Of a stretch of DNA of 64,000 nucleotides, positions 1 to 64,000 are shown in pieces (the stretch's first letter is position 1; each line of letters opens with the position of its first letter). The position numbers were made by a program, and so were the translations under genes. The DNA lies in assembly GCA_016185705.1 (NCBI GenBank), contig JACPMZ010000010.1, positions 913 to 64,912 of the forward strand, written 5' to 3'. The notes under the pieces were generated by a model that was given only the letters and a program-made list of their open reading frames with translations, had not been told where the DNA came from and did not search any database. The stretch comes from Candidatus Woesearchaeota archaeon (GTDB lineage Archaea; Nanobdellota; Nanobdellia; Woesearchaeales; UBA10216).

Positions 1-629
1 GCAAGCTGGAATATGTCTTTGACAAGCTTTGCCCCCTCCCCGATGTATTTCTGCACTAATTCTGCTCCGACAATTTCGATGAACGTTGCATTGGTGGCTG
101 TTGCCACTGCTTTTGCAAGCAGTGTTTTTCCGGTTCCTGGCGCTCCATAAAGCAGGATTCCTTTTGGCGGCTCAATGCCTGCTTTCCTGAAAATCTCCGG
201 CTTTTTTAGCGGGAGCTCAACGACTTCGCGAATTTCCTCGATTTGTTTGTCCAGCCCTCCTATTTCCTTCCAGGAAACGTCTGGCTTTGCTACTATGACG
301 AATTTTTCAACGTCAAAATTGTTCTTGCGCTCAACTTTTCCTACGACAACGAGGTTTTTTTGCTCAACCAGAACTGTGTCTCCGGCTTTGACTTTTTCGC
401 AGTCAGCTGATATCTCTACAAAGAACTGGTTGCCATTGGGTATTCTGATGATTGCCTGCGTTCCGTAAACATCTTTTATTTCGCATATCATCAGGGGGGA
501 TTTTTTGTACCTTTCAAGCTCATGCCGAAGCTTGCCCACGTTTTCTTTCAGAATATTGTTTTGTTCCTCAACTATGTTGGAATGAGCTGTGTAGCCGTAA
601 ACCACGTCACCAACTTTTTCAGAGCTCAT
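1..629 (-). CDS. pan: Proteasome-activating nucleotidase PAN (AAA+ ATPase), N-terminal two thirds; C-terminus runs off the window start
   Basis: Reverse translation gives MSSEKVGDVVYGY...coiled coil, an OB region and Walker A GPPGTGKTLLAKAVA. ATG at complement 629..627. Confidence 0.85.
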   Translation of the reverse strand, partial: MSSEKVGDVVYGYTAHSNIVEEQNNILKENVGKLRHELERYKKSPLMICEIKDVYGTQAIIRIPNGNQFFVEISADCEKVKAGDTVLVEQKNLVVVGKVERKNNFDVEKFVIVAKPDVSWKEIGGLDKQIEEIREVVELPLKKPEIFRKAGIEPPKGILLYGAPGTGKTLLAKAVATATNATFIEIVGAELVQKYIGEGAKLVKDIFQL

Positions 630-632
630 TTG

Positions 633-1988
633 TTACGCCACCGATTTGGTCAGGTGTACATCTTTAACAAGTACAGGAGGGGTTATTACAGGCAGCTCAA
701 CTTCCCACCCAAACACATGCTCTTGTTCGCTGCCTATGGCCGCAACATTTCTCATTATGCCCAGCAGGTTGTCGCTTATTCTTAATTCCTTTACTGCGCC
801 AGCAATTTTTCCGTTTTCCACGTAAAACATTCCGTCTCTTGGAATTGTTGAAAAATCTCCGGTGTCGTAGTTTTGGAACCGCGTGTACCAGACGTTTGTT
901 ACGATTAACCCCTTTTTCATGTTGGAAATTATTTCTTCTTTATTAAGTTTTCCTTTATCCAAAACAATATTGAAAGCCGCTGGGCTTACAAGGCCTGCGT
1001 TTGCTGTCGTTTTGGTGTTGTGCTTTCTTGCAGTTGAAGTGTTGTGGAGATATGTTTTCAGGACTCCATCTTGTATCAGCGTGTTTTTTTGTGTTGGCAC
1101 GCCTTCTGCATCAAACTTTGTTGAGTTGAAGCCGTTTGCGAGAGTTCCGTTATCGCTTACAGTTACGCTTTCCGCTGCGACCCGCTTTCCAAGCTTTCCT
1201 GCCAGGCATGACAGGTGCGATTCCACGTTGAAGATGGATGCTGCCTCTCCTAATTGCTGAAGCAGGTTTGAGAAGGGCAGCGGCTCAAACAATACGTCGT
1301 ACTTTCCTTCAGCGCCATTCGCAGGATTTGCAGCCAGCTTTGCGGTTTCTGCTGCGCTTTCTGCTGCTTCAGCTGGCTTGAATTTGCTGAGTATTCTTGA
1401 ATTGCAGACTTTGTGTCCTGAAGCGTTTTTGTCAGCAAATGCCCTTATTGAGAAGTATGCCCTTGTTGCTTTGTCTTCTGCTTCCGCGTTGTTTGTTGTC
1501 AGGATATATCTGCTGCTTACGCTTGATTCCAGCACCCCCGCTGCCCGGGCTGCTCCGTTTTCGGCTGCTGCGTTAATCGCCTCTTCTGTCATGTCAACGC
1601 TTCTGTCTGCAAGCTGTACGATTTTTGAATCATATGTTTCAGGAATTTCTTTGTACTTGAACGGTCCGTCTGCTATTCCGCGGTAATCTTCATTTGGTGT
1701 GGATGCATTGGCAAATTTCATTATTCTCTGGATTGCGTCATAGACTGCTTTTTCCGAGAGGTCCCTTATGGTTGTTGACACCAGTCTCTTTTTTACTTCC
1801 ACAAACACCTCTGCCTTTTCAGCCGCCCAGCTCTGCGTGGTTGCTATTTTGCTGTTTGCAAATTTTATTTGGGAGGCGTCCTCGGATACCATGCTGATAA
1901 TGACGTCGCCTGCTCCGGCTTTTACAAATTTGTCCAGCAGGGATTTTGCGATTGTTGCTTTTTCCATTTTTAGCCCCTCTTTACCCAA
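633..1988 (-). CDS. pmbA: TldE/PmbA-family peptidase (U62)
   Basis: 451-aa ORF, paralogous to the adjacent TldD ORF. Alternative start at the M of MEKATIAK (1967). Confidence 0.75.
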   Translation of the reverse strand: MGKEGLKMEKATIAKSLLDKFVKAGAGDVIISMVSEDASQIKFANSKIATTQSWAAEKAEVFVEVKKRLVSTTIRDLSEKAVYDAIQRIMKFANASTPNEDYRGIADGPFKYKEIPETYDSKIVQLADRSVDMTEEAINAAAENGAARAAGVLESSVSSRYILTTNNAEAEDKATRAYFSIRAFADKNASGHKVCNSRILSKFKPAEAAESAAETAKLAANPANGAEGKYDVLFEPLPFSNLLQQLGEAASIFNVESHLSCLAGKLGKRVAAESVTVSDNGTLANGFNSTKFDAEGVPTQKNTLIQDGVLKTYLHNTSTARKHNTKTTANAGLVSPAAFNIVLDKGKLNKEEIISNMKKGLIVTNVWYTRFQNYDTGDFSTIPRDGMFYVENGKIAGAVKELRISDNLLGIMRNVAAIGSEQEHVFGWEVELPVITPPVLVKDVHLTKSVA

Positions 1989-2013
1989 ATCCGCTTGGCG
2001 GAATGGAGTTTGC

Positions 2014-3435
2014 TTAGGTTTTGTTCCCGAGTTTTATGTTTCTTATTCTCATGGACGGCCCGCCAAACCACACCGGAATGGCTTGCATGGGCTCTGCTTT
2101 GCCGCACGTTCCTGAATGGTATTCCATGTTGTTTGCAACTGCGTCCACAGCGCTCCACAGTGCAGGAGTGGATATTTCTATTACAGGCGCAAATACCGGC
2201 TCCATTATCTGGCCGTTCTGGATAATGTAAGCTTCCGCTCCTGTGTACTTGGCATTCAGGCGCTTGTCATCTATGTTCCATTCCATAAAATTGTTCATGA
2301 AAATTCCGTACCTGACTCCTTCTATCAGTTCTTCCTGCGTCTGCTCTCCGGGCTGAACGTATGTATTTGCCATTCTCACTATTGCTTCCCTGTCGAATGC
2401 TGTTGCCCTGCTCGCTCCGTTGCTTTTTGTTTTCATGGCAGCTGCAGTGCTTCTGTTGTGGAGAAACTCATTGATTATTCCGTTTTTTATCAGGTGCCTC
2501 GGCCTTGCCTTCACGCCATCGTCATCATACAAATAGTAGCCAAAGCTTTCTTCCAGCGTTGGATCGTCAAATATGTTTACTGCATTGCTTCCTATGCGCG
2601 TATTCAGCATGTCCTGCGCAATGAATGTTTCGCCTGCCTGCGCTGCTTCCCTTCCCAGAACGCGGTCTGCTTCGTATGGGTGGCCTACTGATTCGTGCAC
2701 CATTATGCCTGTAACCTGCGGGCCTACGACAATGTCTATTTTGTCTTTTGGCGGCTTTACGCCTTTGCGGAGCATTTTGTCTGTTGTCAGCACTTCTTTC
2801 TTCAGCAGCTCAGGGAAATTTTTGTCCACTATCTTTTCAAATCCGCCTGCGTCACCGTACTGCCAGTAGCGCTGCGCTGTCTTGCCGTTGTTGTTGATTG
2901 TGATGAAGTGCCACAGGTCCACTCTGGGAATTCTTGATACTATTTTTGCCCCTTCGCTGCTCACAAAGTATTTTTCTGTGTAGAAGTCTGCCATTGAGAA
3001 AAATCTTCCGGGAACGTCTACCTTGGTTGCGGCGATTGCCTTTTCTATTTCAAACAGTATGTTGAGCTTATCGCCTGGACTTAGGTTCTCAAGGCTGATT
3101 TTCTGTTTAACTCCGTAATCTGCCTCGTGCGCTTTCTCTGCGCTCATTTCCGTGCTGTCAGCGATTTTTGATGCCTTTGACGTAACCTTCACCGCCTTCT
3201 CAATCATTCGCTTTATTTTTTCCTTCTCAAGAATGTTTATAGATGCAAAGCCAAAGCATCCTCCGGAGTTAAATCTTATTCCGAGCCCCTGCACGCGGTC
3301 AAACCCTGCCATCTGCGGCACGCCGTTTTTGAGAATGAACTCATTGGTTTTTGTTGTCTCAAGCCGGACATCAGCATACTTGGCGCCGAGTTTCATTGCA
3401 TAGTTAAGCGCAAAATCCGCAAGATCAAAATCCAT
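2014..3435 (-). CDS. tldD: TldD-family peptidase (U62)
   Basis: 473-aa ORF paired in tandem with pmbA. HESVGH motif typical of TldD. Confidence 0.8.
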   Translation of the reverse strand: MDFDLADFALNYAMKLGAKYADVRLETTKTNEFILKNGVPQMAGFDRVQGLGIRFNSGGCFGFASINILEKEKIKRMIEKAVKVTSKASKIADSTEMSAEKAHEADYGVKQKISLENLSPGDKLNILFEIEKAIAATKVDVPGRFFSMADFYTEKYFVSSEGAKIVSRIPRVDLWHFITINNNGKTAQRYWQYGDAGGFEKIVDKNFPELLKKEVLTTDKMLRKGVKPPKDKIDIVVGPQVTGIMVHESVGHPYEADRVLGREAAQAGETFIAQDMLNTRIGSNAVNIFDDPTLEESFGYYLYDDDGVKARPRHLIKNGIINEFLHNRSTAAAMKTKSNGASRATAFDREAIVRMANTYVQPGEQTQEELIEGVRYGIFMNNFMEWNIDDKRLNAKYTGAEAYIIQNGQIMEPVFAPVIEISTPALWSAVDAVANNMEYHSGTCGKAEPMQAIPVWFGGPSMRIRNIKLGNKT

Positions 3436-3512
3436 GACAGCAAGATAAACTGCAAATTTATAAAGTTTATGCAGTTCTGAGTGCTGCAGAAACTCCTGCT
3501 CTTTTCCTCAGC

Positions 3513-4172
3513 TTATTTTCCGAACCTGAAGAAAGACCGTAACTGGTTTCTTCTTCCAGCGTTTTGTGTTTTAGTTTCCTTCAGAAGCCCGTATAATATC
3601 GCTACCTGCTGGTATAATGAATTCAGCCAGCGTAAGAAGGATTCAAGCGTTGAGATGTATGTTCGCGCCATGTTTTTAGCCTGGTTAAGGCGCAGCTCGT
3701 CATTCACATTGATGGCATTGTCCATTTCATGGGCTAAATCGTAAAGCTCGCCTATTTTTTTCTTTATTTTATATACATGATTTTTTGCCTGCGCTAAAGC
3801 TTCTTGTTCTTTTCCAGACGGTGGCATAACTTTCTTGGCCAAATACTCAGCTATTTTTATTAGTTTTTGCCCATCTGCTAATGAGCCCTGCAGCTCATTC
3901 ATCGCTTGGTGCAGATCGTATTTGGCATACCTGATGTCGCGGGTTGCGCTCATTAATTCTATGTGCGCCCCGGCAAGGCGTCTGTCATTGATTGTTATGC
4001 TGTTGCCGTGCTGGCTTACAGCGCGCGTTAAGAAAAAAATTGCTCCATTATCTCCCATTATGAATTTATATGCTTTTTTAAGGCGGTTGCCTTCATCCCG
4101 CAAAAACTTTTCTTCCTCAGTTACAGCATTTGTTATTTGGTGGCTGCCTATCGAAATTTTTGAATCCAGCAT
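3513..4172 (-). CDS. Hypothetical alpha-helical protein
   Basis: 219-aa ORF with no recognisable motif. Confidence 0.4.
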   Translation of the reverse strand: MLDSKISIGSHQITNAVTEEEKFLRDEGNRLKKAYKFIMGDNGAIFFLTRAVSQHGNSITINDRRLAGAHIELMSATRDIRYAKYDLHQAMNELQGSLADGQKLIKIAEYLAKKVMPPSGKEQEALAQAKNHVYKIKKKIGELYDLAHEMDNAINVNDELRLNQAKNMARTYISTLESFLRWLNSLYQQVAILYGLLKETKTQNAGRRNQLRSFFRFGK

Positions 4173-4211
4173 TTTACGCCGCTTTTAAGAATTGTGTATA
4201 AAAAACTTTCT

Positions 4212-5288
4212 CTACCTTGTCACTTCAAATCCTTTGACTTCCTCAGCCAGCTTCCTTGCCCTGCCGTTTGCTTTGAAGTGCTGCCTTACTGGCTCCAGAA
4301 GCTCATTGATTGCGCCTGCAACAGCAGTCTTTAAATCAGCAGGGTGCAGCTTGCCGCTGCCATAAATTTTTTCCATTTCGCCATAGTCTGCAATGCTCAG
4401 GTTTCCTCCAAACTTTTCTGGCCTTTTTATTTCCAGCGTTTTCATTTTTTCAAAGACAATGTATTTGCAGTATTCAAGCACCGGGTTTTCCTTGGTTGTT
4501 TTTTCAGGGCAGTAGGCTTTTGAGATTTTCCGGGTTACATCTTCAGCAGAGTCTGTCATGAATATGGCTGTTTCCGGCTTTGATTTTGACATTTTCAGCT
4601 CAATCGCCCTGTCGGTGGCGTCTTTTGTGTCAGTTTTCGGCTCCGACAGTCCCATCAGCATGTGATGGCTTACCACCACTGGTTTCCGGTAGCCGAGTTT
4701 TTCGCCAAGCTCGCGCGCAAGCACATTCACTTTGCGCTGGTCCTGTCCGAGCTGCGCGATGTCCACTTCCAGCTCAAATATGTCTGCTGCCTGCATGCAC
4801 GGATAAAGTATCTGGGATGCCTGCTGAATTTCGGATTCTTTCCTGCCCATTATCTGGCCTGTCCTGATTATGCGCTTGACAGTTGCGTTTCTTGATATCT
4901 GCAGTACTTTCTTCCAGTATTCCTGGCTGCTGACAACCTCTGATGAGCGGACAAACTTCACTTTGTCAACATCCATTCCGGCTGCTTTCCACACTTCAAT
5001 GAGGTAGTCGCCGCATTTCTGTATTTTCTCCAAATCACCGCCAAGCTTGTTGTTTGCCCACGCATGCCAGTCTGCTGCAAACATCTTGAAGGTGCATCCT
5101 GCCTTAATCATCTTGTTGACATTTATAGACCGAAGAATTCCCTGCGCAATGTGAATCTGGCCTGATGGCTCAAAGCCGTCGTAAGCAACAGGATTCTTTT
5201 TTTCCTCAAGCAGTTCCTTAAGCTCAGCTTCGGTGATTATTTCCTCTCCAACTTCCTTGATAAGCTGCAACCGCTCCTGAACGTCCAT
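4212..5288 (-). CDS. tyrS: Tyrosyl-tRNA synthetase, archaeal type
   Basis: Class I aaRS features and an archaeal TyrRS-like sequence. KMSKS motif (LKMSKSKP) near the C-terminus. Confidence 0.85.
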   Translation of the reverse strand: MDVQERLQLIKEVGEEIITEAELKELLEEKKNPVAYDGFEPSGQIHIAQGILRSINVNKMIKAGCTFKMFAADWHAWANNKLGGDLEKIQKCGDYLIEVWKAAGMDVDKVKFVRSSEVVSSQEYWKKVLQISRNATVKRIIRTGQIMGRKESEIQQASQILYPCMQAADIFELEVDIAQLGQDQRKVNVLARELGEKLGYRKPVVVSHHMLMGLSEPKTDTKDATDRAIELKMSKSKPETAIFMTDSAEDVTRKISKAYCPEKTTKENPVLEYCKYIVFEKMKTLEIKRPEKFGGNLSIADYGEMEKIYGSGKLHPADLKTAVAGAINELLEPVRQHFKANGRARKLAEEVKGFEVTR

Positions 5289-5633
5289 GCCAGCAACTCC
5301 TTAAAACGACGATATAAATGTTTTTGTTTTTTTGGTGATGTCAAGTTGCGCATCAGCCTTTCTGACATTTCAATTGCTGCCAGCTGCTTCCCTCCCCATA
5401 ATACAGTGCAGTATCCCTGCATGCGCATGCTTTTCTCCCAAGCTTCCTTTTTCCCTCCCTCGCCTTTGCGAAGCCAGGGAAAAAGGAAGGCAAAGATGCT
5501 GCGGAGAGTCTGGTTTTAATTGAGGGAAAAAACAGCGCAGTTGCTCAGTAAGCACGCTGCTGATGCCTGTATGGCAGTCAACCCACTCGCCACTGGACAT
5601 ATGGCGGAAAGCTATATAAAGAAGTAAGTTAAT

Positions 5634-6452
5634 TTGCTTTGGATGGCAGGAATTATCAGCGTAACTGACCTTTGCTCCTTTAAGTTTTGCGAGCGTGGGC
5701 TGTACATTAAGAAAGTTCTTGGATTCAGGGAGCCGGTTAAGCCGGTCATGGTGCTGGGCAGCATCAGGCACAAGGTGTATGATGATGCCAACAAGAAAGA
5801 GGAAGAACTCATTTCCCAGATTACATCTGACCTTAAACGCAATGAGGTGCTGCAGATGTTTGCCAACGCTTACAACGGGATTCTTAACAAAAGCATAGTC
5901 AGCTTTTCTCAGCAGCTTAGGGATTTAAACATGGACCTGAACGAAGTTACAGTGAATATGCACGAAGCCGTTGCCTCGCAGGCAGCTTCGCGGGCTGATG
6001 AAATCATCAGTTTTTCTTCCAAAAATAATGTGTTCGGTGAGCAGTTGTGGCAGCAGCTTACTCCAAAGATTATTTCTGAGCTTAAGGTCAGTTCTGAAAA
6101 ATTAAGATTAAAAGGCGTTATTGACCGCATTGAGGACCGCGGCTCTGAGTACGTTCCTGTTGAAATCAAGACCGGCCGTGCGCCAAATGAGGGCGTCTGG
6201 CCTGACCACCGGCTGCAGCTTTCTGCGTATGCGATGCTTCTTAGGGAAGAGCTTAAATTCAACATCAAAGAGTGCCTCGTCAAGTACGTTGCCGCTGACC
6301 AGACGCGGCAGGTTGTCATGAATCCCTTCATGGAGTACGAAGTTACCGAAACTGTTAACAGCGTTTTCCAGCTGCTGGGGCAGAATGAAATTCCTGACGT
6401 GTGCGGCAAGAGCTACTGCATTTGGCTAAGAACCCCTATCATAAACCGCTAA
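5634..6452 (+). CDS. cas4: Cas4-like PD-(D/E)XK nuclease (DUF83), solo
   Basis: N-terminal FCERGLY resembles the YCPRKLY box. Has EIK (VPVEIKTGR) and QxxxY (QLSAY) RecB motifs. C-terminal CGKSYC Cys cluster. No cas genes or CRISPR nearby. Confidence 0.6.
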   Translation: MLWMAGIISVTDLCSFKFCERGLYIKKVLGFREPVKPVMVLGSIRHKVYDDANKKEEELISQITSDLKRNEVLQMFANAYNGILNKSIVSFSQQLRDLNMDLNEVTVNMHEAVASQAASRADEIISFSSKNNVFGEQLWQQLTPKIISELKVSSEKLRLKGVIDRIEDRGSEYVPVEIKTGRAPNEGVWPDHRLQLSAYAMLLREELKFNIKECLVKYVAADQTRQVVMNPFMEYEVTETVNSVFQLLGQNEIPDVCGKSYCIWLRTPIINR

Positions 6453-6584
6453 AAGTGGCTTGAATGATTCCTGTTTAATTCTTTATTCCGCGTTCGGTTT
6501 TTTTCATGCAGCGCAAGGAAGCCATTGGAAACTTTACAATACAACTTAAAAAGTTTTATATAATGTTAGGTGTTGCCGGTTATC

Positions 6585-7646
6585 ATGCCATTCGACATTG
6601 ATTATTTGCTTGCTTTCCGGCTCTGGAACAATTCAGGCCAGGATTATCTGGCAGCTTTAATCATGGTTGCCGTCGGCATTATGGCTCTGAAGCTGTTCAA
6701 GAGAGTTGTCATGCGCCGGCTTAAGAAGCTGGCTTCCCGCACTTCTGCTGACATTGATGACTTCATTATTGGCATTCTTGACCAGCTCCACTGGCCGCTG
6801 TATTTTCTTATCTCAGTTTACATTGCATCGCAGACACTGGCGCTGCCGCAGTTTGTTAACAAGGTATTTGGCTATGCCTTGGTTATAGGCGTAACCTATT
6901 ATATTGTCCGAGTTCTTGCTGCCCTGCTTGACTACGCCACTTCCAAATTGGTTGCCGTGCGTGAAAGGGAAGATAAGCACGAGGCGCAGGTAATTAGAAC
7001 CCTGTCGCGCATCGTCAAGGGCGTAATATGGGCTGTCGCAATTTTGATGGTTATTTCCAATCTGGGCTACAACGTCACCACGCTCGTAGCCGGCCTCGGC
7101 ATTGGCGGCTTGGCTGTTGCGTTTGCTTTGCAGAAAATTCTTGAGGACATTTTCAGCTCAATCTCTATTTATTTTGACAAGCCGTTCCAGGTTGGCGATT
7201 TCATCATTGTTGGCGAGCATCTTGGCGTTGTCAAGAAGATTGGAATAAAAAGCACCCGCATCCAGGCATTGCAGGGCGAGGAAATAGTCATCTCCAACCG
7301 CGAGCTCACCTCTACCAGAATCCAGAACTTCAAGCAGATGCAGAAGCGCAGGGTTGTTTTTGATTTTGGCGTTACCTACAGCACCTCAAATGCGAAGCTG
7401 CAGAAAGCTGCTCAAATAGTGAAGGATGTTGTTGAAAAAGCAAAGCTCGCTGAGCTTGACCGCGTTCATTTCAAGGAATTTGGCGATTTTAGCTTAAATT
7501 TTGAGGTTGTGTACTATCTGAAGTCAAAGGAGTACAACGACTACATGGACACGCAGCAGGAAATCAATCTGGGCATTAAGGAGCGCTTTGAAAAGGAGAA
7601 GATTGAGTTTGCCTACCCCACCCAGACTGTTTATGTTACAAAATAA
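6585..7646 (+). CDS. mscS: Small-conductance mechanosensitive channel MscS family
   Basis: TM segments followed by the MscS beta domain (PFQVGDFIIVGEHLGVVKKIGIKSTRI). TATA-like TTTTATATAA about 25 nt upstream of ATG 6585. The ORF track starts at GTG 6570. Confidence 0.8.
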   Translation: MPFDIDYLLAFRLWNNSGQDYLAALIMVAVGIMALKLFKRVVMRRLKKLASRTSADIDDFIIGILDQLHWPLYFLISVYIASQTLALPQFVNKVFGYALVIGVTYYIVRVLAALLDYATSKLVAVREREDKHEAQVIRTLSRIVKGVIWAVAILMVISNLGYNVTTLVAGLGIGGLAVAFALQKILEDIFSSISIYFDKPFQVGDFIIVGEHLGVVKKIGIKSTRIQALQGEEIVISNRELTSTRIQNFKQMQKRRVVFDFGVTYSTSNAKLQKAAQIVKDVVEKAKLAELDRVHFKEFGDFSLNFEVVYYLKSKEYNDYMDTQQEINLGIKERFEKEKIEFAYPTQTVYVTK

Positions 7647-7658
7647 GGTGTTTGCAAA

Positions 7659-8219
7659 ATGCTTGCAGATTTATTGTTGCCGCTGGCAGTCATTGCAATT
7701 GCCGAGATTGGGGACAAAACGCAGCTTGCTATGATGTCAATGGCTGCCAGGTACGGGCACACCCTCCAGATATTTTTCGGGGCTATGGTTGCATCTGCGC
7801 TTGTTGACGGTTCTGCGGTCGTCTTTGGAAGCTATGTTGCCAGATTCATCCCGGTAAATGTGCTGCTTGTGGCTTCAGGGCTGATTTTCGTTGCCGTAGG
7901 CGTTTTCACGCTCATCAGGCGGGAGGAGGAAAGCGTAAAAATGAAGGGCAGAAAGTCTGTGTTTCTAATGGCGTTTTCCCTTTTTTTCGTAAGCGAGTTT
8001 GGAGACAAGTCGCAGGTGGCAGCGTTTTTATTTGGAGCAAACTACAATGTTTTTCTTGCCTTTCTCGGAGCTGTTGCAGGCATAGCAATTGTTCTTTCTC
8101 TTATGCTTCTCATCGGGAAGCTCATAAGAAGGCGCCTTAATGAGAAAATCGTTAGGATTGCATCATCGCTTCTTTTCCTCATATTAGGAGTTCTGACCCT
8201 TGCTAAGGCATTGGCATAG
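7659..8219 (+). CDS. GDT1/TMEM165 (UPF0016) family cation/H+ antiporter
   Basis: Two E-x-G-D-K-(T/S) motifs (EIGDKTQLA and EFGDKSQVA) in a 6-TM protein. Confidence 0.8.
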
Positions 8220-8230
8220 CTGCTGCTGCC

Positions 8231-9673
8231 GTGCAATTCGCCATCCCAAAAGACAAACTTATTAAAGTTCAAATGCTGCTTCAGGCCATGGCAAAAACAG
8301 CTTTCATCATTTTCGGCTTTACAGGCGATTTGGCCAAGCGCAAGCTGATTCCTGCCCTGTACAGTCTTATGCTTAAGGGGAAATTGGGCTATGGCATAGT
8401 TGGCGTGGGCAGGCGTAAGCTGTCGGCAGATGATGTAACGAAGGTTCTGGATGAGTCTGCCAGGGACTTTATTGGCGCTGTCAGTCAAAAGGCATGGGCC
8501 GGGTTCAGGAAAAAGATAAGTTATTTTCGGCTTGACTACGGGGAGGAGTCTTCGTACAGGCAGCTGGCTGAGCGCCTGAAACCTTACAGCAATCGCTCTT
8601 TTTATCTTGCCCTGCCTTCCGAAGTATTCGGGCCTGTAACCGGGAAAATGAAGTCTTCGGGTTTGTTGAGGGGCGGCGGCTGGAACCGCGTTATTTTCGA
8701 GAAGCCATTTGGCTTTGATTTGGAGTCTGCGCGCAGTCTGAACAGGGAAATTACAGCTGTCTTTGCGGAAAGGGAAATCTACAGGATAGACCATTACCTT
8801 GCCAAGCAGTTTGTGCAGAATATTCTTTTCTTCAGGTTTGCAAATGCGATGTTTGAGCAGATTTGGAACAATAACTTTATTGACAATGTGCAGATAACTT
8901 TGGCTGAGCGGGATGGTGTCGGGGTCAGGGGCGAGTACTATGATGCCTATGGCGCTGTTCGTGACATGGTTCAGAATCATGCCCTGCAGATTATGAGCTT
9001 GGTTGCCATGGAGTCTCCCAAATCTGCGGCTGACGCTACGCCTGAAAAAGTCAGGGTGTTGAAATGCATTGAGGCGGACAAAGTGGTTATTGGCCAGTAC
9101 GGGAAAGGCGCAATTAATGGAGAAGTGGTCCGCCCCTACATAAGTGAGGCGGATGTTGCTCCGGATTCTGTGACCGAAACATTTGCTGCAGTCAGCTTTG
9201 GCATCCGCAACAGGCGCTGGGAAGGCGTTCCTTTCTATGTCAGGACAGGCAAGCGGCTTGCCTCGGGCTATGCTGAAGTGAATATCCTGATAAAAGACTC
9301 TGTCTGCACGCTTTTCTGTGATGAGCGTAAAATGCACCCTAACGTAATCACCGTAAGGATTCAGCCTGATGAGGGCATTTCCATAAGGTTTAATGTTAAG
9401 TCTCACGGCAGCGTTGCTGCTGTCAATCCTGTGGTAATGGATTTCAGGCATAAGGCTGCCTTTGGCTTCAATGCTCCTGAAGCATATGAGACCCTGCTGG
9501 CTGCTGTCATGGAAGGCGAGCAGTCTTTGTTCACCAGCTGGGACGAGGCAGAGCAGAGCTGGAAAATAGTTGACCCGATACTTCGCAACATAAAAAGCAG
9601 GAAGCCGGTTGTTTACAGGGCAGGCAGCTTCGGCCCAAAGGAAGCGGATAATTTGCCGGGAAAGTGGATTTGA
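8231..9673 (+). CDS. zwf: Glucose-6-phosphate 1-dehydrogenase (start possibly at 8273)
   Basis: GxxGDLAKRK NADP motif, RIDHYLAKQ, and EKPFG motifs. Confidence 0.9.
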
Positions 9674-9682
9674 GGTGAAAGA

Positions 9683-10576
9683 ATGAGGCTTGGCTTTATC
9701 GGGCTTGGAAGGATGGGGCATAATGTTGTTCTGAACCTTATGGATAAAGGCCATGGCGTTGTTGCTTACAATCGTTCTCCGGGCAAGGTAAGAGGCGTAG
9801 TTAAGAAGGGTGCGATTGGCGCTTATTCTGTTGCAGAGCTTGTTCAGAAGCTGCAAAAACCAAGGGTGATTATTTTAATGGTTACTGCAGGCAGCCCTGT
9901 TGATGCTGTTCTTCAGCAGCTTTTGCCATTGCTTTCAAAGGGCGATGCCATTATCGAAGCTGGTAATTCGTGGTTTGAAGACTCGGTTAGGCGTTACAGC
10001 TTATGTAAGAAAAAAAGTGTCAATTTCATCGACATGGGCACGTCAGGCGGCTTGGCAGGAGCAAGGCATGGCGCTTCCCTGACTATCGGCGGTGATAAGC
10101 ATGTCTTCAGGAAATACGAAAAATTATTCAGGGATATTGCGGCAAAAGACGGCTATGCTTATGTCGGCAGCTCAGGGGCAGGCCACTTTGTCAAGATGGT
10201 GCACAACGGCATTGAGTATGCTTTGGAGGAGGCATACGCAGAGGGCTTTGAATTGCTTAACAAAAGCAGATACAGACTTAATCTGGAAAAAATTGCCAAG
10301 GTCTGGAGCCGCGGCTCAATCATCAGGTCTTACCTGTCGGAGTTGGCAGAATCTGTTTTCAGGAAAGATGCGAATCTGAAAAAATTCAGGGGCTCTATTG
10401 GAGGAGGAGAGACAGGAGCTTGGACTCTTAAAGTTGCCAACCGGGAAAAAGTGGAGATGCAGACGCTTGCACATGCTCTGAAAATACGCAAACAGTCATT
10501 AAAAAAGCAGACGTTTGCAACCAAATTTGTTTCTGCGCTGCGCGCTGAATTCGGCGGCCATAAGGAGGCAAAGTAA
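9683..10576 (+). CDS. gnd: 6-phosphogluconate dehydrogenase, decarboxylating (short form)
   Basis: GLGRMG Rossmann motif and the 6PGDH signature region (GSSGAGHFVKMVHNGIEY). Confidence 0.85.
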   Translation: MRLGFIGLGRMGHNVVLNLMDKGHGVVAYNRSPGKVRGVVKKGAIGAYSVAELVQKLQKPRVIILMVTAGSPVDAVLQQLLPLLSKGDAIIEAGNSWFEDSVRRYSLCKKKSVNFIDMGTSGGLAGARHGASLTIGGDKHVFRKYEKLFRDIAAKDGYAYVGSSGAGHFVKMVHNGIEYALEEAYAEGFELLNKSRYRLNLEKIAKVWSRGSIIRSYLSELAESVFRKDANLKKFRGSIGGGETGAWTLKVANREKVEMQTLAHALKIRKQSLKKQTFATKFVSALRAEFGGHKEAK

Positions 10577-10578
10577 CC

Positions 10579-11268
10579 GTGAAAACCATGTATAAGGAGG
10601 CTGTTGATGAGCTGAACAGGTCTGCAGTCAGATTCTTGGTTAAGAAAATTAAGGAGCTTCTTGCCAGTCAGGAGCATATTGTGTTGGCTATCCCGGGAGG
10701 TAGAAGCGTTCGCAGCATATGGAATATCCTTGCAGAGGAAACGCACATTGACTGGAGCAGGATTCACATTTTCATGGCAGATGAGCGCGTCGTGCCTCCT
10801 GATCATGATGACAGCAACTTTAAGCTGGCTTTTGACACTTTTTTGAAGCAGGTTGTTGCTGACGGCCTGGCTGTTGAAAACACGCACCCTTTTATTCCGA
10901 ACGACACTGCAGACAGAGGCGCCTCTGATTACTTTAAGCAGCTGCAGCAGTTTGGCGGCCCGGACATACTAATCCTGAGCTCAGGCGAGGACGGCCATGT
11001 TGGCGCTTTGTATCCGAACCATCACTCCATCAGGAATGCCAAGGAGGGCTACATTTTCATGGACGACTCCCCTAAGCCGCCTGCTGAGCGAATTACGATG
11101 TCAAGAAAGACAATGCTGAAGGCAAAAGTCGCGTTGCTGCTGTTTGTTGGCGAATCAAAGCAGGAAGCTTACAAAAAGTTCTTGGAAGAAGGCAATGTTG
11201 TCAAATGCCCTGCCCGGCTGGTCAGGCAGATTGGGGATTCTTATGTGCTGACTAATTTGAAGCCCTGA
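10579..11268 (+). CDS. pgl: 6-phosphogluconolactonase
   Basis: Pgl/NagB-fold motifs (LAIPGGRS, FMADER). GTG start, or ATG at 10588. Completes the zwf-gnd-pgl operon. Confidence 0.8.
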   Translation: MKTMYKEAVDELNRSAVRFLVKKIKELLASQEHIVLAIPGGRSVRSIWNILAEETHIDWSRIHIFMADERVVPPDHDDSNFKLAFDTFLKQVVADGLAVENTHPFIPNDTADRGASDYFKQLQQFGGPDILILSSGEDGHVGALYPNHHSIRNAKEGYIFMDDSPKPPAERITMSRKTMLKAKVALLLFVGESKQEAYKKFLEEGNVVKCPARLVRQIGDSYVLTNLKP

Positions 11269-11372
11269 TATTTCTATCCTCAATAGAAACTATTGTCTAT
11301 TGGCAATAGAAACAGTTAAATACATTGCGTGGCATGGCCATATTGTAAAAGTTCATGTGCTCCCGATGTTTT

Positions 11373-11436
11373 GCTAAGCTGCCCTGATTTTCCCTTCCCT
11401 AAATATTTAGGGAGGTTAAAATCAGGGCAGCTTAGC
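11373..11436. repeat. Near-perfect 64-nt palindrome/hairpin of the GGGAGG-core family
   Basis: gctaagctgccctgatttt-CCCTTCCCTAAATATTTAGGGAGG-ttaaaatcagggcagcttagc. Lies between convergent genes. Confidence 0.8.
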
Positions 11437-11518
11437 GGCAGTGGCGAATGCAACTTTTCAATACGACCGCGGTTATGGCTTTTGTGTGCTGACAGGCCTT
11501 CGCTAAGTCAGCTGTTTT

Positions 11519-11646
11519 TTATTCTCCAGTGCATGTTTGGTTATTTCCAGGCTGCAGCTGTTATATTTTTTGCAGTATTCCCTGCACTGCTTCGCAAGCT
11601 CCTCTGTTTCATAATGGAAGCTGCATATGTGGCACTGGTATATCAT
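11519..11646 (-). CDS. Mini zinc-ribbon protein (42 aa), paralog 1
   Basis: MIYQCHICSFHYETEELAKQCREYCKKYNSCSLEITKHALENK. RBS AAAGGTGGA upstream. 3' half nearly identical to 12423..12567. Confidence 0.5.
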
Positions 11647-11830
11647 GTTTCCACCTTTTACTTGTCAAAACCACTGCGGGCTAATGTCAGAAACCAAAGG
11701 TTTCTGAGCACAGTCAAAAATGCAGCATTTTTGATGAGCCCACAGCGTGTGGTTTTGAGCATGCTCGGAAATCGCTGGCTTGCTCTTCGCTAAAGCAAAA
11801 GAGCGTGCGCCAAAAGCGATTTCCGACATG

Positions 11831-12214
11831 TCAAAAAAGCATGACATTTTCATCTTTTGGAAAATCAGCGTCAAATGTTATAAGAACCGCCTTCTCCTGC
11901 ATGGCTGTTGCAAGGTGCAGCGCGTCCGCTATCCCGAACTTCGGGTGTTTGCTGCGGATTTCCTTTTTAAGCCGGGCAGCCTCCAGCGCTATCCACTCAG
12001 TGATGGGGATGATTGCTGCCCTGCTTTTAATGAATTTTAAGCTCGTATCAAACTTTTGGTTTTCGCGCTGGAACTTGTCAGCCAGTTCAACTATGGCGAT
12101 TACCGAGGTTGCTGCCACGTCATGCTCTATCATTTGCCTAACCTTTTCCCCTTTGCCTGTGCCTCCAAGGTATTCGGCCCATGCAGAGCTCTCAATCACG
12201 TATTTATAGCCCAT
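11831..12214 (-). CDS. vapC: PIN-domain toxin VapC
   Basis: 127 aa with PIN acidic residues. Overlaps the upstream antitoxin ORF. Confidence 0.75.
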   Translation of the reverse strand: MGYKYVIESSAWAEYLGGTGKGEKVRQMIEHDVAATSVIAIVELADKFQRENQKFDTSLKFIKSRAAIIPITEWIALEAARLKKEIRSKHPKFGIADALHLATAMQEKAVLITFDADFPKDENVMLF

Positions 12215-12401
12215 TGAATTCAGCCCTGTCCTTCCCTTTCCACCTGAGGCCCTTCACAGCCCCGAACATTGAAACAGGCACTGCCGCATGCTGCCTCAAT
12301 AGCTGCTGAATCACCTGGTCATGGGTTCTTATGCGCTTCTTTTCCTTTAGGAGTTCCAGCATCTGCTTTGTTGTTCCCGAAACCTGTATTGTAGTCGCCA
12401 T
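12204..12401 (-). CDS. vapB: VapB-type antitoxin
   Basis: 65 aa, overlaps vapC by 11 nt in the typical TA arrangement. Confidence 0.6.
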   Translation of the reverse strand: MATTIQVSGTTKQMLELLKEKKRIRTHDQVIQQLLRQHAAVPVSMFGAVKGLRWKGKDRAEFNGL

Positions 12402-12422
12402 AGTTACAGTTATAACTATAAC

Positions 12423-12567
12423 TATATAAAAAGTTTTCTGTTTTCCAGCGCATGCTTCGTTATTTCCAGGCTGCAGCTGTTATATTTTTTGCAGTATTCC
12501 CTGCATTGCTTCGCCCATTTTTCTTCCTTGTAGCGGAATCCGCATATGGGGCATTGGTATGTTTTCA
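12423..12567 (-). CDS. Mini zinc-ribbon protein (48 aa), paralog 2
   Basis: GTG start with RBS GAGGTGAT. (M)KTYQCPICGFRYKEEKWAKQCREYCKKYNSCSLEITKHALENRKLFI. Lies 5 nt downstream of the ccdA stop. Confidence 0.5.
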
Positions 12568-12572
12568 CGTTA

Positions 12573-13433
12573 TCACCTCGGGAAGAGCAGGATTACAAAC
12601 TGCTCAACGAATATTGACGACAGCAATAAGTAAATTCCAACCAGCAGCAGGACTACGCTGCTTATTTTTCTTATTTTCTGGGTTCGCGAGCTGAGTTCTG
12701 ATATCGCGCTTTGTGAGATGGTAGCGAGGAAGGACAGCAAAATCATCAGGGCTGCCATTGTGGCTGAGAACATTGCGTACGCCAGCAGCGCTGATAAAAA
12801 GCCGCCTGTGGCAAATGCGAAGACGGTAAGGATTGCGAGGATGGGTCCTGCGCATCCTATGCCTATGATGTTATAGCCGAAACCAAAGACGAAAAATGAC
12901 CTTGCGGGCGTTTTTCCCTGCAGTTTTGCCACGAACTGCGCCGCCTTATCAAAAGCAGCCGAGTGGAAGCCCTTTCCAAGCAGGGGCATTGCCCCGAAAG
13001 TTATCATCAGAATTCCAACTATGCCCCTGAATGCAAGCACGGAAGCGTTGGGGCTGTCTGTGGCAAGGGCAAAGGACTTGGCAAAGTTTTCTCCGAGCAG
13101 GCCTATCAGAGAACCAAAAAGCAGGTTGAAAGCCACTATTCCAGCAGCGGTTATAATGCCGTAATAAACAACTTGCGCTTTTTTCCGGTCAGCCCTCTTT
13201 GCTGTCAGGAACCTTGTGAGATATGCCGGAAGCACGCCAAATGAGCATGGGTTGAAGAAGGTTGCGATGCCCGCTGTGACTGCAACAAGCGCTATACCAA
13301 AGACAGCTGTTTCAGGCGCTATTTTTGTCATGAACAGGATGAAAGCGTAGTATCCTGCGCCAATTATGGCGATAGCGGCAGCTATAAGCAGAATAGCGTT
13401 GTTTTTTAGGTTTGCTTTTTTGTTTTTCCTCAT
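12573..13433 (-). CDS. ccdA: CcdA/DsbD-family thiol-disulfide transporter (cytochrome c biogenesis membrane protein)
   Basis: Polytopic membrane protein with the NPCSFGVLP and GIGCAGPIL conserved Cys motifs. Confidence 0.8.
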   Translation of the reverse strand: MRKNKKANLKNNAILLIAAAIAIIGAGYYAFILFMTKIAPETAVFGIALVAVTAGIATFFNPCSFGVLPAYLTRFLTAKRADRKKAQVVYYGIITAAGIVAFNLLFGSLIGLLGENFAKSFALATDSPNASVLAFRGIVGILMITFGAMPLLGKGFHSAAFDKAAQFVAKLQGKTPARSFFVFGFGYNIIGIGCAGPILAILTVFAFATGGFLSALLAYAMFSATMAALMILLSFLATISQSAISELSSRTQKIRKISSVVLLLVGIYLLLSSIFVEQFVILLFPR

Positions 13434-13434
13434 T

Positions 13435-13863
13435 TTAATCTCTTCGGAAACCTCCGGACTTGTATATTGAAAACACTAGCAGGGCGATTGCTGCTGACAG
13501 GAAAATCCAGCTGAAATAGCTTAGCGTGACAGTAACGCTTAAAGGCAGGAAGAATGCAATGGCAGGAATGCATGCCGGGCACGCTCCAAGCAGCACGCCA
13601 AAAATTGACGCAGACGCCCCGCCTGCAGGATTTACTTTGCATGTTTTGCATTGCTTGTTGTAAATGTATAAGACAGCAAAGCTGCCTGTCAGCACTGCCA
13701 GGATTGGGTAAAGGAAAAGCGTGTACGAAATGCCGGCCATCGTCTCAAACCAGATGTCAAACCCCCTCAATGGAATTGCCGGCCACAACAAGACTGCAAG
13801 AACAACAGCAGCGCCTATTAACGCAGCCCTTCCGTTTTTCCATGCCTTGATTAGCTTTATCAT
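13435..13863 (-). CDS. Small membrane protein with a loop Cys pair (CKTCKV) and CxxC in a TM helix (GACPACIPAIAFF); MerT/VKOR-like architecture, uncharacterised family
   Basis: 142 aa. Paralogs at 27589 (N-terminal domain), 31461 and 33793. Four-nt overlap with the upstream gene. Confidence 0.65.
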   Translation of the reverse strand: MIKLIKAWKNGRAALIGAAVVLAVLLWPAIPLRGFDIWFETMAGISYTLFLYPILAVLTGSFAVLYIYNKQCKTCKVNPAGGASASIFGVLLGACPACIPAIAFFLPLSVTVTLSYFSWIFLSAAIALLVFSIYKSGGFRRD

Positions 13864-14729
13864 CTGTAAATCACTTCTATATTTTCGCTGTCAAGCACTT
13901 CATGCTCTATATCTGACTCCTGTCCGTCTGCTGTAATCGTTCCGCCGCAGTAGCTTCCAAAATCTGTCACAATACACTCGCCTGCTTCCCACCCAAACGT
14001 CTCGAACAGGTACTTCAGCGTGACTCCTTTTGCATGAACATGCACTTCTTTTCCATCGCTGTCTTCAAAATGAACAAAAGAGCTTCTTAGCTGGTATTTG
14101 GAATCGGCAAAATCAACTTTGCTTCCTCCAAGGGTAACGCTTATGTTGGCGTGCTCATGAGTCGAACCTAATACTAGGTTGGCAGATTCGCCTCTGACAA
14201 TCAAATCCTCAAGCGTTTTCGTGTCTATTGGAAACCCGTTGTCCCTGTAAACAATCTTTCCATCAGGGTCTACTATTATGGTTGTGTCAAAACTTCTGAT
14301 GCTATACAATTGTGCAATGCTCCCGTCATCAAATCCCATAATCCAGTCATTCCTGCCGAACTGCTGCCTGAAACGCTCCAGGTCCTGCGCTGTTTCGCGC
14401 TGGTCAACGTCAATCTGCATGACAACCAAAGGGATGTGCGGAAAATTGTTCTGTGCGCGCTTTACATTGGCAGCTTCTATCTGGCACGGAACGCACCACG
14501 TGGCCATTGATGCGAATAAAACGTATTTTCCCCTGAAATCAGACAGCTTTACAACATTGCCATCAATTGTTGCAAGCGCAAAGTCCCTGGCAAGTTTGCC
14601 TTCCGCAATTCCCTCTTCGGCATTCAATCCGGTTTCGGGAGGGCTTTCCGCGTTTTTCTGCGCGATAAAAAATGCTGCAATCGCAAGAATCGCCAAAAAC
14701 CCTGTTATGAAATAGTTCCTTTTCATCAT
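13860..14729 (-). CDS. TlpA/ResA-like thioredoxin (WCVPC) fused to a novel His/Cys-rich extracytoplasmic domain
   Basis: N-terminal TM anchor, Trx domain, then a C-terminal domain (HEHAN...VHVHAKG...GECIVTDFGSYCGG) paralogous to 25009, 30707 and 32240. Confidence 0.7.
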   Translation of the reverse strand: MMKRNYFITGFLAILAIAAFFIAQKNAESPPETGLNAEEGIAEGKLARDFALATIDGNVVKLSDFRGKYVLFASMATWCVPCQIEAANVKRAQNNFPHIPLVVMQIDVDQRETAQDLERFRQQFGRNDWIMGFDDGSIAQLYSIRSFDTTIIVDPDGKIVYRDNGFPIDTKTLEDLIVRGESANLVLGSTHEHANISVTLGGSKVDFADSKYQLRSSFVHFEDSDGKEVHVHAKGVTLKYLFETFGWEAGECIVTDFGSYCGGTITADGQESDIEHEVLDSENIEVIYR

Positions 14730-14740
14730 TAGTTGGCTTT

Positions 14741-16147
14741 TTATTCAACACAGCATGCCATTTCGTTCAGATTCTGCGTGAAGCTCTGCGCAACCTTCTT
14801 AATCATCTCGCTCAGCGTCGGGAAGACGTGCACCGTGTCCTTGATGTCGTCAATCGTCATTTTGTTCCTGATGGCGTACGTTGCGAGCGTGATTATGTCG
14901 GCAGCCTGCGGCCCTGCAATCTGCACTCCCAAAACCCTTCGCGTCCTGTGTTCCAGGACCATCTTTATGATGCCTCTTGCGTCTTTAATGGCAAGGGCCT
15001 TCTCAACGTGGTCCAGCTTTATTGTTGAGCACATGCACGTTTTGTAGCGCTGCATGTATTCCGCTTCGGTTATCCCGACAGCAGCTGCTTCAGGGGAGGT
15101 AAAAACTGCATAGGGAACCTGGCGGTAGTTTATGCTTTTCTTTGCATTCTCAAACATGTTGAGCACGGCAAGATTGCCTTCCTTCGCTGCCGTGGTTTCC
15201 AGCGGCATCATGCCGGTAACGTCGCCGGCTGCAAAAATGTGCTGCCTGGAAGTCCTGAAATGCCTGTTCACTTTGACAAATCCCCGCTTGTCAAGCTTTA
15301 CTCCGGCGTTTTGCGCTTCAAGCTTTTTTGTGTGCGGCTGCAGCCCTGTTCCGAGAAACAGCGCTGCTGCTGAAAATGTGCGTTTCTTTCCTTTAACCAC
15401 GGCGGTGAGCTGCAATCCTGTTTTTGTTTTCTTGACTTCTTTTGCTTCAACTCCGGTAAGGATTTGTATGCCTTCTGCCTGCAGATGCCTTTGCACTTCT
15501 GCAGAAATGTCGGGGTCAAACTTCGGCAGCACCCTGTCAGAGCGCTGGAGTACAGTGGTTTTTATTCCGAAGTGGTGGAATATCTGGGAGAACTCCATGC
15601 CTTGCGGGCCCGCACCGAGTATGATAACTGACTTCGGCTTCTTTTTCAGCTCAAAAACGTTTTTGTTAGTAAGGTAAGCAATCTTTTCTATACCTTCAAT
15701 AGGCGGAACAGATGTTGAAGCTCCAGTTGCAATGAGAATGTAATCAGCGGAATATTCGCTGTCGCCAACAGAAACAGTATGCTCATCCACAAAACTTGCT
15801 TTTCCTTCCTTGTATCCAACGTGTTCCTGCTTTTTTATTACGTTACCATAATTTTTCTTTCTGAATCCTTCAATCATCTGTTTTGTTTCCTTTAGCGCCT
15901 CTACAAAATCAGCTGTGCCTTTTACTTTAACTGCCTTAAAGCTGCTGTGGGCAGGGTAGTAATACTCGCTGCCCTGGTGCAGCATGATTTTGGAAGGAAC
16001 GCAGCCGACATTGACGCACGTTCCGCCAAGGGGCAGTATTTTGGAATCGTTTATCATTAAAGTCTTTTTTCCCAGCAAATTTGCCCTGTTGGCAGCTGCA
16101 AATGCTGCAGCTCCCCCTCCCAGGATGATTAAGTCGTACTTCGTCAT
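14741..16147 (-). CDS. merA: Mercuric reductase MerA (no NmerA domain); class I pyridine nucleotide-disulfide oxidoreductase
   Basis: GGGAAAFAAA FAD motif, redox disulfide GTCVNVGCVPSK, and a C-terminal vicinal CC (EMACCVE). ATGA overlap with the upstream ArsR stop. The ORF track begins at 16168. Confidence 0.75.
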   Translation of the reverse strand: MTKYDLIILGGGAAAFAAANRANLLGKKTLMINDSKILPLGGTCVNVGCVPSKIMLHQGSEYYYPAHSSFKAVKVKGTADFVEALKETKQMIEGFRKKNYGNVIKKQEHVGYKEGKASFVDEHTVSVGDSEYSADYILIATGASTSVPPIEGIEKIAYLTNKNVFELKKKPKSVIILGAGPQGMEFSQIFHHFGIKTTVLQRSDRVLPKFDPDISAEVQRHLQAEGIQILTGVEAKEVKKTKTGLQLTAVVKGKKRTFSAAALFLGTGLQPHTKKLEAQNAGVKLDKRGFVKVNRHFRTSRQHIFAAGDVTGMMPLETTAAKEGNLAVLNMFENAKKSINYRQVPYAVFTSPEAAAVGITEAEYMQRYKTCMCSTIKLDHVEKALAIKDARGIIKMVLEHRTRRVLGVQIAGPQAADIITLATYAIRNKMTIDDIKDTVHVFPTLSEMIKKVAQSFTQNLNEMACCVE

Positions 16148-16473
16148 CTTTCCCTCCTTTTTATGCACCCAATGCAGTATTTTGAAGTATGCAGGTTGAT
16201 TAGCTTCATGAGCGGCTCTATGGTTTGCTTGTTAAGTCTGTACACTCTTTCCTTGCCGCTTGGTTTGACGCTGACAAAGCCGCAGCTTTTCAGCCTTGCT
16301 AAACTGTTTGAGATTGTGCTTTGGTCAGCGCCAACTGCTGCCGTTATTTCCGACACGTTCTTTGACTCTTTCAGCAGCGCATTCAGTATTTTGATGCGTG
16401 TTCTGTTTGAAAGCGTTGCCAGGAAATACTCATACGCCTCATCCGGAGTTGCCTGCTGCATAACATATTTCAT
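16144..16473 (-). CDS. ArsR/SmtB-family HTH regulator (archaeal MerR-like)
   Basis: wHTH with a C-terminal CIGC. Translationally coupled to merA. Confidence 0.7.
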   Translation of the reverse strand: MKYVMQQATPDEAYEYFLATLSNRTRIKILNALLKESKNVSEITAAVGADQSTISNSLARLKSCGFVSVKPSGKERVYRLNKQTIEPLMKLINLHTSKYCIGCIKRRER

Positions 16474-16599
16474 TTTTAAAATATTTAGAAAATGAAATAC
16501 TATTTAAATGTTTCGGAATATCCGGTTTTACTGCATCCGACACCGTTTCCACGCTTTTAGCGCAAAATATGGCGGCATCTAAGAGGGCTTTTTTCCATT

Positions 16600-17670
16600 T
16601 CATGAGGTTGTCGTGGTTTTTGACAAATAGCCGAACTCTTTTGCCGCGATTACAAACATGGAATGGCTCCAGCATAGGGGAGAGACGGAAGGGGTTGTTC
16701 CGGCATGAAGCTGCTCCGGAATGAAGTGCCGGAAATTGTTGCTGTACTTCTCAAAAAGTAATTTTGCTTCAGCTCTCCTGTCCAGCTTTGAGAGCGCAAT
16801 AGCATACCAGTAAGTGAGCAGCGGCCAGCCGCCCGCGCCCTTGTTCTGCAGCCGCGTATGTGAAAGAACGCCGTCATAGACGTCATTCTCATATCGCATT
16901 ACGCCCTGGGGGGTGAGAAGGCGTTGCTCAATCCTAAGCACGGACTCTTTTGATTTGGTGTCGTGGTTGGTAACGTTGAACGGCCATATAAGGCCAAGCA
17001 AGCTGCCATCAACGTGCTCGTCAGGCAGGCTGCATACTCTCGGATAAAAGGAAGATGGGCATGTCTGCATGGCAGCAACCATCTGCTCAGATGCCCGAAG
17101 CCATTTATCGTTGTTAAGAGCTTCATGCGCTCGCCGCAGGCCGAAGCTGCAGGCTGCCAAGGAGTAGGAAAAGCTGTTTTTGATGTCATCCTTTAGGTCG
17201 CGCTCCTCCCACAGGTCATGAGCGACCACATTAAACCTTGAGCCGCCCCACCTTTCAGTCAGGCCGTCGGCAAGCAGCGTGACAGCATTTTTTGAGGCGC
17301 TATCAAGGGGTTGCGCAAGCAAAGACCACAGCAAAGCGCCTGCCTGGTCAGGCTGGTACTGCGAGCCAAACTCGGTGTCGCGCGCGCCATTGGTTGCATA
17401 GCGCTGATGAACAAGTCCTGTTTCCCTAAATCCCTCAGCGCGCTCCAGCAGCCATTTTATGAATGGCTTGCGCATGGAGTTGATGCCAAGAAGGTGGGCT
17501 GCGTACAGGGTAAAAGCGACATCCCTGGGCCAGACATAGTGGTAGTTGGCAACATTTTTGGGATAATGCTGTATGTCTGTGTTTGCAGCCACAATGGCGC
17601 CGTTCTCAAGGGCAGCTTCAAGAAAAACTTCTCTGCTTGCCTCAAGCAGTGCCTTTATGCGGTGAGACAT
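16600..17670 (-). CDS. Glycoside hydrolase family 15 (glucoamylase/glucodextranase-like)
   Basis: Motifs YHYVWPRD and HDLWEE, with an (alpha/alpha)6-type sequence. Confidence 0.65.
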   Translation of the reverse strand: MSHRIKALLEASREVFLEAALENGAIVAANTDIQHYPKNVANYHYVWPRDVAFTLYAAHLLGINSMRKPFIKWLLERAEGFRETGLVHQRYATNGARDTEFGSQYQPDQAGALLWSLLAQPLDSASKNAVTLLADGLTERWGGSRFNVVAHDLWEERDLKDDIKNSFSYSLAACSFGLRRAHEALNNDKWLRASEQMVAAMQTCPSSFYPRVCSLPDEHVDGSLLGLIWPFNVTNHDTKSKESVLRIEQRLLTPQGVMRYENDVYDGVLSHTRLQNKGAGGWPLLTYWYAIALSKLDRRAEAKLLFEKYSNNFRHFIPEQLHAGTTPSVSPLCWSHSMFVIAAKEFGYLSKTTTTS

Positions 17671-17781
17671 GAAGCAGCTTACTCAAGTATGCTTAATAAA
17701 TATTTTCTTTAATGTGGCTGCTTACAGTTTTTAGCTTTGGCTGCCTGTCTGGCAAAACAGCCCTTTTTCCTTGCATTTTTC

Positions 17782-18195
17782 TTACTTTACAAAATTAAGC
17801 AGAATTTTTTCCAGCGAGAAAATCCATTTTTGGAAGGACGTGGTTCCTACGTACTGGTTGAAGGCGAAGAGCGCTCCTGAAAAGATAAGATAACCCAGAA
17901 CAATAAACACTGGGTAAACTTCGGGGTGGTAGATGTAGTCGTCGCTGGTGTAAACGTGGCACCAGTAGCACCAGCTCGGGGCTGTAAGAAGGAGGAAGAT
18001 GGGCTTGTTTTCCCTAACCGCCTAATTGAATGCGTCAGGCCCGTAGTCTCTCCATTCTATTCTCCCGGAAACGCGCATCTCTTCAGCGTGCTCAAAAGTG
18101 TAGTGGGAAGAGGCAAAAGCGGTTTCGGAAGCAACAGATGCAGCAAGAATCATGCACAGCAGAAAAATGGCTGTTCTCTGCTGATTATTGCACAT
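17782..18195 (-). pseudogene. Thioredoxin_7/DUF255 (YyaL N-domain-like) secreted thioredoxin-fold protein interrupted by an in-frame TAG at 18022..18024
   Basis: [85 protein letters not shown]... aligns across the stop with the YyaL motif [27 protein letters not shown]. The downstream part contains no Met. Confidence 0.6.
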
Positions 18196-18426
18196 TTTTT
18201 ATCCTCGCGCTTGTTTGGTTGAAAATTTTTGGCATTTTCTTTGCCTATAAAATTGGCTTCACCGATGCTATTTAAACCTGCCGCCAAAACGCTGCAAAAC
18301 CTTCCAGTATACTGAAATGTGACAAATTAAGGCAAACATTTAAATAGATGATAGTTTTATCATATGATAAGTTTATCATTTAAATGAGATTGCCAGACTG
18401 ATTGGGAAGGACATGTAGAAGACGAT

Positions 18427-18819
18427 TTGGACGGTTGGCAACAATTGGAGGCAATAAAAATGAAAATGAACCCGATGGTTATGATGGGAATGATGGCTGT
18501 GCTGACGATTGCATCGCTGGTGTTTGCGTATCAGGGTGTGAGAATGCACGCAGAAGTTGACAGCGAAGAGGCGCGGCTGCACAGCTTGCAGGCTGACTAC
18601 TTCAGCATTGCAAAAGCTGACAGGGATGCTGCGCCTGCCGGCTCTGACTTGAACGCACGGCTGGTTGAAATATCGCAGCTGCCATCTGAGCTGCTCAGGC
18701 TTAAGCTTGTAGGAGTTGGAAAGATACTAACAGGCATATACGTGCTGCTGTTTGGAATCTTGGTGGCTCTGATAATGATGCCAGTCAGGCTTGGCAGGCT
18801 GCTTAACAAGCAGCGCTAA
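18427..18819 (+). CDS. Hypothetical membrane protein
   Basis: 130 aa with two hydrophobic segments. AT-rich promoter with TTTAAATA boxes upstream. Confidence 0.45.
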   Translation: MDGWQQLEAIKMKMNPMVMMGMMAVLTIASLVFAYQGVRMHAEVDSEEARLHSLQADYFSIAKADRDAAPAGSDLNARLVEISQLPSELLRLKLVGVGKILTGIYVLLFGILVALIMMPVRLGRLLNKQR

Positions 18820-18844
18820 ATTTTTTACGGTTGATGAGGGAAAA

Positions 18845-20110
18845 ATGGTGAGCGACGACTTTTTTGGCAGTGCCTTGAAGCAGTTAGAGCAGGCCTTGGA
18901 GCATGCAAGCATTAGCTTGGAAGCCAAGAAAATTTTAATGCAGCCGAAGGCTGTGCTTGAAGTAAAGATTCCTGTGGGAATGGATGATGGGCGCGTGAAG
19001 ATTTTTACCGGGTTCAGGGTGAGGTATAATGACGCGTTAGGTCCTGCAAAGGGCGGAATCAGGTACCACCCCTTGGTCAGCCTGAATGAAGTGACTGCCT
19101 TGGCTTTTTTGATGACGCTTAAGTGCGCTGCTGTCGGAATCCCCTTTGGAGGGGCCAAGGGCGGCGTTGCGGTCGATCCGAAAAATCTTTCGCAACGCGA
19201 GCTGGAATCTTTAAGCAGAGGGTACGTGAGGGCGGTTTATGATTTTATCGGGCCGGACTCAGACATTCCGGCGCCTGACGTGTATACGAATGAGACGATT
19301 ATGGGCTGGATGTCGGATGAATATAACAGAATCTCCAGAAAGCTTGTGCCTGCCGCATTTACGGGCAAGCCGGTAAGTATAGGCGGAAGTCTGGGAAGAA
19401 ACACTGCAACGGCTATGGGTGCTTATTTTGTGCTGAAAGAGCTCATCAGGCAACTGAAGTTGAATGGAAAAGAGCTTACGGTTGCAGTGCAGGGTTTCGG
19501 CAATGCGGGCTATAACATTGCAAAGCTGCTCCATAATGACGGCTTAAAAATAGTGGCTGTAAGCGATTCCAAAGGAGGCGTTTATGCTCAGGGTGGCTTG
19601 CATCCGGATTCTGTTATGAAGGTTAAAGAGAGTAAGGGGATGATAGATGGCGTTTACTGCAGGGGGAGCGTTTGCGATGATATAGAGCATGCGCACATTA
19701 CTAACGAGCAGCTTCTGGAGGTAGATGCCGATATACTGATTCCGGCTGCCATTGAAGGCCAGATAACGGAAAAGAATGCTGGCAAAGTGAAAGCTAAAAT
19801 CGTGTGCGAGGTGGCAAACGGCCCAACGACTGCTGGCGCAGATAAAGTGCTGCATGAAAGGGGTGTTGCCGTTGTTCCTGATATTTTGGCAAATGCTGGA
19901 GGGGTGATGGTTAGCTATTTTGAATGGGTGCAGAACAGGGCTGGCCTTTACTGGAGTTCAGACGAGATTCGCGGCAGACTGGAAAGTGGGATGCTTAAGG
20001 CGTTCCGCGACATTTACGAGATGGCGCAGCAATTAAAGACCAGTATGAGAATGGCTGCATACGTCCACGCTGCCAAAAAAGTTGTTGAGGCGATGGCTCA
20101 TCGCAGCTGA
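18845..20110 (+). CDS. gdhA: Glutamate dehydrogenase
   Basis: GGAKGG motif and the GFGNAGYN Rossmann motif. RBS GAGGG before ATG 18845. Confidence 0.9.
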   Translation: MVSDDFFGSALKQLEQALEHASISLEAKKILMQPKAVLEVKIPVGMDDGRVKIFTGFRVRYNDALGPAKGGIRYHPLVSLNEVTALAFLMTLKCAAVGIPFGGAKGGVAVDPKNLSQRELESLSRGYVRAVYDFIGPDSDIPAPDVYTNETIMGWMSDEYNRISRKLVPAAFTGKPVSIGGSLGRNTATAMGAYFVLKELIRQLKLNGKELTVAVQGFGNAGYNIAKLLHNDGLKIVAVSDSKGGVYAQGGLHPDSVMKVKESKGMIDGVYCRGSVCDDIEHAHITNEQLLEVDADILIPAAIEGQITEKNAGKVKAKIVCEVANGPTTAGADKVLHERGVAVVPDILANAGGVMVSYFEWVQNRAGLYWSSDEIRGRLESGMLKAFRDIYEMAQQLKTSMRMAAYVHAAKKVVEAMAHRS

Positions 20111-20152
20111 TAGAGCGAAAAGCTTGGGCAAGGTTAAGGAGGTGCTTACACA

Positions 20153-20479
20153 ATGAAGGAAACACCCTACAAGTTGTTTTTCAGGGCTGTCTCAAACAAA
20201 ACGAGGTGCGACATAGTGAGCCTTTTAATGAAAGGCCCGAAGAGCGTTACGCAGCTCTGCAGAAAGCTTGGCTTTGAGCAGAGCAGGGTTTCGCACAACC
20301 TTAAATGCCTTGAGATGTGCGGGTTTGTAAGCGGCAAGTACGAGGGAAAAAGCAGGGTATACTCTCTGACTCCGGAGGTAATGCAGGTGTTGAATGCCAT
20401 TGACAGGCATTTGGTTAAGTATCATGAGCATTTGAAATCATGCGGCGCTTTGGAGAATCACATGAAAGCCAAGCGATAA
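20153..20479 (+). CDS. ArsR-family HTH regulator
   Basis: 108 aa wHTH with Cys residues (CDIVSLL, CLEMCGF). Confidence 0.7.
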   Translation: MKETPYKLFFRAVSNKTRCDIVSLLMKGPKSVTQLCRKLGFEQSRVSHNLKCLEMCGFVSGKYEGKSRVYSLTPEVMQVLNAIDRHLVKYHEHLKSCGALENHMKAKR

Positions 20480-20505
20480 AAAAAATTGCAGGAGGTGGAT
20501 GAAAA

Positions 20506-20574
20506 ATGGCGAAAGACAAAACGTGCGGCTGCGGTTCGGGAAAGAAGGAAAAGGACTGCTGCGGAAGCGGCTAA
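20506..20574 (+). CDS. SEC-C motif mini-protein (22 aa)
   Basis: MAKDKTCGCGSGKKEKDCCGSG matches the SecA C-terminal zinc motif CxCxSGx8CC. Strong RBS GGAGGTGG. Confidence 0.5.
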   Translation: MAKDKTCGCGSGKKEKDCCGSG

Positions 20575-20799
20575 GTTTGAGTTGCAAACTATGGAGGTGA
20601 TTTGCATGTGCGGAACTTGTGGCGATGGCGGAGGCGCTTAAGCGCTTCCAGCCCAATCTGCCTTATGCTTACAGATTCAATAAAAGCAGGACAGGAAAAG
20701 GTGGAAAGGAATGAAAAACGTATTGATTGTGGTTTTGGCAAAGGTACATTGAGGAGTATTACGAAGTTCCTTTTGATTAATGACATGGAGGCGATAAGA

Positions 20800-21039
20800 A
20801 TGGCAAAAGTAAAGGTTTACAGCACACCAACATGCCCTTGGTGCAAGAAGACAAAAGAGCTGCTGAATGAGAACAGCATCGGTTTTGAGGACATTAATGT
20901 TGCTGCGGACTCTAAAGCGGCGCAGGAGATGTTCAGGAAGTCCGGACAGATGGGCGTTCCGGTGACTGACATTGACGGTCAGATAATTGTCGGATTTGAC
21001 AAGCTAAAGTTGAAACAGCTGTTGAAAATCAGCGGATGA
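20800..21039 (+). CDS. Glutaredoxin/NrdH-like redoxin
   Basis: MAKVKVYSTPTCPWCKK. RBS GGAGG before ATG 20800. The ORF track extends from 20602. Confidence 0.75.
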   Translation: MAKVKVYSTPTCPWCKKTKELLNENSIGFEDINVAADSKAAQEMFRKSGQMGVPVTDIDGQIIVGFDKLKLKQLLKISG

Positions 21040-21070
21040 AGAAAAGAAATACTTGTTGCCAGTGGGTGTC

Positions 21071-21202
21071 ATGATGAAAGAGGTGGTGCGCTTGGCCTGT
21101 GAGGTTTGCATTGAGGGAGAGAAGGGCAGAATCTGCATTGACATCTGTAAATTCATGGAGACAGGCAGGATGGAGTGCAGGTTCAGGGAAAGGCTACTTT
21201 GA
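21071..21202 (+). CDS. Small Cys-rich protein (43 aa), hypothetical
   Basis: [43 protein letters not shown]. Weak RBS. Overlaps the copA 3' end. Confidence 0.25.
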
Positions 21203-23788
21203 TGCGTCAAAGTAGCCTTTTGCCCTGTAACTTTTCATGAGCAGCGAGTTGCTCAGCACGCTCACTGAGCTGAATGCCATGGCAATCCCTGCTATTATCG
21301 GATTCAGCAAAAAGCCTGTGAACGGGAACAGGATGCCTGCTGCTATCGGGATTCCTGCGGTGTTGTAAAAGAATGCCCAGAAGAGGTTCTGCTTGATTTT
21401 TTTCAGGGCGTAATTGCTCAAATCAATGGCTGTAACTACGTCTCTTAAGTCGTTTTTCACCAAAACAACATCGCCTGTCTCTATCGCCACGTCTGTGCCG
21501 GAGCCGATAGCTATTCCAATATCTGCCTGCGCAAGCGCAGGCGCATCATTTATGCCGTCTCCAACCATTGCCACTTTCAGCCCTTTTTCCTGCAGCTTCT
21601 TTATCTCGTTTTCCTTCTCTTCCGGAAGCACTTCCGCAAGCACTTCGTCTATTCCGAGCTGTCTTGCAATGGCTGCTGCTGTTTTCCTGTTATCGCCTGT
21701 TATCATCATTACTTTTTTTCCCATTTTGTGCAGCTGCTCAACTGCTTCTTTTGAATAGTCTTTTATCGTATCAGCTACAGCTATCACTCCGGATATTTTC
21801 TTCCCTGTGGCTACGAGCATTACTGTTTTGCCTGCTTTCTCAAGCTTTTGTATGGAGCTCTCAGCGTTTTTTGTGTCAATGCTGAACTGTTCCATCAGCT
21901 TTCTGTTGCCTACGAGAATTTTTTTCCCGTTTGAGACTGCTGTCACGCCTTTTCCGGTAACAGAGTTGAAGTTTGTGATTCGCAGCAGCTTTAGCTCTTT
22001 CTTTTCAGCGGCTTTTACAATAGCCGTGCTTAACGGGTGCTCTGATTTTTTTTCAACAGCTGCTGCCAGTTTCAGTATTTCATTCCTGCTGCCGTTGAAT
22101 GCTGCCACTTCAGTTACTTCAGGCGTCCCTTTTGTAAGCGTCCCTGTCTTGTCAAAGATTATTGTGTCAACTTTTCCTGTTTTCTGCAGCGCCTCTGCAG
22201 TCTTGAAAAGTATCCCGTTTTGCGCTCCTATCCCTGAGCCGACCATTATTGCTGTTGGCGTTGCCAGGCCAAGGGCGCATGGGCAGGCAATTATAAGAAC
22301 TGCAATAAATATCGTAAGGGCAAAAACAAAGCCAAAGCCGAGCGCATACCATAATAAGAACGAAATTATGCCGATAACGACCACTGCCGGGACAAAGTAT
22401 GAGGAGATTGCGTCTGCAAGTTTCTGGATGGGCGCTTTGCTTCCCTGCGCCTCCTCGACAAGCTTTATTATCTGGGCAAGGACAGTGTCTTTTCCTACTT
22501 TCGTTGCCCTGAATGTAAAGCTGCCTGTCTTGTTTATTGATGCTCCGACAACGCTGCTGCCTTTTGCTTTCTCTACAGGGATGCTCTCCCCTGTAACCAT
22601 TGACTCGTCAACAGAGGAGTGGCCTTCAACAATAACTCCGTCAACAGGGATTTTCTGGCCTGGCTTGACTATAACTGCATCCCCCACAGCTACTTCATCA
22701 ACATTTACTTCAACCTCTTTTCCTTTCCTCAGAACAATTGCCTTTTTTGCCTGCAGTCCGAGAAGCTTCTTTATCGCTTCTGAAGTTCTGCCCCTTGCAA
22801 CTGCTTCCAGGTATCTGCCAAGCAAAATGAACATTATCAGCAGCCCTGCAATTTCGTAATAGAGGCTGCTGTGGCCGTAGTCTGCATTGCCGCTCCATAT
22901 GATGGCTGACACGGCAAGGCTGTAAAGGTATGCTGCTCCTGTTCCGGCTGCTATGAGCGTGTCCATGTTTGCAGTTCTGGTGCGTATAACTGCGGAAATC
23001 CCCTTGGTGAAGAATTCGTAGCCTGCAAGCATTATCGGGGTTGTGAGGAGGAACTGGATTAAGGCAATGTTTTCCTCAGCAAATGCAGGTATTGGCATGC
23101 CGAATGCTGAGCCCATGGCAAAGTAAAGCAGCGGCAGCCCCAAAACAGCAGAAATCAGAAGCTTGATTTTCAGTATCCTTGTCTCTTTTTCTCTGGCTGC
23201 TTTTTCAGCATCCAAATCCTCGCTGAATTTTTCCGGCTCATAGCCCGCATTTCTTATCGTTTTCATTATTTTTTCAAGCGTGACTTGTTTTGGCTCATAA
23301 TTCACTACAGCCCGTTCAATGGCAAAACTGGCGTCCACTTTCAGCACTCCAGGCTGCTTTTTCAGGGCTGATTCAACGATTCCTGCGCAGTGCTGCGAGG
23401 ACATGCCTCTCACTTTCAGGGCAACTTCAGCGGCTTTTCCGGCAGGCGCTTTTATGACTTCGTAGCCGCTTTTCTTCACCGCATCCTCCAGCGCCGCATC
23501 GCTGACTTTTGAGCCGTCGTATTCAACAGAAGCTTTTTCAGAGGCATAATTTACGCTGGCGCTGATGACTCCGGGAATTTTTTTAATCTCTTTCTCAATT
23601 TTCACAGCGCAGGAAGCGCAGTGCATTCCCTTCAGGGGCAGTATTTTTTTGGTTGCCGCCCTTTTTCCAAGAAAGCTGTCGTAGCACTGTTTGCTGCAAA
23701 AAAAGTATTTCTTCCCGTTCTTTGCGGCAGAAAACCTGGCTTTTTTATCGTCAACTTCCATTCCGCACACAGGGTCTTTCGCGCTCAT
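21194..23788 (-). CDS. copA: Copper-translocating P1B-type ATPase with N-terminal YHS/TRASH and two HMA domains
   Basis: DPVCGMEV...C..C (YHS/TRASH), [12 protein letters not shown] and [11 protein letters not shown] (HMA), CPC, DKTGT, GDGIND. Confidence 0.9.
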
Positions 23789-23836
23789 TTGTTCAGTCTT
23801 CTGGCTGTATTTACGGCAATTTATATAAATATGCAG

Positions 23837-23929
23837 TTATTTGCTGAGTTTCAGCTTAACACCGCACATGCTGCACTTTCCTGGAGCTTTGTATTCCATT
23901 CCGCATTCAGAACATTTGTATTTTGTCAT
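23837..23929 (-). CDS. TRASH/zinc-ribbon-like mini metallochaperone (30 aa)
   Basis: MTKYKCSECGMEYKAPGKCSMCGVKLKLSK. Its CxxCGME motif is shared with the copA N-terminus. Ends 48 nt upstream of copA. Confidence 0.45.
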   Translation of the reverse strand: MTKYKCSECGMEYKAPGKCSMCGVKLKLSK

Positions 23930-23941
23930 TTTTCCTGCAAT

Positions 23942-23990
23942 TTGCTATTTAGCAAATCCCGCAAAAGTTCAAAAATTATCGGGATTTGCT
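23942..23990. promoter_or_regulatory. Palindromes in the putative cop promoter (TTGCTATTTAGCAA; gcaaatcccg/cgggatttgc; ATTTGCTATT x2)
   Basis: Dyad symmetry lying just upstream of the mini-TRASH start (its first codon is complement 23929..23927) and downstream of the ATP-cone gene. Confidence 0.35.
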
Positions 23991-24010
23991 ATTATAAAGT
24001 CCATCAACAG

Positions 24011-24307
24011 TCAGGACACATCCCTGTGCGTTTCGTACATGAATGAAGCGTTTCGGTCATGCTTTTTCAGATATCCGGTTATTTGCCTGTGGAGTTGATG
24101 CGAAGTTACAGCTTTCCTGTCATCAATCCATTTGCGCAAATCTTTGCAGACTTCTGCTGCCGCTTTTTCTGCGGTCAGCTCTGTTTGGTGTGCAGCCAGG
24201 CAGGCAGCATATACTGACGCATATGCCTTTCTTTCGTCAAATTTTTCTCTGTGGCCGTGGCGCTTCACTACATGAATTTCCTTTTTTGCTGTTTTTTTCT
24301 TTGCCAT
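24011..24307 (-). CDS. ATP-cone domain protein
   Basis: IHVVKRHGHREKFDERKAYASVYAAC fits the ATP-cone consensus (VVKRDGxxExFDxxKI). Confidence 0.5.
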   Translation of the reverse strand: MAKKKTAKKEIHVVKRHGHREKFDERKAYASVYAACLAAHQTELTAEKAAAEVCKDLRKWIDDRKAVTSHQLHRQITGYLKKHDRNASFMYETHRDVS

Positions 24308-24308
24308 T

Positions 24309-25019
24309 TTAGCCGAAGTTGATTGTTCCGTTTGCTATCAGCATGAGCAGGAAGCCCATGGAAATCAGCAGCAGGCCTACAATAAGCCGCATGAATCCGC
24401 GGTAGTCCTGTTTCCATTTTTTAACCTTGTAAAGTTTGGTTCCTGTGGCTACAAGCATTAGTATGACTATCAGGGGCGCTACAAATATTATGTTGTACAG
24501 TATAAGCAGCATGAAAGCAGTAAAGTCAAAATACTGCGATAAGAGGGTTATGATCGCAAGGTACGGCGCGCCTGTGCATGGAAGCTCAACCACAGACACA
24601 AATGCGCCAAGGAGAATTATTCCGGGCACGGTTGTTTTTGAAGCGTGCTGATGCATCCTTTTTGCAAAGACCGAAGGAATTTGCAAAGAAAACCATTTTC
24701 CATACCAAAAATAGTCTTTAATCTCAATCAGCCCGGCAATTATTATTATCAGCCCAACGGCTATTGACAGGTATTCTGTCAAGTACAGGGGTATGCTTGA
24801 AAAAAGATATACAAGCCCGAGGCCTGCTATCAGATAAACTGCAAACACAGCCAATATGTATAAGCTGCCCAGTGCAAGCATGCGCTTCATGGAGCTTTTT
24901 CCGGCAAGCAGAACAGAAATCATTAAGATTAAAACTCCTATTGCGCAAGGATTAATTGAGTCAATGACTGCTGTAATCACTACAGTTCCTAACGCGGGAA
25001 GATATGCTTCAACTGCCAC
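24309..25019 (-). CDS. ccdA: CcdA/DsbD-family membrane thiol-disulfide transporter, second copy
   Basis: NPCAIGVL and ELPCTGAPYL motifs in a polytopic membrane protein. Confidence 0.75.
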   Translation of the reverse strand: MAVEAYLPALGTVVITAVIDSINPCAIGVLILMISVLLAGKSSMKRMLALGSLYILAVFAVYLIAGLGLVYLFSSIPLYLTEYLSIAVGLIIIIAGLIEIKDYFWYGKWFSLQIPSVFAKRMHQHASKTTVPGIILLGAFVSVVELPCTGAPYLAIITLLSQYFDFTAFMLLILYNIIFVAPLIVILMLVATGTKLYKVKKWKQDYRGFMRLIVGLLLISMGFLLMLIANGTINFG

Positions 25020-25926
25020 TCAGTTCACCCCTTGCAGCAGCCAGCCGGTATGTTTCGCATATGTTTTCTGTAGAATCCTTTTCCTCACCAAATTCCACAA
25101 TTATGCAGTCTCCTGGAGGAACGTTTGGCTCCGGGGATAAAACATAATTTTCAAAATCATCCGGTTTTATCTGCTCGTAAACCCATTTTTTCCGCTGGTC
25201 AGGATTCTTGACCTTGTACAGGAATACCTGTAGTTTCCCCTGCTTTCCGTCGCACAAGTCGCCATTTGCCATCTCAACCAGCCCTTCATTTGTAGGAATT
25301 GACATGGAATCAGCATTAAGTTCAGCTCCGATAACATGGAAAAAATTGTGCAGGGCAACATCTCCATCATCAACAACAACGCCTTCCACGTGAATGCGGT
25401 TATCGCCGTGCTCATGGAAAGTGGAAGATCCTACTCTGTTCTCAAATCCGTGAGGGTCGGTCAAATCAAGCTTTTCTCCGCAATTGTATATTTCAAAATC
25501 CGCATGCCAATGGACCGGCCCTTTGGTCTGTGAAGCCAGGTTAAGATAGATGGTGGAGCCTGCTGTGTAAGCTGCTGCTGATACAGTAACAAGCACTATC
25601 AAAGAGAACAGAACCATCTTTATGGAGTTGCTGTTCTTCATAGTCTTAGTGCCGAAAGTGGCCATTAATATCAGAATCGCAATAACTGACAAGGCATATG
25701 CCACGACCTTTAGCGTGCTTAGCTTGACAGATTCCTCCAGTCCTGCAGATACAGACTCCTCAGCATGCTCTTCATCTGAGTGTTCATCTCCCTCCTGATG
25801 TTCGGAAACCGCTTCATCGCTGTGCGCTGATGCTGCGATTAATACCATCAGGAAAATAAGCGGAAAAAGCAGTATTTTTATGAAGCTGAAATGGTTCATT
25901 GCCGCAGCAGAATTTCCATACACCAC
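25009..25926 (-). CDS. Membrane-anchored protein with an acidic His-rich stretch plus the novel His/Cys extracytoplasmic domain
   Basis: SDEAVSEHQEGDEHSDEEHAEE, then VHWHADFEIY...FHEHGD...C...C. Overlaps ccdA2 by 11 nt. Confidence 0.65.
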   Translation of the reverse strand: MVYGNSAAAMNHFSFIKILLFPLIFLMVLIAASAHSDEAVSEHQEGDEHSDEEHAEESVSAGLEESVKLSTLKVVAYALSVIAILILMATFGTKTMKNSNSIKMVLFSLIVLVTVSAAAYTAGSTIYLNLASQTKGPVHWHADFEIYNCGEKLDLTDPHGFENRVGSSTFHEHGDNRIHVEGVVVDDGDVALHNFFHVIGAELNADSMSIPTNEGLVEMANGDLCDGKQGKLQVFLYKVKNPDQRKKWVYEQIKPDDFENYVLSPEPNVPPGDCIIVEFGEEKDSTENICETYRLAAARGELSGS

Positions 25927-26387
25927 TTTTGCACCCTGTAGCTGAATAACCGTGAATAACTAAAGGTAAGGGGACTTTATAAAAGTACCGATTTTAGGTA
26001 ATTTCAAGTTAAGTGGCAAAACCATCGCACACTGCTCTGATTTTTTTCTCCCCCCTTAAAAAATAAGGGGGGAGAAAAAAATCAGCCAAGCAGGCATCGG
26101 CAAGCTCAGGATTGCAGGACACACAACTTGACATTATCCGATTTTATGCAGCAGTAGTGGTTTATAGAAGTAGTGCCGGCATTTGCAGTGGTGTTTGCAG
26201 CATTCTATGCTGTATCTTGGAGTGCCTGGCGTTTGCTGCCTGACCAATCCTTTAAAGCTGGATGCTGAGTTATAGGAAATAACCTTGATTTTCGTATGTT
26301 TTGAAATGATTGTAAGGTTATTTCCTAATAAGCAAATCACTTATTCGTTAGGAACAAAATTCCGATTATTAAAGTGATTTGCTATAA

Positions 26388-27143
26388 TCATCGGTCATGC
26401 TTTCCGAATTTTTCTATTTTTCTTTTCGCTGACTTAAGGTGCCTGCCGGTCTTTTGGGCTGCAACTGCGTACTTGTCAGCTTCCCTCTCCTCTTTTTCCA
26501 GAGATTCAGAAGCGCTTATGAACATTGACAAAGGCGTGAACATCCTGAGCAGGTTTGCCGAAAATTTCCAGAAGTAAGCCCTGCTTCTGTGATGGCTCAG
26601 CTCGTGCAGCAGCACTGCCTCAACCTCCTTTTTAGAAAGAGCTTCCGAAAGCCCTGCGGACACGAATATGGCGGGCTTCAGGTTTGTTATGGAATACGCC
26701 ACAGGCATTGCCTCATTCAGCGAATAAACTTTGGGCTCCTTTATCTTAAGCTCTTTAGACTTCTCCGCAACCAGCTGCTTCATAAAGCCAGCATCCACAA
26801 CTTTGCTCCTGCTTGACCAGTTGTACAGGAACGGCAGAGCAGCAAAGCCCAGAGCTGCTGCTGCCAGGCCTGCAAGGGGCGTGAAAAGCATGAACATCTT
26901 TGGGCTGCAGCTCATGACAGGCATCAGGCACTTCCATGTGAATGCTGAAAACACAAACGGAAAAATCAGAAAAATTACATGCGCTGCAAGAAAGTTTATC
27001 TTAAGCCGTATGCTTTCCGAATTTTTGAAAAGAGCATAAAACAGCCCGGAAGCGAGCAGGGAAAAAGCGAGCGCGTAAAAGCTGATTGGGTTGTGAATGA
27101 GGTTGTTGAAGTACACGTTCCACATAAGCAGCTGCTCAATCAT
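26388..27143 (-). CDS. BlaR1/M56-family membrane metalloprotease sensor
   Basis: Four TM segments and an HELSHH zinc motif. Downstream of the BlaI-like gene with a 4-nt overlap. Confidence 0.65.
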   Translation of the reverse strand: MIEQLLMWNVYFNNLIHNPISFYALAFSLLASGLFYALFKNSESIRLKINFLAAHVIFLIFPFVFSAFTWKCLMPVMSCSPKMFMLFTPLAGLAAAALGFAALPFLYNWSSRSKVVDAGFMKQLVAEKSKELKIKEPKVYSLNEAMPVAYSITNLKPAIFVSAGLSEALSKKEVEAVLLHELSHHRSRAYFWKFSANLLRMFTPLSMFISASESLEKEEREADKYAVAAQKTGRHLKSAKRKIEKFGKHDR

Positions 27144-27502
27144 TTTTTTGCCCTGCCTTCCAGCGCTTCGTTAAAGTACACTATTGCTTTGGAGCCGAAC
27201 TTGTCAACCAAGGAATCAACCACTTTCTCCACAGCGTTTCTTTCAAACATTTCCCTGTCCTTCTCCAGCGCGTACACAAACCGGATTCCTCCTCTGGCAG
27301 TTTCAACTTCCCTTTTGACAAGCCCTTTCCTGAACAGCCTGTCCATAATCACCGAAACGCTGCTCTTGGAAGCTCGCCCCCTGACTATCATGTATATGTC
27401 CTTTGCCCGATACTTTTTGCCGGGCTTCAGAGCCATTATTATTCGGCTTTCCAGCGGGCTTAAAGAATCAGCCACTTCAGCCACGCCTTTCATAAGCCGC
27501 AT
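27140..27502 (-). CDS. BlaI/MecI/CopY-family transcriptional repressor
   Basis: 120-aa wHTH penicillinase-repressor family. Confidence 0.65.
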   Translation of the reverse strand: MRLMKGVAEVADSLSPLESRIIMALKPGKKYRAKDIYMIVRGRASKSSVSVIMDRLFRKGLVKREVETARGGIRFVYALEKDREMFERNAVEKVVDSLVDKFGSKAIVYFNEALEGRAKK

Positions 27503-27523
27503 GTGCCATTCGGGTATAAATAC

Positions 27524-27541
27524 TTTTCGCTACAAATTCTT
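27524..27541. promoter_or_regulatory. Candidate BlaI/CopY-type operator GCTACAAATTCTTGTAGC (TACA-N6-TGTA)
   Basis: Perfect 7-bp inverted repeat in the divergent promoter between blaI-like and 27589. Flanked by TATA-like GGTATAAATAC and GTTTAAATAC. Confidence 0.45.
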
Positions 27542-27588
27542 GTAGCTATTGGAAAAGTTTAAATACAGGAACGAAAACACAGTTTTTA

Positions 27589-28806
27589 ATGATTGGACTT
27601 GGCGAAGAAAAGAAGGAAAACATGCTCTCAACTTCTGTAAAAATCCTGAAGCAGAAGGAAAGCAGAAAGGCCCTTCTGGTTAGTGCAGCTGTTTTTCTGA
27701 TACTTTACAGCTTTGTGTATGGCTTTTGGAAAATACCGGTGATAGATTTCGGAATCAACAGGCTTTCCCAAATAGGATTTCCCGATTACCTGTTTGCCAT
27801 TGCTGTTGCCGCACTTTCCTCAGTTTTTGTGTCGCTGTTCCTGTACGAGAGAAGAAGCAGGCTTGCTTCAGCATCGTCCATCGGCGGAATGGGCGGGGGC
27901 TTTGCCGGATTTGTTGGCGCAGTGTGCCCTGTATGCCAAAGCATAGGAGTGGTTGCTTTTGGAAGCACCCTGCTTAACATTCCCACAGCTTTTTTAACTC
28001 CTTACCTTGGCTTCCTGAAATTTGCCGCCATCGGACTGCTTGGACTGTCTGTTTACCTGAAGGCGGACAGCATCCACACTAAAAAGTGCCGCGCGTGCAA
28101 AGTGAAAATCACCGGCAGTTCACACAAAAAAGAGCCATTCCTGCTGAGAAACAGGTTTGCTTTCGGAGCAATAGTGGCGCTGGTGCTGCTTGCAGGACTG
28201 AACAACATGCTCATACCAAAGGCATTCGCAGCATCGCCATCCGGCAGCTGGCAGACGGCAAGCCTCGGAGCGTTTGAATACGGACCGAAAACAACGCTGA
28301 AGCCCATGCCCCTCGCACATGAAGAGCAGCCCGCAATACCCGGCTACAGGTCAAAGGTCAAGCCGCTGCCAACTATAAGCGAGCTGCAAATGAAGCCTTT
28401 AACAGGCGATGCTGCGCAGGACGTGCTCAACAACATAGTCCCCGTAGGAACGCCGTGGTACGGGCTGCAGGCAGGAGTGAGCTTTGACGACCCCATCGCA
28501 GCCCAAAACCTGTGGGCAAAAGGCAGAGCAATACAGCTAAGCCCTGAAGAGGAGCAGCGCTGGAACAGGATTGCGAACTCATTTACATGCGATTACTGCT
28601 GCGGCAGCCCACAAAACCCGACCATCATAACCAGATGCGGCTGCGCACACTCGTCAGCCGCTCAGGGCATGGCAAGATGGTTTATCAAAAACTACGGCGG
28701 CAGCTATTCCGACGAGGAAATATACGGGGAAATGGCAAGATGGTATGCCCTCTGGTATCCAGGCCCCACAATCAAGAGGATACTGCAGGAAGCGCAGGCA
28801 ACATGA
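27589..28806 (+). CDS. Membrane protein: N-terminal CxxC-in-TM module (GAVCPVCQ, CRACKV) fused to a C-terminal Cys-cluster domain (CDYCCG...CGCAH)
   Basis: The N-terminal 170 aa are paralogous to 13435..13863. Confidence 0.6.
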   Translation: MIGLGEEKKENMLSTSVKILKQKESRKALLVSAAVFLILYSFVYGFWKIPVIDFGINRLSQIGFPDYLFAIAVAALSSVFVSLFLYERRSRLASASSIGGMGGGFAGFVGAVCPVCQSIGVVAFGSTLLNIPTAFLTPYLGFLKFAAIGLLGLSVYLKADSIHTKKCRACKVKITGSSHKKEPFLLRNRFAFGAIVALVLLAGLNNMLIPKAFAASPSGSWQTASLGAFEYGPKTTLKPMPLAHEEQPAIPGYRSKVKPLPTISELQMKPLTGDAAQDVLNNIVPVGTPWYGLQAGVSFDDPIAAQNLWAKGRAIQLSPEEEQRWNRIANSFTCDYCCGSPQNPTIITRCGCAHSSAAQGMARWFIKNYGGSYSDEEIYGEMARWYALWYPGPTIKRILQEAQAT

Positions 28807-28816
28807 GGTGAAAAAA

Positions 28817-29020
28817 ATGGAACGAAAAGAGATTTTGCTGATGGTGCTCATCGGCTTTTTAGTGCTGACAACATCAGTCCAGGCAGTGCAGCTGGTAACG
28901 CTGGGCAGCAGCTCAGTTACGTCTGCAGCCGGAAGCAGCGCTGCTCCCCAGGCAGTTTCTGGAGCAGTTGCAGCGCCTTCAAGCCTTGACAACCTGCCAT
29001 CAATGGTAGGCGGCTGCTGA
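28817..29020 (+). CDS. Small secreted/membrane protein (67 aa) with a C-terminal Cys
   Basis: RBS GAGGTGA. MERKEILLMVLIGFLVLTTSVQA signal/TM segment. Confidence 0.4.
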   Translation: MERKEILLMVLIGFLVLTTSVQAVQLVTLGSSSVTSAAGSSAAPQAVSGAVAAPSSLDNLPSMVGGC

Positions 29021-29035
29021 CGCTGGTGGTTTTGC

Positions 29036-30160
29036 TTGAAACAATCCAACAAAACAGAATCAGCACTGTACGCAGCGCTTGCACTGGCCGCGGCAATATC
29101 GCTCCTGAATGTTTTTATCCTGCAAATCCGTGCAGAGCAGGTCAGCGAAGCAAAGGAAGCTGCGGAAGAGCTGGCAAGGCCGGCAGACATAGAAGCGACT
29201 AAAATACTGCTTTCCGGCTGCGAGGAATGCTTTGACATTCAAAATGCCTTGGAAGAGCTTAAGAAGCAAAACGTCAACCTGCTGACTGAAAAAAGCCTTT
29301 TCATTGAAGATGAAGAAGCTAAAGAGCTCATACGCCGCTACGGGATTGAAAAAATCCCTGCGTTGGTAATCTCAGGCGAGGTAAACAAGACAAGCCAGCT
29401 AGCCGCCTATTTTGAAAAAACAGGCGTTATCTCAGGCGACGGAACAGCAGTGTACACGAACATAAAACCGCCATACTACAACACAACTGCCAAAAAAGTG
29501 GTTGGAAAAGTAAGCGTTCTGAACATCGTTGACTCCCAATGCGAAACATGCGCGTCATTAAGCCAGGTAAAAGAATCGCTGAAACAGGCAGGGGTTGTCA
29601 TAACAGAAGAAAAGACTTATGAGTATTCCTCGCCGGAAGGGCAGGAGCTTATTGACAGGTTCAACGTGAGCAGAGCGCCTGCGCTTCTGATATCAGCAGA
29701 AGTCAACCATTACGCCGGAGTGGGAAGCCAGTTGCAGCAGCTGGCAGAAGAGAAAAGCGGCTTTTACGCCCTTCACTCCACCTCTCCGCCTTACAGAGAT
29801 CTGCAGCAGGACAGAATCGTTGGAGAGGTAACGCTAATCCTGCTGAAAGACGGTTCCTGCGCAGAATGCTACGATGTGAAAATCAACAAGCAGATATTAC
29901 AAGGGTTTGGAGTTGCGATAACAGAAGAGGAGACCTATGACGTTTCGTCAGAAGAAGGGCAGGCTTTAATCGCAAAATACGGCATAGAAAAAGCGCCTGT
30001 AATACTCATGTCGCCGGACGCTGCGCATTATCCGGCGCTTGCGCAGGCATGGAAAAGCGTCGGCACAGTGGAAAGTGACGGGTGGCATGTTATGAGAAAG
30101 CCGGAAACTCTGGGAACTTACAAGGAGCTGGAAAGCGGAAAAGCAGTGCAGGCAGGTTAG
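29036..30160 (+). CDS. Membrane-anchored protein with three tandem thioredoxin-fold repeats (CEEC, CETC, CAEC; cis-Pro IPA/APA)
   Basis: Internal ~100-aa triplication. TTG start with GGTGG RBS. Confidence 0.65.
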   Translation: MKQSNKTESALYAALALAAAISLLNVFILQIRAEQVSEAKEAAEELARPADIEATKILLSGCEECFDIQNALEELKKQNVNLLTEKSLFIEDEEAKELIRRYGIEKIPALVISGEVNKTSQLAAYFEKTGVISGDGTAVYTNIKPPYYNTTAKKVVGKVSVLNIVDSQCETCASLSQVKESLKQAGVVITEEKTYEYSSPEGQELIDRFNVSRAPALLISAEVNHYAGVGSQLQQLAEEKSGFYALHSTSPPYRDLQQDRIVGEVTLILLKDGSCAECYDVKINKQILQGFGVAITEEETYDVSSEEGQALIAKYGIEKAPVILMSPDAAHYPALAQAWKSVGTVESDGWHVMRKPETLGTYKELESGKAVQAG

Positions 30161-30215
30161 AAAAATTGAGCCAGACCATAGCTTAGGCAGGAATGCCCGC
30201 CACCCTTTGATTTAA

Positions 30216-30710
30216 TTGTTTCATATTGATGGAAAAATGAATGAAAGCGACAAAAAGAAATCCGCAGTTGTAGCAGCGTTTGCGCTGTTCCTTGCAGCCG
30301 GCATTGCCTACATTGCGTTCACAAACGAGGAAACGCAGCCGGATTACGAAACTCCTCCGCCTGAAAAAGTGGTTGAGCAGTATTTCACTGCATGGAACGA
30401 CAAAAACTATCCTGACATGTATGCAGCCATATCAGACGGCTTCAAGAAGATAGAGCCTACCGCGAATGATTTAAGGGCGTTTAAAAGCTATGCCGAATCC
30501 CAGAAAATAAGCAATGCCAGAGTGCTGTCAGTGAATGAAGTTTCAAACGACGGCAAAACAGCTGCCGTCAGCTACTCTGTTGAATTTCTGCTTGCAGGCG
30601 GAACAAAAAGCAGATTTGACGGGACTTTTACATTGAAATACAGGGAAGGGGATGTAATTCCGGGATGGAAGCTGATACACCCTTACGGCGAAAACATAGA
30701 CGCTTCATGA
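30216..30710 (+). CDS. Membrane-anchored hypothetical protein (NTF2-like?)
   Basis: 164 aa. ATGATGA coupling to the next gene. Confidence 0.45.
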   Translation: MFHIDGKMNESDKKKSAVVAAFALFLAAGIAYIAFTNEETQPDYETPPPEKVVEQYFTAWNDKNYPDMYAAISDGFKKIEPTANDLRAFKSYAESQKISNARVLSVNEVSNDGKTAAVSYSVEFLLAGGTKSRFDGTFTLKYREGDVIPGWKLIHPYGENIDAS

Positions 30711-31477
30711 TGACTCCAAACATTCGCAATGCACGGCAGAAGAATAAACCGAAAACTGGTAACGCTGAAAAAATCGTGACATCATTTATCGTATTGGCTG
30801 TGCTCGCAGCTGCACTCTCATTTTTTTACGTTTCAAAATCGCTGTTTTTTCCAGGCGAAGGGGGCGGAGGTCAGCAGCAGACAAGCCATTTCTCATCCGC
30901 GGGCTTTACCGCTTTTGACGTTGAACTCGCCAAAAAGCTCATGGACAAAGACAGCGACGGCAAATGCGACAGCTGCGGGATGGACTTGGAATTCTGCATA
31001 CAAAGCGGGCAGCTGCAGTGCAGCATGGACCCGAAATCAACCATTGGCGTTTTGGACACCACAAAGGAAAAGCACCACTACCACGCAGATTTCAAAGTGT
31101 ACATTAGCGGCGAAGAAATTGACTTCAGCCAGCAGAAGTATTTTGTCAAAAGCAGGTTCATCCATGTTGAGAACGACGTTCAGGGCGATTCAGGAAAGGT
31201 TCTGCACATGCACGCCTCCGGAGTCCCCTTGTGGGTGTTCTTTGAAAGCGTTGGGATGAAATTCAACGAAAGCTGCTTTGTCACGGACGGCAGGGAAGCG
31301 CACTGCAACAACAATGGCAGAACATTAAGCTTTTACACAAACGGAAAACAAAATCCCGAATACGAAAGCTACGTTTTTCAGGATGGCGACAGGATTCTGA
31401 TAAGCTATGGAAGCGAAAATGGGGAAGAAATAAAAAAGCAGCTTAGTTCAATAACAGATTTTGCAAAAAACCATTAG
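30707..31477 (+). CDS. Membrane-anchored protein with a TRASH-like CDSCGMD motif plus the novel His/Cys extracytoplasmic domain
   Basis: HHYHADFKVYISGEE...HMHASG...C...C...DGDRILISYG. Paralog of 13860-C-terminus, 25009 and 32240. Confidence 0.65.
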   Translation: MMTPNIRNARQKNKPKTGNAEKIVTSFIVLAVLAAALSFFYVSKSLFFPGEGGGGQQQTSHFSSAGFTAFDVELAKKLMDKDSDGKCDSCGMDLEFCIQSGQLQCSMDPKSTIGVLDTTKEKHHYHADFKVYISGEEIDFSQQKYFVKSRFIHVENDVQGDSGKVLHMHASGVPLWVFFESVGMKFNESCFVTDGREAHCNNNGRTLSFYTNGKQNPEYESYVFQDGDRILISYGSENGEEIKKQLSSITDFAKNH

Positions 31478-31943
31478 TAAAATGATTAATGCGAAAAAGC
31501 TTGTAACAGAAAAGGCAGCCGCGCTCTCAACCTCCCTGTCAGGAGCGCTGAGCTTCATGGGCGGCTACCAGGTGTGCCACAACATCTGCCTTGGAATAAT
31601 AGCCCTTCTGTCAATAGCAGGCATAACGCTGGTTGGCATGCCCCTCCTGTTCCTTACCAGGGTAGCAGTACCGCTTTGGACAGCCGCTTTTGCGCTGTTC
31701 CTCATAACCCTGGCCATTAGCTTCATAAAGAAGTGCATTCCTAAAAAGATTATTGTATTGAACGCCGGAATCCTGATTGCAGGAGTCCCGTTTGCCCCTG
31801 TACAGCCCTACGCCCCGCTCTTATGGATAACAGGCGGAAGCATGGCAGCTTTAAGCATTCTTTTTTACATCCGGGCAAAGGTTAACAAAAGCCGCGCAGG
31901 TAAGCGGAAGGGGAAAACATTCAGCAGCAGCATTGGCACTTGA
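31461..31943 (+). CDS. Small polytopic membrane protein with CxxxC in a TM helix (QVCHNICLG)
   Basis: 160 aa. Overlaps the upstream gene by 17 nt. Confidence 0.55.
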   Translation: MQKTISKMINAKKLVTEKAAALSTSLSGALSFMGGYQVCHNICLGIIALLSIAGITLVGMPLLFLTRVAVPLWTAAFALFLITLAISFIKKCIPKKIIVLNAGILIAGVPFAPVQPYAPLLWITGGSMAALSILFYIRAKVNKSRAGKRKGKTFSSSIGT

Positions 31944-32098
31944 GCTTGAAGGCAACTCATTAAATAAAGTGCGCCGCACCAGCCAATTTCCGCCTTGCAG
32001 CGCTTAACAGGCGGCTTCAGCTTTATGCACTCCAAAAAGCAGAGTGCCATTAAAAACATAAAGTATTTAACCATCACCTTTTGCCGTAACAGGCAGCA

Positions 32099-32200
32099 AT
32101 GGTCGCCTGCACGGACTGCGGTAAGGAATTTGATTCCAGAATGAGCATGGAGCAGCACTATGCTGCGAAGCATGCAAAGCAGAAGCCTGTTTCCCCATAA
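32099..32200 (+). CDS. C2H2 zinc-finger mini-protein (33 aa), possibly the N-terminus of the downstream ORF
   Basis: MVACTDCGKEFDSRMSMEQHYAAKHAKQKPVSP. TATA-like AAAGTATTTAA about 27 nt upstream. In frame with 32240..32692 across a single TAA. Confidence 0.5.
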   Translation: MVACTDCGKEFDSRMSMEQHYAAKHAKQKPVSP

Positions 32201-32239
32201 TCTAAGAAGTCAAAAAAGAAGCCGATTATTGCAGCGCTT

Positions 32240-32692
32240 TTGCTGATAATTGTTTTGGGTTCAGGATATTTCATGTTTTTTAACAGTTCAGGGGAAAAGC
32301 CTGTTATTGAGCAAGCTGATGTTGCAGATGTTAATCTTGATGAAGTTCCAAAAGGCCCTATTCACTGGCATCCTGAGCTTACTGTCATTATTAAGGGAGA
32401 GGTTCAGAACATTCCAAGAAATCTGGGTCTTGGAAGTGTGCACAAGCCGGTTCACACGCATGATGACGTTCCAGTGCTTCACTATGAGAACAGCAGGCCG
32501 ACTGCTGAAACTGTCACGCTTGGCTACTTTTTCAGCGATGTGTGGAGAAAAACTTTTAACAGCCAATGCATTTTCAGTTACTGCAGCGGAGCAGAAGGCA
32601 ATCTGTCAATGACGGTTAATGGCAAGCCCAATTTTCAGTTTGATAATTACATCCCGAAAGACGGCGATAAGATAGTGATTATGTTTGGATAG
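32240..32692 (+). CDS. Novel His/Cys extracytoplasmic domain protein (fourth paralog)
   Basis: IHWHPELTVIIKGE...VHTHDD...C..C...DGDKIVIMFG. No canonical start upstream of its TM anchor except by reading through the TAA at 32198. Confidence 0.6.
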   Translation: MLIIVLGSGYFMFFNSSGEKPVIEQADVADVNLDEVPKGPIHWHPELTVIIKGEVQNIPRNLGLGSVHKPVHTHDDVPVLHYENSRPTAETVTLGYFFSDVWRKTFNSQCIFSYCSGAEGNLSMTVNGKPNFQFDNYIPKDGDKIVIMFG

Positions 32693-32777
32693 GCTGTGCT
32701 GATAAGCTTCCCCAACGTGTTGTTAAGTTTTCGGCTGTTACCAAATACTTTAAGCAAACGATAATGCGCAGTAGTAG

Positions 32778-32815
32778 CAGATGCAGCTCAAAGCCAAAAC
32801 ACTGCCGCCCGCAGA
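32778..32815. repeat. 35-bp direct repeat GCTCAAAGCCAAAACACTGCCGCCCGCAGATT, copy 1 (70 bp upstream of the dsbA-like gene)
   Basis: Second copy at 34360..34396 with one mismatch. Confidence 0.8.
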
Positions 32816-32883
32816 TTTAACAGAACGCATTTACGGAAAACTTTTTAAAGAAAAAGCGCATCGCGCACAAAGGGTGATAACTG

Positions 32884-33663
32884 ATGATAGAGCACGACAA
32901 GATGCACCACAAGGCTAAGGGTGAAACTGAAAGTATTGTAAAGATTAAGAGCGAGGAGGAAGAGACTTTCAAAATTAAGAAAACAACGTTGTGGCAGGGA
33001 CTCTCAGCAGTTTTGGGGGTGCTTCTTGCGGTATCCATTTTTACAGGCGGTTTTGGTTATGGCAATGGCTCTGAAGGCAGCGTCGCTGTCAGGGAGCCTG
33101 TTGCAGCTCAGCCAAGCGCTCCATCTCCCACTCCGACTGTTGATGTCCAGATTGGCGATGCCCCTGCTCTTGGTGACGAGAACGCTCCTGTGACATTGAT
33201 TGAATTTTCAGACTTCCAGTGCCCGTTTTGCGGCAGGCACTTTTCGCAGACTCATTCGCAGATAAAACAGCAGTACATTGACACTGGAAAAGTAAGGTTT
33301 GTTTACAAGCATTTCCCGCTTGATAGCATTCACCCGCAGGCAACGCCTGCAGCTCTTGCCTCTGAATGCGCCCGCGAGCAGGGCAAGTTCTGGGAATACC
33401 ATGACCTGATTTTCCAGAACCAGCAGTCTCTTGGAGATGCAAGCTACAAGCAGTGGGCATCCCAGCTCAGCCTTGACACAAACAAGTTTAACGGCTGCTA
33501 TGACAGCCAGAAATACATTGAGCGTGTAAGGAGCGACCTTCAGCAGGGCACTGATGCAGGCGTTCGCGGCACTCCGGGCTTCCTGCTGAATGGCGTAGCC
33601 ATAAGCGGCGCTCAGCCGTTTGATGTGTTCCAGCAGGCAATTGAGGCAGCGCTTTCGGGCTGA
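32884..33663 (+). CDS. DsbA-family thiol-disulfide oxidoreductase (CPFC)
   Basis: TM anchor, FSDFQCPFCGRHF, and a cis-Pro GTPGF. Confidence 0.8.
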   Translation: MIEHDKMHHKAKGETESIVKIKSEEEETFKIKKTTLWQGLSAVLGVLLAVSIFTGGFGYGNGSEGSVAVREPVAAQPSAPSPTPTVDVQIGDAPALGDENAPVTLIEFSDFQCPFCGRHFSQTHSQIKQQYIDTGKVRFVYKHFPLDSIHPQATPAALASECAREQGKFWEYHDLIFQNQQSLGDASYKQWASQLSLDTNKFNGCYDSQKYIERVRSDLQQGTDAGVRGTPGFLLNGVAISGAQPFDVFQQAIEAALSG

Positions 33664-33792
33664 TTGGGTGTATGGCAACAGTTTTTCCTGTTGCCCGGCT
33701 CATTTTTTATTCTTTCTCCGTGGAGAGAACAGAAAGTGGGCAGCGCAGTAACTGGCTTACGTTACCGTTTATCAGATTCAGAGTCGTTCAAA

Positions 33793-34323
33793 ATGGTGGG
33801 CAGCGCTGATTTCAGGCTTCGTTGGAACTTCATTAAAGGAGTGTTTGCCAGCCGGGCTTATGCGCTGCTTTTTGCTGTTTTGCTGGCTGCTTACCTTGGC
33901 GTCAACTTCTGGCTTAACAGGTTTTATGAAACTTTGCCAAATCTTCTCAGCTTCCGGCTTTCAGTGGTTGTGCCTTATTTGGCAGGGACATTTCTCGTAG
34001 GGCTGCTTGTTGCCCTTAACCTTACCTTGATAATTTACAAGCTGAGGCAGGTCATGATGCTGGGGAAAGAGGTTGGCGTAACCGCAGCCGGAGCTTTTGG
34101 GGGAGTGCTTGGAGGAGCCTGCCCTGGCTGCTTTGTCGGCGTTTTTCCTGCTGTGGCAGGGCTGTTTGGCGTTACTGCAACGCTGAGCTCTCTTCCTTTT
34201 CTTGGTTTTGAGATTCTGATTCCAGCGCTGCTGATAGCTCTGGTTGCGCTTTACCTTGTTGCAAAGCCGCTTACCTGTCAGCCGGAAACCTCAGAGAAAA
34301 ATGAACAGCACAGAAAGAATTGA
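33793..34323 (+). CDS. Small membrane protein with CPGC in a TM helix (GACPGCFVGVFPAVAG)
   Basis: Paralog of the CxxC-TM family. ATG at 33793. The ORF track extends to 33664, but a terminator-like hairpin plus T-tract lies at 33681..33716. Confidence 0.6.
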   Translation: MVGSADFRLRWNFIKGVFASRAYALLFAVLLAAYLGVNFWLNRFYETLPNLLSFRLSVVVPYLAGTFLVGLLVALNLTLIIYKLRQVMMLGKEVGVTAAGAFGGVLGGACPGCFVGVFPAVAGLFGVTATLSSLPFLGFEILIPALLIALVALYLVAKPLTCQPETSEKNEQHRKN

Positions 34324-34359
34324 GATAAGAAAAGCTCATGTGTACGTTGCGCTGCTACT

Positions 34360-34396
34360 GCTCAAAGCCAAAACACTGCCGCCCGCAGATTGAACA
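34360..34396. repeat. 35-bp direct repeat, copy 2 (just downstream of the CPGC membrane gene and upstream of the cupredoxin gene)
   Basis: Matches 32778..32812. Confidence 0.8.
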
Positions 34397-34410
34397 ATAA
34401 GCTACAATAG

Positions 34411-34553
34411 GCCTTATTGAAACGTTCACGCAGCCTCACTCTGTTGCTGGCTTCCCTTCCTGCTTTTTCCCTCCCTTAAATATTCAGGGGAGGGAAAAAG
34501 CAGGAAGAACGGCGGGATAAACGCAGCGGTAAAGTGAACTTTTCAATAGCACC
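34411..34553. repeat. Copy A of a ~142-bp intergenic element containing the GGGAGGG-core hairpin (34456..34507)
   Basis: About 96% identical to 61032..61173. Confidence 0.85.
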
Positions 34554-34609
34554 CTCCAACAGAAAGAAATAAATAAGAGTTGGAACCTTTGCCAGTGAAA
34601 GAGGTTAAA

Positions 34610-35083
34610 ATGCGGATACACTTTTACATTTTAGGGTTGTTGGCTGTTCTGCTTGCTGGCTGCAGTCCTGCACCTCCGGAAGTTGGCGGTGAAGGCGCTG
34701 AAGCAGCGCAGGTTCCTGCAGGTCTTGGTGATGATGCTGTAGAGGAGACTGTAGTTGTAGAAACGCCTGAAGAGGCTCCTGAAATCATTGCTCCTGATGC
34801 TCAGCCGCAGGCAAAACAGTTCACAATGACTGCAAGGCAGTGGGAGTTTGACCCTGAAGTGATAAGGGTTAACAAGGGCGACACTGTAAGGTTATTGGTA
34901 AAAAGCATTGACGTTGCTCACGGCTTTGCGCTGCCTGATTTTGGTGTTAACGAGCGCCTTAGCCCAGGGCAGACTGTTGAGGTTGAATTTGTTGCTGACA
35001 AAGCAGGAACCTTTACCTTCTTTTGCTCTGTTCAGTGCGGCGCCGGGCACAGCAGCATGAACGGGCAGCTCATAGTTGAATGA
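34610..35083 (+). CDS. CuA-type cupredoxin lipoprotein (COX II-like copper centre)
   Basis: Lipobox LLAGCS. H...FFCSVQCGAGHSSM CuA ligand motif. Confidence 0.7.
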   Translation: MRIHFYILGLLAVLLAGCSPAPPEVGGEGAEAAQVPAGLGDDAVEETVVVETPEEAPEIIAPDAQPQAKQFTMTARQWEFDPEVIRVNKGDTVRLLVKSIDVAHGFALPDFGVNERLSPGQTVEVEFVADKAGTFTFFCSVQCGAGHSSMNGQLIVE

Positions 35084-35526
35084 TGGCACCTATTGAACGC
35101 TACAAAAGTTACGCTCCGGCGCTTGTAAGAATAGCAGTCAGCCTTGTCTTCCTGTGGTTTGGGGTAAACCAGCTTGTTAATCCGGAGTCGTTTCTTGGCT
35201 ATGTTCCAAACTGGCTGCATCCTCACGCTGCCGAAATGCAGCACGCCCATCCGTTGCAGCTCCTGCACAACATTTCAGGGCTGGCTCATTGGCTGATAAT
35301 GGGCAATGGAATTTTTGAGACAACATTCGGGCTTCTTTTGCTTCTGGGCTTTTTCACACGGCTCAGCGCACTGCTGTTAAGCATCCATCTGGTTGCAATA
35401 GCGGCAGGCCTTGGCTACAATGACATAGCAGTGAGAGACTTGGGATTGGCTGCTGCGGCATTTTCGGTTTTTCTAAACGGCCCTGACACGCTTTGCATTG
35501 GCAAAAGGCTAAAGAAAGCATCTTAA
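35080..35526 (+). CDS. DoxX-family membrane protein
   Basis: 148 aa, four TM segments. ATGA overlap with the cupredoxin gene. Confidence 0.6.
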   Translation: MMAPIERYKSYAPALVRIAVSLVFLWFGVNQLVNPESFLGYVPNWLHPHAAEMQHAHPLQLLHNISGLAHWLIMGNGIFETTFGLLLLLGFFTRLSALLLSIHLVAIAAGLGYNDIAVRDLGLAAAAFSVFLNGPDTLCIGKRLKKAS

Positions 35527-35786
35527 ACTATGTCTTCTTCCGATACGACCAGAAAATCTCCGATTGCGAGCACTGAGCTGAACGGGATAAGTATGCTTCC
35601 TGCATCGTCTTTCTCAAGCTCCAGCTTCTGGATGTACTGCGTGGGGTTTGAAAGCACCAGGTGAATTAGTTCGCCGGAGCGCGTTTCAAAAACTATGTCT
35701 CCGACTTCGCCGAACCTTCTTCCGCTTTTGCTGACTACAGTTCGCCCTATCAGTTCCTTAGAAAACTTTTTTTCGTCTTCAGGCAT
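35523..35786 (-). CDS. PRC-barrel domain protein
   Basis: 87 aa (MPEDEKKF...GDIVFETRSGELIHLVL...). The longer antisense ORF track entry overlaps rfcS. Confidence 0.5.
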   Translation of the reverse strand: MPEDEKKFSKELIGRTVVSKSGRRFGEVGDIVFETRSGELIHLVLSNPTQYIQKLELEKDDAGSILIPFSSVLAIGDFLVVSEEDIV

Positions 35787-35926
35787 TCTGCTCACGTTAC
35801 CATTTAAAAATGCTAATAATTCCCCTGTTCCAGCCATTTCCGGAAGCAAGCTACTATTTATATTTTGTGGAAAAGGGTTGAAAACCTTTATATTGCTTCT
35901 GAAATTCCGGTGTTTTATGGAAAGCA

Positions 35927-36876
35927 TGATTTGGGCTGAGAAGTACCGCCCAAAGGATTTTGCCGGCATTGTCGGCCAGCAGGAGATTGTCAAGCGCGCC
36001 ATGGCGTTTGTTGAGAAGGGAAACATGCCGCATCTGCTGCTTGCAGGCCCGCCCGGCGTCGGCAAAACAACTCTGGCTCTGGTTATTGCGAAAAAGCTGT
36101 ATGGCGATAGCTGGAGAAGCAATGTTCTGGAGCTTAATGCTTCCTCTGAGCGCGGCATTGACGTTATCCGCAGCACTGTCAAGGATTTTGCAAGAACCAA
36201 GTCAATAGGAAATGCGCCTTTCAAGATTTGCATTCTGGATGAAGCGGATTCGCTTACCAGGGAAGCTCAGCAGGCAATGCGCAGGACTATGGAAAGCTAT
36301 TCTGCCACGTGCAGATTTATTCTTTTGGCAAATTACAGCTCAAAGCTTATTGAGCCGATTCAGAGCAGGTGCGCTGTTTTCCGCTTTAAGCCGCTGTCAA
36401 GCGAGCAGCTGATTAAGATTATTGACAGCATCAGCAGCAGCGAAAACATTACGATTGACAGCAAAGGAAAAAATGCGATTATTGAAGTCAGCGAGGGCGA
36501 CTGCAGGAAGCTTGAAAACGTTATGCAGAGCTGCGCTGTGCTCACCAATAATGTTACGGATGAGACTGTTTATTCAATCGCCAGCGCAGCCAGGCCTAAG
36601 GAAATCAAGGAAGTCATCGCGCTTGCATTGGCCAATAAGTTTGTTGAGGCAAGGTCCAAGCTTCTTGACACCATGCTCAGCCATGGCCTGGCCGGGCTTG
36701 ACATTATCCGCCAGATTCAGCGCGAAATCCTTGATTTGCAGCTTGACAACAGCAAAAAAATGGCTTTGATAAATGCCTGCGGCGAGATTGAATTCAGGAT
36801 GAGCGAGGGCTCGGATGAATTCATCCAGCTTGAAGCGCTGCTCAGCCAGTTTGCTCTGGCAGGGGAAAAAAGCTAA
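35927..36876 (+). CDS. rfcS: Replication factor C small subunit
   Basis: MIWAEKYRPKDF, GPPGVGKTT, DEAD and SRC motifs. Confidence 0.9.
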
Positions 36877-36999
36877 AGTGCAGCCACGCGCCGCTTCTCT
36901 TTTGCATCAGCCATTTCCACTTTTACCCTCCCTTAACTTTTAAGGGAGGGTAAAAGTGGAAAGCGGTGGAAAACAAGCGCGGCGAAATCAAAAAGAATT

Positions 37000-38124
37000 T
37001 CAGATTAAATGCTTTACCAGCACGTTCTGCGTTATTGAGCGCTGCGCGTAGTAGTCAAGCTCTACATTGAATGTTTTGACGCTGTCTATTTTGCTGTTTT
37101 CGTCAAGCGTCTGGATGCACGTGAAGGTCGCTTTGCCGTCTATCAATAATAGTTCGCCGCTTATGGGGCTGTTTCCTGTTAGTCCTACGCAGTTTAGTCC
37201 TGATGTTTGTGCTAATAATTCAATTCTTGCATTTCTGAGTCTGTCCCGTCTTGATTGGAGTGTATCATATGATGCCTCAAGGCCGACTAAAAATTTAGCA
37301 TCCTCTAATTCCTTTTCAGCTGCAGTGGCATCTATTCCAGCAAGCTTAATTCCTGTATCAACCAGTACATTAATTCTGTCTTTATTCCTGAAGTCTGTGC
37401 TGCATTTTTCTCCTTTGCTGTCTGCTGTTGGCTTGAAAACCTCATCAGGCCCTACTTTGGTTATTTCAAAGTTGAATATTATTTTGTCTGCCCCGCCTAC
37501 GCTTTGGGATACTTTGGTTATGTGCACCGGCGCGCCTGAGTTGCTGACTGCTCTTTCTCCTGACGGATTGCACACTTCGTTTACAGCGTCAGTGAAGTCT
37601 TCCTGCAGGCACATCTGGGATGCTGCGGCTGTTTTGTATCTGTAGCATGCCTCTGCTTTGAATGGGAACTGCTGGTTTCCTTTGAGCGTTTCCCTGTACA
37701 GGAACCTGTCAGAATCTGCCGGCCATCGATCCGCAACAGGAAATGTGAATGGCTGCAAATCCCCTCTTATCAGATTGCCGCTTGGGTCCCGCTGAACTCC
37801 AAGAAGCTGCTGGTTGTTGCTTTGCTTGAGCTGCTTATTTCTGTCTTCAACTGAAAAATCGTTGGGGAAGAATCCTGTCATTTCCATTTCCAGCTCGCCT
37901 GCAGGTATTGTGTGCTCGCCGACGTTTGACACTGTTACAACCGCCAGAAAAGGAAATCCTCGGCCGTCTCCGAAATCAGTCACTTCCAGCGGCGGAGTGT
38001 TTGGAAGGTAAGCTAATCTTAGCCCTTCTTTGCCTCCTGTGAATTCGCTGGTTGTGCTTTCTCCGCCGGGAAGGCATGCTGAAGCGGCAATAACCAAAAA
38101 CAGAATTCCGTAAATGGCTTTCAT
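37000..38124 (-). CDS. Secreted lipoprotein, paralog A of a three-member family
   Basis: Signal plus lipobox AASAC. Conserved EACYRYKTAAASQMCLQED...CNPSGERAVSNSGAPVHITKV. Confidence 0.6.
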   Translation of the reverse strand: MKAIYGILFLVIAASACLPGGESTTSEFTGGKEGLRLAYLPNTPPLEVTDFGDGRGFPFLAVVTVSNVGEHTIPAGELEMEMTGFFPNDFSVEDRNKQLKQSNNQQLLGVQRDPSGNLIRGDLQPFTFPVADRWPADSDRFLYRETLKGNQQFPFKAEACYRYKTAAASQMCLQEDFTDAVNEVCNPSGERAVSNSGAPVHITKVSQSVGGADKIIFNFEITKVGPDEVFKPTADSKGEKCSTDFRNKDRINVLVDTGIKLAGIDATAAEKELEDAKFLVGLEASYDTLQSRRDRLRNARIELLAQTSGLNCVGLTGNSPISGELLLIDGKATFTCIQTLDENSKIDSVKTFNVELDYYAQRSITQNVLVKHLI

Positions 38125-38159
38125 GCGTTGTATTCGAGAAATTTTGTATATAAATGTTT

Positions 38160-39155
38160 CTACTGGATGTCTTCAACAAGAACGTTTGTCTCTATTGTTT
38201 CCCTGACGTCGTATTCAAGTGCTGCAGTGAAGGTTTTTATGCTGTCAACGAATGACACTCCTTCAAGGTTTTGTATGCATGAGAAGGTTGCTGCGCCGTT
38301 GTTCAGTATCAGTTCGCCTGAGCCCTTATCGGCTCCTACATTTGTAAGCCCCAGGCAGTTTATGGAATCAGGGTTTCCGAGATTTGTTGTTACAGTCACT
38401 TTAACCCTGTTTTCGGAGAGCTGGTCGCTCTTTTGGCATTTTGGCCTTTGAGTCGGGTCTCTGGTATAGAATATGTCTGCTGTTCCCGCTTTTTTGACTT
38501 CAAAGTCAAGCACTACTGAGTTTGTTCCTGCCACGTCCTGCCTTACAGCTGTTATGTGAACCGGCGCTCCGGAGTTGCTGACCTGCCTGTTTCCTATCGG
38601 ATTGCAGATTTCAGTGTCGCTGCTTCTGAGGTCTTCCTTCAGGCAGATTTGCGAAACGGTTTTTGTTTCGTACTTGTAGCATGCTTCTGCTGTAAACGTG
38701 TAGGTTTGGTCTACGCTCAAATCCTGTCTATAGGCAAATTCGCCTGTTTTCGGAAAGGTTATCTGCTCAAGCGTGCCTCTTCTTACATCGCCCTGATTGT
38801 TTTTTGAAACAGCAGTAAGTGTTTGTGTGTTGGACTGGGTGAGTTCTTCGGTGGCAGCAACGCCGAAATCTTCAGGGAAGAATCCTTTCAGGCTTAATTT
38901 CAGGCCTCCTGGATTAATGGTGTATTCTCCAACGTTTTCAACGCTTACAATTGCGTTGAATTTAAACTGGTCTTCTTGGGTTGGGCCTGCATCAAAGGCT
39001 TTTGCCGGCGGGTTGTTGTCAAGAAACTTCAGTGTTACGCCGTCGTTTCCGCCAACAAAACCGAATGTGGAGGGTGTCTGCCCTTCGCCGGGCGAGCATG
39101 CAGAGATTATAGTTACAACAGCCAGCAGAATAACAGTTGCTATTACGCTTCTCAT
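38160..39155 (-). CDS. Secreted lipoprotein, paralog B
   Basis: Lipobox ISAC. EACYKYETKTVSQICLKED...CNPIGNRQVSNSGAPVHITAV. Confidence 0.6.
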   Translation of the reverse strand: MRSVIATVILLAVVTIISACSPGEGQTPSTFGFVGGNDGVTLKFLDNNPPAKAFDAGPTQEDQFKFNAIVSVENVGEYTINPGGLKLSLKGFFPEDFGVAATEELTQSNTQTLTAVSKNNQGDVRRGTLEQITFPKTGEFAYRQDLSVDQTYTFTAEACYKYETKTVSQICLKEDLRSSDTEICNPIGNRQVSNSGAPVHITAVRQDVAGTNSVVLDFEVKKAGTADIFYTRDPTQRPKCQKSDQLSENRVKVTVTTNLGNPDSINCLGLTNVGADKGSGELILNNGAATFSCIQNLEGVSFVDSIKTFTAALEYDVRETIETNVLVEDIQ

Positions 39156-39345
39156 AACCCGACACTTGTAAAATCTTTATATAAATTTTTCTGTTTTTTA
39201 GTTGAGGACAATAGTTTCGCATATTTATTTTCCTCAGCTAAAGTTTGGAAGGCATAGCATTTCCTATGCATTACTTGTGTCTTCCATTGTTTCGTCCACG
39301 GAAAAATGGGTAAAGTTTAAATAGTGAAAAGCTGAATTTGAAGGT

Positions 39346-40728
39346 ATGGTTAGGTATGCCTCTCTTGCTTTGACGGTTTTTGTGATTCTTGCTGTGCTGT
39401 ACAGCTTTGATTCCCTGAGCCAAACTTCGGTAACTGGTTATGCTTCCGGCGATGTTTGCCCTGAGGCGCGTAATGACGGCTGGAAGTGGAGGTGTGGTGG
39501 TGTCCGCTACCAGACTTATGATTCATGCGTCGCCGGCTGTGGTGCTCAGGGTTCAGCGCAGCAGCAATCTTCTGCTGGCTCTGCCGCTGGCAGCGATGCT
39601 CAGCAGGATACAACTGTCATTCCCGGCTCTCCAGCTGCCGGCTCTCAGCTCGCAGGCATCCGCCTTGAACCGGTTATTCAGGTGCTGGACGCCACTCCGA
39701 AAAGGGACAGGTATGTTGTTGGCGACAGTGTTATGCTGAATGTTTACGTTAAGAACTCTGGCACCAAAAGCACGCACGAATACCCTGAAGGGTATCGTTA
39801 CATTGTGAAGCTTTACAGCGGCAATTCTCTTTTGGAGGAGAAAACATTTTTCTTTGGAGGTTTGCCGCGTTATCTTGCTGATGAAAACGCACAGGTTACA
39901 ACTATTTCCAAAGGCAGCAATGTAAACGCTTTCGACACTGTGTGGGTTGCGGACAAGCAGACTCTGAAAGCTGAAGTTATTATAATAAAGCAGGATAATG
40001 ACAATGACGTTTCGGTAGCCACGTTTAAGGCTGAAAAAGGCCTGGAAGTGCTTTCCGAGGAAGAATATGGGGATTTCCTTGCCGCTAATGTTCCCGACAT
40101 ACAGCTGGTTGAGGTCAAGCTTCTGCCTGCTCCGACGAGCATTCCTTCAACTGTCACCAACTTTGCATACCGGATTAAGAATGAGGGCAGTGCTGATGCA
40201 GTGTTCTCAGATAAGTTTTTTGAGGCAAGCATCAAGCTGCTCAAGGGCGGCAGCACAATCTGCCAGGTGTCAGAAGACAGGCGCTTGTTTACGCTGAAGC
40301 CTGGTGAATCTAAGGGCTTCAGCACTTCCCTCGCAGCCGGCAGCTGCGTCATTGACAGCAGGTCTGCTTCGTACAGTTTCGTGGTTGAGCTGGACAGGAA
40401 CAATGTTTATGGAAAGAAAACCGTTGCTCAGTCAGCTGCCGATGCTGTTGTTGCATGCTCTCCGCTGGGGGGCAGGGGAACAGATGCTTACTGCGACCTT
40501 GATGGTTTCTACAAGAGCTACAAGGGCGGGGACGCTGCCTGCAGCCACAATTTTGAGTGTGAGGAAAACTTTTGCTACAACAGCAAATGCATTGAAAAAG
40601 GCATAATACAGGACAACAGGGCCTGCACTTTCAGCTTGCAGTGCGCATCTGATTTGTGCATAAAGGGCGTATGCGTTGGCGGCGAAAGGAAGGAAAGCAT
40701 CCACGCCTTGGTGCCTGTATTTGAATAG
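39346..40728 (+). CDS. Secreted Cys-rich protein with a C-terminal EGF-like Cys module
   Basis: Signal anchor. The C-terminus has six or more Cys in C-x-C patterns. Confidence 0.5.
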   Translation: MVRYASLALTVFVILAVLYSFDSLSQTSVTGYASGDVCPEARNDGWKWRCGGVRYQTYDSCVAGCGAQGSAQQQSSAGSAAGSDAQQDTTVIPGSPAAGSQLAGIRLEPVIQVLDATPKRDRYVVGDSVMLNVYVKNSGTKSTHEYPEGYRYIVKLYSGNSLLEEKTFFFGGLPRYLADENAQVTTISKGSNVNAFDTVWVADKQTLKAEVIIIKQDNDNDVSVATFKAEKGLEVLSEEEYGDFLAANVPDIQLVEVKLLPAPTSIPSTVTNFAYRIKNEGSADAVFSDKFFEASIKLLKGGSTICQVSEDRRLFTLKPGESKGFSTSLAAGSCVIDSRSASYSFVVELDRNNVYGKKTVAQSAADAVVACSPLGGRGTDAYCDLDGFYKSYKGGDAACSHNFECEENFCYNSKCIEKGIIQDNRACTFSLQCASDLCIKGVCVGGERKESIHALVPVFE

Positions 40729-40778
40729 CTTTGTAGAAAACGTGCGCTGTGTTCTCTTGCTAGGATTTTCAGCAGCAG

Positions 40779-42356
40779 CTAAGGGCTTACCACTTTCCCT
40801 TTCTTTGTGTCAGAGTCTGTGTTTCCTGCCTGGTCTCTGACAATTATTGTGTAAGAGTATTCGCCGCTTTGCGGTGCGTTTTGGCTGAATGTTCTTTCGC
40901 ATATTTTGTCAGCGCATGAAAAGACTTCTATGGTTTTTCCGTCTTTGCCAATGAGCTCTATTGATGACACCATTGACTCATCGCTTGCCTTCACTTTTAT
41001 TGCTATGCTTGCTCCCGGCGTTGCTTCTGCAGGCATTTCAAACACGTCAATCACCGGGCGGTCTTTGTCTATTACTACAAGCGCTGTTTTTGTCTGGGAT
41101 GGCCGGTTGAGGGTGTCATATGCTATTGCTTTGTACAGGTATCTGCCTTCTGCTTCAGGCGCTGCGAATTTGAACTGTTTGGTGCATGTTCGCTTGCCTT
41201 CGCACATCGCAGGGTTTTCCTCTTCTGTTGCCGCAAGGTTGCCGTCAGCATCAAGCATCTGCACGCTTAGCAGCCCGAAGTCATCGTTTGCAGTGATTGA
41301 CGCTGTTACTTGCTGGGATGCCGTGACTTCTGTGGGCGATATTCTGAATGCTGTAAGCTGCGGCGGCTCGTCCAGTACTTCTATTTCAACTTCTGCTGAT
41401 GCTGCTGTCTGGAAGCCGTAGCTTAATGTAAGCGTTAAGGTTGATACAATGTTGTTGTTTGCCCCTGCTGCAAAGTCCGGAGGCATTTCTGCTTCAGGTA
41501 TTTTTGCTGTGCTGCATTCTATGAATTCCTTTTTGGCTGCGCCTGTTGCTATGAGCGTTTGTCCTTCGCAGTCAAGCTTAAGTCCTGAAAGCTCGGCTTT
41601 TTCAACAGTAACTATTCCTATTTCTGAGCCTGCTTCGTCTGTGCATGCTTTCCTCAATGCGTCGTCGCTGCTGTCAAGCACTGTGCCTTTTCCCACTTTT
41701 TCAACATACACTTTGAACCTTGGCCTCACTGTTTCTCCGATTGTTAAGGATTCCTGCCCTATTTTGGTTACTGCTACCGGCGCGCCCTGGTTTTTGAGGC
41801 GGATATCCGAAGGCTCGCACACTAAGCTGCTTTCAGGTATTGAGAAATGCGCTGTCTTTACGCATACAGGCGTTGACACGAATGTTTTGTACGGGTAGCA
41901 TGCCAGGGCTGTGATTGTTCGGGAAGTTGTGCTTTTTGCAGCGCCAACATCTGCTTTCACTTCAACCGCTGCCCTTCCGCCTGCAAGGTAGTTTTCCCTG
42001 CCGATTATTTCAGCAGTGCCTGTGCTGCTCAGCGCATCTTTAAGCAGCCCGAAGTCTGGACTGACTTTTAGCGGCTCTGCTGCTATCACCTTGAAGTATC
42101 CGCAGCCGAAATCTGCCCGGCTGGTGTCGCCGCATGTTATGTCTGCTGCTCCTTTGTTTTCCAGCAGTACCGCTATCGGTATCGCAGCGCCGGGCACTGT
42201 TGTTTCAGGCGGTGCGTTGTCAAAGAAGCTCAGCTCAAGCCCCTGCTTCCCCTCAAAAGCTTCGGATACGTCAGGAATTTTTCCGGGCTCGCTTGGGCCG
42301 CATGCCGCAATTATTGAAATTAAACTCAGCATTAAAATAAAGTTGTAATTTTTCAT
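40779..42356 (-). CDS. Secreted lipoprotein, paralog C (extended C-terminus)
   Basis: Lipobox IAAC. ALACYPYKTFVSTPVCVK...CEPSDIRLKNQGAPVAVTKI. Four-nt overlap with the upstream membrane-protein gene. Confidence 0.6.
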   Translation of the reverse strand: MKNYNFILMLSLISIIAACGPSEPGKIPDVSEAFEGKQGLELSFFDNAPPETTVPGAAIPIAVLLENKGAADITCGDTSRADFGCGYFKVIAAEPLKVSPDFGLLKDALSSTGTAEIIGRENYLAGGRAAVEVKADVGAAKSTTSRTITALACYPYKTFVSTPVCVKTAHFSIPESSLVCEPSDIRLKNQGAPVAVTKIGQESLTIGETVRPRFKVYVEKVGKGTVLDSSDDALRKACTDEAGSEIGIVTVEKAELSGLKLDCEGQTLIATGAAKKEFIECSTAKIPEAEMPPDFAAGANNNIVSTLTLTLSYGFQTAASAEVEIEVLDEPPQLTAFRISPTEVTASQQVTASITANDDFGLLSVQMLDADGNLAATEEENPAMCEGKRTCTKQFKFAAPEAEGRYLYKAIAYDTLNRPSQTKTALVVIDKDRPVIDVFEMPAEATPGASIAIKVKASDESMVSSIELIGKDGKTIEVFSCADKICERTFSQNAPQSGEYSYTIIVRDQAGNTDSDTKKGKVVSP

Positions 42357-44110
42357 TTTGTGCTTATTGATTTTTCGGTTTCGTAGGTGAAGTCAACGTC
42401 CACGCTGAAATCTGCCTGCGCAAAGGGCTGGCCCTGCAGAGCTTCATCAGCATCTATTAGCATCGGGCATGTGAATAGTCTGCTGGTTTTGATGTTCTCA
42501 TACTGAATCCTGTTGCTGCTTATCAGATTAACATCAATAACATATTCGTTTTCTGGATTTGCGTAGCCGCACTTCTCCTGCCCAAGCGACACTCCTGGCG
42601 GCAATTTTATGACAATGTTGTTTATTCGCTTTATTTTTCCGCTGAAAGCTATGTTGTTGCCCACTGCAAATTCAAAGTCAGGATATGAAAGCCCTTCTGC
42701 TATTCCTAACGGCGGATTTTGGAGTTCTATCGGGCCGATGCCAAGCCTTGCCGGACCGTTGTCATGAATGATGCTTGCCTTCTTCTCGCTTGATGGCGCA
42801 TCAACATCAATCAGGTCAAAAGGCTCTTCGCCTTTTATGAGTTTTTCCTCAAGCAAATCATTTTCCATGAAATAAGTGGCGAGTTCAACTTTTTCCTGTA
42901 AATCATATTCGGCAGCGAATGTTACAGAAGAAGCATCCTTGATTTGCTCTTTGGTAAAGAAGCACGACACTGTCCGCGGCCTGTTATAGAAAACGTTGAA
43001 TCCTTCCAGCAGTTCAGCTTCGGTTATGTCAAGCTGCCCTCCAACTTCTGCAATTGATGTTGATTTTTCGTGGAAGCAGCGAACGTTTGACACCGTAACG
43101 TAGTTCCTGTCCTTCGGAGGATTGGTCAGGGTGAGCAGCGCTTTGACAGTTGTCCCTTCCTGAAGCTTTACTGCTCCGCTGGGATGCTTCTCAATCACAA
43201 TGCCGTACTTTGGCTGCGCCTTGTTTGCATCGCCAAAAATGTCCTCGCCGCCTGCCCTGCCGATGCTGGTATCAGTCATTCTGCGGATGGAGCTGGGAGC
43301 GTCAACAATAGCCGAAGCAAAGTCTTTGGTGGTTTTCCTCAAGGCGCTGGAGCTCGTTCTGACAAATGAAATAATAACGTTCTCCTGCTCAGGGAAGCTG
43401 GAGCTTATGTCAAGCCCCGCCTGCTCAAATGCTTCATTGATTTGCTCGTCAGCATGCACATATGCCAGAGCCAGTATCAGGAAAAAGAAGAAAAGGTATA
43501 TTGCCGTTGCTATTTTGCCGCCTCCGCGGTTGAATATGAAGCCGGTAAATGCTATGTACAGGAACAATACGGGAAATGCGTGGTTTGCAACCGACATCCC
43601 AATCCAGTAATACACTTCCGGAGCGATTGTGATTAAGCTGGGGACTGCCAGAAGCAGGATGGCAGCGATTTTGGCATATATTATCAGCTTAAGGACTCCG
43701 TCTCCCGGCGCAAATCTTGTTAGCAGGATAAAAGCGCCAAACGCATGAATTATCAGGCCAAGCAGCAGGTTTGAGTTGCCAAGAATAAATGCTAAGAAGT
43801 CAAACAGCGCTGCGACAAGGAATATTGTCAGTCCTCCTGTGAGGTTTGATGCAATCCTTGTTCCTGCCCCGAACGCAAACCACGGCAATACTCCTTTAAG
43901 CGCGCCGCCTACTGCAGACGCAGCGCCGCCCATGCCGCCTGCCACTTTTCCTGCCGCTGCTGCCTTCCCTGCCAAGCTGCCCATCCCAGCCCCAATCATT
44001 GCAGCAGAGTTATTTTGATCAGGTCTGATCGCAGTGTTTTTACGGGACTTCAGAATCTCCTTTTGCCTGTCGATCGCGTCTTGTGGTAAAATTGCCTCTG
44101 CCGAAACCAT
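42353..44110 (-). CDS. Large polytopic membrane protein with a Gly/Ala-rich N-terminus and a C-terminal extracellular domain
   Basis: 585 aa. GAGMGSLAGKAAAAGKVAGGMGGAASAVGG, then six or more TM segments. Confidence 0.55.
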   Translation of the reverse strand: MVSAEAILPQDAIDRQKEILKSRKNTAIRPDQNNSAAMIGAGMGSLAGKAAAAGKVAGGMGGAASAVGGALKGVLPWFAFGAGTRIASNLTGGLTIFLVAALFDFLAFILGNSNLLLGLIIHAFGAFILLTRFAPGDGVLKLIIYAKIAAILLLAVPSLITIAPEVYYWIGMSVANHAFPVLFLYIAFTGFIFNRGGGKIATAIYLFFFFLILALAYVHADEQINEAFEQAGLDISSSFPEQENVIISFVRTSSSALRKTTKDFASAIVDAPSSIRRMTDTSIGRAGGEDIFGDANKAQPKYGIVIEKHPSGAVKLQEGTTVKALLTLTNPPKDRNYVTVSNVRCFHEKSTSIAEVGGQLDITEAELLEGFNVFYNRPRTVSCFFTKEQIKDASSVTFAAEYDLQEKVELATYFMENDLLEEKLIKGEEPFDLIDVDAPSSEKKASIIHDNGPARLGIGPIELQNPPLGIAEGLSYPDFEFAVGNNIAFSGKIKRINNIVIKLPPGVSLGQEKCGYANPENEYVIDVNLISSNRIQYENIKTSRLFTCPMLIDADEALQGQPFAQADFSVDVDFTYETEKSISTK

Positions 44111-44278
44111 GGGTAATCCTCTTTTATCTGCTTGCCTTCAGTTTTCCTTTTATTGATACTTAAAGGTTTCTAAACAGGGGTGCTTTCAACTTTTGCGCGT
44201 TCCGCTGCCCGCTTCTTATTCCCTCCCTCGCAATTTAAGGGAGGGAATAAGAAGCGGGCGCAGGCTATCAAAAAATGC

Positions 44279-44917
44279 TTAACTTGACTTTGCCATAATT
44301 GCAGAAATGGCCTCCACAGATTCCTTCGCATTCGCCGTGTACATGCCTAATGCGAGAAGCAGTGATTTGAGGTCATGCGGCGAGCGCATTTCATATGGCT
44401 CAGAGGTTAAGCTTGCTATCGCTGTTTTTACTTTGTACTTTTTTGTCAGCTTTATGTTCTGCCGCACCCTGCCAAGCAGTAATGGCAGATTCTTTGCATT
44501 GAGCATTGCTGAGAAGCTGAACGCCACTACGACGTCATTATCCCTTGCAAACTGGCATGTTCCTTTGTCCAGCCCCGAATTTCTGGTTTTGGCAAAGTCT
44601 TTTCTCACTCCAAGCTCCAGATTATAAACTATGTTTGGCTTGTACTTGGCTATGATGTCCCGCGCTCCTTCAGCAGCTTCTGTTATTACGATTTCTTTGC
44701 TGTCGTGCGCTTTGTAGATTTTTGCGCCGCTCACCCTGAATACTGCCTGCAGCTTTATCTTGGTGGTTTTTTGCAGTTCCTGCACGCTGCTTTTAATTTT
44801 TTCAGCTGTGTTTTTGTCATAATCATACGCGAACAGAATGCCCTGAATGCCCAGCTTTTCAGCTACCGGGATGAAATCCTTTTCGTTGTTTTTCGGAAAT
44901 ATTATGTCGTAAAACAT
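44279..44917 (-). CDS. Possible RNase P protein component Rpp30 (TIM-barrel family)
   Basis: The C-terminal IASLTSEPYEMRSPHDLKSLLLALGM resembles the Rpp30 ISSAAERPLEIRGPYDVANLGLLFGL region. Confidence 0.4.
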   Translation of the reverse strand: MFYDIIFPKNNEKDFIPVAEKLGIQGILFAYDYDKNTAEKIKSSVQELQKTTKIKLQAVFRVSGAKIYKAHDSKEIVITEAAEGARDIIAKYKPNIVYNLELGVRKDFAKTRNSGLDKGTCQFARDNDVVVAFSFSAMLNAKNLPLLLGRVRQNIKLTKKYKVKTAIASLTSEPYEMRSPHDLKSLLLALGMYTANAKESVEAISAIMAKSS

Positions 44918-45031
44918 GTGCTAGCTGTATTTGGTTTTTATTTAAATTTATGTGTTAGCAACTTGCACGACAGAAAAGCGAAACATTTATATATGTTTAC
45001 GATTACTTAATAACGTAAACAAGTGGTTAAA

Positions 45032-45340
45032 ATGTCAGAAAACGTTGCTGCAAGGATATCTGAATCAGTAGCTGGTGATATAGATTTTGTTGCTAAGGAA
45101 GAGGCAACTGATAAATCAACTGTTATAAGGGAACTGCTTTCCAGTGCTGTCAAGCAAAAATTGGTCGATTTGGCATTGGATAAATATTCGAAACGTCTTG
45201 TTTCTCTTGGAAGGGCTGCTGAACTTGCAAAAATACCTTTAGCAGATTTCATGGTTGTAGCTGCTGAAAGAAAGATGCCCATGAATTATTCGGTCAAATC
45301 ACTTGAGAAAGATTTTGCTGCAGCTATGAAGGCAAAATGA
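45032..45340 (+). CDS. UPF0175-family antitoxin-like protein
   Basis: About 100 aa. Paired with, and overlapping, the downstream DUF3368/PIN-like gene. Confidence 0.5.
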   Translation: MSENVAARISESVAGDIDFVAKEEATDKSTVIRELLSSAVKQKLVDLALDKYSKRLVSLGRAAELAKIPLADFMVVAAERKMPMNYSVKSLEKDFAAAMKAK

Positions 45341-45825
45341 TAGTTTCCAATTCTTCTCCATTAATAAGTCTGGGAAAGCAAGGAATTCTTTATCTTCTTA
45401 GGAAATGCTTTGATAAAGTTGCCATTCCACATGCAGTTTATGAAGAAATCTCAAGGAAGAAGGATAGTCCAGAGTGTGCAAGGTTGCAGCAAGCTATAAG
45501 AGAAAAATGGATAGTGGTTAGAAAGGTTTCAATAAACCCCTTATTAGTAACTGAGAAGCTGGGTAATGGTGAAAAAGAAGCTATATCTTTGGCATCCAAA
45601 ATGAAATATTTACTTCTAATAGACGATGACTATGCAAAAACATATGCTTCCTTGTTAAATGTAGAGGCGCATGGATTAATCTACGTTATTTACCGCTCAT
45701 ATTCAAAAAGATTTATAGATAAAAAGAAAGCAGTAAGTCTTGTTGACCAAATGGTTGCAGCTGGATTCTATCTCTCAACAGAAACTTATGCAAAGTTCTT
45801 GGATTTGCTTAATGGATCAAAATGA
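45337..45825 (+). CDS. DUF3368/PIN-like predicted nucleic-acid-binding protein (toxin-like)
   Basis: 162 aa. ATGA overlap with the upstream gene. The region is distinctly AT-rich. Confidence 0.5.
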   Translation: MIVSNSSPLISLGKQGILYLLRKCFDKVAIPHAVYEEISRKKDSPECARLQQAIREKWIVVRKVSINPLLVTEKLGNGEKEAISLASKMKYLLLIDDDYAKTYASLLNVEAHGLIYVIYRSYSKRFIDKKKAVSLVDQMVAAGFYLSTETYAKFLDLLNGSK

Positions 45826-45826
45826 G

Positions 45827-46813
45827 TTAATTTATAGCAACTGCTATTGAACTAACTAACTTGCATGCCTTGCAAGTTTCCTTGCTGCACGGCTCTCCGC
45901 AGTTGCTGCAGTGGTTCAGCTGCGTGCTTTGCGCTGCTTTCAGCTGCGGCAGTATTTTCAGGAAGTTGTTGATTAAATTTATTTTGGCTTTTTTGTTGAC
46001 AGCTGCATAATCATTCATCATATCCCTGATAAATGCCCTGAATGAGCTGTGGCTGTGCGGGCATTGCACAAATCTTGGCGCAAAATTGTTTGCAATGGCG
46101 TAAGTTGCCGATTCTTTTTCCGTGCAGAAGTACAGCGGCTTTATTCTGGGTATGAACATGCTGTCTCTTGCGTTCCCTGTTACCGGCCCGAGCCGCGACA
46201 GCAATGGCATCTGCGCCTTGACTAAATTCATCATTATTGACTGCGCTTCGTCATCCAGATTGTGGCCTGTTGCAATCTTGGTAAAGCCGCGCGCTTTGGA
46301 ATTCAGCAGATACCTTCTAAGTATCCCGCACATGTGGCACGGCGACAAATCCTTTCGCAGCTGCAGAGCTTCTTTGAGCGAGAAGCCGAATTCCTCTTTA
46401 TAGGAGTAAATGTTGAGGGGGATTCCATTGTTGCTGCAAAACTTTTCCAAATCCTGCAGGGTAATGCTTCTGTATCCCGGTATTCCCTCGTCAATCGCTA
46501 ATGCTTCTACGTTTCCAAAATATTTTTTTAGTATATAAAGAACAGCGGTGCTGTCCTTGCCGCCGCTGCTCGCAACTATTATTCTGTCGTTGCTTCCAAT
46601 CATGTTGAATTTTTTAATGGTGGAAACTGCCTTGTTTTCAAAATACTCAATAAAATGCTTTTTGCAAAATGCCTGCTCGCTGGCTATGATTGCTTTGCTG
46701 CTGCAATTGCTGCATTTTGCCATGTGATTTTGGGATGGAATCGCATATATAAAGGATGCCGCTGCCAAAAATTTATAAAACAAGGCGCAATTAAGGGCTG
46801 TGATGGCATCCAT
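45827..46813 (-). CDS. PP-loop tRNA thiolation protein, NcsA/TtcA (Ncs6/Ctu1) family
   Basis: SGGKDS PP-loop, N-terminal CSNCS and C-terminal CSNCGEPCSKETCKAC zinc fingers. True start probably MAKCSNCS near 46723. Confidence 0.7.
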   Translation of the reverse strand: MDAITALNCALFYKFLAAASFIYAIPSQNHMAKCSNCSSKAIIASEQAFCKKHFIEYFENKAVSTIKKFNMIGSNDRIIVASSGGKDSTAVLYILKKYFGNVEALAIDEGIPGYRSITLQDLEKFCSNNGIPLNIYSYKEEFGFSLKEALQLRKDLSPCHMCGILRRYLLNSKARGFTKIATGHNLDDEAQSIMMNLVKAQMPLLSRLGPVTGNARDSMFIPRIKPLYFCTEKESATYAIANNFAPRFVQCPHSHSSFRAFIRDMMNDYAAVNKKAKINLINNFLKILPQLKAAQSTQLNHCSNCGEPCSKETCKACKLVSSIAVAIN

Positions 46814-48182
46814 TAAGATTGGCTTGGAGGTTCACGGCTACCTGCATATGGATAATAAGGCCAAGCTGTTTTGCGACTGTAAGGTTGACGCAGCTCAGCC
46901 GAATGAGGGCATCTGCCCTATCTGCACCGGCATGCCTGGCAGCAAGCCGATGGCAGCAAATAAGGATGCGGTTGGCAAGATAATTTCCATTGCAGGCATG
47001 CTTGACTGCAGAATTAACACCCGCCTTTTGTTCCAGCGCAAGCATTATGACTGGCCGGACATGCCAACCGGCTATCAGCGCACGATGTCGGGCAGCTATT
47101 CAGTTCCTGTCGGCGAGCGCGGCATGTTTCTTGGCATTGGCATCGCTGATGTGCATCTGGAAGAAGACCCTGCAAAATGGGACCCTGAAACCGGGCTTGT
47201 TGATTATAACAGGTCCGGCTTTCCTTTGGTTGAGATTGTGACTAATCCTGATTTCACCAGCCCGCAGCTTGTCAGGGAATGGCTGAAAAAGCTGGTTACG
47301 ACTTTGTCTTACATTAATGCGATTGACGCTGGTGCAGGAATTAAGAGCGATGTTAATGTTTCTGTTGCCCCTGATTTCAACCGCGTTGAGATTAAGAACG
47401 TTAATTCCTTTAAAAGCATTATTCAGGCGATTGAGTATGAAGTTAGAAGGCAGGAGCAGCAGGTTAAGGGCGGCAATAAGATTCCGCAGGAAACACGCGC
47501 ATGGAATGATTCTGCAGGAGTTACTGTTTTCATGCGCAAAAAGGAGCAGGCAGCAGATTACATGTTCATTCCTGACCCTGACTTGCCTGTTATCATCCTG
47601 CAGGATTCCGAGGTCAGCAGCATAATCTCCGGGCTTCCTGAAAGGCCTGCGCAGAAGATTGAGCGCTACATAAGGCAGCTGAAGATTGACAGGACAGACG
47701 CTGAGATTTTAAGCTCTGAAATTTACCTTGCTGAGAAGTTTGAGAAGGTTGTTGCCAAAAAAATAGACCCGGTGCTTGCAGCTCGCTGGTTCAGGCGCGA
47801 ACTGCTCAGAGTCTTGAATTACAGCAAAAAGGAATTGCACGAGATTGAAGCAGACGAGCATCATCTTGCCCAGCTTCTAAGGCTGGTTGAGAAAAAGAAG
47901 ATTACTGATGAGGTTGCCAAGCGTTTGCTTGAAAAGCTGGTTGAGAAGCCGTTTGATGTTGAGAAGCATGTGCAGTCATCTGGCCTCACTGCTGTTTCCG
48001 ATGCTGCAACTCTCACTAAGCTTTGCAGGCAGGCCTTGGAAAAGAACAAGAAAGCTGTTGAGGATTACAAAAGCGGCAACGGCAAAGCCCTCAATTTTAT
48101 CGTCGGCAAAATAATGGCTGAGACAAAAGGCAAGGCAAACCCGCAGGAGCTTGCTAAGCTGCTGAAAAAGCTGGTTAAGTGA
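46800..48182 (+). CDS. gatB: Asp-tRNA(Asn)/Glu-tRNA(Gln) amidotransferase subunit B
   Basis: GLEVHGYLHM...CDC N-terminus, about 460 aa, and a C-terminal YqeY-like domain. Confidence 0.8.
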   Translation: MMASIKIGLEVHGYLHMDNKAKLFCDCKVDAAQPNEGICPICTGMPGSKPMAANKDAVGKIISIAGMLDCRINTRLLFQRKHYDWPDMPTGYQRTMSGSYSVPVGERGMFLGIGIADVHLEEDPAKWDPETGLVDYNRSGFPLVEIVTNPDFTSPQLVREWLKKLVTTLSYINAIDAGAGIKSDVNVSVAPDFNRVEIKNVNSFKSIIQAIEYEVRRQEQQVKGGNKIPQETRAWNDSAGVTVFMRKKEQAADYMFIPDPDLPVIILQDSEVSSIISGLPERPAQKIERYIRQLKIDRTDAEILSSEIYLAEKFEKVVAKKIDPVLAARWFRRELLRVLNYSKKELHEIEADEHHLAQLLRLVEKKKITDEVAKRLLEKLVEKPFDVEKHVQSSGLTAVSDAATLTKLCRQALEKNKKAVEDYKSGNGKALNFIVGKIMAETKGKANPQELAKLLKKLVK

Positions 48183-48372
48183 AATTCCGGCTGTTTATGA
48201 AGCAGCTGCCCTGAATTTCCCGGAAACTTTGCGGATTTTCCGGAAGGTTTCCGGCTGTTTTTAAATAATTCTGCGTATTTTCCGACAGTAATGCATGCTT
48301 TTCCGGTTTCTCCGGAAACTTTGCGGATTTTTCCGGCGAACGCATATTAATTTCAGGCAATATCAGTGATGC
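48183..48372. repeat. TTCCGG-rich repeat array (about 8 copies); 25-nt direct repeat TCCGGAAACTTTGCGGATTTTCCGG at 48219..48243 and 48311..48336; TTCCGGCTGTTT at 48185 and 48248
   Basis: Direct and palindromic (TTCCGGAA) repeats in the gatB-subtilisin intergenic region. Confidence 0.7.
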
Positions 48373-49590
48373 ATGAATCCGAAGCTGGAATTTACGCGCA
48401 GGAGCAACTTAAAGAAGAGCATTCAGGACAGCAGGCAGCAAAAGCATCCTATTGAATTAATCGTGAAGTCAGATTTTTCCAGAAGGGATGGTGCTCTCAA
48501 ACATATCCGCAGGGTTGGCGAAATCAGCCATGTTTATGATTCAATCCCGTTCTTCAGCTTTAAATGTGAGCCAGAGGACGCTTACCGGCTTTCCCAGACT
48601 TTTTATCAGCTTGCTGAGCACAAGGCGTTCAGGTCAGTTGCTGCTTCGCTTTCTGCAATTGACGTCTCAAGCACTATCAGGATTCCGCCTGTTAGCAAAA
48701 GCAAATCTGCCGGGCTGTGGAACCTTGAGGATATCGGCGCTTACGCTGCCCGGGAAGTTGCTTTGGGAAATGGCGCAAGAGTAGCCATTGTTGACACAGG
48801 CGTTGATTACAGGCATCCGGAAGTCAGTGGAAACTTTGGCTCGAAAAAGGGCTATGATTTTGTCCGCAACGCAGCAGACCCCATGGATTTTAACGGGCAT
48901 GGAACCCATGTTGCCGGGATTGCTTTCGGGCAGAATTATGGCGTGGCAGGAGGCGCTGCTGCTTATGCAGTGAGGGTGCTTGATTCAGATGGCAGCGGCT
49001 CTGAGGCTGACACTATCGCAGGGCTTGACTGGGCAGCAGGCAATGGTGTTGACGTAGTCAACCTCAGTCTGGGCGCGCCCTTTGCCTCTGCTGCTTTGGA
49101 GGAAATGTGCTATTACCTGGCCAATAAGGGAGTTGTGCTGGTTGCTGCTGCAGGCAATTCCGGCTTTGGCCCTAATTATCCTGCTGCGTTTGGCGACCCT
49201 GTAATTGCTGTTGCTGCTGTTGACCGCAGCTTGAATCACCCTGAATTCAGCAACATCTATGATACGAATGACATTTCAGCGCCTGGCGTCGGCATTACTT
49301 CCTCTTACATTGGCGGCTACGCCACGCTTTCCGGCACTTCCATGGCTGCGCCTCATGTTTCAGGCAGCATGGCTCTTGTGCTCTCGGCATTAAGAAAGGA
49401 AACTGACCTGGAGCAGCTTATGGAAGACACTGCGCAAAAGCTTAGCAATGGCTTTTTCCCTGAGAGGGATGTTTACGGCGCCGGCCTGCTGAGGGTTGAC
49501 AAAATGGCTCAGGCAGTTTCGCAGATGCGCAATTTCAGGGATTACGGTGCAGAGGCCCTTGCCGCTCTTAAGGAGGCATTATGGACTTAA
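48373..49590 (+). CDS. Subtilisin-like serine protease (S8) with an N-terminal propeptide and no signal peptide
   Basis: Catalytic triad contexts VAIVDTGVD, HGTHVAGIA and GTSMAAPHVSG. Confidence 0.85.
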   Translation: MNPKLEFTRRSNLKKSIQDSRQQKHPIELIVKSDFSRRDGALKHIRRVGEISHVYDSIPFFSFKCEPEDAYRLSQTFYQLAEHKAFRSVAASLSAIDVSSTIRIPPVSKSKSAGLWNLEDIGAYAAREVALGNGARVAIVDTGVDYRHPEVSGNFGSKKGYDFVRNAADPMDFNGHGTHVAGIAFGQNYGVAGGAAAYAVRVLDSDGSGSEADTIAGLDWAAGNGVDVVNLSLGAPFASAALEEMCYYLANKGVVLVAAAGNSGFGPNYPAAFGDPVIAVAAVDRSLNHPEFSNIYDTNDISAPGVGITSSYIGGYATLSGTSMAAPHVSGSMALVLSALRKETDLEQLMEDTAQKLSNGFFPERDVYGAGLLRVDKMAQAVSQMRNFRDYGAEALAALKEALWT

Positions 49591-49820
49591 GCTATTACCT
49601 GGTCCGGGTTCAGGAAAATGACGAAACAATACGGGCAGCCCGGCTTGGCGAATTGGAGCACTTGCTGCAGGAGCGAGGTGCGCAGATAAAATACGTTGCT
49701 GCGCCGATAGCTGCGGTGATGGTTTATCTTGAGGATTCTGAGTTTGCTCAGGAACTGGAGTTGAGGGGCTATGAGGTTGCTTTACAGGAGAAAAATTTCA
49801 GGGCAATGCATGGCAGTTAA
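49581..49820 (+). CDS. Small protein overlapping the subtilisin 3' end (possible inhibitor/chaperone)
   Basis: 79 aa with a 10-nt overlap. No known motif. Confidence 0.35.
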   Translation: MDLSYYLVRVQENDETIRAARLGELEHLLQERGAQIKYVAAPIAAVMVYLEDSEFAQELELRGYEVALQEKNFRAMHGS

Positions 49821-49926
49821 ATTTACAAACTGTCGTACGAATATTAGTATGCCATGATTTCGGAAAATGCTTATTGTGAGAAAAGTGCTGTTGGCGCCTG
49901 AAAGTTATCTGGTTGAGATAGTATGA

Positions 49927-51144
49927 TTACATCCTGACTCTTAGTATCCTGCTTGCATCCTCCTTCACTCTTCCCTCAAATATCGCTGTTGTTTCGCCCT
50001 CTGCCTTCTCGGTGTTTAATGCGTTCATTAAGCTTTTTGTCAGCAGCAGCTCATCATCAGGCAGTGCTGCCTTGAACTGCCCAAGGTGTTCCTTTATCAC
50101 AGCTTCTTCTGTTTCCTCAACGCTCTGCGCGACTGTTTTTATTTCCTCAAACTCGCTGCTTGTTAAAGCTGCAGTGTTCTTCATCACAAAATGCGCGCTT
50201 TTTGCATACAGCATGTCGTAGATTGATTTGAAATTTATCTCAGAAGGCTTTCCGCTTTCCAAAGCCCCTTCAAGTCTTATTGTGACAATGGCGTTGTCAA
50301 AGCTTTTGTCTGATATCCCCTCAATTATCTCCGCTTCAACTTCCCTTGCTGACTTGTGGCTGCAGTCAACGCTTATGCTGAATACTCCGTGCACCATTAT
50401 CTGTTGGAAATCGGCATTAAGAATGTTCTTTTTTTCAACAATGTAGAATCCTCCGCATCCCAGCTTTTCCAGCTCCCTGAAGTTGTTTGGGAACAATGGC
50501 CCTGCATTCGCAATCAGCCCGCGGCCGTATTCCCTTTTGTATGGCTCGTGCACGTGTCCGCCTGCGTAGTAGTCAAATCCTTTTGGGAACTCTGACAGCG
50601 GAGTAGAATCCATTTTCTCAAGCCCTTTCGGCTTGAATTCGGAAACTGCAGTGTGGAACATGAAAATTTTGAAGCCGCTTTCCGCTTCCAGCTTTTCCCT
50701 GTCCAGGCTTTCAAAGTATTTGCGTTCAAGCATTCCTTTTTTTCCTATGACTCCTGTGATTTTGGCGCCTGTTTTTTCGTCAACAGTGAAATTAAGCTGA
50801 AGCTTATTGTCAACAACGCTGCCCCGCATCACATTCACCAGCAGCCCGGCGTTCTCAAGCACGTCAAGCATTGTCTTTCCTGTTGGCGAGAAGTCGTGGC
50901 TGCCTGCAATTGCGTAAACCGGTATGGATTTGTCTTTTATTTCCTTCAGCTTTTTTGCAACTTCCTTCAAACAGTCAATTGAAGGCAGCGCAGTATTGAA
51001 GAAGTCCCCGCTGATTATGATAAAATCCACATTTTGCTGATAGCAGATGCCAACAGCTTTCATGAATGCTTCTGTGCTCGCATTGGATAATTTCGGGTCT
51101 CTCCACGAACCAAGGTGCACGTCTGCGAAATGCGCGAATTTCAT
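49927..51144 (-). CDS. mre11: Mre11/SbcD-family DNA repair nuclease
   Basis: Phosphoesterase motifs FADVHLG, SGDFFN, AGSHDF and GGHVHE. Confidence 0.8.
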   Translation of the reverse strand: MKFAHFADVHLGSWRDPKLSNASTEAFMKAVGICYQQNVDFIIISGDFFNTALPSIDCLKEVAKKLKEIKDKSIPVYAIAGSHDFSPTGKTMLDVLENAGLLVNVMRGSVVDNKLQLNFTVDEKTGAKITGVIGKKGMLERKYFESLDREKLEAESGFKIFMFHTAVSEFKPKGLEKMDSTPLSEFPKGFDYYAGGHVHEPYKREYGRGLIANAGPLFPNNFRELEKLGCGGFYIVEKKNILNADFQQIMVHGVFSISVDCSHKSAREVEAEIIEGISDKSFDNAIVTIRLEGALESGKPSEINFKSIYDMLYAKSAHFVMKNTAALTSSEFEEIKTVAQSVEETEEAVIKEHLGQFKAALPDDELLLTKSLMNALNTEKAEGETTAIFEGRVKEDASRILRVRM

Positions 51145-51261
51145 TCAGGAAAAGGATTTTTTCATGATATAAAATGTTTGTCCAGCCCGTCTTTCCCCGC
51201 TGCCATAGCTCTCGGTTCTGCCTATGAACAGCTCGGCGTACTTGTTGGTTTCCTGAAGAGG

Positions 51262-52773
51262 TTAGCTGTGCAGCCCCACAAATTCTGTCCTGTAATCGGT
51301 TTTTGTGTTTGCAGCAATTTCATCAAACAGCGGTGTCTTCACCGGAACTGCGAATTTGGAAAAGGTGCTTGTTACTATTGCTTCTCCTATGTCCAGCGAT
51401 GCAATTGCTTTGTCGTCCTGGCTCAAATCCTGGGCAGCGCTTTCTATTATTGCCTTGCGCTCAGGCGCCATTTCTATGCCCAGGATTATTTTTGTTCCCA
51501 TGTTTGCAAGGATTTGCCTCGGGATTACTGAGGGCAGCTGCGTTATTGCAATCAGCCCTGTCTTGAATTTCCTGCCTTCCCGCGCTATCCTTGAGAAAAC
51601 ATTTGCTCCCTGCTCAAGCGCGTCTTTTCCAAGGACGCGGGGCGCTTCTTCCAGCACAATGCTTGCAACTGGCTTGTCTCTCAGCTGCCCGGCTGATTTG
51701 TAGTTTTGGTATCTGCTGAACAGCTCAGAGGCGATTATGCTTCCCACCAGTATCTCTGTCTGGCTGCTTAAGCTGGACGTATCCACTATTACAGCCATGG
51801 CTTTCTCTACGTCATCCGCGATATCGGCAACTGTGGATATTCCTGCAGCAGCGTCAAAAATTCCTTTTGCGTAGATTTCGTTGTTCGCTATTTCCAGATT
51901 TAGCAGCTGCTGCAGTCTTCTTCTTATCACAGATATTGTCGCTTCATGGAACAGTGATTTCAGGGATTCGTCTTCCTCCGCCAGCACGGCTTCTATCCAC
52001 CTCGCCCTGTATTTGCGGTAGTACGCATACAATGCTTCACGCTGCGGCTCTGACCAGAAGGTTACGCCGCTGAAATGCGATGGCCGTATTTTGCTTAAGT
52101 TTATTGTCAGTGTCCTTGCGCCTGCAGGCGGGTTGGTGCTGTAGTATGCAACCTTTTCTGATTTTTTCAGTCCATTGTGGTTCCGCCCGTAGTATTCGTC
52201 ATGAGGATCTAATATTAAAAAGCCGGCGTAATCGTTCTGCAAAGCGTTCCATATCAGGCAGGACATCAGATTTGACTTGCCGCGGCCTGTCTGCGCTGCT
52301 ATGAGGACGTGGTGCGAAAATACGTCTGCTCCGTTAAGGTAGACTTCTGCATCCACAATTCGGCTGCCTGACCTCAAGTTGCCGATTAGCAGCGGGTTGT
52401 CCGGCTTTTCCAGGAATTTTACGTCTTCCATCGCTAATTCGTTCACATTGGAAAAAAACTCAGGCAGCGTTTTGCACGGGCTCACCGAGTTTTCCCTTAC
52501 GATAAGCAGCGGCTTGAGAAATGCAAGCGTGTAGTTGCGCAGCTCTGCATCCATCAGCTCAAGGTCATTGTCGCTTTCCAGCTTCATTCCTGAAATCATT
52601 TCAAGGTTTTGCTGGGAGAGCTGCGAACCATATACTAAATTGAAGACCTGCATCAGTATCTTGCCTTCAGCGGTATTGGCTGTCAGAAGCTGCCCGATTT
52701 CCAGCTTTGCATCGGATTTCTGCCTTACAACAACGCTGTCAAACGAGCCGGAAATTACTTGCCCTGCTATCAC
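51262..52773 (-). CDS. herA: HerA-family DNA helicase/ATPase
   Basis: Walker [11 protein letters not shown]. HerA-barrel N-terminus. 503 aa. Upstream of mre11. Confidence 0.8.
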
Positions 52774-52800
52774 GGCTTTGGGAATAGCTGATTCTATTTA

Positions 52801-54378
52801 TTGTTTTTGGCAACAAATTTAAAGCTTCACAGATTCGCTTATTGGATGGTGGTTGTAAATACTGCTCTTGGACGCTCGCAGGAACTGGATTTGCACGATA
52901 TCTTGTTTGTTGAGTTTGCGTTAGCCAGAAGCAGTGTTCCTGTTATTACGGCTGATTTTGCCAGGCGCATTTCGTCCGGATACGTTGTTGCAGAGGTTCC
53001 GGGAAATTTTGTCAGGCGGGCATATGAAACTTTCCTGAGAGACGAATATGAAACAGCATGGTTCTATGTTGAGGAAGTCAAGGAACACAACAGGAAGCAG
53101 AGGGAAATTCTTGATGCATATGAACTTGGAAAAATGGAGCAGGAGGATGCCCTGAAAAAAGCTCCTTTAGAAAAAATATTTGACGCGCTGGAAGCTGCAG
53201 GAAAGCCAATTTCAGCTATTCGCACTCAGTACGTCAGCCGCGGTTTCTTGTCAGATATGAGAACAAAGTTTTTGTTAAAGTTTCTTTCTGATAGCGGCTT
53301 GAGCGGGAAGAAGTTTGAAGATGATATCAGGGAAGTCTGTGCTGGAAGGCCGCTGGAAAATGAGGGCACATGGCGTCTTTTAGAGGACAAGCTTAGCATC
53401 AAATATCGTTTGGATGAAGCTCCTCCTGAGACTGATTTCAGGGATGTTCCTCCTTTGATTGATGAGCTTGAGATGGTTGTTGAAGCAGCATTTGCTAACC
53501 GGCCAACTGGAGAGGTTGCGTCCAGTGTTTGGCAGGATGCAGGCATGAATCCGCATGCAGTTTATGAAAAAGTCCAGAAAGCAGTAAAGAGATTAAATTC
53601 TGATTATGCCTTGGTGCAGGTTTTGGAGGGTAATGTAGATGGACGCGTTCAACTGGTATCTGTAGATAAGCACGCGCCTGCAGGTCTTAAAGGTTCTGCT
53701 CCTAAGCCAATTAAAAGCATGCTAAGAACTCCGGTTGAGATTTTAGATGATTTATATGAGCTGCACACTATTTTTATGGACGCTGTAAACGCATATTTAA
53801 AGCGCAGCCGGTACAGTGACTTTTTCGACCTGCGGGTCGATACGAGAATGGAGATTAGAAGAGAAGCGACTTTACAGCTTTTGCGGGGTGCAGAACATGC
53901 TGTCAATAGCTGGTATTTTAATCTTTATCCGACAACCGTCAGCAAAAGATTTGCCGATAAGTATGCAGGTTTAGGCCCTGAGCTTGATAAAGCAATCAGC
54001 GTTGGTTTTGAATATGCCACTATTGAAAATTCAGTGGAGGAGTTGAGGCAGTTAATAATTGACGTGGCGCAGAAATTACCCGAGAGTTTGTTGAATTTGT
54101 TAAGAGTCAAAAATGTTATTGAGTCAGGTGGCAGATTTTTTGCAGCGGTTAAGAAGGCGAAGCAGGATGCTAAAGAGCCGAAGGCCAATGCGCAGGAAGT
54201 GATCACGTACGTTACAGAACGTGTAAAATTGGCTAAATCTGAACAGGAAGGGTACGCGGATGCAGCAGGCGTGTTGGCAGAGGGGCTTGGGCGGTGGAAT
54301 TTTGGTAAATACCATGGCGACACGGTGGTTTCTTCAGGCAGGGTTGGTTTGTACGGCATTGTCCTAACAAAAAATTAA
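52801..54378 (+). CDS. Large hypothetical protein transcribed divergently from herA
   Basis: 525 aa (alternative start about 52846). Lacks NurA (DGS) and Rad50 (Walker A) motifs. Confidence 0.45.
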   Translation: MFLATNLKLHRFAYWMVVVNTALGRSQELDLHDILFVEFALARSSVPVITADFARRISSGYVVAEVPGNFVRRAYETFLRDEYETAWFYVEEVKEHNRKQREILDAYELGKMEQEDALKKAPLEKIFDALEAAGKPISAIRTQYVSRGFLSDMRTKFLLKFLSDSGLSGKKFEDDIREVCAGRPLENEGTWRLLEDKLSIKYRLDEAPPETDFRDVPPLIDELEMVVEAAFANRPTGEVASSVWQDAGMNPHAVYEKVQKAVKRLNSDYALVQVLEGNVDGRVQLVSVDKHAPAGLKGSAPKPIKSMLRTPVEILDDLYELHTIFMDAVNAYLKRSRYSDFFDLRVDTRMEIRREATLQLLRGAEHAVNSWYFNLYPTTVSKRFADKYAGLGPELDKAISVGFEYATIENSVEELRQLIIDVAQKLPESLLNLLRVKNVIESGGRFFAAVKKAKQDAKEPKANAQEVITYVTERVKLAKSEQEGYADAAGVLAEGLGRWNFGKYHGDTVVSSGRVGLYGIVLTKN

Positions 54379-54404
54379 TAATGTAGGAAACAATTGATTT
54401 AGTA

Positions 54405-55040
54405 ATGAAAACTATGCAGCGGGCAGCCAAAATCATTAAGCTGCTCAAAAAAGAGTACCCCGGCGCCAGAATTGCGCTGAACTATGGCAACACTGTTCAG
54501 CTCTTGGTTGCAGTAATGCTTTCTGCCCAATGCACTGACAAGATGGTTAACAAAGTTACCGCATCTTTGTTCAAAAAGTACAAAACTGCCAGGGATTTTG
54601 CAGCTGCAAATCCGAAGCAATTTGAGCAGGAGATTAGGTCAACCGGCTTCTACCGCAACAAGGCAAAAAACATAATTGCCGCAGCAAAAATAATTCAGAA
54701 AGATTTTGGCGGCAAAGTCCCTGACAGCATGGAAGATTTGCTCATTCTGCCGGGTGTTGCGAGGAAGACAGCTAATGTTGTGCTAAGCACGGCTTACGGC
54801 AAAAACCTTGGCGTTTGCTGCGATACCCATGTTATCCGGCTATCCCAGAGATGGCATTTGACAAAGAACAAGGACGCTGTAAAGATAGAGCAGGACTTGA
54901 TGAAGCTAATCCCAGAAAAAGACTGGGAAAAATTTTCTTTGATGACAATAAAGCACGGCCGCGAGGTTTGTTTTGCAAGAAAGCCGAATTGCAGCAGCTG
55001 TTTCTTGAATAAAGTTTGCCCGTCTGCTTTCAGGGTTTGA
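54405..55040 (+). CDS. nth: Endonuclease III (HhH-GPD glycosylase with [4Fe-4S])
   Basis: LPGVARKTANVV HhH motif, catalytic Lys-containing motif, and C-x6-C-x2-C-x5-C. Confidence 0.85.
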   Translation: MKTMQRAAKIIKLLKKEYPGARIALNYGNTVQLLVAVMLSAQCTDKMVNKVTASLFKKYKTARDFAAANPKQFEQEIRSTGFYRNKAKNIIAAAKIIQKDFGGKVPDSMEDLLILPGVARKTANVVLSTAYGKNLGVCCDTHVIRLSQRWHLTKNKDAVKIEQDLMKLIPEKDWEKFSLMTIKHGREVCFARKPNCSSCFLNKVCPSAFRV

Positions 55041-55303
55041 TGCGGCAGCCGGGACTTTCAGCACCGCTGGTGTTCAAAAGCTGCGAACGCCAGCAGGTAT
55101 GTTTGAACCCGGGTAACGAGCTTTTTCCTTTATGGGAAGCTCGGATCTTAGCCGCTGGATCACTGCCGCATGGTTTTCGGGTTATGCGTCAGAATAAAAT
55201 TGTTTCGCATTGAAGAAAAATTGATTGGGGTTCAGAACTGCTGCTGTGCTTGCTAAAGTATTGTTCCGAAACATTTATAGCGCATCCTGAGCTGCTGTTT
55301 TGC

Positions 55304-56050
55304 ATGGCTGTTGTTATTGAAGCAAAAAACCTTACCAAAAAGTTTCCTTCTGTTGTTGCTGTTGACAGCGTCAGTCTCAGGATTAACGAGGGCGAGATTT
55401 TCGGCCTGCTTGGCCCTAACGGGGCTGGCAAGACTACGCTCATTTCCATGCTTACTACTTTGCTCAGGCCTACTTCAGGCAGCGCAGTGGTTAATGGCTA
55501 TGACGTCAGGAAAAATGCGCATGATGTCCGTGCTTCCATAGGGCTTGTTTTTCAGGAGACTGTGCTTGACCTTGACCTTACTGCATATGACAACCTTGAC
55601 TTCCATGCGCGCCTTTACAGCATTCCGAAAAGCGTCAGGAATAGCCGCATTACTGAAGCAGCCAAACTTGTCGGGCTTGACAGGGATTTGTTCAGGAAAG
55701 CTGAATCCTTCTCAGGCGGCATGAAGCGGCGTCTGGAGGTTGCGCGCGGTGTGCTGCACACTCCGAAGGTTTTGTTCCTCGATGAGCCCACGCTTGGGCT
55801 TGACCCGCAGACTCGGCGGAAAGTCTGGGAATATATCAGCCAGCTGCGAAAGAAAGTTACTGTTCTCATCACTACGCATTACATGGAGGAAGCTGATTAT
55901 TTGTGCGACAGGGTTGCTATCATGGACCGCGGCAGGATTGTTGCATTGGGCGCTCCGGATAAGCTGAAGAGCAGCTTGCGTTCGCGAAAGCCCACTTTGG
56001 AGGATGTTTTCATTAAGCGCACAGGAGGCATGATTAGGGATGAGGTTTAG
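55304..56050 (+). CDS. ABC transporter ATP-binding protein (ABC-2 type)
   Basis: GPNGAGKTT, LSGGMKRRL and LDEPT motifs. Confidence 0.85.
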   Translation: MAVVIEAKNLTKKFPSVVAVDSVSLRINEGEIFGLLGPNGAGKTTLISMLTTLLRPTSGSAVVNGYDVRKNAHDVRASIGLVFQETVLDLDLTAYDNLDFHARLYSIPKSVRNSRITEAAKLVGLDRDLFRKAESFSGGMKRRLEVARGVLHTPKVLFLDEPTLGLDPQTRRKVWEYISQLRKKVTVLITTHYMEEADYLCDRVAIMDRGRIVALGAPDKLKSSLRSRKPTLEDVFIKRTGGMIRDEV

Positions 56051-56795
56051 CGAAATTCATACTCTTTGGAGGCGTGTTATCAAGCTGAGCTTGGCTGACA
56101 AGGCAAGCATTCTGCTTTCCCTGGTTTGGCCTCTTTTCCTGATTTTCATTCTTGGCATGGGTTTTGACTCTTTTGTGGAATTCAAGAGCGTTGAAACCAG
56201 TTATACAGCTTTTCTCGGCCCGGGCATAATTATCATGATGGTGTTTGCGGGCAGCGCTGCTGTTGGCAACTTAATCATTAAGGACAAGGAGGGTTTTATC
56301 AGGGAGCTTCTGGTTGCGCCTATTTCAAGGGCTTCAATTTTTGTTGGAACTGTTCTGGGAACTATGACAATCAGCTTCATTGTAATGATTATGGTTGCGA
56401 TGGTTTTCCTTGAGTACATTGGCGCTTTAAGCGTTCAGAATCTGCTTTGGACCCTGCTGTTCATGTTCCTTGCTGCCTTTGTTTCTTACGGCGGCAGTGT
56501 TGTCATCAGCTTTTTGTTCAGGAAGCCCGGCGCTTACCAGCAGTTTGTCGCGCTGTTCAGCTTTGTGATAGTTTTCCTTTCAGGCGCTTTCTTTCCGTTG
56601 AAGGATTTGCCTGTCTGGATGAAGTCATTGGCTTATGCTAATCCGATTACTTACGCTGTTGACGGTCTCCGCGGCCAGCTGATTGGCATAGCCCAGTTTT
56701 CTCTGGCAGCAGACATTTTTGCGCTGATAGGATTTGCAGTTCTTTTTACTGTTTTGGGCGCTTTGTTTTTCAGGAAATCTGTTGGCGCTGCTTAG
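56040..56795 (+). CDS. ABC-2 family transporter permease
   Basis: Six TM segments. Overlaps the ATPase gene. Confidence 0.75.
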   Translation: MRFSEIHTLWRRVIKLSLADKASILLSLVWPLFLIFILGMGFDSFVEFKSVETSYTAFLGPGIIIMMVFAGSAAVGNLIIKDKEGFIRELLVAPISRASIFVGTVLGTMTISFIVMIMVAMVFLEYIGALSVQNLLWTLLFMFLAAFVSYGGSVVISFLFRKPGAYQQFVALFSFVIVFLSGAFFPLKDLPVWMKSLAYANPITYAVDGLRGQLIGIAQFSLAADIFALIGFAVLFTVLGALFFRKSVGAA

Positions 56796-56962
56796 CACAC
56801 CTCCTTGGAATGCATCTTTCAGTTCTGGCGCTTTATTTCCGCCTCCCTAACTTTCGAAGGGAGGTGGAAATAAAGCGCGGTGTGAGATGCTGTAGATTAG
56901 AGGATGAAATTGGGGAACAGGCAGCCGCACGTACAGGCATCGGACGCCATAATTGCAGTGTT

Positions 56963-57241
56963 TTACCGCGCCAGAAAGCTTAATACGGATTTCTGCAGCA
57001 GCCATACTGCCAGAACGTAAACAAATAGCGTGTGCAGCCCGAACACAGCCATTGCCAGTATGTACAGCGCTGTTATGAAGTCTCCGAAGCTTGCAAAATC
57101 CTTGGGAAATGCTAATGCTTTGCCTGCCAGGTAAACGGCAAATCCAATCCCCAGTCTTGCTCCAATCAGGTCAAAGTGCAGCAGCAGCATTCCTGCAGCT
57201 GCCAGCAGGTCCAGCGCTCCAAGCACCCACAGAACGACCAT
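56963..57241 (-). CDS. Small membrane protein, hypothetical
   Basis: 92 aa, three TM segments. Confidence 0.4.
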   Translation of the reverse strand: MVVLWVLGALDLLAAAGMLLLHFDLIGARLGIGFAVYLAGKALAFPKDFASFGDFITALYILAMAVFGLHTLFVYVLAVWLLQKSVLSFLAR

Positions 57242-57242
57242 C

Positions 57243-57542
57243 TTACATTATCCCGAGTTCCATCTTTGCTTCTTCTGTCATTTTGTCAGGGCTCCACATC
57301 GGCTCCCAGACTATGTCTACTGTTACGCCTGTTACTCCGCTGATTTTTTTGACTTTTTCCTCAACCGCATCCAGAATCAATGGCCCTACAGGGCATGCGG
57401 GGCTTGTCAGCGTCATTTTTATTACAACCATGCTGCCGTCAATAGCAACATCATACACGAGCCCGAGGTCTACTATGTTTATGTGCATCTCAGGGTCTGT
57501 CACTTCCTTCAGTTTTTCCATGACGGTTTCTTTGGTTGGCAT
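57243..57542 (-). CDS. DUF59/SufT (MIP18-family) Fe-S assembly protein
   Basis: PEMHINIVDLGLVY...TSPACP motif. Confidence 0.7.
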   Translation of the reverse strand: MPTKETVMEKLKEVTDPEMHINIVDLGLVYDVAIDGSMVVIKMTLTSPACPVGPLILDAVEEKVKKISGVTGVTVDIVWEPMWSPDKMTEEAKMELGIM

Positions 57543-57615
57543 GGAATTAGGAATGTTTGGTGATTTAAAAAGGTTGGTGTAATGTTTTTATAATAGAATA
57601 TCTTGCCGTTTCCCT

Positions 57616-58920
57616 ATGGCAGGAATAAAAAGTCGGGAGGAAGTGGCAACGCTTGTTAAAAAAGTTCAGCCCTCAGGCATAAGGGAAATGCTGGAGCCCA
57701 AAATGAATTCAGCAGGGAATAAAACTTGGCGGGATTTTCAGAATAACAGCAACAAAGTTTTGGAAGAATTAATAGGGCTTGGCGTAATTGTTAAGCCGGA
57801 TTTGAAGTTGCCTGCTGGCTGGCATCAGTATAGTTATGAGAAGGGCGGCCTTTTCCCTGCTCCTCCTGAATATGCAGGGCTTGAGCAGCCATACAGGGAT
57901 TCGTGGAAGAGATTTATGGATGCCGTTTTGGAATTAAAGCCGGAGCAGGTGCTTTACATCAGCGAGGAAAATAATCTTTGGCCTTTTATTCCAAGAAGAA
58001 GACTTTCAAAGCGGCATAACCTGGTTTCTGCTCCGCGGTTTGACAGTCTGGATAGGATTGACAAATTATCTGTGCATGCCTTGGCTGTGCGGCTGGGCGA
58101 GACCCGTATTGGCGATATTTTTGTTGGAATGGATTTTCAGGGGGTGCAGCATACGGGCAGGGAGTACAGGGTTTTCCATATTTCAGATATTTTCAGGGGC
58201 CAGCTGATGGATGAGGTTTTACCGAGAAGGATTGGCGACGATTGGCTTGGAGAAGTTGCCTTTTATGCTGATTCCCCGGATATTTGGAGCATGGGGCTGG
58301 AGGCATTGGTTAAAAATATCCCTTCACTGGGCTCTCCCGGCGATGCAGTTGATGTAGAGCTGCACCACGTGCCTCTCGTGCATGTTTCCCAGTTGAAGAA
58401 GGGCATTGTAACGGTTGATCCATCAGCGCGCGCGATTAGCTACAATTTCAGGGCTACAGACCCCTGCGAGAAAAGAAAGTGGATGATTAAATACGGCAGA
58501 GGGCAGGTTTTCGGTAAGTCTGACAGGAAGGGTGACGAGTTGTGGCTGGATCATCACGTTGTATTCGCCTATAGCAGGATGAGAAGGTTTGCGGATTGGC
58601 TCAGGGAGGGTGAAGCTGATCCTGGCAGGCGCTTTGTTATTCTGCCGATGTTTCCATCTCCGGCAAAGGAAGAAACCAAAGAAGGATTCAGAAAGATGTA
58701 CGGCACAAAAACCGAAGAAGGTGTTATTGGAGGTGTTGTTGTTGATGCCCGCCTGCCTGTTGGCCAGTTTGGCCATAGGCTGGACAGGCATTCGCTGAGC
58801 GAGCGTCTTGTTGACTTGGACATTGCATTGCATAACCTGGTTGCTGTTACTGCTGACTCCATGAGGCCGGAGGGCCACAGAATTGTGTATTCAAAAAGTG
58901 CTAAGGCGCTTCCTGTGTAA
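57616..58920 (+). CDS. Large hypothetical protein (434 aa), no recognised domain
   Basis: Long ORF with coding-like composition and no motif I recognise. Confidence 0.45.
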   Translation: MAGIKSREEVATLVKKVQPSGIREMLEPKMNSAGNKTWRDFQNNSNKVLEELIGLGVIVKPDLKLPAGWHQYSYEKGGLFPAPPEYAGLEQPYRDSWKRFMDAVLELKPEQVLYISEENNLWPFIPRRRLSKRHNLVSAPRFDSLDRIDKLSVHALAVRLGETRIGDIFVGMDFQGVQHTGREYRVFHISDIFRGQLMDEVLPRRIGDDWLGEVAFYADSPDIWSMGLEALVKNIPSLGSPGDAVDVELHHVPLVHVSQLKKGIVTVDPSARAISYNFRATDPCEKRKWMIKYGRGQVFGKSDRKGDELWLDHHVVFAYSRMRRFADWLREGEADPGRRFVILPMFPSPAKEETKEGFRKMYGTKTEEGVIGGVVVDARLPVGQFGHRLDRHSLSERLVDLDIALHNLVAVTADSMRPEGHRIVYSKSAKALPV

Positions 58921-59164
58921 TGGCAGAAGCTGTCTGCGGCATCTCTTCGCCGTAGCTTGGCACTGCTGACTTGGAAATGATTATTACGTCTCCGACTGAT
59001 TTTATGAGCTGGTGGGGCACTATTACGCCTTTTGCGCTGCCTAAGAGCTTGCTTAATGCGCTTGTTTTGGTTGCCTTCACTCTCCATGCGGTTATCTTTG
59101 TTTTTGTCATTACTGCTTCTTCCACGTCTCCAAAGTAGTCTCCGGAGTCTGTGAATACCTTCAT
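58901..59164 (-). CDS. PRC-barrel-like small protein
   Basis: MKVFTDSGDYFGDVEEAVM... The longer 112-aa ORF in the track is a possible N-extension. Confidence 0.35.
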   Translation of the reverse strand: MKVFTDSGDYFGDVEEAVMTKTKITAWRVKATKTSALSKLLGSAKGVIVPHQLIKSVGDVIIISKSAVPSYGEEMPQTASAITQEAP

Positions 59165-59331
59165 GGAATATATGTCTGTAATCCTTTTGAGTTTTAGCAT
59201 GAACGCCCTGCATGGGTTCGTGTATTTAAAGTTTTTCATGGATTGCTGAATCTTTGGCGCTGTTTATCGTCAGCAGTCAGTGGCAAAACAGCAGAAGAAG
59301 TTTTTTAAACAGTTAAATAAGGCTATTCTCC

Positions 59332-60030
59332 ATGGAGAACCTGAGGATTATAGGCACATCCCATATAGCGGCGGAGAGTGTTGATGCAGTTAATAAGTAC
59401 ATTAAGGATGCGCAGCCGGATATTGTTGCCATTGAGCTTGACCGCAGGCGCGCCAATGCTTTGCTGCACGGCCAGAAGAGCAGGCTTTCTCCTAAGCTGA
59501 TAAAAGTTATTGGCGTTAAGGGCTTTTTGTTCATGGCAATAGCTGCTTTTCTTCAGCGGAAGCTCGGCAATATTGTGGGAGTTGAGCCTGGCTCTGAGAT
59601 GAAAGCAGCCCTTACATCTGCCATTAAATCCGGGGCAAGGGTTGCGCTGATTGACAGGCACATTGAGGTTACGATGAAGCGCCTCTCCCAGACTTTGACG
59701 TGGAAGGAGCGCTTCAGGTTTGTTATGGATATTTTCTCTGGCTTTTCGGGCGAAATGAAAGAGCTTGGAAGCGTTGATTTGCGCAAAGTGCCTGCAAAAA
59801 AAATTATTGACAAAGTGCTGCAGCGCCTGAAAAATCATTACCCCAATCTTTACAAAGTTTTGGTGGAAGAAAGAAACGAGCACATGGCTGCTGCTCTTGC
59901 AGATATAATGCATAAGAATCCTGACAGCAAAATTCTTGCAGTTGTCGGCGCAGGCCATGAGGAGGAGCTTGCTAATCTTGTAAAGAGGAATTACGGGGAA
60001 AGCTCCGGTTATAGTTTTAGTGCTGGGTAA
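59332..60030 (+). CDS. TraB/GumN-family protein
   Basis: IIGTSHIAAESV...VAIELD...AVVGAGH pattern. Confidence 0.7.
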   Translation: MENLRIIGTSHIAAESVDAVNKYIKDAQPDIVAIELDRRRANALLHGQKSRLSPKLIKVIGVKGFLFMAIAAFLQRKLGNIVGVEPGSEMKAALTSAIKSGARVALIDRHIEVTMKRLSQTLTWKERFRFVMDIFSGFSGEMKELGSVDLRKVPAKKIIDKVLQRLKNHYPNLYKVLVEERNEHMAAALADIMHKNPDSKILAVVGAGHEEELANLVKRNYGESSGYSFSAG

Positions 60031-60099
60031 CCTTCCGTTTCTTTGCCCGCTTGGGTGCATAGCGAAGCATTTAAAAACGCTGTTCCCGATTAAGCAGCC

Positions 60100-60855
60100 A
60101 TGGTTTATGGTTTTTATGAGTGGATGGCTCGCGTCAGGAAGTACGCTCCCTTCAGCAGGAAGGAGCTTATGTGGATTGGGGTTAGCATTGTTGTTCTGGC
60201 GTTTATTGTTGGCTTTGACGACGGCAGCGAGGAGTTTAATCTTGCCCGGTACGTTTCCAACATGGTTCTGAGCGTGGTGGTGGTTGCTGTTGCTGTTTTG
60301 GTTCATGAGTCTGCCCACCGCATTGCAGGCCCCAACATGGGCTACCGCATTGAGTTCAGGCCTTTCTTCTTTGGGCTGATTGGAGGCCTTATTCTGTCGT
60401 TCATGTCTTACGGCAAGATTCTGTTCCTTGCTTACGGCAGCTTTTTCCTTGACATCAGGGAAAAGCACCGGCTCGGCTACTTCAGGCATTATCTTGGCTA
60501 TTTTGACAACGGCAAGGTTGCTGTTGCAGGCCCGCTGGCAAATCTGGCTGCTGCAATGGCTTTCAAGAGCATGGTTTTCCTGCCTGAGCTGCTGGTTGCG
60601 AAGCTTGTTTTCATTAACGTGCTTTTCGCTGTTACAAACATGCTGCCCATTCCTCCACTTGACGGCTCGCATGTGATGTATGCTTCCCGCCATCTTTATC
60701 CTTTCACAATGGCTGCTATCATTGGGGCTGCTGTTCTGCTGCTTATTCCCGAGGTTAAGTGGTGGATGTCTATTCTGGGAGCATTGGTAATTGGCGTAGC
60801 TTACTCATTTATTTACTTCCACTACATAGAAAAGGCGTTTGGCAGCTGGGATTAA
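60100..60855 (+). CDS. Site-2 protease family (M50) membrane metalloprotease
   Basis: HESAHR (HExxH) and NMLPIPPLDG motifs in a polytopic protein. Confidence 0.7.
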   Translation: MVYGFYEWMARVRKYAPFSRKELMWIGVSIVVLAFIVGFDDGSEEFNLARYVSNMVLSVVVVAVAVLVHESAHRIAGPNMGYRIEFRPFFFGLIGGLILSFMSYGKILFLAYGSFFLDIREKHRLGYFRHYLGYFDNGKVAVAGPLANLAAAMAFKSMVFLPELLVAKLVFINVLFAVTNMLPIPPLDGSHVMYASRHLYPFTMAAIIGAAVLLLIPEVKWWMSILGALVIGVAYSFIYFHYIEKAFGSWD

Positions 60856-61031
60856 GCTTCTGATGCTGCTTGCTCGCGGGGTGGTGTCAGCTTTTGCGTG
60901 TTTCGCTGATAGCTCTTTATTCCTTCTGTCTTCGCAGTTGCAATCAAACAGCAAACTATATGCGGGAGCAGATATGCGGCGTGCGCAGGCAGCAGGGTAA
61001 ACACGCTTAACTTGACATTGCCTGCTACGGA

Positions 61032-61173
61032 CCTTATTGAAAAGTTCGCGCAGCCTCGCTCTGTTGCTGGCTTCCCTTCTTGCTTTTTCCCTCCCTTAAA
61101 TATTCAGGGGAGGGAAAAAGCAGGAAGAACAGCGGGATAAACGCAGCGGTAAAGTGAACTTTTCAATAGCACC
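61032..61173. repeat. Copy B of the ~142-bp intergenic element (hairpin 61076..61127)
   Basis: About 96% identical to 34411..34553. The hairpin has a G-U-compatible substitution on the + strand. Confidence 0.85.
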
Positions 61174-61555
61174 TGCTTACAGAAAGAATTTTATACATTA
61201 TTACGCTGCTATATGCATGATAATTAAGAACAAGAAGGGCTTTGAATTCCTTGCCAACTGGTTTTCCGTGCTGTTTATTGCTATCTTTGTTCTAAGTCTT
61301 TTTTTGGCGCTTGTCATAATCAATGCGGCTGTTAATTACAGTATCGTGGTGTTTGCTGCCGTAATCATAGCTTACTTTATCCATATGAATAAGGGTGATA
61401 ATGCGTTTCCCTACAAAGTGCTTGCCGTCGCTTTTATTGTTGGCTATGTGGCCGGTTATTTTGCCGGGCAGCGCGCAGGGCATTGGGCTGTGCTTATTGC
61501 ATTGTACGCTGGTTTCTTGTACGGAACGCTGAAGGTTTTGAAGCTGGCAAAATGA
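61154..61555 (+). CDS. Hypothetical membrane protein
   Basis: 133 aa, three or four TM segments. Confidence 0.4.
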   Translation: MNFSIAPAYRKNFIHYYAAICMIIKNKKGFEFLANWFSVLFIAIFVLSLFLALVIINAAVNYSIVVFAAVIIAYFIHMNKGDNAFPYKVLAVAFIVGYVAGYFAGQRAGHWAVLIALYAGFLYGTLKVLKLAK

Positions 61556-61597
61556 TTTGCATAACTATTTATTCTTTAATTTAACCCGCTTCTTATC

Positions 61598-63775
61598 ATG
61601 ATTAAGGGCTTCACTCCGCGTTTGTATCAGGAAACGATTCTTGCTACAGCCGTGAAGCGCAATACGCTTATTGTTCTGCCTACCGGGCTTGGCAAGACAA
61701 ACATTTTTTTGATGATTGCTGCCTCCCGGCTGAAGCAGTTTCCTGACAGCAGGATTCTGCTGATAGGCCCTACGAAGCCGCTGATTGACCAGTACTTTCA
61801 GGTTTTCCTGAAGCATTTTGAAGTTGACGAAGGCAGCATGTGCATTCTGACTGGTTTGGTTGCGCCTGAAAAAAGGCAGCACCTCTGGAACTCGTCAAAA
61901 ATTGTTTTCAGCACGCCTCAGGGGCTGGAAAATGACATTATAAGCAATAAGATTAACCTGAAAGACGTATCCCTTATTGGCTTTGACGAGGCGCACCGCG
62001 CAACTGGCGATTACAGCTATGTGTGGATTGCAAAGAAATACAGCAATGCTGCCAGTTTTCCGAGAATTGTCGGCATGACTGCTTCGCCCGGCAGCGACGC
62101 TGAAAAAATTGCTGAGGTTTGCAGTAATCTTCTCATAGAGGACATTGAGGTGCGCACAGAAAGCGATGATGACGTTAAGCCGTACATTCAGGAAATCCAG
62201 ACAGAATACATTAAGGTTGATTTGCCTCCGCAGTTTTTGGACGTGCAGAAAAGCCTGCAGCTGTGCATTAAGTCCAAGCTTGATGAGGGCAGGAAGTTCG
62301 GCTACATTCGCGCTCCGTTCGGGCTTAACAAGAGCGAGCTGCTTAAAATCCAGGCTGCCCTGCACATGAGGATGGGTCAGGGAAACCGTGATTTCACTCT
62401 GCTTAAGTCTGTGAGTTTGCTTGCTGAGATTATGAAGGCGTCCCATGCTCTTGAGCTTCTGGAAACTCAGGGCATTGCTCCGCTGAGGAAGTACATGCAG
62501 AAGCTGCAGGAGGAGGGCAGGACTTCAAAGGTGAAGGCTTTAAGGAATTTGTTGGCTGATGCGAATTTCAAAGACGCCATTATCAGGGCAGATAAGCTTT
62601 ACGGGGAGGGCGTGGAGCATCCCAAGCTTGATGCTCTGAAAAAGCTTGTGGCAGAAAACGCCGGCTCTAAAATTATTGTTTTCAGCCAGTACAGGGATTC
62701 TGCTGTTAAGATAAAGGAGGAGTTTGGCAGTATCGGCATAACCGCTGAAGTTTTTGTCGGGCAGGCAAAAAAAGGCGAGACCGGCTTGAGCCAGAAGGAG
62801 CAGAAGGCAATGCTTGACCGCTTTCGCGAAGGCCGGTTCAATGTGCTTGTAGCCACTTCAATTGGCGAGGAAGGCCTGGATATTATGAAGGTTGACCTTG
62901 TTGTTTTTTACGAGCCAATACCGTCTGCGATTCGCTCAATCCAGAGGCGCGGCCGCACAGGGCGGCAGGAGAAGGGCAGGGTGGTTGTTCTGGTAACCCG
63001 CAATACGCGCGATGAGGCGTTCAGGTGGGTTGCTCACCATAAGGAAAAGAGGATGCACCGCATTTTGAAGAATCTGAAATCGAAAATAAAGCTCAATGCT
63101 GCCATGCCAAAGTCTCTGGAGGATTATTCCGCGGATAATTTGCGCATTTTCGCTGACCACCGCGAGAAAGGGCCGATTATGCGCGAGCTTTCTGACATGG
63201 GAATTGCTGTTGAGCTTAAGGCGCTGCCTTCAGGCGATTATTTGTGCAGCAGCAGGGTTGCGGTTGAGGTCAAGGCAGTTGAGGATTTTGTCAATTCCAT
63301 TGTTGACGGCCGCCTTCTGAACCAGCTTCGGGACTTAAAGAGGAATTTTGAGCGGCCGATAGTCATCATAGAAGGAAAGCAGGACATTTACTCTGTCAGG
63401 GGCGTGCATCCCAATGCAATACGGGGTATGCTTGCAACGATTGCTGTTGATTACGGCATTCCTTTATTGAGAACGCAGGACTATGCTGAGACTGCGCAGC
63501 TGCTGCTGGCCGTAGCAAGAAGGGAGCAGGAAAAAAAGGATGACGGCATCCGGCTGCACAGCGCCAAGCCCCTTACTTTAAAAGAGCAGCAGGAATACAT
63601 TATCTCTGCGCTGCCCGGCATTGAATCCACTATTGCTAAATCTTTGCTTAAGCAGTTTAAGTCTGTTCACAGCATTATTACGGCTTCTGCTGATGAGCTG
63701 AAAAGCGCAGACATGGTAGGCGATAAAAAGGCTGCGGACATCAGAAGGGTTGTTGATGGCAGTTATGAGGGTTAA
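61598..63775 (+). CDS. hef: Hef helicase-nuclease (SF2 helicase + ERCC4 nuclease + HhH2)
   Basis: PTGLGKT, DEAH, a C-terminal ERCC4 domain and HhH motifs. 725 aa. Confidence 0.85.
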   Translation: MIKGFTPRLYQETILATAVKRNTLIVLPTGLGKTNIFLMIAASRLKQFPDSRILLIGPTKPLIDQYFQVFLKHFEVDEGSMCILTGLVAPEKRQHLWNSSKIVFSTPQGLENDIISNKINLKDVSLIGFDEAHRATGDYSYVWIAKKYSNAASFPRIVGMTASPGSDAEKIAEVCSNLLIEDIEVRTESDDDVKPYIQEIQTEYIKVDLPPQFLDVQKSLQLCIKSKLDEGRKFGYIRAPFGLNKSELLKIQAALHMRMGQGNRDFTLLKSVSLLAEIMKASHALELLETQGIAPLRKYMQKLQEEGRTSKVKALRNLLADANFKDAIIRADKLYGEGVEHPKLDALKKLVAENAGSKIIVFSQYRDSAVKIKEEFGSIGITAEVFVGQAKKGETGLSQKEQKAMLDRFREGRFNVLVATSIGEEGLDIMKVDLVVFYEPIPSAIRSIQRRGRTGRQEKGRVVVLVTRNTRDEAFRWVAHHKEKRMHRILKNLKSKIKLNAAMPKSLEDYSADNLRIFADHREKGPIMRELSDMGIAVELKALPSGDYLCSSRVAVEVKAVEDFVNSIVDGRLLNQLRDLKRNFERPIVIIEGKQDIYSVRGVHPNAIRGMLATIAVDYGIPLLRTQDYAETAQLLLAVARREQEKKDDGIRLHSAKPLTLKEQQEYIISALPGIESTIAKSLLKQFKSVHSIITASADELKSADMVGDKKAADIRRVVDGSYEG

Positions 63776-63817
63776 TGCATTCTTATATTTTCCCGCAAAT
63801 CTTTCGGTTTTCTATTG

Positions 63818-63862
63818 TATAGCGACTGACATTAGTTTTGCACAATGCCGTCAGTCGCTATA
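63818..63862. terminator. 13-bp perfect inverted repeat tatagcgactgac/gtcagtcgctata downstream of hef
   Basis: Hairpin with a 19-nt loop, 43 nt after the hef stop. Confidence 0.4.
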
Positions 63863-64000
63863 TCAGGAAGACACAACTATTTTGCATAATTATGGCAAAT
63901 GACACAAATCTTTATACATGGACATGTCATTTGCTTATTACGAACGGACAACTATTTGCATGAAAACTATTGTCCGTGAGTATACTTGTGTCTTCCGCTA

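Follow-up and report, generated by a model that had tools for sequence, protein, structure and literature searches.

Several foldback families of small mobile DNA elements (MITEs) that affect transcripts are known from bacteria, for example, Correia/NEMIS in Neisseria, ERIC/IRU in enterobacteria, and RUP/BOX in pneumococcus. Elements of the Correia/ERIC/RUP type are non-coding, imperfect palindromes of ~100-150 bp that lie between genes, persist in many decayed copies, and are co-transcribed with their neighbours, with terminator or promoter activity possible. Here, elements of this general build were found, but in an archaeal host, with a T-run 5' of the central stem and at a fixed distance from the BRE/TATA promoter. 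In addition, Correia elements duplicate TA rather than 8 bp, and the terminal inverted repeats (TIRs) are different.

The DNA analysed (the window, 64 kb) comes from a groundwater Woesearchaeota MAG, that is, from a DPANN archaeon. Eight hairpins that an earlier note had reported in it are real, and most of them are the centres of MITEs. These elements form a new MITE family, whose unusual trait is insertion next to promoters. Their TIRs are of two related types, A (GGnnnTATTGAAAAGTTC) and B (GGCAATGTCAAGTTA). The features are as follows, in window coordinates.

5310-5325: BRE/TATA of tyrS, followed by 8 nt (5326-5333) and then the type-B TIR at 5334
5334..5348: type-B TIR GGTGATGTCAAGTTG, left end of the element holding hairpin 5443
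5443..5489: hairpin between the divergent tyrS and cas4-like genes, 14-bp stem CTTCCTTTTTCCCT / AGGGAAAAAGGAAG, degenerate core
11336..11468: type-A MITE copy, 133 bp, diverged TIRs (14/20), in the convergent gap between a 6-phosphogluconolactonase-like gene and a 47-aa Zn-ribbon ORF
11373-11436: central hairpin of the 11336 copy, 32-nt arms with a 2x2 internal loop and one T-G
25975-25988, minus strand: BRE/TATA (gene 25009-25926), adjoining the left duplication
25989..25996: left target-site duplication, perfect 8 bp, CGATTTTA
25997..26138: type-B MITE copy, 142 bp, TIRs 15/20, GGTAATTTCAAGTTAAGT / reverse complement of GATAATGTCAAGTTGTGT
26037-26085: central hairpin of the 25997 copy (26041 in the earlier note), 22-bp perfect stem
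26139..26146: right target-site duplication, 8 bp, CGATTTTA
34410..34553: type-A MITE copy, 144 bp, TIRs 16/20, hairpin at 34456-34507, flanking 8-mers CTACAATA / CTCCAACA (6/8)
34562-34575: BRE/TATA of the cupredoxin-DoxX operon, 8 nt from the right end of the 34410 copy
36914..36962: hairpin (previously 36916), 23-bp perfect stem, weak extended palindrome, between the convergent gene for the RFC small subunit and gene 37000-38124, 37 nt from either stop codon
44207..44259: hairpin (previously 44208), 19 nt downstream of the minus-strand RNase P p30 gene, perfect stem of 22 bp
44277..44294: type-B TIR forming the right end of the 44207 element, GCTTAACTTGACTTTGCC when read outward
56828..56878: hairpin, 21-bp stem with one G-T, in the gap where an ABC-2 permease gene and a 92-aa membrane ORF converge
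61005..61022: orphan remnant of a type-B TIR, GCTTAACTTGACATTGCC, directly to the left of the 61029 copy
61029..61173: type-A MITE copy of 145 bp with 93% identity to 34410-34553, flanking repeat CTGCTAC / CTGCTTAC
61076-61127: central hairpin of the 61029 copy, one T-G
61182-61195: BRE/TATA, 8 nt from the right end of the 61029 copy

All eight hairpins were present where they had been placed, exactly or at most 2-4 nt off, and all are intergenic. Their stems are 14-32 nt long with 0-3 imperfections, and RNA folding energies range from -25 to -47 kcal/mol on either strand. Stems of at least 14 bp with no more than one mismatch numbered 8 in the window and 0-2 in 20 shuffles, and CCCTCCC-N3-30-GGGAGGG was found 4 times versus 0.01 expected. 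Hairpins with a pyrimidine-rich 5' arm outnumbered those with a purine-rich one (13 versus 2; 0-4 of either in shuffles). A chance origin of the hairpins is excluded. A ninth hairpin lies just beyond the left edge of the window (L128 5965-6027). Rfam gave no match at the gathering threshold; at E <= 1, generic miRNA-hairpin models alone appeared, with 25-37 bits against thresholds of 69-150.

The inner stem had been described as always CCCTCCC/GGGAGGG, which was an overstatement, since the exact core is present in just four of the eight hairpins (34456, 36916, 44208, and 61076). The core reads CCCTTCCC/GGGAGG at 11373, CTCCCCCC/GGGGGGAG at 26041, and CGCCTCCC/GGGAGGTG at 56828; at 5443, the motif is confined to the 5' arm and the 3' half is missing. 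TTAA-containing loops hold for five of the eight and fail in the rest. The family is also less than eight independent members, as 34456 and 61076 are near-duplicates inside a 164-nt repeat, 93% identical, at unrelated loci. Outside the hairpins, the heptamer is not over-represented (6 solo copies versus ~8 expected), and a remark on its SD-like and anti-SD-like character was not upheld, as no start codon follows any GGGAGGG. The palindromic symmetry and the half-site pair conserved in four copies would suit double-stranded DNA sites for protein binding or recombination (operators, cruciform targets, or attC-like cassette sites, for example), as would the toxin-antitoxin genes nearby. However, the half-sites are 3 to 19 nt apart and the outer stems covary, neither of which an operator explains. 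The neighbours are housekeeping genes (TyrRS, RFC, RNase P p30, and Hef), not cassettes, and R''/R' attC core sites and an integrase are absent from the window. We regard this explanation as very unlikely.

The claim that outer stems differ between copies yet stay complementary was borne out. In 11 non-duplicate hairpins, 68 of 68 outer-stem cells were Watson-Crick, with 3-4 pair types at each position. Between the homologous copies at 11373 and 34456, several pairs have changed on both sides (compensatory changes) and none is broken. Even within the variable outer stem, the 5' arms are 75% pyrimidine (p = 4e-5). Template switching within palindromes, which acts on DNA, could preserve such complementarity of the arms free of selection. 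Selection on RNA had been proposed from G-U pairs at 56828 and 61076. These pairs were read correctly and 11373 adds a third, all on the + strand (3/3, p = 0.125); wobbles and folding energies combined slightly favour the sense strand in 6 of 7 cases, which is suggestive only. Because the G-U sample is small and single-stranded DNA tolerates G-T as well, RNA-level selection is not established.

Six of the eight hairpins are enclosed by foldback elements of 133-152 bp with ~20-bp TIRs and no ORF consistent across copies. Outward-facing TIR matches (at most 2 mismatches) flank these six, against a background of ~0.016 per 130-nt arm, with type A at 11373, 34456, and 61076 and type B at 5443, 26037, and 44207. 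The type-B motif has five hits in the window, each no more than 110 nt away from a hairpin, when 1.95 hits were expected anywhere in it. TIR identity is 14-16/20 in all but one of the five full copies (one at locus L005 of a relative, the others in the window); the exception, 61076, has 9/20 ungapped owing to a 1-nt indel. TIRs are one-sided in the 5443 and 44207 elements. The last 5 codons of p30, together with its stop codon, are encoded by the TIR at 44277..44294. Perfect 8/8 target-site duplications bound the elements at 25989-25996/26139-26146 in the window and at 5870-5877/6030-6037 in L005. Decayed ones were found at 34456 (6/8) and 61076 (7/8 with an indel), and the flanks of the 11373 copy match at chance level (3/8).

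Comparison with relatives revealed empty sites. When the element and one duplication are removed, L005 is colinear with the orthologous tyrS upstream region in L008 and the window. The region upstream of the cupredoxin gene spans 82 nt in the syntenic loci L125 and L126 versus 256 nt in the window; the cupredoxin BRE/TATA is conserved there, and the 34410..34553 element is absent at the orthologous site. Six TIR-bearing copies occur in 64 kb, and copies or remnants are also present in L005, L008, and L124. A profile built from four full copies recovered all copies; across ~1.6 Mb of other sequence, it gave nothing comparable. Genome-wide scans yielded no further copies, with ~65 kb of this genome open to examination. 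With TIRs, a duplication of fixed length, multiple copies, and absence from syntenic relatives, the elements are MITEs.

The same data bear on whether the hairpins are non-mobile RNA structures evolved by the host as local terminators or 3'-end stabilisers, alike in composition (U-run, C-rich stem) because of a common constraint, in the manner of bacterial terminators. In that case, the "TIR" motifs would be promoter-upstream regulatory sites or unrelated neighbours. This would account for outer stems without a common sequence, for the slightly better folding of the sense strand noted above, and for the hairpins without TIRs. Neither TIR nor target duplication was found at 36914, 56828, the ninth hairpin, or L125a/b, which may be a separate, non-mobile class. 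Relatives also carry different hairpins at comparable 3' ends, e.g., downstream of p30 in L125 and between convergent genes in L124 and L125. However, host hairpins would not be expected to show two elements bounded precisely at their ends by perfect direct repeats of 8 bp, TIRs in inverted pairs even where one side alone faces a promoter, element-free orthologous promoters in relatives, or 93% identical copies at unrelated loci. Long GC-core hairpins are also nearly absent from ~530 kb of other Woesearchaeota loci, so the lineage does not use them as a general type of terminator. We therefore regard a host origin as unlikely.

The hairpins had also been called REP-like, which is apt insofar as they are repeated, palindromic, non-coding, and intergenic. 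Like REP elements and BIMEs with their RAYT transposases, they are short intergenic palindromes near the 3' ends of genes whose stems vary in a compensatory way. In a REP/RAYT-like or IS200/IS605-derived element, the hairpin would be a site for a Y1 (HUH) transposase on single-stranded DNA and the core a protein contact, consistent with a conserved hairpin top, a variable lower stem, and multiple intergenic copies. However, REPs have no TIRs or duplications and are present in hundreds of near-identical copies with a conserved 5' tetranucleotide. Here, the copies are not near-identical, no GTAG-type tetranucleotide is conserved, and the outer stems are unrelated, whereas TIRs with 8-bp duplications are the signature of a DDE transposon. 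IS200/IS605 elements are not known to make a target duplication. Neither a Y1 transposase nor TnpB was found in the window; of its three 405-aa ORFs, one encodes a subtilase, another a metallophosphatase, and the third an unknown protein. REP/RAYT membership was rejected, and descent from such elements is very unlikely.

The MITEs lie at the 3' ends of transcription units, and their architecture recurs between convergent genes in L124 and L125, the nearest relatives. The gene context given earlier proved right, with TyrRS and Cas4-like genes flanking 5443 and seven of the eight hairpins downstream of a gene. When small ORFs are counted too, 11373, 36914, and 56828 occupy convergent gaps (3 of ~6 usable ones), 26037, 34456, 44207, and 61076 tandem gaps, and 5443 a divergent one. 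In at least five independent copies, one end lies exactly 8 bp from a BRE/TATA promoter. The order TIR end, 8 nt, BRE/TATA is seen at 34456, 61076, 5443, and 26037 in the window and in L005 and L008, and is weaker at 44207 and 11373. Insertion shows a strong bias to a single position, with the target duplication abutting the BRE/TATA. A bolder proposal is that the family is actively targeted to promoters, the 8-bp duplication abutting the BRE and each insertion bringing a bidirectional hairpin terminator/insulator; the cue would perhaps be TBP/TFB-bound or bent DNA. We offer this only tentatively, as a possibility short of even chances.

For their movement, the elements must rely on a DDE transposase that acts in trans and is encoded at another site. 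A scan of ~60 window ORFs revealed no transposase, and the single IS seen in the relative L127 has TIRs unrelated to those of the elements. The IS6 family, which is abundant in archaea and has known MITEs, makes 8-bp duplications and has GG tips with cTGTt and caaa motifs (PMC7986276). In the elements, GG tips 13 of 14 ends, and CTATT/ATGTC and AAAA/CAAG partially match these motifs. The IS26 TIR is GGCACTGTTGCAAA (PMC8477213); the element TIR, GGTGCTATTGAAAA, is identical to it at 10 of 14 positions and shares the T(G/A)T-T and (C/A)AAA pattern in its interior, with equal spacing. An 8-bp target-site duplication, TIRs of 15-20 bp, and the GG tip are common to both. By short-motif similarity and duplication length, the ends thus appear to be IS6-like. 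MITEs are rare in the IS6 family, and the two listed are 227 and 336 bp (PMC7986276), compared with 133-152 bp here, and the present elements differ in being wholly palindromic with a long central hairpin. As for position, insertion beside promoters is not a known trait of IS6 elements.

For the hairpins themselves, a terminator function had been suggested, which is plausible in the archaeal sense but not in the bacterial one. The bacterial hairpin-plus-U-tail model is wrong because the host is an archaeon, and in these elements the stem stands between a 5' T-run and a 3' A-run on both strands. In having symmetric hairpins between convergent genes and A/T runs to either side, the elements resemble bacterial bidirectional intrinsic terminators, but the polarity is opposite, and neither strand has a U-tail after the hairpin. 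In archaea, termination relies on U-tracts and no hairpin is needed (PMC8716108); the likeness to intrinsic and aCPSF1-assisted terminators lies in a sense-strand T4-7 run just downstream of genes in a pyrimidine-rich context. Six of the eight 5' arms contain such a run, and in all copies the 5' arm reads oligo-T and then a C-rich pyrimidine tract on either strand. Unlike in known archaeal terminators, the U-tract here makes up the ascending side of a 20-bp stem, with its mirror image on the opposite strand. As a rule, other window genes are not followed by prominent oligo-T runs, so U-tract termination in this organism stays putative. Either strand would offer a stop signal of the archaeal U-tract type, reinforced by a highly stable stem of 17-23 bp, and the element would act as an orientation-independent terminator/insulator between the upstream gene and the promoter beside which it landed. 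Judged from sequence, the hairpins probably stop transcription in both directions, which would explain why their pairing is kept perfect while arms and TIRs decay.

Taken as a whole, the observations are best explained, in our view with moderate confidence, by a lineage-specific foldback MITE family with hairpin centres, IS6-like ends, promoter-biased insertion, and a putative terminator/insulator role. Active promoter targeting, if true, would be a functional analogue of Ty3 targeting to Pol III promoters, and insertions would reshape transcription-unit boundaries in a streamlined DPANN genome.

The eight intergenic hairpins reported in the earlier note (5443, 11373, 26037, 34456, 36914, 44207, 56828, and 61076, named by start position) were all present, with some stems 2 to 4 nt longer than described. 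Each lies between genes (8/8), and the folding energies of the RNAs, -25 to -47 kcal/mol, are nearly equal on either strand. The hairpins are not random: eight stems of at least 14 bp compare with 0 to 2 in 20 shuffles, and CCCTCCC-N3-30-GGGAGGG occurs four times in the window, against 0.01 expected. The exact CCCTCCC/GGGAGGG core, previously taken to be shared by all copies, is found in four of them and not in the other four; three copies carry variants, and 5443 has the motif on the 5' arm only. Likewise, TTAA is present in five loops rather than in all. Hairpins 34456 and 61076 are near-duplicates within a 164-nt repeat (93% identical). No Rfam family matched the hairpins, and the idea of an uptake sequence was rejected, as the heptamer is not overrepresented outside them. 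Overall, the observation is real and its first interpretation is partly right. Further hairpins were found outside the window, as follows.

L128 (same-strain unitig), 5965-6027: a ninth family member, CCCGCTGCTTTTTTCCCTCCCC...GGGGAGGTAAAAAGCAGCGGG, about 550 to 600 nt before window position 1 and downstream of an AAA-ATPase gene
L125 (syntenic relative), 13079-13119 and 13173-13220: T-run/CT-rich hairpins in the convergent gap downstream of the gene after replication factor C (RFC)
L124 (relative), 11531-11570: T-run/CT-rich hairpin in the same convergent gap

In the nearest relatives, L124 and L125, convergent gaps hold hairpins of the same architecture, a T-run and then a CT-rich arm. Such hairpins were almost absent from about 530 kb of Woesearchaeota loci that are more distant, and a genome-collection scan via RFC found them missing from most relatives. 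Metagenomes scanned for T-run, core, and A-run gave seven matches, all in unrelated bacteria (44 to 64% GC) and none from this lineage.

The window encodes the RFC small subunit, RNase P p30, a Hef-type helicase-nuclease, TyrRS, and a Cas4-like nuclease. The RFC subunit and NCBI protein MBI2664671.1 ("Candidatus Woesearchaeota archaeon"), which is encoded on a 195,626-bp contig, are 100% identical, and the closest species representatives in the RFC scan are Woesearchaeota MAGs at no more than 75% identity. Exact-protein look-ups yielded nothing beyond short Logan unitigs that match the window exactly, in which the hairpins showed no strain variation; those for the full-length RFC ORF, P0002, and window 61217-61555 returned no record. 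A search of the full 64-kb window (1-64000) with ARAGORN found no tRNA gene. Other features were also noted.

11503-11646 and 12422-12568, minus strand: paralogous 47- to 48-aa CxxC...CxxxC miniproteins within a 128-nt direct repeat, 81% identical
11831-12401, minus strand: PIN/VapC-like gene and 65-aa partner, with a palindrome (12400-12425) at their upstream edge; probably a toxin-antitoxin pair with its operator
45023-45825: UPF0175 and DUF3368, a second candidate toxin-antitoxin pair
5585-5600 (also L005 6045-6064, L008 8567-8585, and L004 7590-7650): tandem CACTGGACA just upstream of the TATA box of the cas4-like gene, kept in four Woesearchaeota genomes and resembling a transcription-factor operator (putative)

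The flanks of 11373, 34456, and 61076 are inverted repeats, GGnnnTATTGAAAAGTTCAy...rTGAACTTTTCAATAnnnCC (type A), which bound foldback structures of 133 to 145 nt (-70 to -74 kcal/mol, z about -8). In L005, another Woesearchaeota MAG, a 152-nt element with type-A ends (5878-6029) separates tyrS from the cas4-like gene and has a perfect 8-nt direct repeat, CATTGCTT, on either side. Without the element and one repeat, this locus is colinear with the orthologous region of L008, a further Woesearchaeota locus, and of the window. A second, related end (type B) reads outward as ...TAACTTGACATTGCC (reverse complement GGCAATGTCAAGTTA). Each of its five matches in the window has a hairpin no more than 110 nt away: one is left of 5443, two flank 26037, one is right of 44207, and the fifth is an orphan beside the 61076 element. 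The 26037 element (25997-26138) is also flanked by a perfect 8-nt repeat, CGATTTTA. In total, six of the eight hairpins carry one or more terminal repeats in the proper orientation, against a background of about 0.016 per arm. Similarity to the ends seen by eye at 36914 and left of 44207 failed a shuffle test (p = 0.08 to 0.9), and a search for remnants at these sites and at 56828 left only nhmmer hits dominated by the hairpin itself. Hairpins 36914 and 56828 would be older copies, with the hairpin intact and the terminal repeats decayed or gone. Among relatives, the syntenic L125 and L126 lack the element upstream of the cupredoxin operon and keep the promoter, L008 has a truncated copy, and L124 has a left-end remnant.

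The ends, 8-nt repeats, empty sites, copies in relatives, and gene content are the defining features of MITEs. The six copies with terminal repeats are likely MITEs, and the elements probably constitute a new MITE family in a DPANN archaeon. Purely host-evolved terminator hairpins would cover the three to five copies without ends, but leave the duplications, paired ends, empty sites, and 93%-identical copies unaccounted for. The earlier REP-like interpretation was right in that the elements resemble mobile repeats. REP/RAYT and IS200/IS605-type elements themselves were rejected, as they have neither duplications nor terminal repeats; operator or attC-type sites were excluded by the variable spacing, covarying stems, and housekeeping neighbors.

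The MITE family is probably related to IS6, which is a lead rather than proof. IS6-family elements make 8-bp duplications, have 15- to 20-bp repeats with GG tips and cTGTt/caaa motifs, and are abundant in archaea; a few MITE derivatives are known (PMC7986276). The type-A end here is GGTGCTATTGAAAA, compared with GGCACTGTTGCAAA for IS26 (PMC8477213). No transposase was found among about 60 window ORFs scanned, and a guess that three 405-aa ORFs were TnpB was wrong. The rve-type IS in L127, a relative, has terminal repeats unrelated to type A or B, and viral-contig scans for paired type-A or type-B repeats gave unrelated sequences only.

In RNase P p30, the final five codons and the stop codon fall within the type-B repeat at 44277-44294. 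The C termini of p30 in relatives diverge exactly at this point, which suggests that the tail of the gene was replaced by the insertion. A 46-nt intergenic direct repeat (32777-32822 and 34351-34396, 89% identical), one copy of which lies just left of the MITE at 34410, was absent from all relatives fetched. Repeated CAATAGAAAC / TTTCTATTG occurs at 11275-11320, downstream of a 6-phosphogluconolactonase-like gene and adjoining the MITE at 11336. Same-strain Logan unitigs (L117-L123 and L128-L131; SRR12113383-430) start or stop at or near hairpins or repeats (window ~5412, 34524, and 61145). Such elements fragment short-read assemblies and explain the breaks of this organism's assemblies there.

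For stem anatomy, each fold was anchored at the T-run/core junction and pairs were tabulated from individual folds, as the MAFFT/RNAalifold alignment was out of register. Positions -5 to -1 were almost invariantly T-A, positions 0 to +8 held C-G or T-A pairs, invariably with the 5' arm supplying the pyrimidine, and from -6 outward three to four pair types occurred. The earlier claim that outer stems differ yet pair held in 11 nonduplicate hairpins: 68/68 outer-stem cells were Watson-Crick, with the pyrimidine on the 5' arm in 75% (p = 4e-5). Hairpins 11373 and 34456, homologous by ends and arms, have different outer stems with several double changes and no broken pairs. The window has 13 hairpins with a pyrimidine-rich 5' arm and 2 with a purine-rich one (0 to 4 of each in shuffles). 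Because the sequence is a palindrome, both strands share this property, which makes the element functionally symmetric. In six of seven informative cases, folding is better for the sense strand. The reported G-U pairs were read correctly, but are too weak to argue for selection at the RNA level over DNA-level processes. Hairpins without the arm design also occur at gene ends (21189-21220, 23950-23991, 26273-26327, and 63818-63862), for example, AAAGGCTACTTTGA-tgcg-TCAAAGTAGCCTTT at the stop codon of a P-type ATPase gene.

That the host is a DPANN archaeon changes the reading of the hairpins as terminators. A bacterial intrinsic terminator was rejected: the T-run lies 5' of the stem and the A-run after it on both strands, the reverse order, and the host is archaeal. 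Viral-contig matches to the core were mostly ordinary CCCTCCC-tetraloop-GGGAGGG-T-tail terminators, unlike the window hairpins. The hairpins may act as terminators, though only of the archaeal kind, in which U-tracts signal termination and no preceding hairpin is needed (PMC8716108). Elements occupy three of about six usable convergent gaps at transcription-unit ends, and four more are placed between the end of one gene and the promoter that follows. On each strand, a U-tract in a pyrimidine-rich, weakly hybridizing stretch would be followed by a very stable stem, and the element center could work as an orientation-independent stop or insulator. The central hairpin of the family is conserved and terminator-like; judged from sequence, terminator or insulator function of this center is a tentative possibility.

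Reading outward, six cases show the element end, the 8-nt duplication, and then directly a BRE/TATA-like sequence.

Element end, 8-nt duplication, and adjoining BRE/TATA-like sequence
34456: GCACC, CTCCAACA, GAAAGAAATAAATA
61076: GCACC, TGCTTACA, GAAAGAATTTTATA
5443: ATCACC, AAAAAAAC, AAAAACATTTATATCG (tyrS promoter)
26037: ATTACC, TAAAATCG, GTACTTTTATAAAG
L005: GTGACC, AAGCAATG, AAAAGATTTATATCG
L008: TGACC, AACTACCA, GAAAGATTTATATT

Hairpins 44207 and 11373 show this arrangement more weakly. The boxes, about 22 to 32 nt upstream of start codons or of an SD-led start, are host sequence and are kept at the orthologous promoters of element-free relatives. This insertion position directly upstream of promoters is unusual. 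Several of the intergenic regions had 80 to 250 nt of other space available, and a spacing that stays constant across at least five independent insertions despite this space argues for targeted insertion over mere tolerance. Active promoter targeting by the elements is possible but less likely than not.

Very few studies have dealt with mobile elements or transcription signals in DPANN archaea. Should these be promoter-targeted MITEs with a two-way stop, they would be candidate portable terminator or insulator parts and a testable archaeal case of factor- or structure-guided integration, and would show how a selfish element inserts safely in a very compact genome.

Follow-up and report, generated by a model that had tools for sequence, protein, structure and literature searches.

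The gene cluster and its transcription signals

The DNA analysed here, referred to as the window, is a stretch of 64,000 nucleotides from the MAG of an uncultured Candidatus Woesearchaeota, a DPANN archaeon. Its minus strand carries six closely packed genes in the order ArsR, MerA, TlpA fusion, CPAC 4-TM protein, CcdA-like protein, and small Cys-rich protein (Table 1). The initial annotation had counted seven genes. Every open reading frame that it listed is indeed present on the minus strand, and the interval 12423..16473 leaves no space for a gene beyond the six.

Table 1. Genes and candidate regulatory features of the cluster and its flank
Feature	Position	Strand	Basis or remark
TATA-like box TTTAAATA, putative operon promoter	16501..16508	-	28 nt upstream of arsR ATG
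Imperfect palindrome, candidate ArsR operator	16466..16499		34 bp, 17-nt arms, 88% complementary
ArsR/SmtB-family regulator, 109 aa	16144..16473	-	PF01022, E 2.4e-13; NF033788, 67.5 bits, cutoff 55
MerA core enzyme, 468 aa, without NmerA domain	14741..16147	-	TIGR02053
TlpA fusion, whole ORF, 289 aa	13860..14729	-	ORF reading
TlpA fusion, N-terminal part: predicted membrane anchor and TlpA/ResA-like thioredoxin domain (WCVPC)	14190..14729	-	PF00578, PF08534
TlpA fusion, C-terminal part: His/Cys-rich β-grasp domain, 109 aa plus stop	13860..14189	-	
4-TM CxxC-TM protein, 142 aa	13435..13863	-	Family of 114 homolog clusters
Divergent CcdA/DsbD-family membrane protein, 286 aa	12573..13433	-	Homologs with PF02683
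Small Cys-rich protein, 48 aa, GTG start preceded by GAGGTGA	12422..12568	-	DUF7128-like
Second copy of small Cys-rich gene, 47 aa	11503..11646	-	81% amino-acid identity to first copy

Read from the sequence, the ArsR/MerA junction is an ATGA overlap with a GGAGG 5 nt upstream, MerA and the TlpA fusion are separated by 11 nt, the longest gap in the cluster, and the TlpA and 4-TM genes again share an ATGA overlap; gaps of 1 and 4 nt precede the CcdA-like and the small Cys-rich gene, respectively. The tight packing first described therefore holds, although two of its gap sizes, 12 and 5 nt, are actually 11 and 4 nt. Since no gap exceeds 11 nt, the six genes are likely to form a single transcript with translational coupling, in line with the cotranscription of a mer-type cluster proposed in the initial annotation.

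On the coding strand of 11400..16700, TATA-like matches occur at only two places, before arsR and before vapB, and there is none between 16501 and 12430. An inverted-repeat scan locates the palindrome, a candidate operator, in the stretch from the TATA box to the arsR start, which it overlaps. T5 runs are found inside genes and terminator-like hairpins inside the cluster, and we assume that transcription reads through these T5 runs; the scans used are of a bacterial type and do not model archaeal signals.

ArsR and MerA

ArsR contains a winged-helix HTH_5 domain and scores above its subfamily cutoff. It carries Cys64 and a C-terminal CxxC (C99, C102), a pattern that recurs in the ArsRs of loci L001 and L011 and in that of a Paenibacillus mer operon. 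ArsRs of CPR loci have a different Cys pattern from that of the window protein, and the sequence says nothing on metal specificity.

The assignment of merA is confirmed by a whole-protein score of 492.3 bits, above the TIGR02053 equivalog cutoff of 454.45, while the protein falls below the cutoffs of both the dihydrolipoamide dehydrogenase and the glutathione reductase models. Its best PDB matches are the MerA structures 5x1y (7e-88) and 4ywo (1.6e-81), with which the signature residues align. The residues expected of a MerA are a CxxxxC motif, Tyr264, at position 605 a Tyr in bacteria or a Phe in archaea, and a terminal CC (PMC3466566). In the window protein, the redox-active CxxxxC of the FAD domain is CVNVGC, and GGTCVNVGCVPSK aligns with the motif in both structures. 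Mapped by alignment rather than by numbering, the Tyr of KKNYGNV corresponds to the Tyr of both solved MerAs (Tyr264), and the Phe of HVFPT to that of HMFPT in the archaeal 4ywo (position 605). The C-terminus, ...EMACCVE, places its vicinal CC on the SCC of both structures (628/629 in Bacillus numbering); the MerAs of L001 and L003 also end in such a pair. With every sequence feature of the family present, the protein is, by sequence, a bona fide MerA.

The extracytoplasmic thioredoxin and its β-grasp domain

The thioredoxin domain of the TlpA fusion is recognized by PF00578 (2.6e-14) and PF08534 (4.4e-10). Its WCxPC motif is conserved as ATWC(V/T/I)PC in every full-length homolog, and the N-terminus is, on inspection, hydrophobic as a membrane anchor would be. 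Scores against the ResA and TlpA equivalogs (67.8 bits, cutoff 170; 42.3 bits, cutoff 230) both lie below cutoff, and the protein is thus classed as a member of the TlpA/ResA superfamily only.

No Pfam family matches the C-terminal β-grasp domain, which the initial annotation had called novel. In fact, this His/Cys-rich domain is widespread: it comprises 426 representative clusters, has two paralogs elsewhere in the 64-kb window, and also turns up in non-mer contexts. Given these clusters and paralogs, the domain is not mercury-specific. A second extracytoplasmic thiol-redox cluster in the window uses the same domain.

The CPAC 4-TM protein

The 4-TM protein has no match in Pfam, NCBIfam, or the PDB. 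It contains a CKTC in a predicted cytoplasmic loop and GACPACIP in TM3. The latter is present in 113 of the 114 homolog clusters, and the loop upstream of it carries a vicinal CC in 65 of the 114, a CxxC in 21, and a single Cys in 26 (23%). We read the Cys-bearing loop as cytoplasmic from the positive-inside rule, given the spread of K/R in the 4-TM alignment. The AF2 model is of only moderate quality (pLDDT near 55 in the region of the CPAC helix), and no structural relatives were found. CP-x-C is a classic redox-active motif, and vicinal CC is a typical Hg ligand that is poor for disulfide cycling.

The protein had been described as MerT-like. This relationship was rejected, as hhalign gives a probability of 0.5% or lower against MerT (PF02411), MerF (PF11431), and mycobacterial MerH. 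The only resemblance found is a motif match of the CPAC helix to the first, Hg-binding helix of MerC (PF03203), extending over 16-27 columns (Prob 66-70%, E about 5e-5); the family has no full-length homology to known Hg transporters. MerC serves Tn21 as a 4-TM importer of Hg(II). Like the 4-TM protein, it has about 140 aa, four TM helices, an intrahelical CxxC followed by (F/I)-P-A-(L/I)-A, and a second, cytoplasmic Cys pair. However, its CxxC helix is TM1 rather than TM3, and the likeness is confined to those columns, with no Pfam match.

The CcdA-like and small Cys-rich proteins

The CcdA-like protein of the window has no Pfam or NCBIfam match at E <= 0.1, and its original designation as ccdA holds only through its homologs, as a divergent member of the family. 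Homologs with 40-60% identity carry PF02683, Cys63 and Cys194 are invariant and lie in PC...P and C.GP motifs, and the profile has a single PDB match, to CcdA 5vkv (E 0.015), in which the two Cys motifs line up. By tblastn, the protein reaches annotated CcdA genes (best E 6e-9), and its best plasmid match, on a Paenibacillus plasmid, is a CcdA immediately upstream of merA with ArsR nearby. The nearest homolog in an Aenigmarchaeota MAG adjoins a YHS protein and a P-type ATPase. CcdA is missing from the cluster in L001, L003, L004, and L006. Thus, the earlier idea that the system is powered by CcdA could apply at most to this host organism, since conservation of the module described below does not extend to CcdA.

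The small Cys-rich protein has the pattern CxxC-x13-C-x3-C-x5-C and no match to TRASH/YHS (PF04945; C-x19-22-C-x3-C). Its longer homologs exceed the DUF7128 (PF23447) cutoff, whereas the two window copies do not, and it is classed, by this similarity, as an N-terminally short DUF7128 member. L001, L017, L018, and L030 have homologs within their mer-like clusters, and in L013 one follows the CcdA-like gene.

A conserved TlpA/4-TM pair

The main finding is that the CPAC 4-TM protein, a member of an uncharacterised family, forms a conserved gene pair with the TlpA-like protein, and that this pair accompanies mercuric reductase in many other microbes of minimal genome size. Among 20 reference-genome loci found by the GACPACIP motif (CPR bacteria, DPANN archaea, and some other MAGs), TlpA lies directly upstream of the 4-TM gene in all 16 with a visible flank, and MerA is present in 15 of the 20. 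In L001 and L003 the order is ArsR-MerA-TlpA-(x)-CPAC-TM, and the neighborhood recurs in Woykebacteria (L004) and Saccharibacteria (L006). In L009 the pair adjoins a canonical MerR-MerT-MerP-MerF-MerA-MerB operon; in L031, which is without MerA, a MerC-like gene overlaps the TlpA gene. TlpA followed by the GACPACIP 4-TM gene is therefore a conserved module that is recurrently found beside MerA. As the gene order recurs in independent contigs of other phyla, the arrangement is beyond chance. The 4-TM GACPACIP protein is absent from the plasmid collection.

Relation to known mer and redox systems

Mer operons of the actinomycete/Firmicute type, such as that of Streptomyces lividans 1326, comprise an ArsR-type regulator, MerA, a DsbD/CcdA-family protein annotated as "mercury transport," and a thioredoxin-domain protein annotated as "ORF3/mercury transporter." Operons with ArsR, DsbD/CcdA-family, and thioredoxin-domain genes are annotated in both actinomycetes and Firmicutes (PMC12195606 Table 4; PMC4608589), and the window, compared by component type, has the same set with merA. 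In these operons, as in the window, an ArsR repressor replaces MerR (PMC3466566), and a CcdA/DsbD-family protein and an external thioredoxin-fold protein stand in for MerT/MerP. Because this combination is already annotated, the uptake route is less unprecedented than the initial annotation held. Its other observations stand: MerT and MerP are missing, thiol-motif proteins occupy the usual uptake-gene positions, and the TlpA and CxxC-TM proteins are MerA-linked. The window differs from the actinomycete/Firmicute operons in its host, a DPANN archaeon, in a MerA without NmerA, in the extra β-grasp domain of the thioredoxin, in the added DUF7128 Cys protein, and in having the 4-TM GACPACIP protein as a constant thioredoxin partner. 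Other examples of the actinomycete/Firmicute type are found in Gordonia/Rhodococcus and on a Paenibacillus urinalis plasmid; the Paenibacillus plasmid has the order ArsR-...-CcdA-merA.

The MerP/MerT relay of Gram-negative mer operons follows the same logic as that proposed for the window cluster, with an external dithiol protein encoded beside a membrane protein whose two Cys pairs lie in a helix and on the cytoplasmic side, respectively, and which feeds the C-terminal CC of MerA; the external partner there has an HMA fold rather than a thioredoxin fold. The TlpA/ResA and CcdA pathway supplies reductant outside the cytoplasm for the maturation of cytochrome c and CuA. It shares with the window an anchored WCxPC thioredoxin and a CcdA with both catalytic Cys. 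In contrast, the window cluster lacks cytochrome c maturation genes, is embedded in a mer operon, and scores far under the ResA and TlpA equivalog cutoffs. The Sulfolobus mer locus resembles the window in its archaeal ArsR-repressed merA, the Phe at "Y605," and a small Cys-rich accessory protein, but this protein, MerH, is TRASH/YHS rather than DUF7128-like, and the locus (ArsR-type MerR, MerH, MerA) has no membrane or thioredoxin components (PMC3466566).

Proposed function of the cluster

On balance, we favor the reading that the cluster is an ArsR-repressed Hg(II) detoxification operon, a variant of the ArsR/MerA/DsbD-family/thioredoxin mer operons of Gram-positive bacteria that includes a candidate new Hg(II) relay module. 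Without Hg(II), ArsR would occupy the palindrome located between TATA box and start codon; Hg(II) bound by its thiolates (Cys64 and the C-terminal CxxC) would release it. The hand-off route that we infer begins outside the cell, where the reduced WCVPC of the TlpA domain would capture Hg(II) in a MerP-like manner, possibly assisted by the His/Cys β-grasp domain. Ligand exchange would then hand Hg(II) to the 4-TM protein at its TM3 CPAC pair; from there it would move to the Cys pair of the cytoplasmic loop and finally to the C-terminal CC of MerA, perhaps with the small DUF7128 protein as an intermediate between loop and MerA. MerA would turn Hg(II) into volatile Hg(0). The host CcdA may keep the external thiols reduced or may serve as a second Hg carrier of the DsbD family, a role found in actinomycete annotations.

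A broader proposal, which we put forward tentatively and would rate somewhat below an even chance, is that the TlpA-like ectoprotein (as a MerP analogue) and the GACPACIP 4-TM protein (as a MerT/MerC analogue) make up a so far overlooked system for Hg(II) uptake and hand-off, which would be the chief transporter of mercury in CPR bacteria and DPANN archaea. To our knowledge, these organisms are without low-molecular-weight thiol buffers.

The pair need not be an importer, however, since several loci also have MerC-like or MerT-like genes alongside it (L004, L027, and L031, with a genuine MerC-like gene in all three). It might instead be a thiol-disulfide electron-transfer pair, with the 4-TM protein as a small DsbD/CcdA analogue, that reduces or repairs extracytoplasmic thiols under Hg(II) or oxidant stress while Hg(II) diffuses to MerA or is brought there by other carriers (MerC-like, MerT-like, or CcdA). 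This explanation is less likely, with several points in its favor: CP-x-C is typically redox-active, TlpA proteins are reductases by family, the second thiol-redox cluster of the window uses the same β-grasp domain, and most pair loci have no CcdA in the cluster, so that their external thioredoxin needs another reductant. In addition, tlpA of Thermus thermophilus is induced by Hg(II) (PMC6445937). Arguing against it, in such a role the 4-TM protein would be redundant with the CcdA that the window also has, the Cys of the loop most often form a vicinal CC (65/114), the CPAC helix is like the Hg-binding helix of MerC, and the linked gene is specifically MerA, not a general Dsb or cytochrome gene.

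TlpA/Sco systems mature or protect copper proteins, and the initial annotation had allowed for Cu. If the TlpA fusion and its partners served copper or another soft metal in this way, the MerA-like enzyme would be some other disulfide or metal reductase. Pointing in this direction are cupredoxins (genes or domains) and HMA domains close to the module in L002, L003, and L006, the YHS and P-type ATPase neighbors of the Aenigmarchaeota CcdA-like homolog, and a weak SCO1/SenC Pfam match. Nevertheless, copper is improbable, because the window has a separate set of ArsR, glutaredoxin, and CopA-type ATPase genes at 20153..23788; moreover, MerA scores above its equivalog cutoff, carries the Hg-specific CC at its C-terminus, and is the most constant neighbor of the module, which in L009 also has MerT, MerF, and MerB nearby. 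Least probable is mere adjacency of merA to separately transcribed genes of unrelated function, for although the T5 runs and hairpins inside the cluster and the bacterial-type scans leave room for it, the two ATGA overlaps, the gaps of 1, 4, and 11 nt, the lack of an internal TATA-like box, and a neighborhood kept across domains of life all speak against it.

Duplication of the small Cys-rich gene

The two copies of the small Cys-rich gene are linked by a direct repeat of 128 nt that is 81% identical, and a VapBC cassette separates them.

Organization and transcription of the operon

The minus-strand mer-type cluster consists of six ORFs, running from an ArsR gene to a small Cys-rich ORF; the initial annotation counted seven, but there is no space for another. 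Read from the sequence, the ArsR/MerA and TlpA/4-TM junctions are ATGA overlaps, the former with a GGAGG 5 nt upstream. Gaps of 11, 1, and 4 nt separate MerA from TlpA, the 4-TM gene from the CcdA-like gene, and the CcdA-like gene from the small ORF, respectively, and at the last of these a GAGGTGA overlaps the preceding stop codon. The first and third gaps had been given as 12 and 5 nt, each one too many.

Since the host is an archaeon, archaeal transcription signals apply. A scan of the coding strand from 11400 to 16700 with the query TTTATATA, allowing at most 1 mismatch, finds only two TATA-like sites, one ahead of arsR and one ahead of a vapB-like gene. The imperfect palindrome that follows the first site lies where a repressor operator is expected, making it a candidate ArsR operator. 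A scan for bacterial-type promoters gave results at chance level (9 sites versus 6.5 ± 2.5 expected). With promoter-like sites at chance and an archaeal host, the bacterial promoter and terminator scans were set aside as uninformative. The proposal of a single co-transcribed operon is supported as probable: no gap exceeds 11 nt and no TATA-like box lies between 16501 and 12430, so that co-transcription of the six genes is likely, although T5 runs are present within the genes.

Coordinates of the operon and of other features in the window
Feature	Coordinates	Strand	Size	Remarks
TATA-like box TTTAAATA	16508..16501	minus		28 nt before the arsR ATG
Imperfect palindrome	16466..16499		34 bp	between the first TATA-like box and the arsR start
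ArsR	16473..16144	minus	109 aa	
MerA	16147..14741	minus	468 aa	from ATG; an open GTG is also present 21 nt upstream
TlpA-like fusion	14729..13860	minus	289 aa	
4-TM membrane protein	13863..13435	minus	142 aa	
CcdA-like membrane protein	13433..12573	minus	286 aa	
Small Cys-rich ORF	12568..12422	minus	48 aa	end of the operon
TATA-like box TTTATATA	12430..12423	minus		perfect; 22 nt before the vapB-like ATG, overlaps the stop of the first small Cys-rich copy
Palindrome	12400..12425		17 nt	
VapB-like	12401..12204			
PIN/VapC	12214..11831			
Small Cys-rich gene, second copy	11646..11503	minus		
Hairpin-forming palindrome	11373..11436		64 nt	32-nt arms, 91% complementary, loopless
Soft-metal set	20153..23788			ArsR, glutaredoxin, CopA-type ATPase
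Second thiol-redox cluster	29036..33663			
β-grasp paralogs	30665..31477, 32240..32692			

MerA and ArsR

MerA scores 492.3 bits against TIGR02053 (cutoff 454.45), whereas no other flavoprotein disulfide reductase model reaches its cutoff. Among proteins of known structure, its best matches are the MerA of Lysinibacillus (5x1y, 7e-88) and that of Metallosphaera sedula (4ywo, 1.6e-81). Alignment to solved MerAs reveals the CVNVGC pair, the conserved Tyr, the terminal CC, and an HVFPT that bears Phe, like the archaeal enzyme; these residues are the criteria of Boyd and Barkay (PMC3466566). MerA has no NmerA domain. ArsR scores above the cutoff of NF033788, and the pattern formed by its Cys64 and C-terminal CxxC recurs in the ArsRs of two comparison loci (L001 and L011) and in that of a Paenibacillus mer operon.

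The mer genes of Sulfolobus and Streptomyces lividans are under ArsR-type repressors (PMC3466566), and there are reports of MerA from lineages of CPR and from some DPANN (PMC8261052). A role in mercury resistance is listed for the DsbD family (PMC4608589), and among actinomycete mer proteins are ones with TrxA domains ('mercury transporter' and 'mer operon ORF3') and ones with CcdA domains ('mercury resistance transport protein') (2025 review, PMC12195606 Table 4). The window system is a variant of this already known kind of mer operon.

The TlpA/4-TM pair

The main interest lies in an uncharacterised MerA-linked membrane family and its obligatory thioredoxin partner. By sequence search, the 142-residue 4-TM protein has no match in Pfam, NCBIfam, or the PDB. 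Its homologs form 114 clusters, none of them named, from Woesearchaeota and from CPR that include Woykebacteria, Saccharibacteria, Lloydbacteria, and Kerfeldbacteria, and 113 of the 114 carry an exact GACPACIP in the third hydrophobic segment. In the Lys-rich loop preceding this segment, 65 members have a vicinal CC, 21 a CxxC (among them the CKTC of the window), and 26 one Cys. Read by the positive-inside rule, the charge distribution assigns both termini and the Cys loop to the cytoplasmic side and CPAC to the outer half of TM3. The AF2 model is of moderate quality (pLDDT 74.4, about 55 around CPAC), and no structural relative of it was found. A tblastn search of 72,556 plasmids with the window protein or a distant member returned no match.

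The protein had been called MerT-like. This does not hold: when the family is compared by hhalign with Tn21-type genes from an annotated plasmid, pMAB23 genes, and mycobacterial MerH, no probability above 0.5% results for MerT, MerF, the pMAB23 'MerT', or mycobacterial MerH. With MerC, the CxxC helix alone aligns (LLGACPACIPAIAFFL versus AMGCAACFPALASFG; 27 columns, Prob 65.6%), and with a small profile of MerC that has CPR MerC-like proteins among its sequences, the match spans 16 columns (69.5%). The likeness to MerC is a common metal-binding-helix motif, short of demonstrated homology.

In every locus examined, the 4-TM gene lies downstream of a TlpA/redoxin gene, whose stop codon often overlaps the 4-TM start codon. 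The pair is seen in the window and in L001, L002 (as an uncalled ORF), L003, L004 (Woykebacteria), L006 (Saccharibacteria), L007, and L009, where it adjoins a canonical MerR-MerT-HMA-MerF-MerA...MerB operon. A survey for GACPACIP[VA] in one genome per GTDB species confirmed 20 loci. By tblastn on these, TlpA is directly upstream in all 16 for which the upstream flank is present, and a MerA homolog (33-70% identity, E <= 1e-77) occurs in 15 of the 20. Four of the five MerA-less loci are on contigs of 4.7 kb or less; in the fifth, L031, a MerC-like gene (PF03203, 26.3 bits versus a cutoff of 27.6) overlaps the TlpA gene. The pair is found in Woesearchaeota, many CPR lineages, and MAGs labelled Limnocylindrales, Gamma- and Alphaproteobacteria, and Bipolaricaulia. 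Given this spread, the module is mobile, like other mer genes. No mention of it was found in the papers searched.

Other proteins were observed in these clusters. Some loci encode, between TlpA and the 4-TM protein, a conserved secreted or anchored protein of ~260 residues with GGC(I/L)YCNAP(A/G)GAGGC(Y/F)KK (L001, 5832..6620; L002, 1982..2764; L003, 7378..8514, fused there to a cupredoxin-like N-terminal domain); it belongs to no Pfam family and is not in the window operon. A second membrane family of 164-201 residues with a CxxC in a helix (QCSAC, ACASC, NCVAC) occurs in L001 (4472..4966, 31% identical to the window 4-TM protein), L027 (4995..5504), and L006 (6112..6717). CPR mer-like clusters also encode MerC-like proteins (GACPLCW) and a 75-residue MerT-like protein (LCCGP) that narrowly miss the Pfam cutoffs (L004, 3075..3473 and 4868..5095; L027, 5514..5903; L031, 2415..2837).

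The TlpA fusion and its β-grasp domain

After an N-terminal hydrophobic anchor, the TlpA fusion has a redoxin domain with WCVPC at about residues 44-175, which does not reach the ResA and TlpA equivalog cutoffs. The last 109 residues, initially taken for a novel domain, match no Pfam family, but exhaustive HMMER searching places them in a widespread His/Cys β-grasp domain of 426 representative clusters (E <= 1e-3) with invariant H11, H13, H40, H50, C72, and C81. Most of these proteins have 150-250 residues; in others, the domain is joined to redoxin domains, C2H2 fingers, cohesin, or β-propellers. The 426 clusters and two paralogs within the window rule out a domain that is unique to the TlpA fusion or mer-specific. 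Rather, it is a general partner of extracytoplasmic thiol-redox proteins and is probably metal- or ligand-binding. Only the Woesearchaeota-like loci and a few from CPR have it fused to TlpA; in the rest, the TlpA protein has 175-195 residues.

The two paralogs are housed in a second extracytoplasmic thiol-redox cluster, one each in a 270- and a 150-residue protein. This cluster also encodes a 374-residue multi-thioredoxin-like protein, a 160-residue membrane protein in which a helix contains CHNIC, and a DsbA-like protein bearing FQCPFC.

The CcdA-like and small Cys-rich proteins

Pfam and NCBIfam scans of the window CcdA-like, 4-TM, and small Cys-rich proteins gave nothing useful, and the CcdA-like protein as a single sequence found only noise in the PDB. 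However, homologs of 40-60% identity carry PF02683, tblastn matches annotated CcdA genes, and the sole PDB match of the family profile is CcdA 5vkv (E 0.015), in an alignment that pairs both Cys motifs; within the family, Cys63 and Cys194 do not vary. By these sequence comparisons, the protein is best described as a divergent CcdA. Its best plasmid match, located in a Paenibacillus Tn3-type element, is a CcdA gene that immediately precedes merA and is accompanied by an ArsR gene. The gene joins the module cluster only in some loci (window, L021, L028, L029, and L007/L025).

The closest named homolog (51% identity) is in L011, an Aenigmarchaeota MAG, where 5228..9086 encodes ArsR, a 145-residue membrane protein, the CcdA-like protein, a 45-residue YHS protein, and a P-type ATPase. 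Therefore, the CcdA-like family is also linked to a metal-ATPase system without MerA.

Conserved homologs of the 48-residue ORF show the pattern CxxC-x13-C-x3-C-x5-C, and the longer ones pass the DUF7128 (PF23447) cutoff. A DUF7128 gene accompanies the module in L001, L017, L018, and L030.

Mechanism

The best-supported reading is a mer operon that moves external Hg(II) by thiol ligand exchange, from TlpA to the 4-TM protein to MerA. The observations are gene identity, packing, and co-occurrence, from which we infer every Hg(II) transfer step. The TlpA dithiol would capture Hg(II) outside the cell and deliver it to CPAC in TM3 of the 4-TM protein; Hg(II) would then move to the cytoplasmic Cys pair of that protein and end at the C-terminal CC of MerA, with the DUF7128 protein as a possible intermediate. 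The role of CcdA would be to maintain the external thiols in the reduced state or to serve as a second carrier. The initial annotation had proposed a non-canonical hand-off of this kind; of that proposal, the mer identity, the packing, and the MerA-linked thiol proteins are supported, and the hand-off is a candidate route. Its observation was largely right and its interpretation partly so.

As the main rival explanation, the pair may be a reductant shuttle that protects external thiols. CP-x-C chemistry is typical of redox-active sites, tlpA is induced by Hg in Thermus (PMC6445937), and MerC-like or MerT-like genes accompany the pair in L004, L027, and L031, all consistent with such a role; however, the loop Cys pair of the 4-TM family is predominantly a vicinal CC, and the operon already has CcdA. 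Copper, the alternative substrate suggested initially, was rejected as unlikely because the window has a separate ArsR, glutaredoxin, and CopA-type ATPase set.

Archaeal mer loci have been described as lacking transporters (PMC3466566). The cluster and its relatives provide a concrete candidate for this missing membrane step: a two-gene module of an external thioredoxin and a 4-TM CPAC protein, which neither Pfam nor NCBIfam models and which is tightly MerA-linked across very distant lineages. Should the module move Hg(II), it would add a new transporter family to the mer toolbox and show how ultra-small symbionts without glutathione-like buffers handle thiophilic metals; if it moves electrons, it would be a new minimal DsbD/CcdA analogue. 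In either case, a widespread His/Cys β-grasp domain is flagged as a partner of extracytoplasmic thioredoxins.

Neighboring elements

The soft-metal set appears to be an efflux system of its own for copper or soft metals. It comprises a second ArsR paralog of 108 residues with CLEMCGFV and a C-terminal Cys, a glutaredoxin-like ORF (CPWC), and a convergent P1B-type ATPase of 864 residues that carries a YHS/TRASH-like motif at its N-terminus, two HMA motifs, and CPC.

Downstream of the operon (11503..12568), a toxin-antitoxin pair of VapB-like and PIN/VapC genes separates the two small Cys-rich gene copies, which are 81% identical over 128 nt, and a 17-nt palindrome is also present. The VapB/VapC region has the appearance of a cassette that was inserted within or next to a duplicated small Cys-rich gene. 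The hairpin-forming palindrome ~70 nt downstream of the second copy may act as a terminator or as a site of recombination or binding.

Follow-up and report, generated by a model that had tools for sequence, protein, structure and literature searches.

The question raised by this locus is whether two open reading frames (ORFs) that lie in one frame on either side of a single TAA represent two genes or one interrupted gene, and how this TAA is to be understood. The window, as the whole 64,000-nucleotide stretch of DNA analysed is called here, contains a 33-codon ORF that starts at ATG 32099, encodes MVACTDCGKEFDSRMSMEQHYAAKHAKQKPVSP with the C2H2 ligands arranged as C4-x2-C7-x12-H20-x4-H25, and stops at TAA 32198-32200. 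Past this TAA, the frame of the finger ORF reads SKKSKKKPIIAALLLIIVLGSGYFMFF... and is open until TAG 32690-32692, with SKKSKKK, PIIAALLLIIVLGSGYFMFF and NSSGEK... following one another in this order. This layout, in which a 33-aa C2H2 ORF ends at TAA 32198..32200 and the same frame continues onward, had been described in an earlier note and is confirmed directly in the sequence. The features of the locus are as follows.

32060..32070, plus strand: TATA-like box, AT-rich, AAAGTATTTAA; TATTTA begins 35 nt before the finger ATG
32099..32197, plus strand: codons 1-33, predicted classical C2H2 zinc finger and start of the linker (C4, C7, F11, M17, H20, H25)
32198..32200, plus strand: in-frame TAA, with A at base 32200; the Logan contig L014 has C at this base (TAC, Tyr34)
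32201..32221, plus strand: Lys-rich juxtamembrane stretch SKKSKKK, a positive-inside signal read from the sequence
32222..32281, plus strand: single transmembrane (TM) helix PIIAALLLIIVLGSGYFMFF, a helix in the AF2 model; holds the candidate starts ATT 32225, TTG 32240 and ATG 32273
32282..32344, plus strand: acidic, disordered, putatively extracytoplasmic stalk NSSGEKPVIEQADVADVNLDE; pLDDT 54-56 in the window model, length variable in the alignment
32345..32692, plus strand: putatively extracytoplasmic His-rich β-grasp-like domain, stop TAG 32690-32692 included; AF2 pLDDT 94-99

The KKxxxK of the Lys-rich stretch is conserved in the family consensus. A dnaX-type slippery heptamer, A AAA AAG, is present in phase within this stretch at 32212..32218 (codons TCA AAA AAG). 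The finger and TM halves of the gene share one frame, so that the heptamer cannot bypass a stop in that same frame; it consists of plain Lys codons, is present in orthologues too, and is probably incidental.

Upstream of the hydrophobic segment, the frame past the TAA contains neither ATG nor GTG. Its first canonical starts are TTG 32240, which is located within the TM helix, and ATG 32273, which is located at the helix end. Neither a Shine-Dalgarno (SD)-like motif nor a TATA-like box is detected upstream of ATT 32225, TTG 32240 or ATG 32273. Thus, the proposal that the downstream ORF has no plausible start, with TTG 32240 lying in the helix without an SD motif, is borne out, and a TATA-like box is absent as well. 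The GenBank annotation of this Candidatus Woesearchaeota MAG contains only the 139-aa piece that starts at ATG 32273, as the 'hypothetical protein' MBI2664665.1 (HYX10_04995).

When homologues of the fused reading are searched for, 81 proteins are obtained, and in 53 of the 79 aligned homologues, which come from MAGs of Woesearchaeota and other DPANN archaea, the finger, linker, TM helix and domain are encoded by one ORF of ~200 aa. The fused reading aligns end to end with ~50 of these single-ORF homologues, with a coverage of 98-100% and E-values down to 6e-84, indicating that the finger ORF and the TM ORF are not adjacent by chance. C4, C7 and H20 are invariant and H25 is nearly so among 54 sequences, and H89, H91, H119, T120, H121, H128 and E130 are invariant in the domain. 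The window copy has every one of these domain residues and retains all invariant residues on either side of the stop. The stop is located in the linker, which is the most variable part of the orthologue alignment, and none of the orthologues has a stop at this codon, which is a sense codon in all 53 finger-bearing homologues. The earlier note had held that the two ORFs may be one gene and had named an orthologue comparison as a check, with two separate proteins as the result that would speak against fusion. This comparison shows that close relatives encode one protein, not two, and it supports the one-gene reading together with the lack of a credible start of the downstream ORF. Finger-less versions with a proper ATG are, however, encountered in other lineages.

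The predicted structures agree with this division of the protein. For the closest full-length orthologue (P0002), AF2 models residues 1-25 as a ββα finger (strands 2-3 and 10-11, helix 14-24) with a pLDDT of about 91. Residues 29-38, which represent the linker and the site of the window stop, are disordered (pLDDT below 50), residues 40-60 form the TM helix (pLDDT 68-71), residues 62-79 form a disordered stalk (pLDDT below 50), and the domain follows from about residue 90 (pLDDT 92-98). The AF2 model of the window's own 163-aa segment contains a helix at residues 9-26, and thereby the same TM helix and domain as P0002. One orthologue (L011 1305..1938, ENA ERZ25069191 ctg585142_6x_l), which comes from a 6x long-read assembly, is split by a frameshift after the TM helix. 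This frameshift is probably an indel or assembly error; its place differs from that of the window TAA, to which it is unrelated.

The nature of the TAA is indicated by a single base. Besides the GenBank fragment, its 90% identity cluster comprises another protein (P0184, 197 aa), which is encoded on four Logan run-level contigs and is exactly the fused protein of the window with Tyr at the stop position (...KQKPVSPYSKKSKKK...). The intact allele is found solely through this cluster (query P0001). Only 2 differences are detected in 3,217 bases when L014, a contig of an independent run-level assembly (SRR12113430), is compared with 29599..32815 of the window, and only 1 in the 741 aligned bases surrounding the gene. 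Base 32200 is A in the window (TAA) and C in L014 (TAC, Tyr). Base 30396, which is located in an NTF2-like gene (30216..30710), is A in the window (Asn) and C in L014 (His). Over 32786..34389 of the window, identity to two contigs from sibling runs, L015 and L016, is 100%, so that 30396 and 32200 are the only differences from the run-level assemblies in the about 4.8 kb compared. The truncated products (139 aa and 150 aa) and the 33-aa peptide are on record from no assembly except the GenBank MAG. No record is returned when P0001 or the NTF2-like allele of the window is looked up exactly, and a scan of GTDB representative genomes and JGI metagenomes for strain variants, using the exact pattern with NNN at the codon, returns nothing. 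Because the near-identical L014 has TAC and the truncated products are absent from other assemblies, the TAA is a single-base difference private to the MAG assembly, and the population in question also contains the intact allele. A 3-nt indel as the origin of the TAA, which was examined by comparison with P0011, is superseded by this exact TAC/TAA match.

It is concluded that the stop reflects either a nonsense allele private to this MAG or an error in the consensus, and not programmed recoding. The earlier note had left readthrough, mutation and error side by side; the sequence with TAC from the same population favours mutation or error and disfavours readthrough. Nonsense alleles, pseudogenes and MAG consensus errors likewise present a one-base premature stop in an otherwise intact, conserved ORF, with an intact allele in the population. 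The only distinction between the present case and ordinary nonsense alleles is that the stop falls within a disordered linker and leaves two cleanly separated domains, and it is for this reason that the locus looked designed.

According to the readthrough model, the TAA is subject to programmed readthrough or local recoding, and a fraction of the ribosomes produces the full-length sensor. The frame is indeed kept across the stop, and the downstream ORF has no start of its own, as this model would require. However, the stop is absent at this codon in ~50 orthologues and is TAC in an otherwise identical strain. In addition, TAA ends 21 of the 55 long ORFs in the window, of which it is the joint commonest terminator, indicating that it is not reassigned. 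The RNA fold downstream of the stop is unremarkable (z = -1.87; 10 of 200 shuffles fold as well), and the base after the stop is U. The resulting context, UAAU, is, in the bacterium E. coli, the strongest termination context known. No tRNA gene, and hence no suppressor tRNA gene, is located within the window, which is uninformative for the rest of the genome, and a literature search for UAA readthrough in archaea returned nothing. Programmed readthrough of this TAA is extremely unlikely.

Whether the TAA is carried by real cells or was introduced into the consensus is a closer matter. A real allele, which would probably be a loss-of-function allele, is slightly preferred to an error, and this lean comes from assumed error and polymorphism rates, not from reads. 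The second difference between the window and L014 bears on this choice. The residue at site 30396 is Ser in two orthologues; the Asn of the window is one step from Ser, and the His of L014 is two steps from it, so that it is the window that more probably carries the ancestral state at this site, as far as these codons can tell. An ancestral-looking Asn suggests that the two assemblies represent two genuine haplotypes rather than one sequence and errors. Loss of the gene at 32099 would be tolerable, because three other copies of its domain are encoded in the window and could cover for it. On the other hand, four run assemblies have the intact allele and not one has the stop allele; at both sites that differ between the window and L014, the MAG has A in place of C; and stops arise from errors more often than from surviving polymorphisms. 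These points speak for a consensus error at 32200, which is taken to be somewhat less probable than a real allele. One gene with a one-base stop private to the MAG, not subjected to recoding and encoding a domain that would handle metal, is very probably the best explanation of the locus overall.

If the TAA allele is real, its product depends on how the gene is transcribed and where translation starts. A TATA-like hexamer is present at -42..-18 of 18 of the 52 window genes, as compared with 2.8% of random positions, and mostly starts at -28 to -32. The boxes are of the TTTATA/TTTAAA type and are found, for example, upstream of 2014..3435(-), 4212..5288(-), 37000..38124(-), 38160..39155(-) and 39346..40728(+). 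An SD-like motif precedes only 10 of the 52 genes, mainly operon-internal ones. The frequent TATA-like boxes close to the starts and the scarcity of SD-like motifs imply that the mRNAs of this genome are mostly leaderless or nearly so. Such a box also precedes the finger ATG at 32099, and the box and the next 20 nt are conserved in the orthologous locus of Woesearchaeota RIFCSPHIGHO2_02_FULL_45_15 (L003). Judging from its position and conservation, the box at 32060..32070 is likely to be the promoter of a leaderless or near-leaderless transcript that starts at the finger ORF. If the allele is real, the 33-aa finger peptide would be translated from this near-leaderless transcript with little or no membrane protein, as expected of a TAA-containing transcript without a usable start before the TM helix.

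A 20-nt element located between the TATA box and finger ATG is thus shared by the window and L003. An 8-mer, TAACAGGC, occurs in 11 copies in the window, as compared with 1.84 expected. Around the gene, copies are located at 31828, 32005 and 32087 on the plus strand and at 32299 on the minus strand, and L003 (3975..4000) retains the copy that precedes the finger ATG by 5 nt. As an operator, this 8-mer is not significant, given that it was chosen post hoc and that about one such cluster is expected per 64 kb.

The TAA allele could alternatively represent a functional fission of the gene into a 33-aa zinc-finger micro-protein and a finger-less exported domain, the latter being produced by reinitiation at TTG 32240 or ATT 32225. 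Finger-less members with very short N-termini nest in finger-bearing clades (P0055, MWGIIGIV...; P0054, MIKIAVAF...; P0059, MKIRNW...), the wider family is mostly finger-less, and the downstream ORF is wholly intact, all of which would fit such an event. The loci that encode finger-less proteins with a proper ATG include L007 (MKRKTIYL...), L008 (MSKWKMWGII...) and L010, in which the ATG is at an ATGA overlap with a DsbB gene. However, the candidate starts in the window have neither an SD-like motif nor a promoter, and the product from TTG 32240 would contain only 13 hydrophobic residues and no basic flank. The four run assemblies with the intact allele also argue against fission, and the intactness of the downstream ORF is uninformative, because the change is only one base away from an identical sequence. 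Functional fission is therefore considered very unlikely, and the preferred reading of one gene with a private stop is retained. A codon-usage heuristic for other in-frame split genes flags only ordinary adjacent genes in the window, and it misses the 32099 locus, of which the finger ORF is short.

The N-terminal unit of the intact protein is, as modelled, a classical C2H2 ββα finger. The window finger has the C-x2-4-C ... H-x3-5-H spacing with a hydrophobic core, but alone it scores only 16.4 bits against the curated C2H2 profiles, for which the cutoff is 25.2 (Pfam zf-C2H2 and zf-C2H2_4 are below threshold). Pfam matches are obtained when the family is considered: among 54 members, 34 match zf-C2H2, 20 match zf-C2H2_6 (best 3e-8) and 17 match JAZ, and the family profile matches C2H2 fingers in the PDB with an E-value of 4e-5. 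Fingers of the zf-C2H2_jaz type bind double-stranded RNA. The finger shares with the classical C2H2 fingers (zf-C2H2, zf-C2H2_4, zf-C2H2_6, zf-C2H2_jaz and zf-met) the C-x2-C-x12-H-x4-H spacing, the F/L core and the predicted ββα structure. In contrast to the tandem C2H2 arrays of soluble factors, it stands alone, at the very N-terminus of a membrane protein of a prokaryote. The finger has been lost repeatedly in evolution and is absent from most family members, which would suit an accessory module more than a domain through which a sensor gives its output.

The ectodomain consists of ~115 aa, among which five His and one Glu form a cluster; a Cys pair is present as well. In the numbering of the fused protein, these residues are HWH 89-91, HTH 119-121, H128, E130 and C157/C162 (CIFSYC). 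Its family has no Pfam or NCBIfam model and no relative in the PDB by sequence, and a literature search for it returned nothing. About 1,290 homologues are encoded in DPANN archaea and CPR bacteria, and most of them consist of a TM segment and the domain without a finger, indicating that the ectodomain does not need the finger. The best PDB matches of the ectodomain model in a Foldseek search are the transcobalamin β-domain, DUF4430 (3u7z) and ThiS/MoaD/Urm1, with probabilities up to 0.98 and target-normalised TM-scores up to 0.58, but all of these matches are weak (E-values of 4e-3 or worse). Hence, the structures nearest to the model are those of β-grasp ligand binders, namely the transcobalamin/haptocorrin β-domain, the DUF4430 protein 3u7z, which is termed a 'putative metal binding protein', and ThiS/MoaD/Urm1. 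The tails of ThiS and MoaD resemble the C-terminal motif of the ectodomain, ...VNG...DGDxIxI. However, no sequence similarity to these β-grasp relatives is detected, and only the family described here has the Cys pair and the three HxH/HxE motifs in its strands.

The earlier note had counted the domain of the interrupted gene as the fourth copy in the window, and comparison of the paralogues confirms four copies, at the following positions.

13860..14729, minus strand: domain paralogue fused to a thioredoxin-like domain with CxxC (WCVPC)
25009..25926, minus strand: domain paralogue
30665..31477, plus strand: domain paralogue
32201..32692, plus strand: domain copy of the interrupted gene (domain 32345..32689)

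All four paralogues have the HWH, HTH and HxE strand motifs, with His and Glu exchanging positions from copy to copy. This permutation is the pattern expected of a shared metal site.

The intact product is, according to its predicted topology, a 197-aa single-pass membrane protein with the N-terminus inside and the C-terminus outside. This topology is based on the Lys-rich flank before the helix, the acidic stalk after it, the domain with a conserved Cys pair that would be located outside, and the helix in the AF2 model. The earlier note had proposed a membrane-spanning protein with a cytoplasmic C2H2 finger and an extracytoplasmic metal-binding domain. The single-pass topology and the cytoplasmic C2H2 finger are supported, and the His-rich domain is probably extracytoplasmic and probably binds metal.

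The genes in the 15 kb around the locus include the following members of a copper/thiol island (coordinates are those of the window).

20602..: glutaredoxin
21194..23788: CopA-type P-type ATPase with YHS and two HMA domains
24309..: CcdA/DsbD_TM
26388..27502: BlaR1-like M56 peptidase and BlaI/CopY-type repressor
29036..: thioredoxin-like protein
32884..: DsbA
34580..35083: CuA-type cupredoxin, motif CSVQCGAGHSSM
35080..: DoxX

These genes form a contiguous copper and thiol-redox island at 20602..35526, which also encodes a 405-aa Cys-rich membrane protein and an NTF2-like anchored protein. The orthologous loci adjoin genes for DsbB, DsbA and MauE. In three orthologues (P0011, P0013 and P0014; L012 45..959), a C-terminal CuA-type cupredoxin is fused to the protein that consists of finger, TM helix and domain. 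Since the cupredoxin is encoded by a separate gene in the window (34580..35083), these fusions suggest a functional link between the two. The copper and redox neighbours, the cupredoxin and thioredoxin fusions and the shared His/Glu motifs together favour membrane-anchored extracytoplasmic binding of copper (or another metal) tied to thiol-disulfide chemistry as the role of the protein. In the proposed mechanism, the ectodomain would bind a transition metal, most likely copper, and would work with the nearby copper-export and thiol-disulfide genes, and the finger would serve as an accessory cytoplasmic module.

The topology also raises another possibility, that the intact family represents membrane-tethered regulators like ToxR and CadC, in which the ectodomain senses metal, and the finger and the basic stretch bind DNA. 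A domain of a nucleic-acid-binding type inside, a single TM helix and a His-rich domain outside would suit such a protein; the finger helix positions +2 (E), +3 (S) and +6 (Q) are conserved, the window and L003 share a conserved element in the interval from the TATA box to the ATG, and the gene is located within a copper and redox island. However, neither a winged helix, Trans_reg_C nor any other HTH or established prokaryotic DNA-binding domain is detected by Pfam or NCBIfam in the window protein and the 54 orthologues, and the JAZ type, which binds dsRNA, is matched by 17 of 54 members as well. Moreover, the finger is repeatedly lost and most family members lack it, the vicinity contains a BlaI/CopY-type repressor as a gene of its own, and the cytoplasmic part consists of a single finger that is separated by about 15 residues from the membrane. 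A lone classical C2H2 finger rarely gives specific DNA binding. The ToxR/CadC-like one-component logic that the earlier note had proposed is speculative and, on balance, unlikely.

ToxR and CadC share with this family the single-pass plan with the N-terminus inside, a small cytoplasmic domain of a nucleic-acid-binding type and an extracytoplasmic domain. This family differs from them in that it has one C2H2 finger with a linker of ~15 residues and not an OmpR-type winged helix, that its ectodomain has an unrelated β-grasp-like fold, and that its host is a DPANN archaeon. As an analogy, therefore, the resemblance to ToxR and CadC would cover topology only. The zinc-binding anti-sigma factors (ZAS, zf-HC2) likewise combine a zinc module at the cytoplasmic N-terminus with a single TM helix and an extracytoplasmic domain. 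However, this family lacks the H-x3-C-x2-C motif of ZAS, sigma factors do not occur in archaea, and the hit to an anti-sigma factor in NCBIfam is weak (E 0.011, far below threshold). The family could also be imagined as a membrane-tethered one-component metal sensor of DPANN archaea. In such a scheme, binding of copper or another metal to the outer His/Glu site would be signalled to the single classical zinc finger, which would bind nucleic acid at the membrane, and the TAA allele would be a natural knock-out that segregates in the population; this scheme is decidedly unlikely.

Under the favoured reading, that of one gene with a private stop, the immediate value of the analysis is corrective. 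A recoding event is absent at 32198-32200, MBI2664665.1 (139 aa) represents a fragment of a 197-aa protein, and the locus is better treated as one interrupted gene. The family to which this protein belongs is large, is not covered by a domain model and has no solved relative, and for organisms whose genomes are very small it is a plausible candidate for a domain that handles metal outside the cytoplasm.

Follow-up and report, generated by a model that had tools for sequence, protein, structure and literature searches.

The 143-bp sequence that occurs twice in the 64-kb window (the whole stretch of woesearchaeal DNA that was analysed) probably belongs to a lineage-specific, MITE-like family of foldback repeats in a DPANN archaeon, the two copies being young duplicates. 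The repeats are multi-copy, palindrome-bounded and non-coding, and they are confined to the source genome and a few close relatives, each genome carrying them at different sites. Most likely they represent a known sort of genomic parasite, miniature transposable elements, and neither a new RNA gene nor a regulatory leader. A sequence-only reading had offered a small ncRNA, a shared leader or regulatory module and a MITE-like mobile element as possible identities; the last of these is favoured by terminal inverted repeats, sharp edges, the presence of further copies and subfamilies, and absence of the element at orthologous sites in relatives. Table 1 gives an overview of the features.

Table 1. 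Members of the foldback repeat family in the 64-kb window, their termini and core hairpins, and adjacent promoters
Feature	Position	Strand	Evidence
c34k, subfamily-A foldback element, first reported copy	34410..34557	+	CM R1 153.8 bits; dG -70.3, z -7.6; 95.8% to c61k
c61k, subfamily-A foldback element, second reported copy	61030..61177	+	CM R1 157 bits; dG -74.1, z -8.0
c11k, subfamily A, diverged third copy, convergent junction after 6-phosphogluconolactonase gene	11336..11472	+	nhmmer E=2e-9; dG -71.7, z -7.7
r60.9k, degenerate subfamily-B element, directly left of c61k	60877..61022	+	aligns lengthwise with 44167-44294, both ends included
e44k, subfamily B, between RNase P p30 coding end and next promoter	44167..44294		p30 last codons and stop come from e44k; L022, L024 comparison
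e26k, related full-length element, own inverted ends GGTAATTTCAAGTT ... AACTTGACATTATCC	25997..26140		dG -61.2, z -9.1; CM match
e36k, related element, fills convergent gap after RFC small-subunit gene	36889..36988		nhmmer E=5e-8; CM 34.4 bits; fold z -8.1
e56k, related core hairpin, after ABC-2 permease gene	56828..56878		hairpin and CM searches
e5k, weak or degenerate member, divergent intergenic region	5438..5482		repeat and nhmmer searches; fold z only -2.0
Left terminal inverted repeat of c34k (GGCCTTATTGAAACGTTCAC)	34410..34429	+	16/20 vs reverse complement of 34534-34553
Right terminal inverted repeat of c34k (GTGAACTTTTCAATAGCACC)	34534..34553	+	end-motif comparison
Left terminal inverted repeat of c61k (GACCTTATTGAAAAGTTCGC)	61030..61049	+	end-motif comparison
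Right terminal inverted repeat of c61k	61154..61173	+	end-motif comparison
Core hairpin of c34k, CTTCCTGCTTTTTCCCTCCCTT / loop / AGGGGAGGGAAAAAGCAGGAAG, T5 tract on each strand	34456..34507		inverted-repeat/hairpin scan
Core hairpin of c61k	61076..61127		inverted-repeat/hairpin scan
BRE/TATA promoter of cupredoxin gene (ACAGAAAGAAATAAATAAGAGTTGG), native, outside element	34559..34582	+	GAAAGAAtTAAATAAGAtTGG equally far from ATG in L024
BRE/TATA of small membrane-protein gene (ACAGAAAGAATTTTATAC), putative promoter	61179..61196	+	sequence; likely start ATG 61217

An ungapped comparison of 34411-34553 with 61031-61173 yielded 6 mismatches in 143 nt (95.8% identity), or 5 in 142 nt (96.5%) when started at 34412, which confirms the earlier description of an element of about 142 bp present twice at about 96% identity with 5-6 mismatches. 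On both sides the identity ends where the long palindrome ends, and in the flanks it falls abruptly to about 42%, left and right. Only one stretch of 10 nt, ACAGAAAGAA, escapes this drop: it follows both copies at an identical offset of 6 nt on the right-hand side (34559-34568 and 61179-61188). Because the chance expectation of the 20-nt end motif is 0.01 per window, the match is not by chance. The copies are direct repeats of about 143 bp spaced 26,620 bp apart, an arrangement which would also be expected of attL and attR of a 26.6-kb integrated element, but the likelihood of this is minimal. Instead of a non-core block with an integrase, the interval contains the core genes RFC, RNase P p30, GatB, HerA/Mre11 and EndoIII; no integrase is present, a further copy (c11k) lies outside the interval, and in the relative assembly L024 the gene order DsbA - x - x - cupredoxin - DoxX - PRC - RFC runs unbroken across the position of the left repeat, which is missing there.

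The notion that only these two copies exist is false already inside the window. A model built from c34k and c61k alone retrieved a third copy from end to end (nhmmer, model positions 1-144), which is diverged (BLAST identity 65% over 144 nt) and whose inner stem differs in sequence while its pairing is kept. In total, nine members were counted in the 64-kb window, to which all copy numbers given here refer: three of subfamily A, two of subfamily B, of which one (r60.9k) adjoins c61k, and four further relatives. Members are roughly 100-150 bp long (133-148 bp in the comparison with MITE criteria) and are non-coding; most frames carry stops at positions differing between copies, and one open frame of 42 aa has no homologue among 5.8 billion proteins. 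In a census (PMC11602168) prokaryotic MITEs are described as non-coding elements of 50-800 bp with terminal inverted repeats of 10-15 bp or more and target-site duplications of 2-10 bp, mostly genus-specific and, in archaea, intergenic in about 89% of cases. Size, lack of coding capacity and multiple dispersed copies in one genome agree with this description. An abundance of MITEs is not new for Woesearchaea: one such genome ranks among the archaea with the highest densities (105 per Mb; PMC11602168), and the present nine elements per 64 kb (about 140 per Mb) are of the same order.

Full copies share the conserved termini GG..TATTGAAAAGTTC / GAACTTTTCAATA..CC, and across the subfamilies the ends follow GG-N3-5-(T)TTGAAAAGTT or GG-N-TTCAAGTT, inverted at the opposite end. 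The two ends are complementary at 16/20 positions in c34k and at 15/20 in c61k, with a perfect core ATTGAAAAGTTC of 12-13 bp; the same is found in c11k and in a copy of the relative L029 (GGCATTGTTGAAAGTC ... GACTTTTTCAACAGAGCC). These ends agree with the inverted repeats of 10-15 bp or more that define MITEs. The elements have probably spread in trans through a transposase encoded elsewhere that would recognise the conserved termini; recombination or gene conversion between family members would be a weaker alternative. No clean, unambiguous target-site duplication was seen at the element flanks examined. The candidate at c34k (CTACAATA / CTCCAACA) is imperfect (6/8) and in a register not common with c61k, the candidate at c61k (CTGCTAC / CTGCTTAC) includes an indel, and the three copies leave the boundary not fixed to the base. 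For copies with only 4% divergence the missing clean duplication is odd. Neither a transposase gene (Pfam scan of 50 ORFs in the window) nor an IS whose ends match those of the family was detected. The lack of a clear target-site duplication, of a transposase or of a matching IS counts against the MITE-like reading, as does the number of only three subfamily-A copies in the window.

Comparison with relatives revealed that orthologous sites differ in whether they hold the element. At the 34k site of L024 the gap comprises 81 bp compared to 286 bp in the window and lacks the element. In L022 the p30 stop codon directly abuts the conserved promoter TAGAAAGCTTTAAG with 0 bp between them, e44k being absent, and at this site L024 carries unrelated DNA. 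At the 61k site L108 and L109 possess a small gene in place of r60.9k and c61k. Since the compared relatives are distant (RFC 77-79% and Hef 72-74% identity), these site differences show lineage-specific gain or loss and not a recent event. No family member was detected in L022, L023 and L027, in L108 and L109, or in Woesearchaeota loci of RFC identity ≤69% that together span about 450 kb. In three other assemblies (L021, L024, L029) members occur where genes converge behind the RFC region, which could indicate retention for a function.

Each full copy forms an end-to-end imperfect hairpin of about 135 nt, and for the three subfamily-A copies (fold z -7.6 to -8.0) no shuffled sequence was as stable. 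The embedded hairpins reported earlier for c34k and c61k are indeed present, with stems of 20-22 bp, but the palindrome is not restricted to the centre: the entire 143 bp constitute one long imperfect palindrome. The core has the conserved form TTTT-CCCTCCC-loop-GGGAGGG-AAAA with an AT-rich loop; in every member its T-run and C-rich block are conserved best, and each of the long hairpins begins with its pyrimidine arm. Pairing persists despite sequence change: 87% of cells are paired, compared to 72% in shuffled and 50-58% in slid alignments, and double changes occur in 32 of 48 pairs while the arms remain complementary. These double changes are no less compatible with selection on the hairpin than with a transposon relic that decays passively, and may fit the former better.

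Such a very stable fold with covariation support, together with the co-orientation of all three subfamily-A copies with their upstream gene, would also suit an independent small structured ncRNA gene in paralogous copies, which we nevertheless consider very unlikely. Both strands fold about equally well, and neither is consistently favoured by G-U content. The sequence ahead of the elements shows no evident BRE/TATA, and a perfect long duplex without a conserved unpaired motif would be atypical of functional sRNAs. An Rfam search, proposed earlier as a check, returned 0 matches at gathering score over the whole window; the best sub-threshold matches reached 36 bits, with thresholds of 84-100, and were generic miRNA-precursor hairpins on both strands. 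The small-ncRNA option is thus left without positive support.

The elements fill the narrow gap that separates a stop codon from the BRE/TATA of the following gene. The two reported copies do lie upstream of the cupredoxin and the membrane-protein gene, as described, but, judged from the sequence, the latter gene most likely starts at ATG 61217 (open frame of 112 aa), behind its own BRE/TATA at 61181-61196, and not at 61154. Therefore c61k is located upstream of the promoter, outside both gene and leader. That the element is a promoter or leader module common to genes for membrane and secreted proteins, with for example its right end AAAGTGAACTTTTCAATAG serving as BRE/TATA in the outward direction, is most unlikely. 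It could draw on the short distances of c34k and c61k to such genes (56 and 43 nt), on the ACAGAAAGAA block that follows both, and on the known outward promoters of Correia elements (PMC10969869). However, the cupredoxin promoter GAAAGAA-TAAATAAGA-TTGG is found equally far from the ATG in the element-free L024, and c11k at its convergent junction faces no downstream gene start. Furthermore, AGAAA(G/C) directly precedes TATA-like boxes at other promoters, here and in relatives, so the shared block is largely BRE. With a BRE/TATA between element and start codon, the elements would not be part of the leaders of the downstream genes.

Members lie downstream of a gene end in eight of nine cases, and in the five gaps that were read (11k, 34k, 36k, 56k, 61k) it is the element that contains the first T4-5 run met beyond the stop codon of the preceding gene. 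Read-through RNA from the upstream gene would form a hairpin of >50 bp with a T4-T7 tract, whichever strand is transcribed, and as a secondary role the elements may serve as a bidirectional read-through barrier or 3'-end stabiliser. It is conceivable, if doubtful, that they are not mobile DNA at all but functional cis-acting hairpins (a bidirectional transcription barrier or a 3'-UTR stabiliser), the pair having been generated by gene conversion between members already in place. Besides the position at gene ends and T-runs, the complementarity held by double changes, the very stable stem that each strand offers behind a T4-T7 tract, with its conserved T-run and C-rich block, and the members at the RFC-region junction in three other assemblies argue for this, and conversion tracts would account for the ragged similarity beyond the ends of the pair (GCTAC at the left end, ACAGAAAGAA at the right). 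On the other hand, placement by gap type is no different from random by length (intergenic bases 58% tandem, 16% convergent and 27% divergent; elements 6, 2 and 1), most window genes have neither such a hairpin nor a regular T5 after the stop codon, the corresponding junctions of close relatives carry no element, and a terminator needs no conserved inverted termini far from its core.

In an intrinsic terminator the U-run follows the stem. Here the order is reversed, a T-run preceding and an A-run following the stem on both strands, so that a G+C-rich stem with a U-tract behind it, as in the bacterial type, is not formed, and a terminator scan did not call these hairpins in the region from 30 to 46 kb of the window. 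An unlikely variant combines mobility and function: a clade-specific, exapted bidirectional terminator with oligo-T entry and very stable stem, copied by transposition into stop-to-promoter gaps. In an ultra-compact DPANN genome such a module would block read-through into the next BRE/TATA. If the elements do block read-through, they would be a rare instance of hairpin-associated termination in archaea.

As MITE-like elements, the repeats can be compared with several known systems. ERIC/IRU (enterobacteria) and Correia elements (CREE/NEMIS; Neisseria) have lengths of about 100-200 bp. Like the family described here, they are non-coding and intergenic with terminal inverted repeats, form a whole-element hairpin when co-transcribed, often lie at gene 3' ends or just before genes, occur in subfamilies and nested side by side, and can change both where adjacent ORFs end and what becomes of transcripts (PMC10969869). 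In contrast, the present family has no sequence relationship to them, resides in an archaeal host and displays no TA or other clean target-site duplication; any effect would use BRE/TATA and oligo-T, with no IHF or RNase III context. SPRITE is likewise a dispersed repeat with a terminator-like hairpin (PMC10969869), but it mimics the bacterial terminator with a stem plus U-tail. The Sulfolobus (SM1-SM4) and haloarchaeal MITEs resemble the family in being small, non-autonomous, intergenic and genus- or species-restricted. For Sulfolobus MITEs parent IS elements have been identified and target-site duplications are present, whereas neither was found here within the window. REP sequences are dispersed extragenic palindromes at gene ends with proposed roles in transcript stability and termination; a REPIN is an inverted doublet that forms one long hairpin, is mobilised by a RAYT (IS200/IS605-like) and keeps its arms complementary via compensatory change. 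The dispersed, extragenic location at gene ends and the arms that stay complementary through change are shared. Unlike REPINs, the elements consist of one conserved central core plus termini, not of two inverted REP units of about 25 nt, and have no GTAG-type head motif; no PF01797-type protein (RAYT/Y1) was detected among 50 ORFs scanned in the 64 kb. The elements thus do not match the REP/REPIN-RAYT system as far as the window shows, although a RAYT may be encoded elsewhere.

To our knowledge, the mobile-element biology of DPANN archaea is almost undescribed, and the family adds a structurally characterised repeat to this group. In Woesearchaeota its members are possible markers with which strains could be typed and recent genome rearrangements traced. 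Annotators should be aware of two effects. ORFs starting inside an element, such as that at GTG 61154, are likely artefacts; and in RNase P p30 the final codons have been replaced by e44k, so that the C-terminus is element-derived. Finally, Logan assemblies made independently from this organism have their breaks precisely within the repeat, and the existence of a repeat family explains the breaks at these points.

The two reported copies at 34 kb (c34k) and 61 kb (c61k) align without gaps over 143 nt with 6 mismatches (95.8% identity; 34411-34553 vs. 61031-61173), and a 142-nt core contains 5. This confirms the identity of about 96% claimed by the sequence-only reading; the hairpin said to be embedded in each copy is genuine as well. 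Immediately outside both ends identity drops to ~42%, the background level, with the exception of a 10-nt block (ACAGAAAGAA) located 6 nt to the right of both copies in the same register. Most of this exception is explained by AGAAA(G/C), which recurs right before the TATA-like box at other promoters in the window and in related genomes. The hairpin is only the middle of a larger symmetry spanning the whole element: read as inverted complement, the right end (GTGAACTTTTCAATAGCACC) matches the left end (GGCCTTATTGAAACGTTCAC) at 16 of 20 positions, and each copy forms an imperfect end-to-end hairpin of ~135 nt (folding energy −70.3 kcal/mol for c34k and −74.1 kcal/mol for c61k; z-scores −7.6 and −8.0; equalled by none of the shuffled sequences). 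The palindrome ends at the same points where the identity between the copies stops. Target-site duplication candidates around the copies are imperfect and do not lie in a single register. The termini may resemble ISL3-type ends (GGCTCTT...), a likeness that carries no weight in the argument.

A third copy at 11 kb (c11k) was recovered at full length with a profile made from just the two reported copies (E=2e-9, 65% identity). This copy shares with the pair the termini (GGCCATATTGTAAAAGTTCA ... GCAACTTTTCAATACGACC) and the core (TTTTCCCTTCCC-TAAATATTTA-GGGAGG); the inner stem differs in sequence, but its self-complementarity is still perfect. Profile and covariance-model searches together with a hairpin census revealed the wider family in the window, whose termini include the pattern GG-N-TTGAAAAGTT / AACTTTTCAA-N-CC and which has a density of 9 per 64 kb. 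Seven of the eight long hairpins from the census, as well as c11k, are pyrimidine-first, with the order T4-7, CCCTCCC-like, AT-rich loop, GGGAGGG-like, A4-7. The lone other case, found where genes converge past the CopA gene, is a perfect 14-bp hairpin (AAAGGCTACTTTGA-TGCG-TCAAAGTAGCCTTT) without sequence kinship to the foldback family. In an alignment fitted to the structure and taking in both strands of the same palindromes, 87% of the cells were paired, compared to 72% after shuffling and 50-58% with slid partners, and double changes occurred in 32 of 48 pairs.

Positions of the foldback elements and of further features in the window
Feature	Position	Context or sequence
c34k (subfamily A)	34410-34557	between stop of 219-aa membrane-protein gene (34323) and cupredoxin lipoprotein gene (ATG 34610)
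Hairpin in c34k	34456-34507	
c61k (subfamily A)	61030-61177	between stop of M50 peptidase gene (60855) and small membrane-protein gene
Hairpin in c61k	61076-61127	
c11k (diverged subfamily A)	11336-11472	past 6-phosphogluconolactonase gene (stop 11268), facing convergent VapC gene
e26k (relative)	25997-26140	own inverted ends GGTAATTTCAAGTT / AACTTGACATTATCC
e36k (relative)	36889-36988	
e44k (relative, subfamily B)	44167-44294	
e56k (relative)	56828-56878	
e5k (weak member)	5438-5482	
r60.9k (decayed homologue of the 44k element)	60877-61022	8 nt from left end of c61k
BRE/TATA-like promoter, cupredoxin gene	34559-34577	ACAGAAAGAA-ATAAATAAG, between c34k and start codon
BRE/TATA-like promoter, small membrane-protein gene	61179-61196	ACAGAAAGAA-TTTTATAC, between c61k and start codon
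Junction after RFC	36876-37000	
Non-pyrimidine-first hairpin	21189-21220	
31-nt direct repeat	32787-32817, 34361-34391	CTCAAAGCCAAAACACTGCCGCCCGCAGATT
VapBC-type pair	11831-12401 (-)	PIN-domain protein 11831-12214, 65-aa partner 12204-12401
Direct repeats flanking VapBC-type pair	11514-11641, 12433-12560	
Metal/redox stress neighbourhood	21194-35526	CopA-type P-type ATPase (YHS, HMA domains), DsbD-like, BlaI/CopY-like repressor with M56/M48 peptidase, thioredoxin-fold proteins, DsbA, cupredoxin lipoprotein, DoxX
Divergent intergenic region	17671-18790	
Post-Hef hairpins	63818-63862, 63930-63975	

The relative L024 (ENA ERZ4903137; RFC 77% identical) has the window's order of DsbA, two small genes, cupredoxin, DoxX, PRC and RFC, and its 81-bp gap before the cupredoxin gene lacks the element, while CCGAAAGAATTAAATAAGATTGG is kept and its spacing to the ATG is unchanged. 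At the position of the 44k element, the conserved next promoter (TAGAAAGCTTTAAG) in the relative L022 begins with the stop codon TAG of the RNase P p30 gene, leaving a gap of zero; in the window ~112 nt of element directly precede that TAGAAAC, and p30 takes its last codons and its stop from the element. L024 carries unrelated DNA at this site. In the relatives L108/L109 (Hef 72-74% identical) a gene of 83-91 aa takes the place of the 61k element. Relatives carry family members elsewhere, at the convergent junction that follows the RFC region (L021, L024/L025/L026, L029), and the L029 copy has full inverted termini (GGCATTGTTGAAAGTC / GACTTTTTCAACAGAGCC). No member was found in L022/L023/L027, nor across ~450 kb of loci from Woesearchaeota whose RFC identity is ≤69%. 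Element-bearing junctions are sites of gene gain and loss: comparison with L021, L022 and L024 shows that every relative read has a large gene (634-741 aa) after RFC which the window lacks, and in the window a foldback element comes directly after the RFC stop.

Several searches for copies elsewhere gave nothing. The pattern GCAGYGGN7AACTTTTCAATA, which fits all three subfamily A copies of the window, had 13 matches over genome contigs that do not include the source genome, approximately the chance expectation, and the two archaeal matches among them proved unrelated on reading. A core-loop pattern had no match in metagenome and viral sequences, blastn of the element found none in phage and plasmid collections, and a 42-aa spurious ORF of the element retrieved no other copies from the protein database.

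Most likely, the elements constitute a family of MITE-like foldback repeats (MITE, miniature inverted-repeat transposable element), and the reported pair is a young duplicate of subfamily A. Among the small ncRNA, the shared leader or regulatory module and the MITE-like mobile element offered by the sequence-only reading, the last is best supported, since the elements are discrete units that keep inverted termini across subfamilies while their interiors diverge, have no coding capacity, comprise several subfamilies, are nested, have replaced the 3′ end of a gene, occupy sites that differ between genomes and have a narrow taxonomic range. These traits agree with how prokaryotic MITEs are defined and described in the literature. 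No transposase or integrase was detected by Pfam among 50 ORFs of the window. For MITEs of Woesearchaeota or DPANN archaea the literature yielded only one large census (NAR 2024), in which a Woesearchaea genome is among those with the top archaeal MITE densities, 105 per Mb (PMC11602168). Alternatively, the 96% identical pair may reasonably have arisen by gene conversion between older family members, which would also account for the ragged similarity just beyond its ends.

A small ncRNA gene is not supported: Rfam gave no hit at gathering score and below it only generic miRNA-like hairpins on both strands, and a strand test (G-U content, folding energy) revealed no consistent bias. The shared leader fails because a BRE/TATA-like promoter lies between each element of the pair and the downstream start codon. 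Since L024 keeps the promoter block without the element, the cupredoxin BRE/TATA is a native promoter with c34k upstream of it; a promoter-carrying module was rejected on the same ground. The GTG at 61154, proposed as start of the small membrane-protein gene, falls within c61k, and the real start is likely ATG 61217, ~21 nt past the TATA box. The pair was also considered as att sites of a 26.6-kb island, which was dismissed as synteny crosses the left repeat and the interval contains core genes; archaeal core genes in the window include RFC small subunit, Hef, RNase P p30, GatB and HerA/Mre11. A CRISPR array was rejected as well, since tandem spacing is absent. Logan assemblies made independently for this organism from five runs break within the final 30-40 nt over which the repeat copies are identical, for which a two-copy repeat alone suffices; both copies have their right junction reproduced in these assemblies, which speaks against an assembly artefact.

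Oligo-T is the known archaeal termination signal. In each element, RNA polymerase coming from either direction would meet a T4-T7 tract and then a very stable stem; in c34k the T5 tracts are at 34463-34467 (+) and 34496-34500 (-). In all five element-bearing gaps read (11k, 34k, 36k, 56k, 61k) the first T-run past the upstream stop lies inside an element. Both the complementarity kept up between the arms and the repeated presence at the RFC-region junction of several genomes would fit a secondary role as read-through barrier or 3′-end stabiliser. For bacteria, a comparable role has been suggested for ERIC, REP and SPRITE elements (PMC10969869). There is a modest chance that exaptation has turned the family into a bidirectional terminator or insulator of this compact DPANN genome. 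The evidence counts against elements primarily functional in origin: placement by intergenic-gap type is as expected from length alone, the majority of genes lack such a hairpin, close relatives manage without elements at the same junctions, and A's rather than U's come after the stem. Neither gap type nor the distance from stop codons to the first T5 gave a significant signal.

Further observations concern the surroundings of the elements. One copy of a perfect 31-nt direct repeat (46 nt at 89%) precedes the BRE/TATA of the DsbA-like gene by ~25 nt; the other is just left of c34k, upstream of the cupredoxin promoter. Both copies lie 24 nt from the TATA box once the element and 8 nt are deleted in silico, and the repeat, which was not found in relatives, may be an operator common to two genes of the copper/redox cluster. 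At the position of this metal/redox neighbourhood, relatives carry PadR/TRASH and DUF411 genes. The VapBC-type toxin-antitoxin pair is flanked by 128-nt direct repeats (81% identical; 71-nt core 94%) and resembles an inserted cassette whose flanks were duplicated, adjoining c11k; in L022 a PIN/RHH pair is inserted at a different junction, past the RFC neighbour. The divergent intergenic region of 1.1 kb is unusually long for so compact a genome, and it contains no convincing ORF and no Rfam match. Just past the Hef gene, two hairpins of another kind (TATAGCGACTGAC...GTCAGTCGCTATA and CGGACAA...TTGTCCG), cut by the window end, have no tRNA or Rfam match, and Logan contigs of the same organism stop there, at ~63847.
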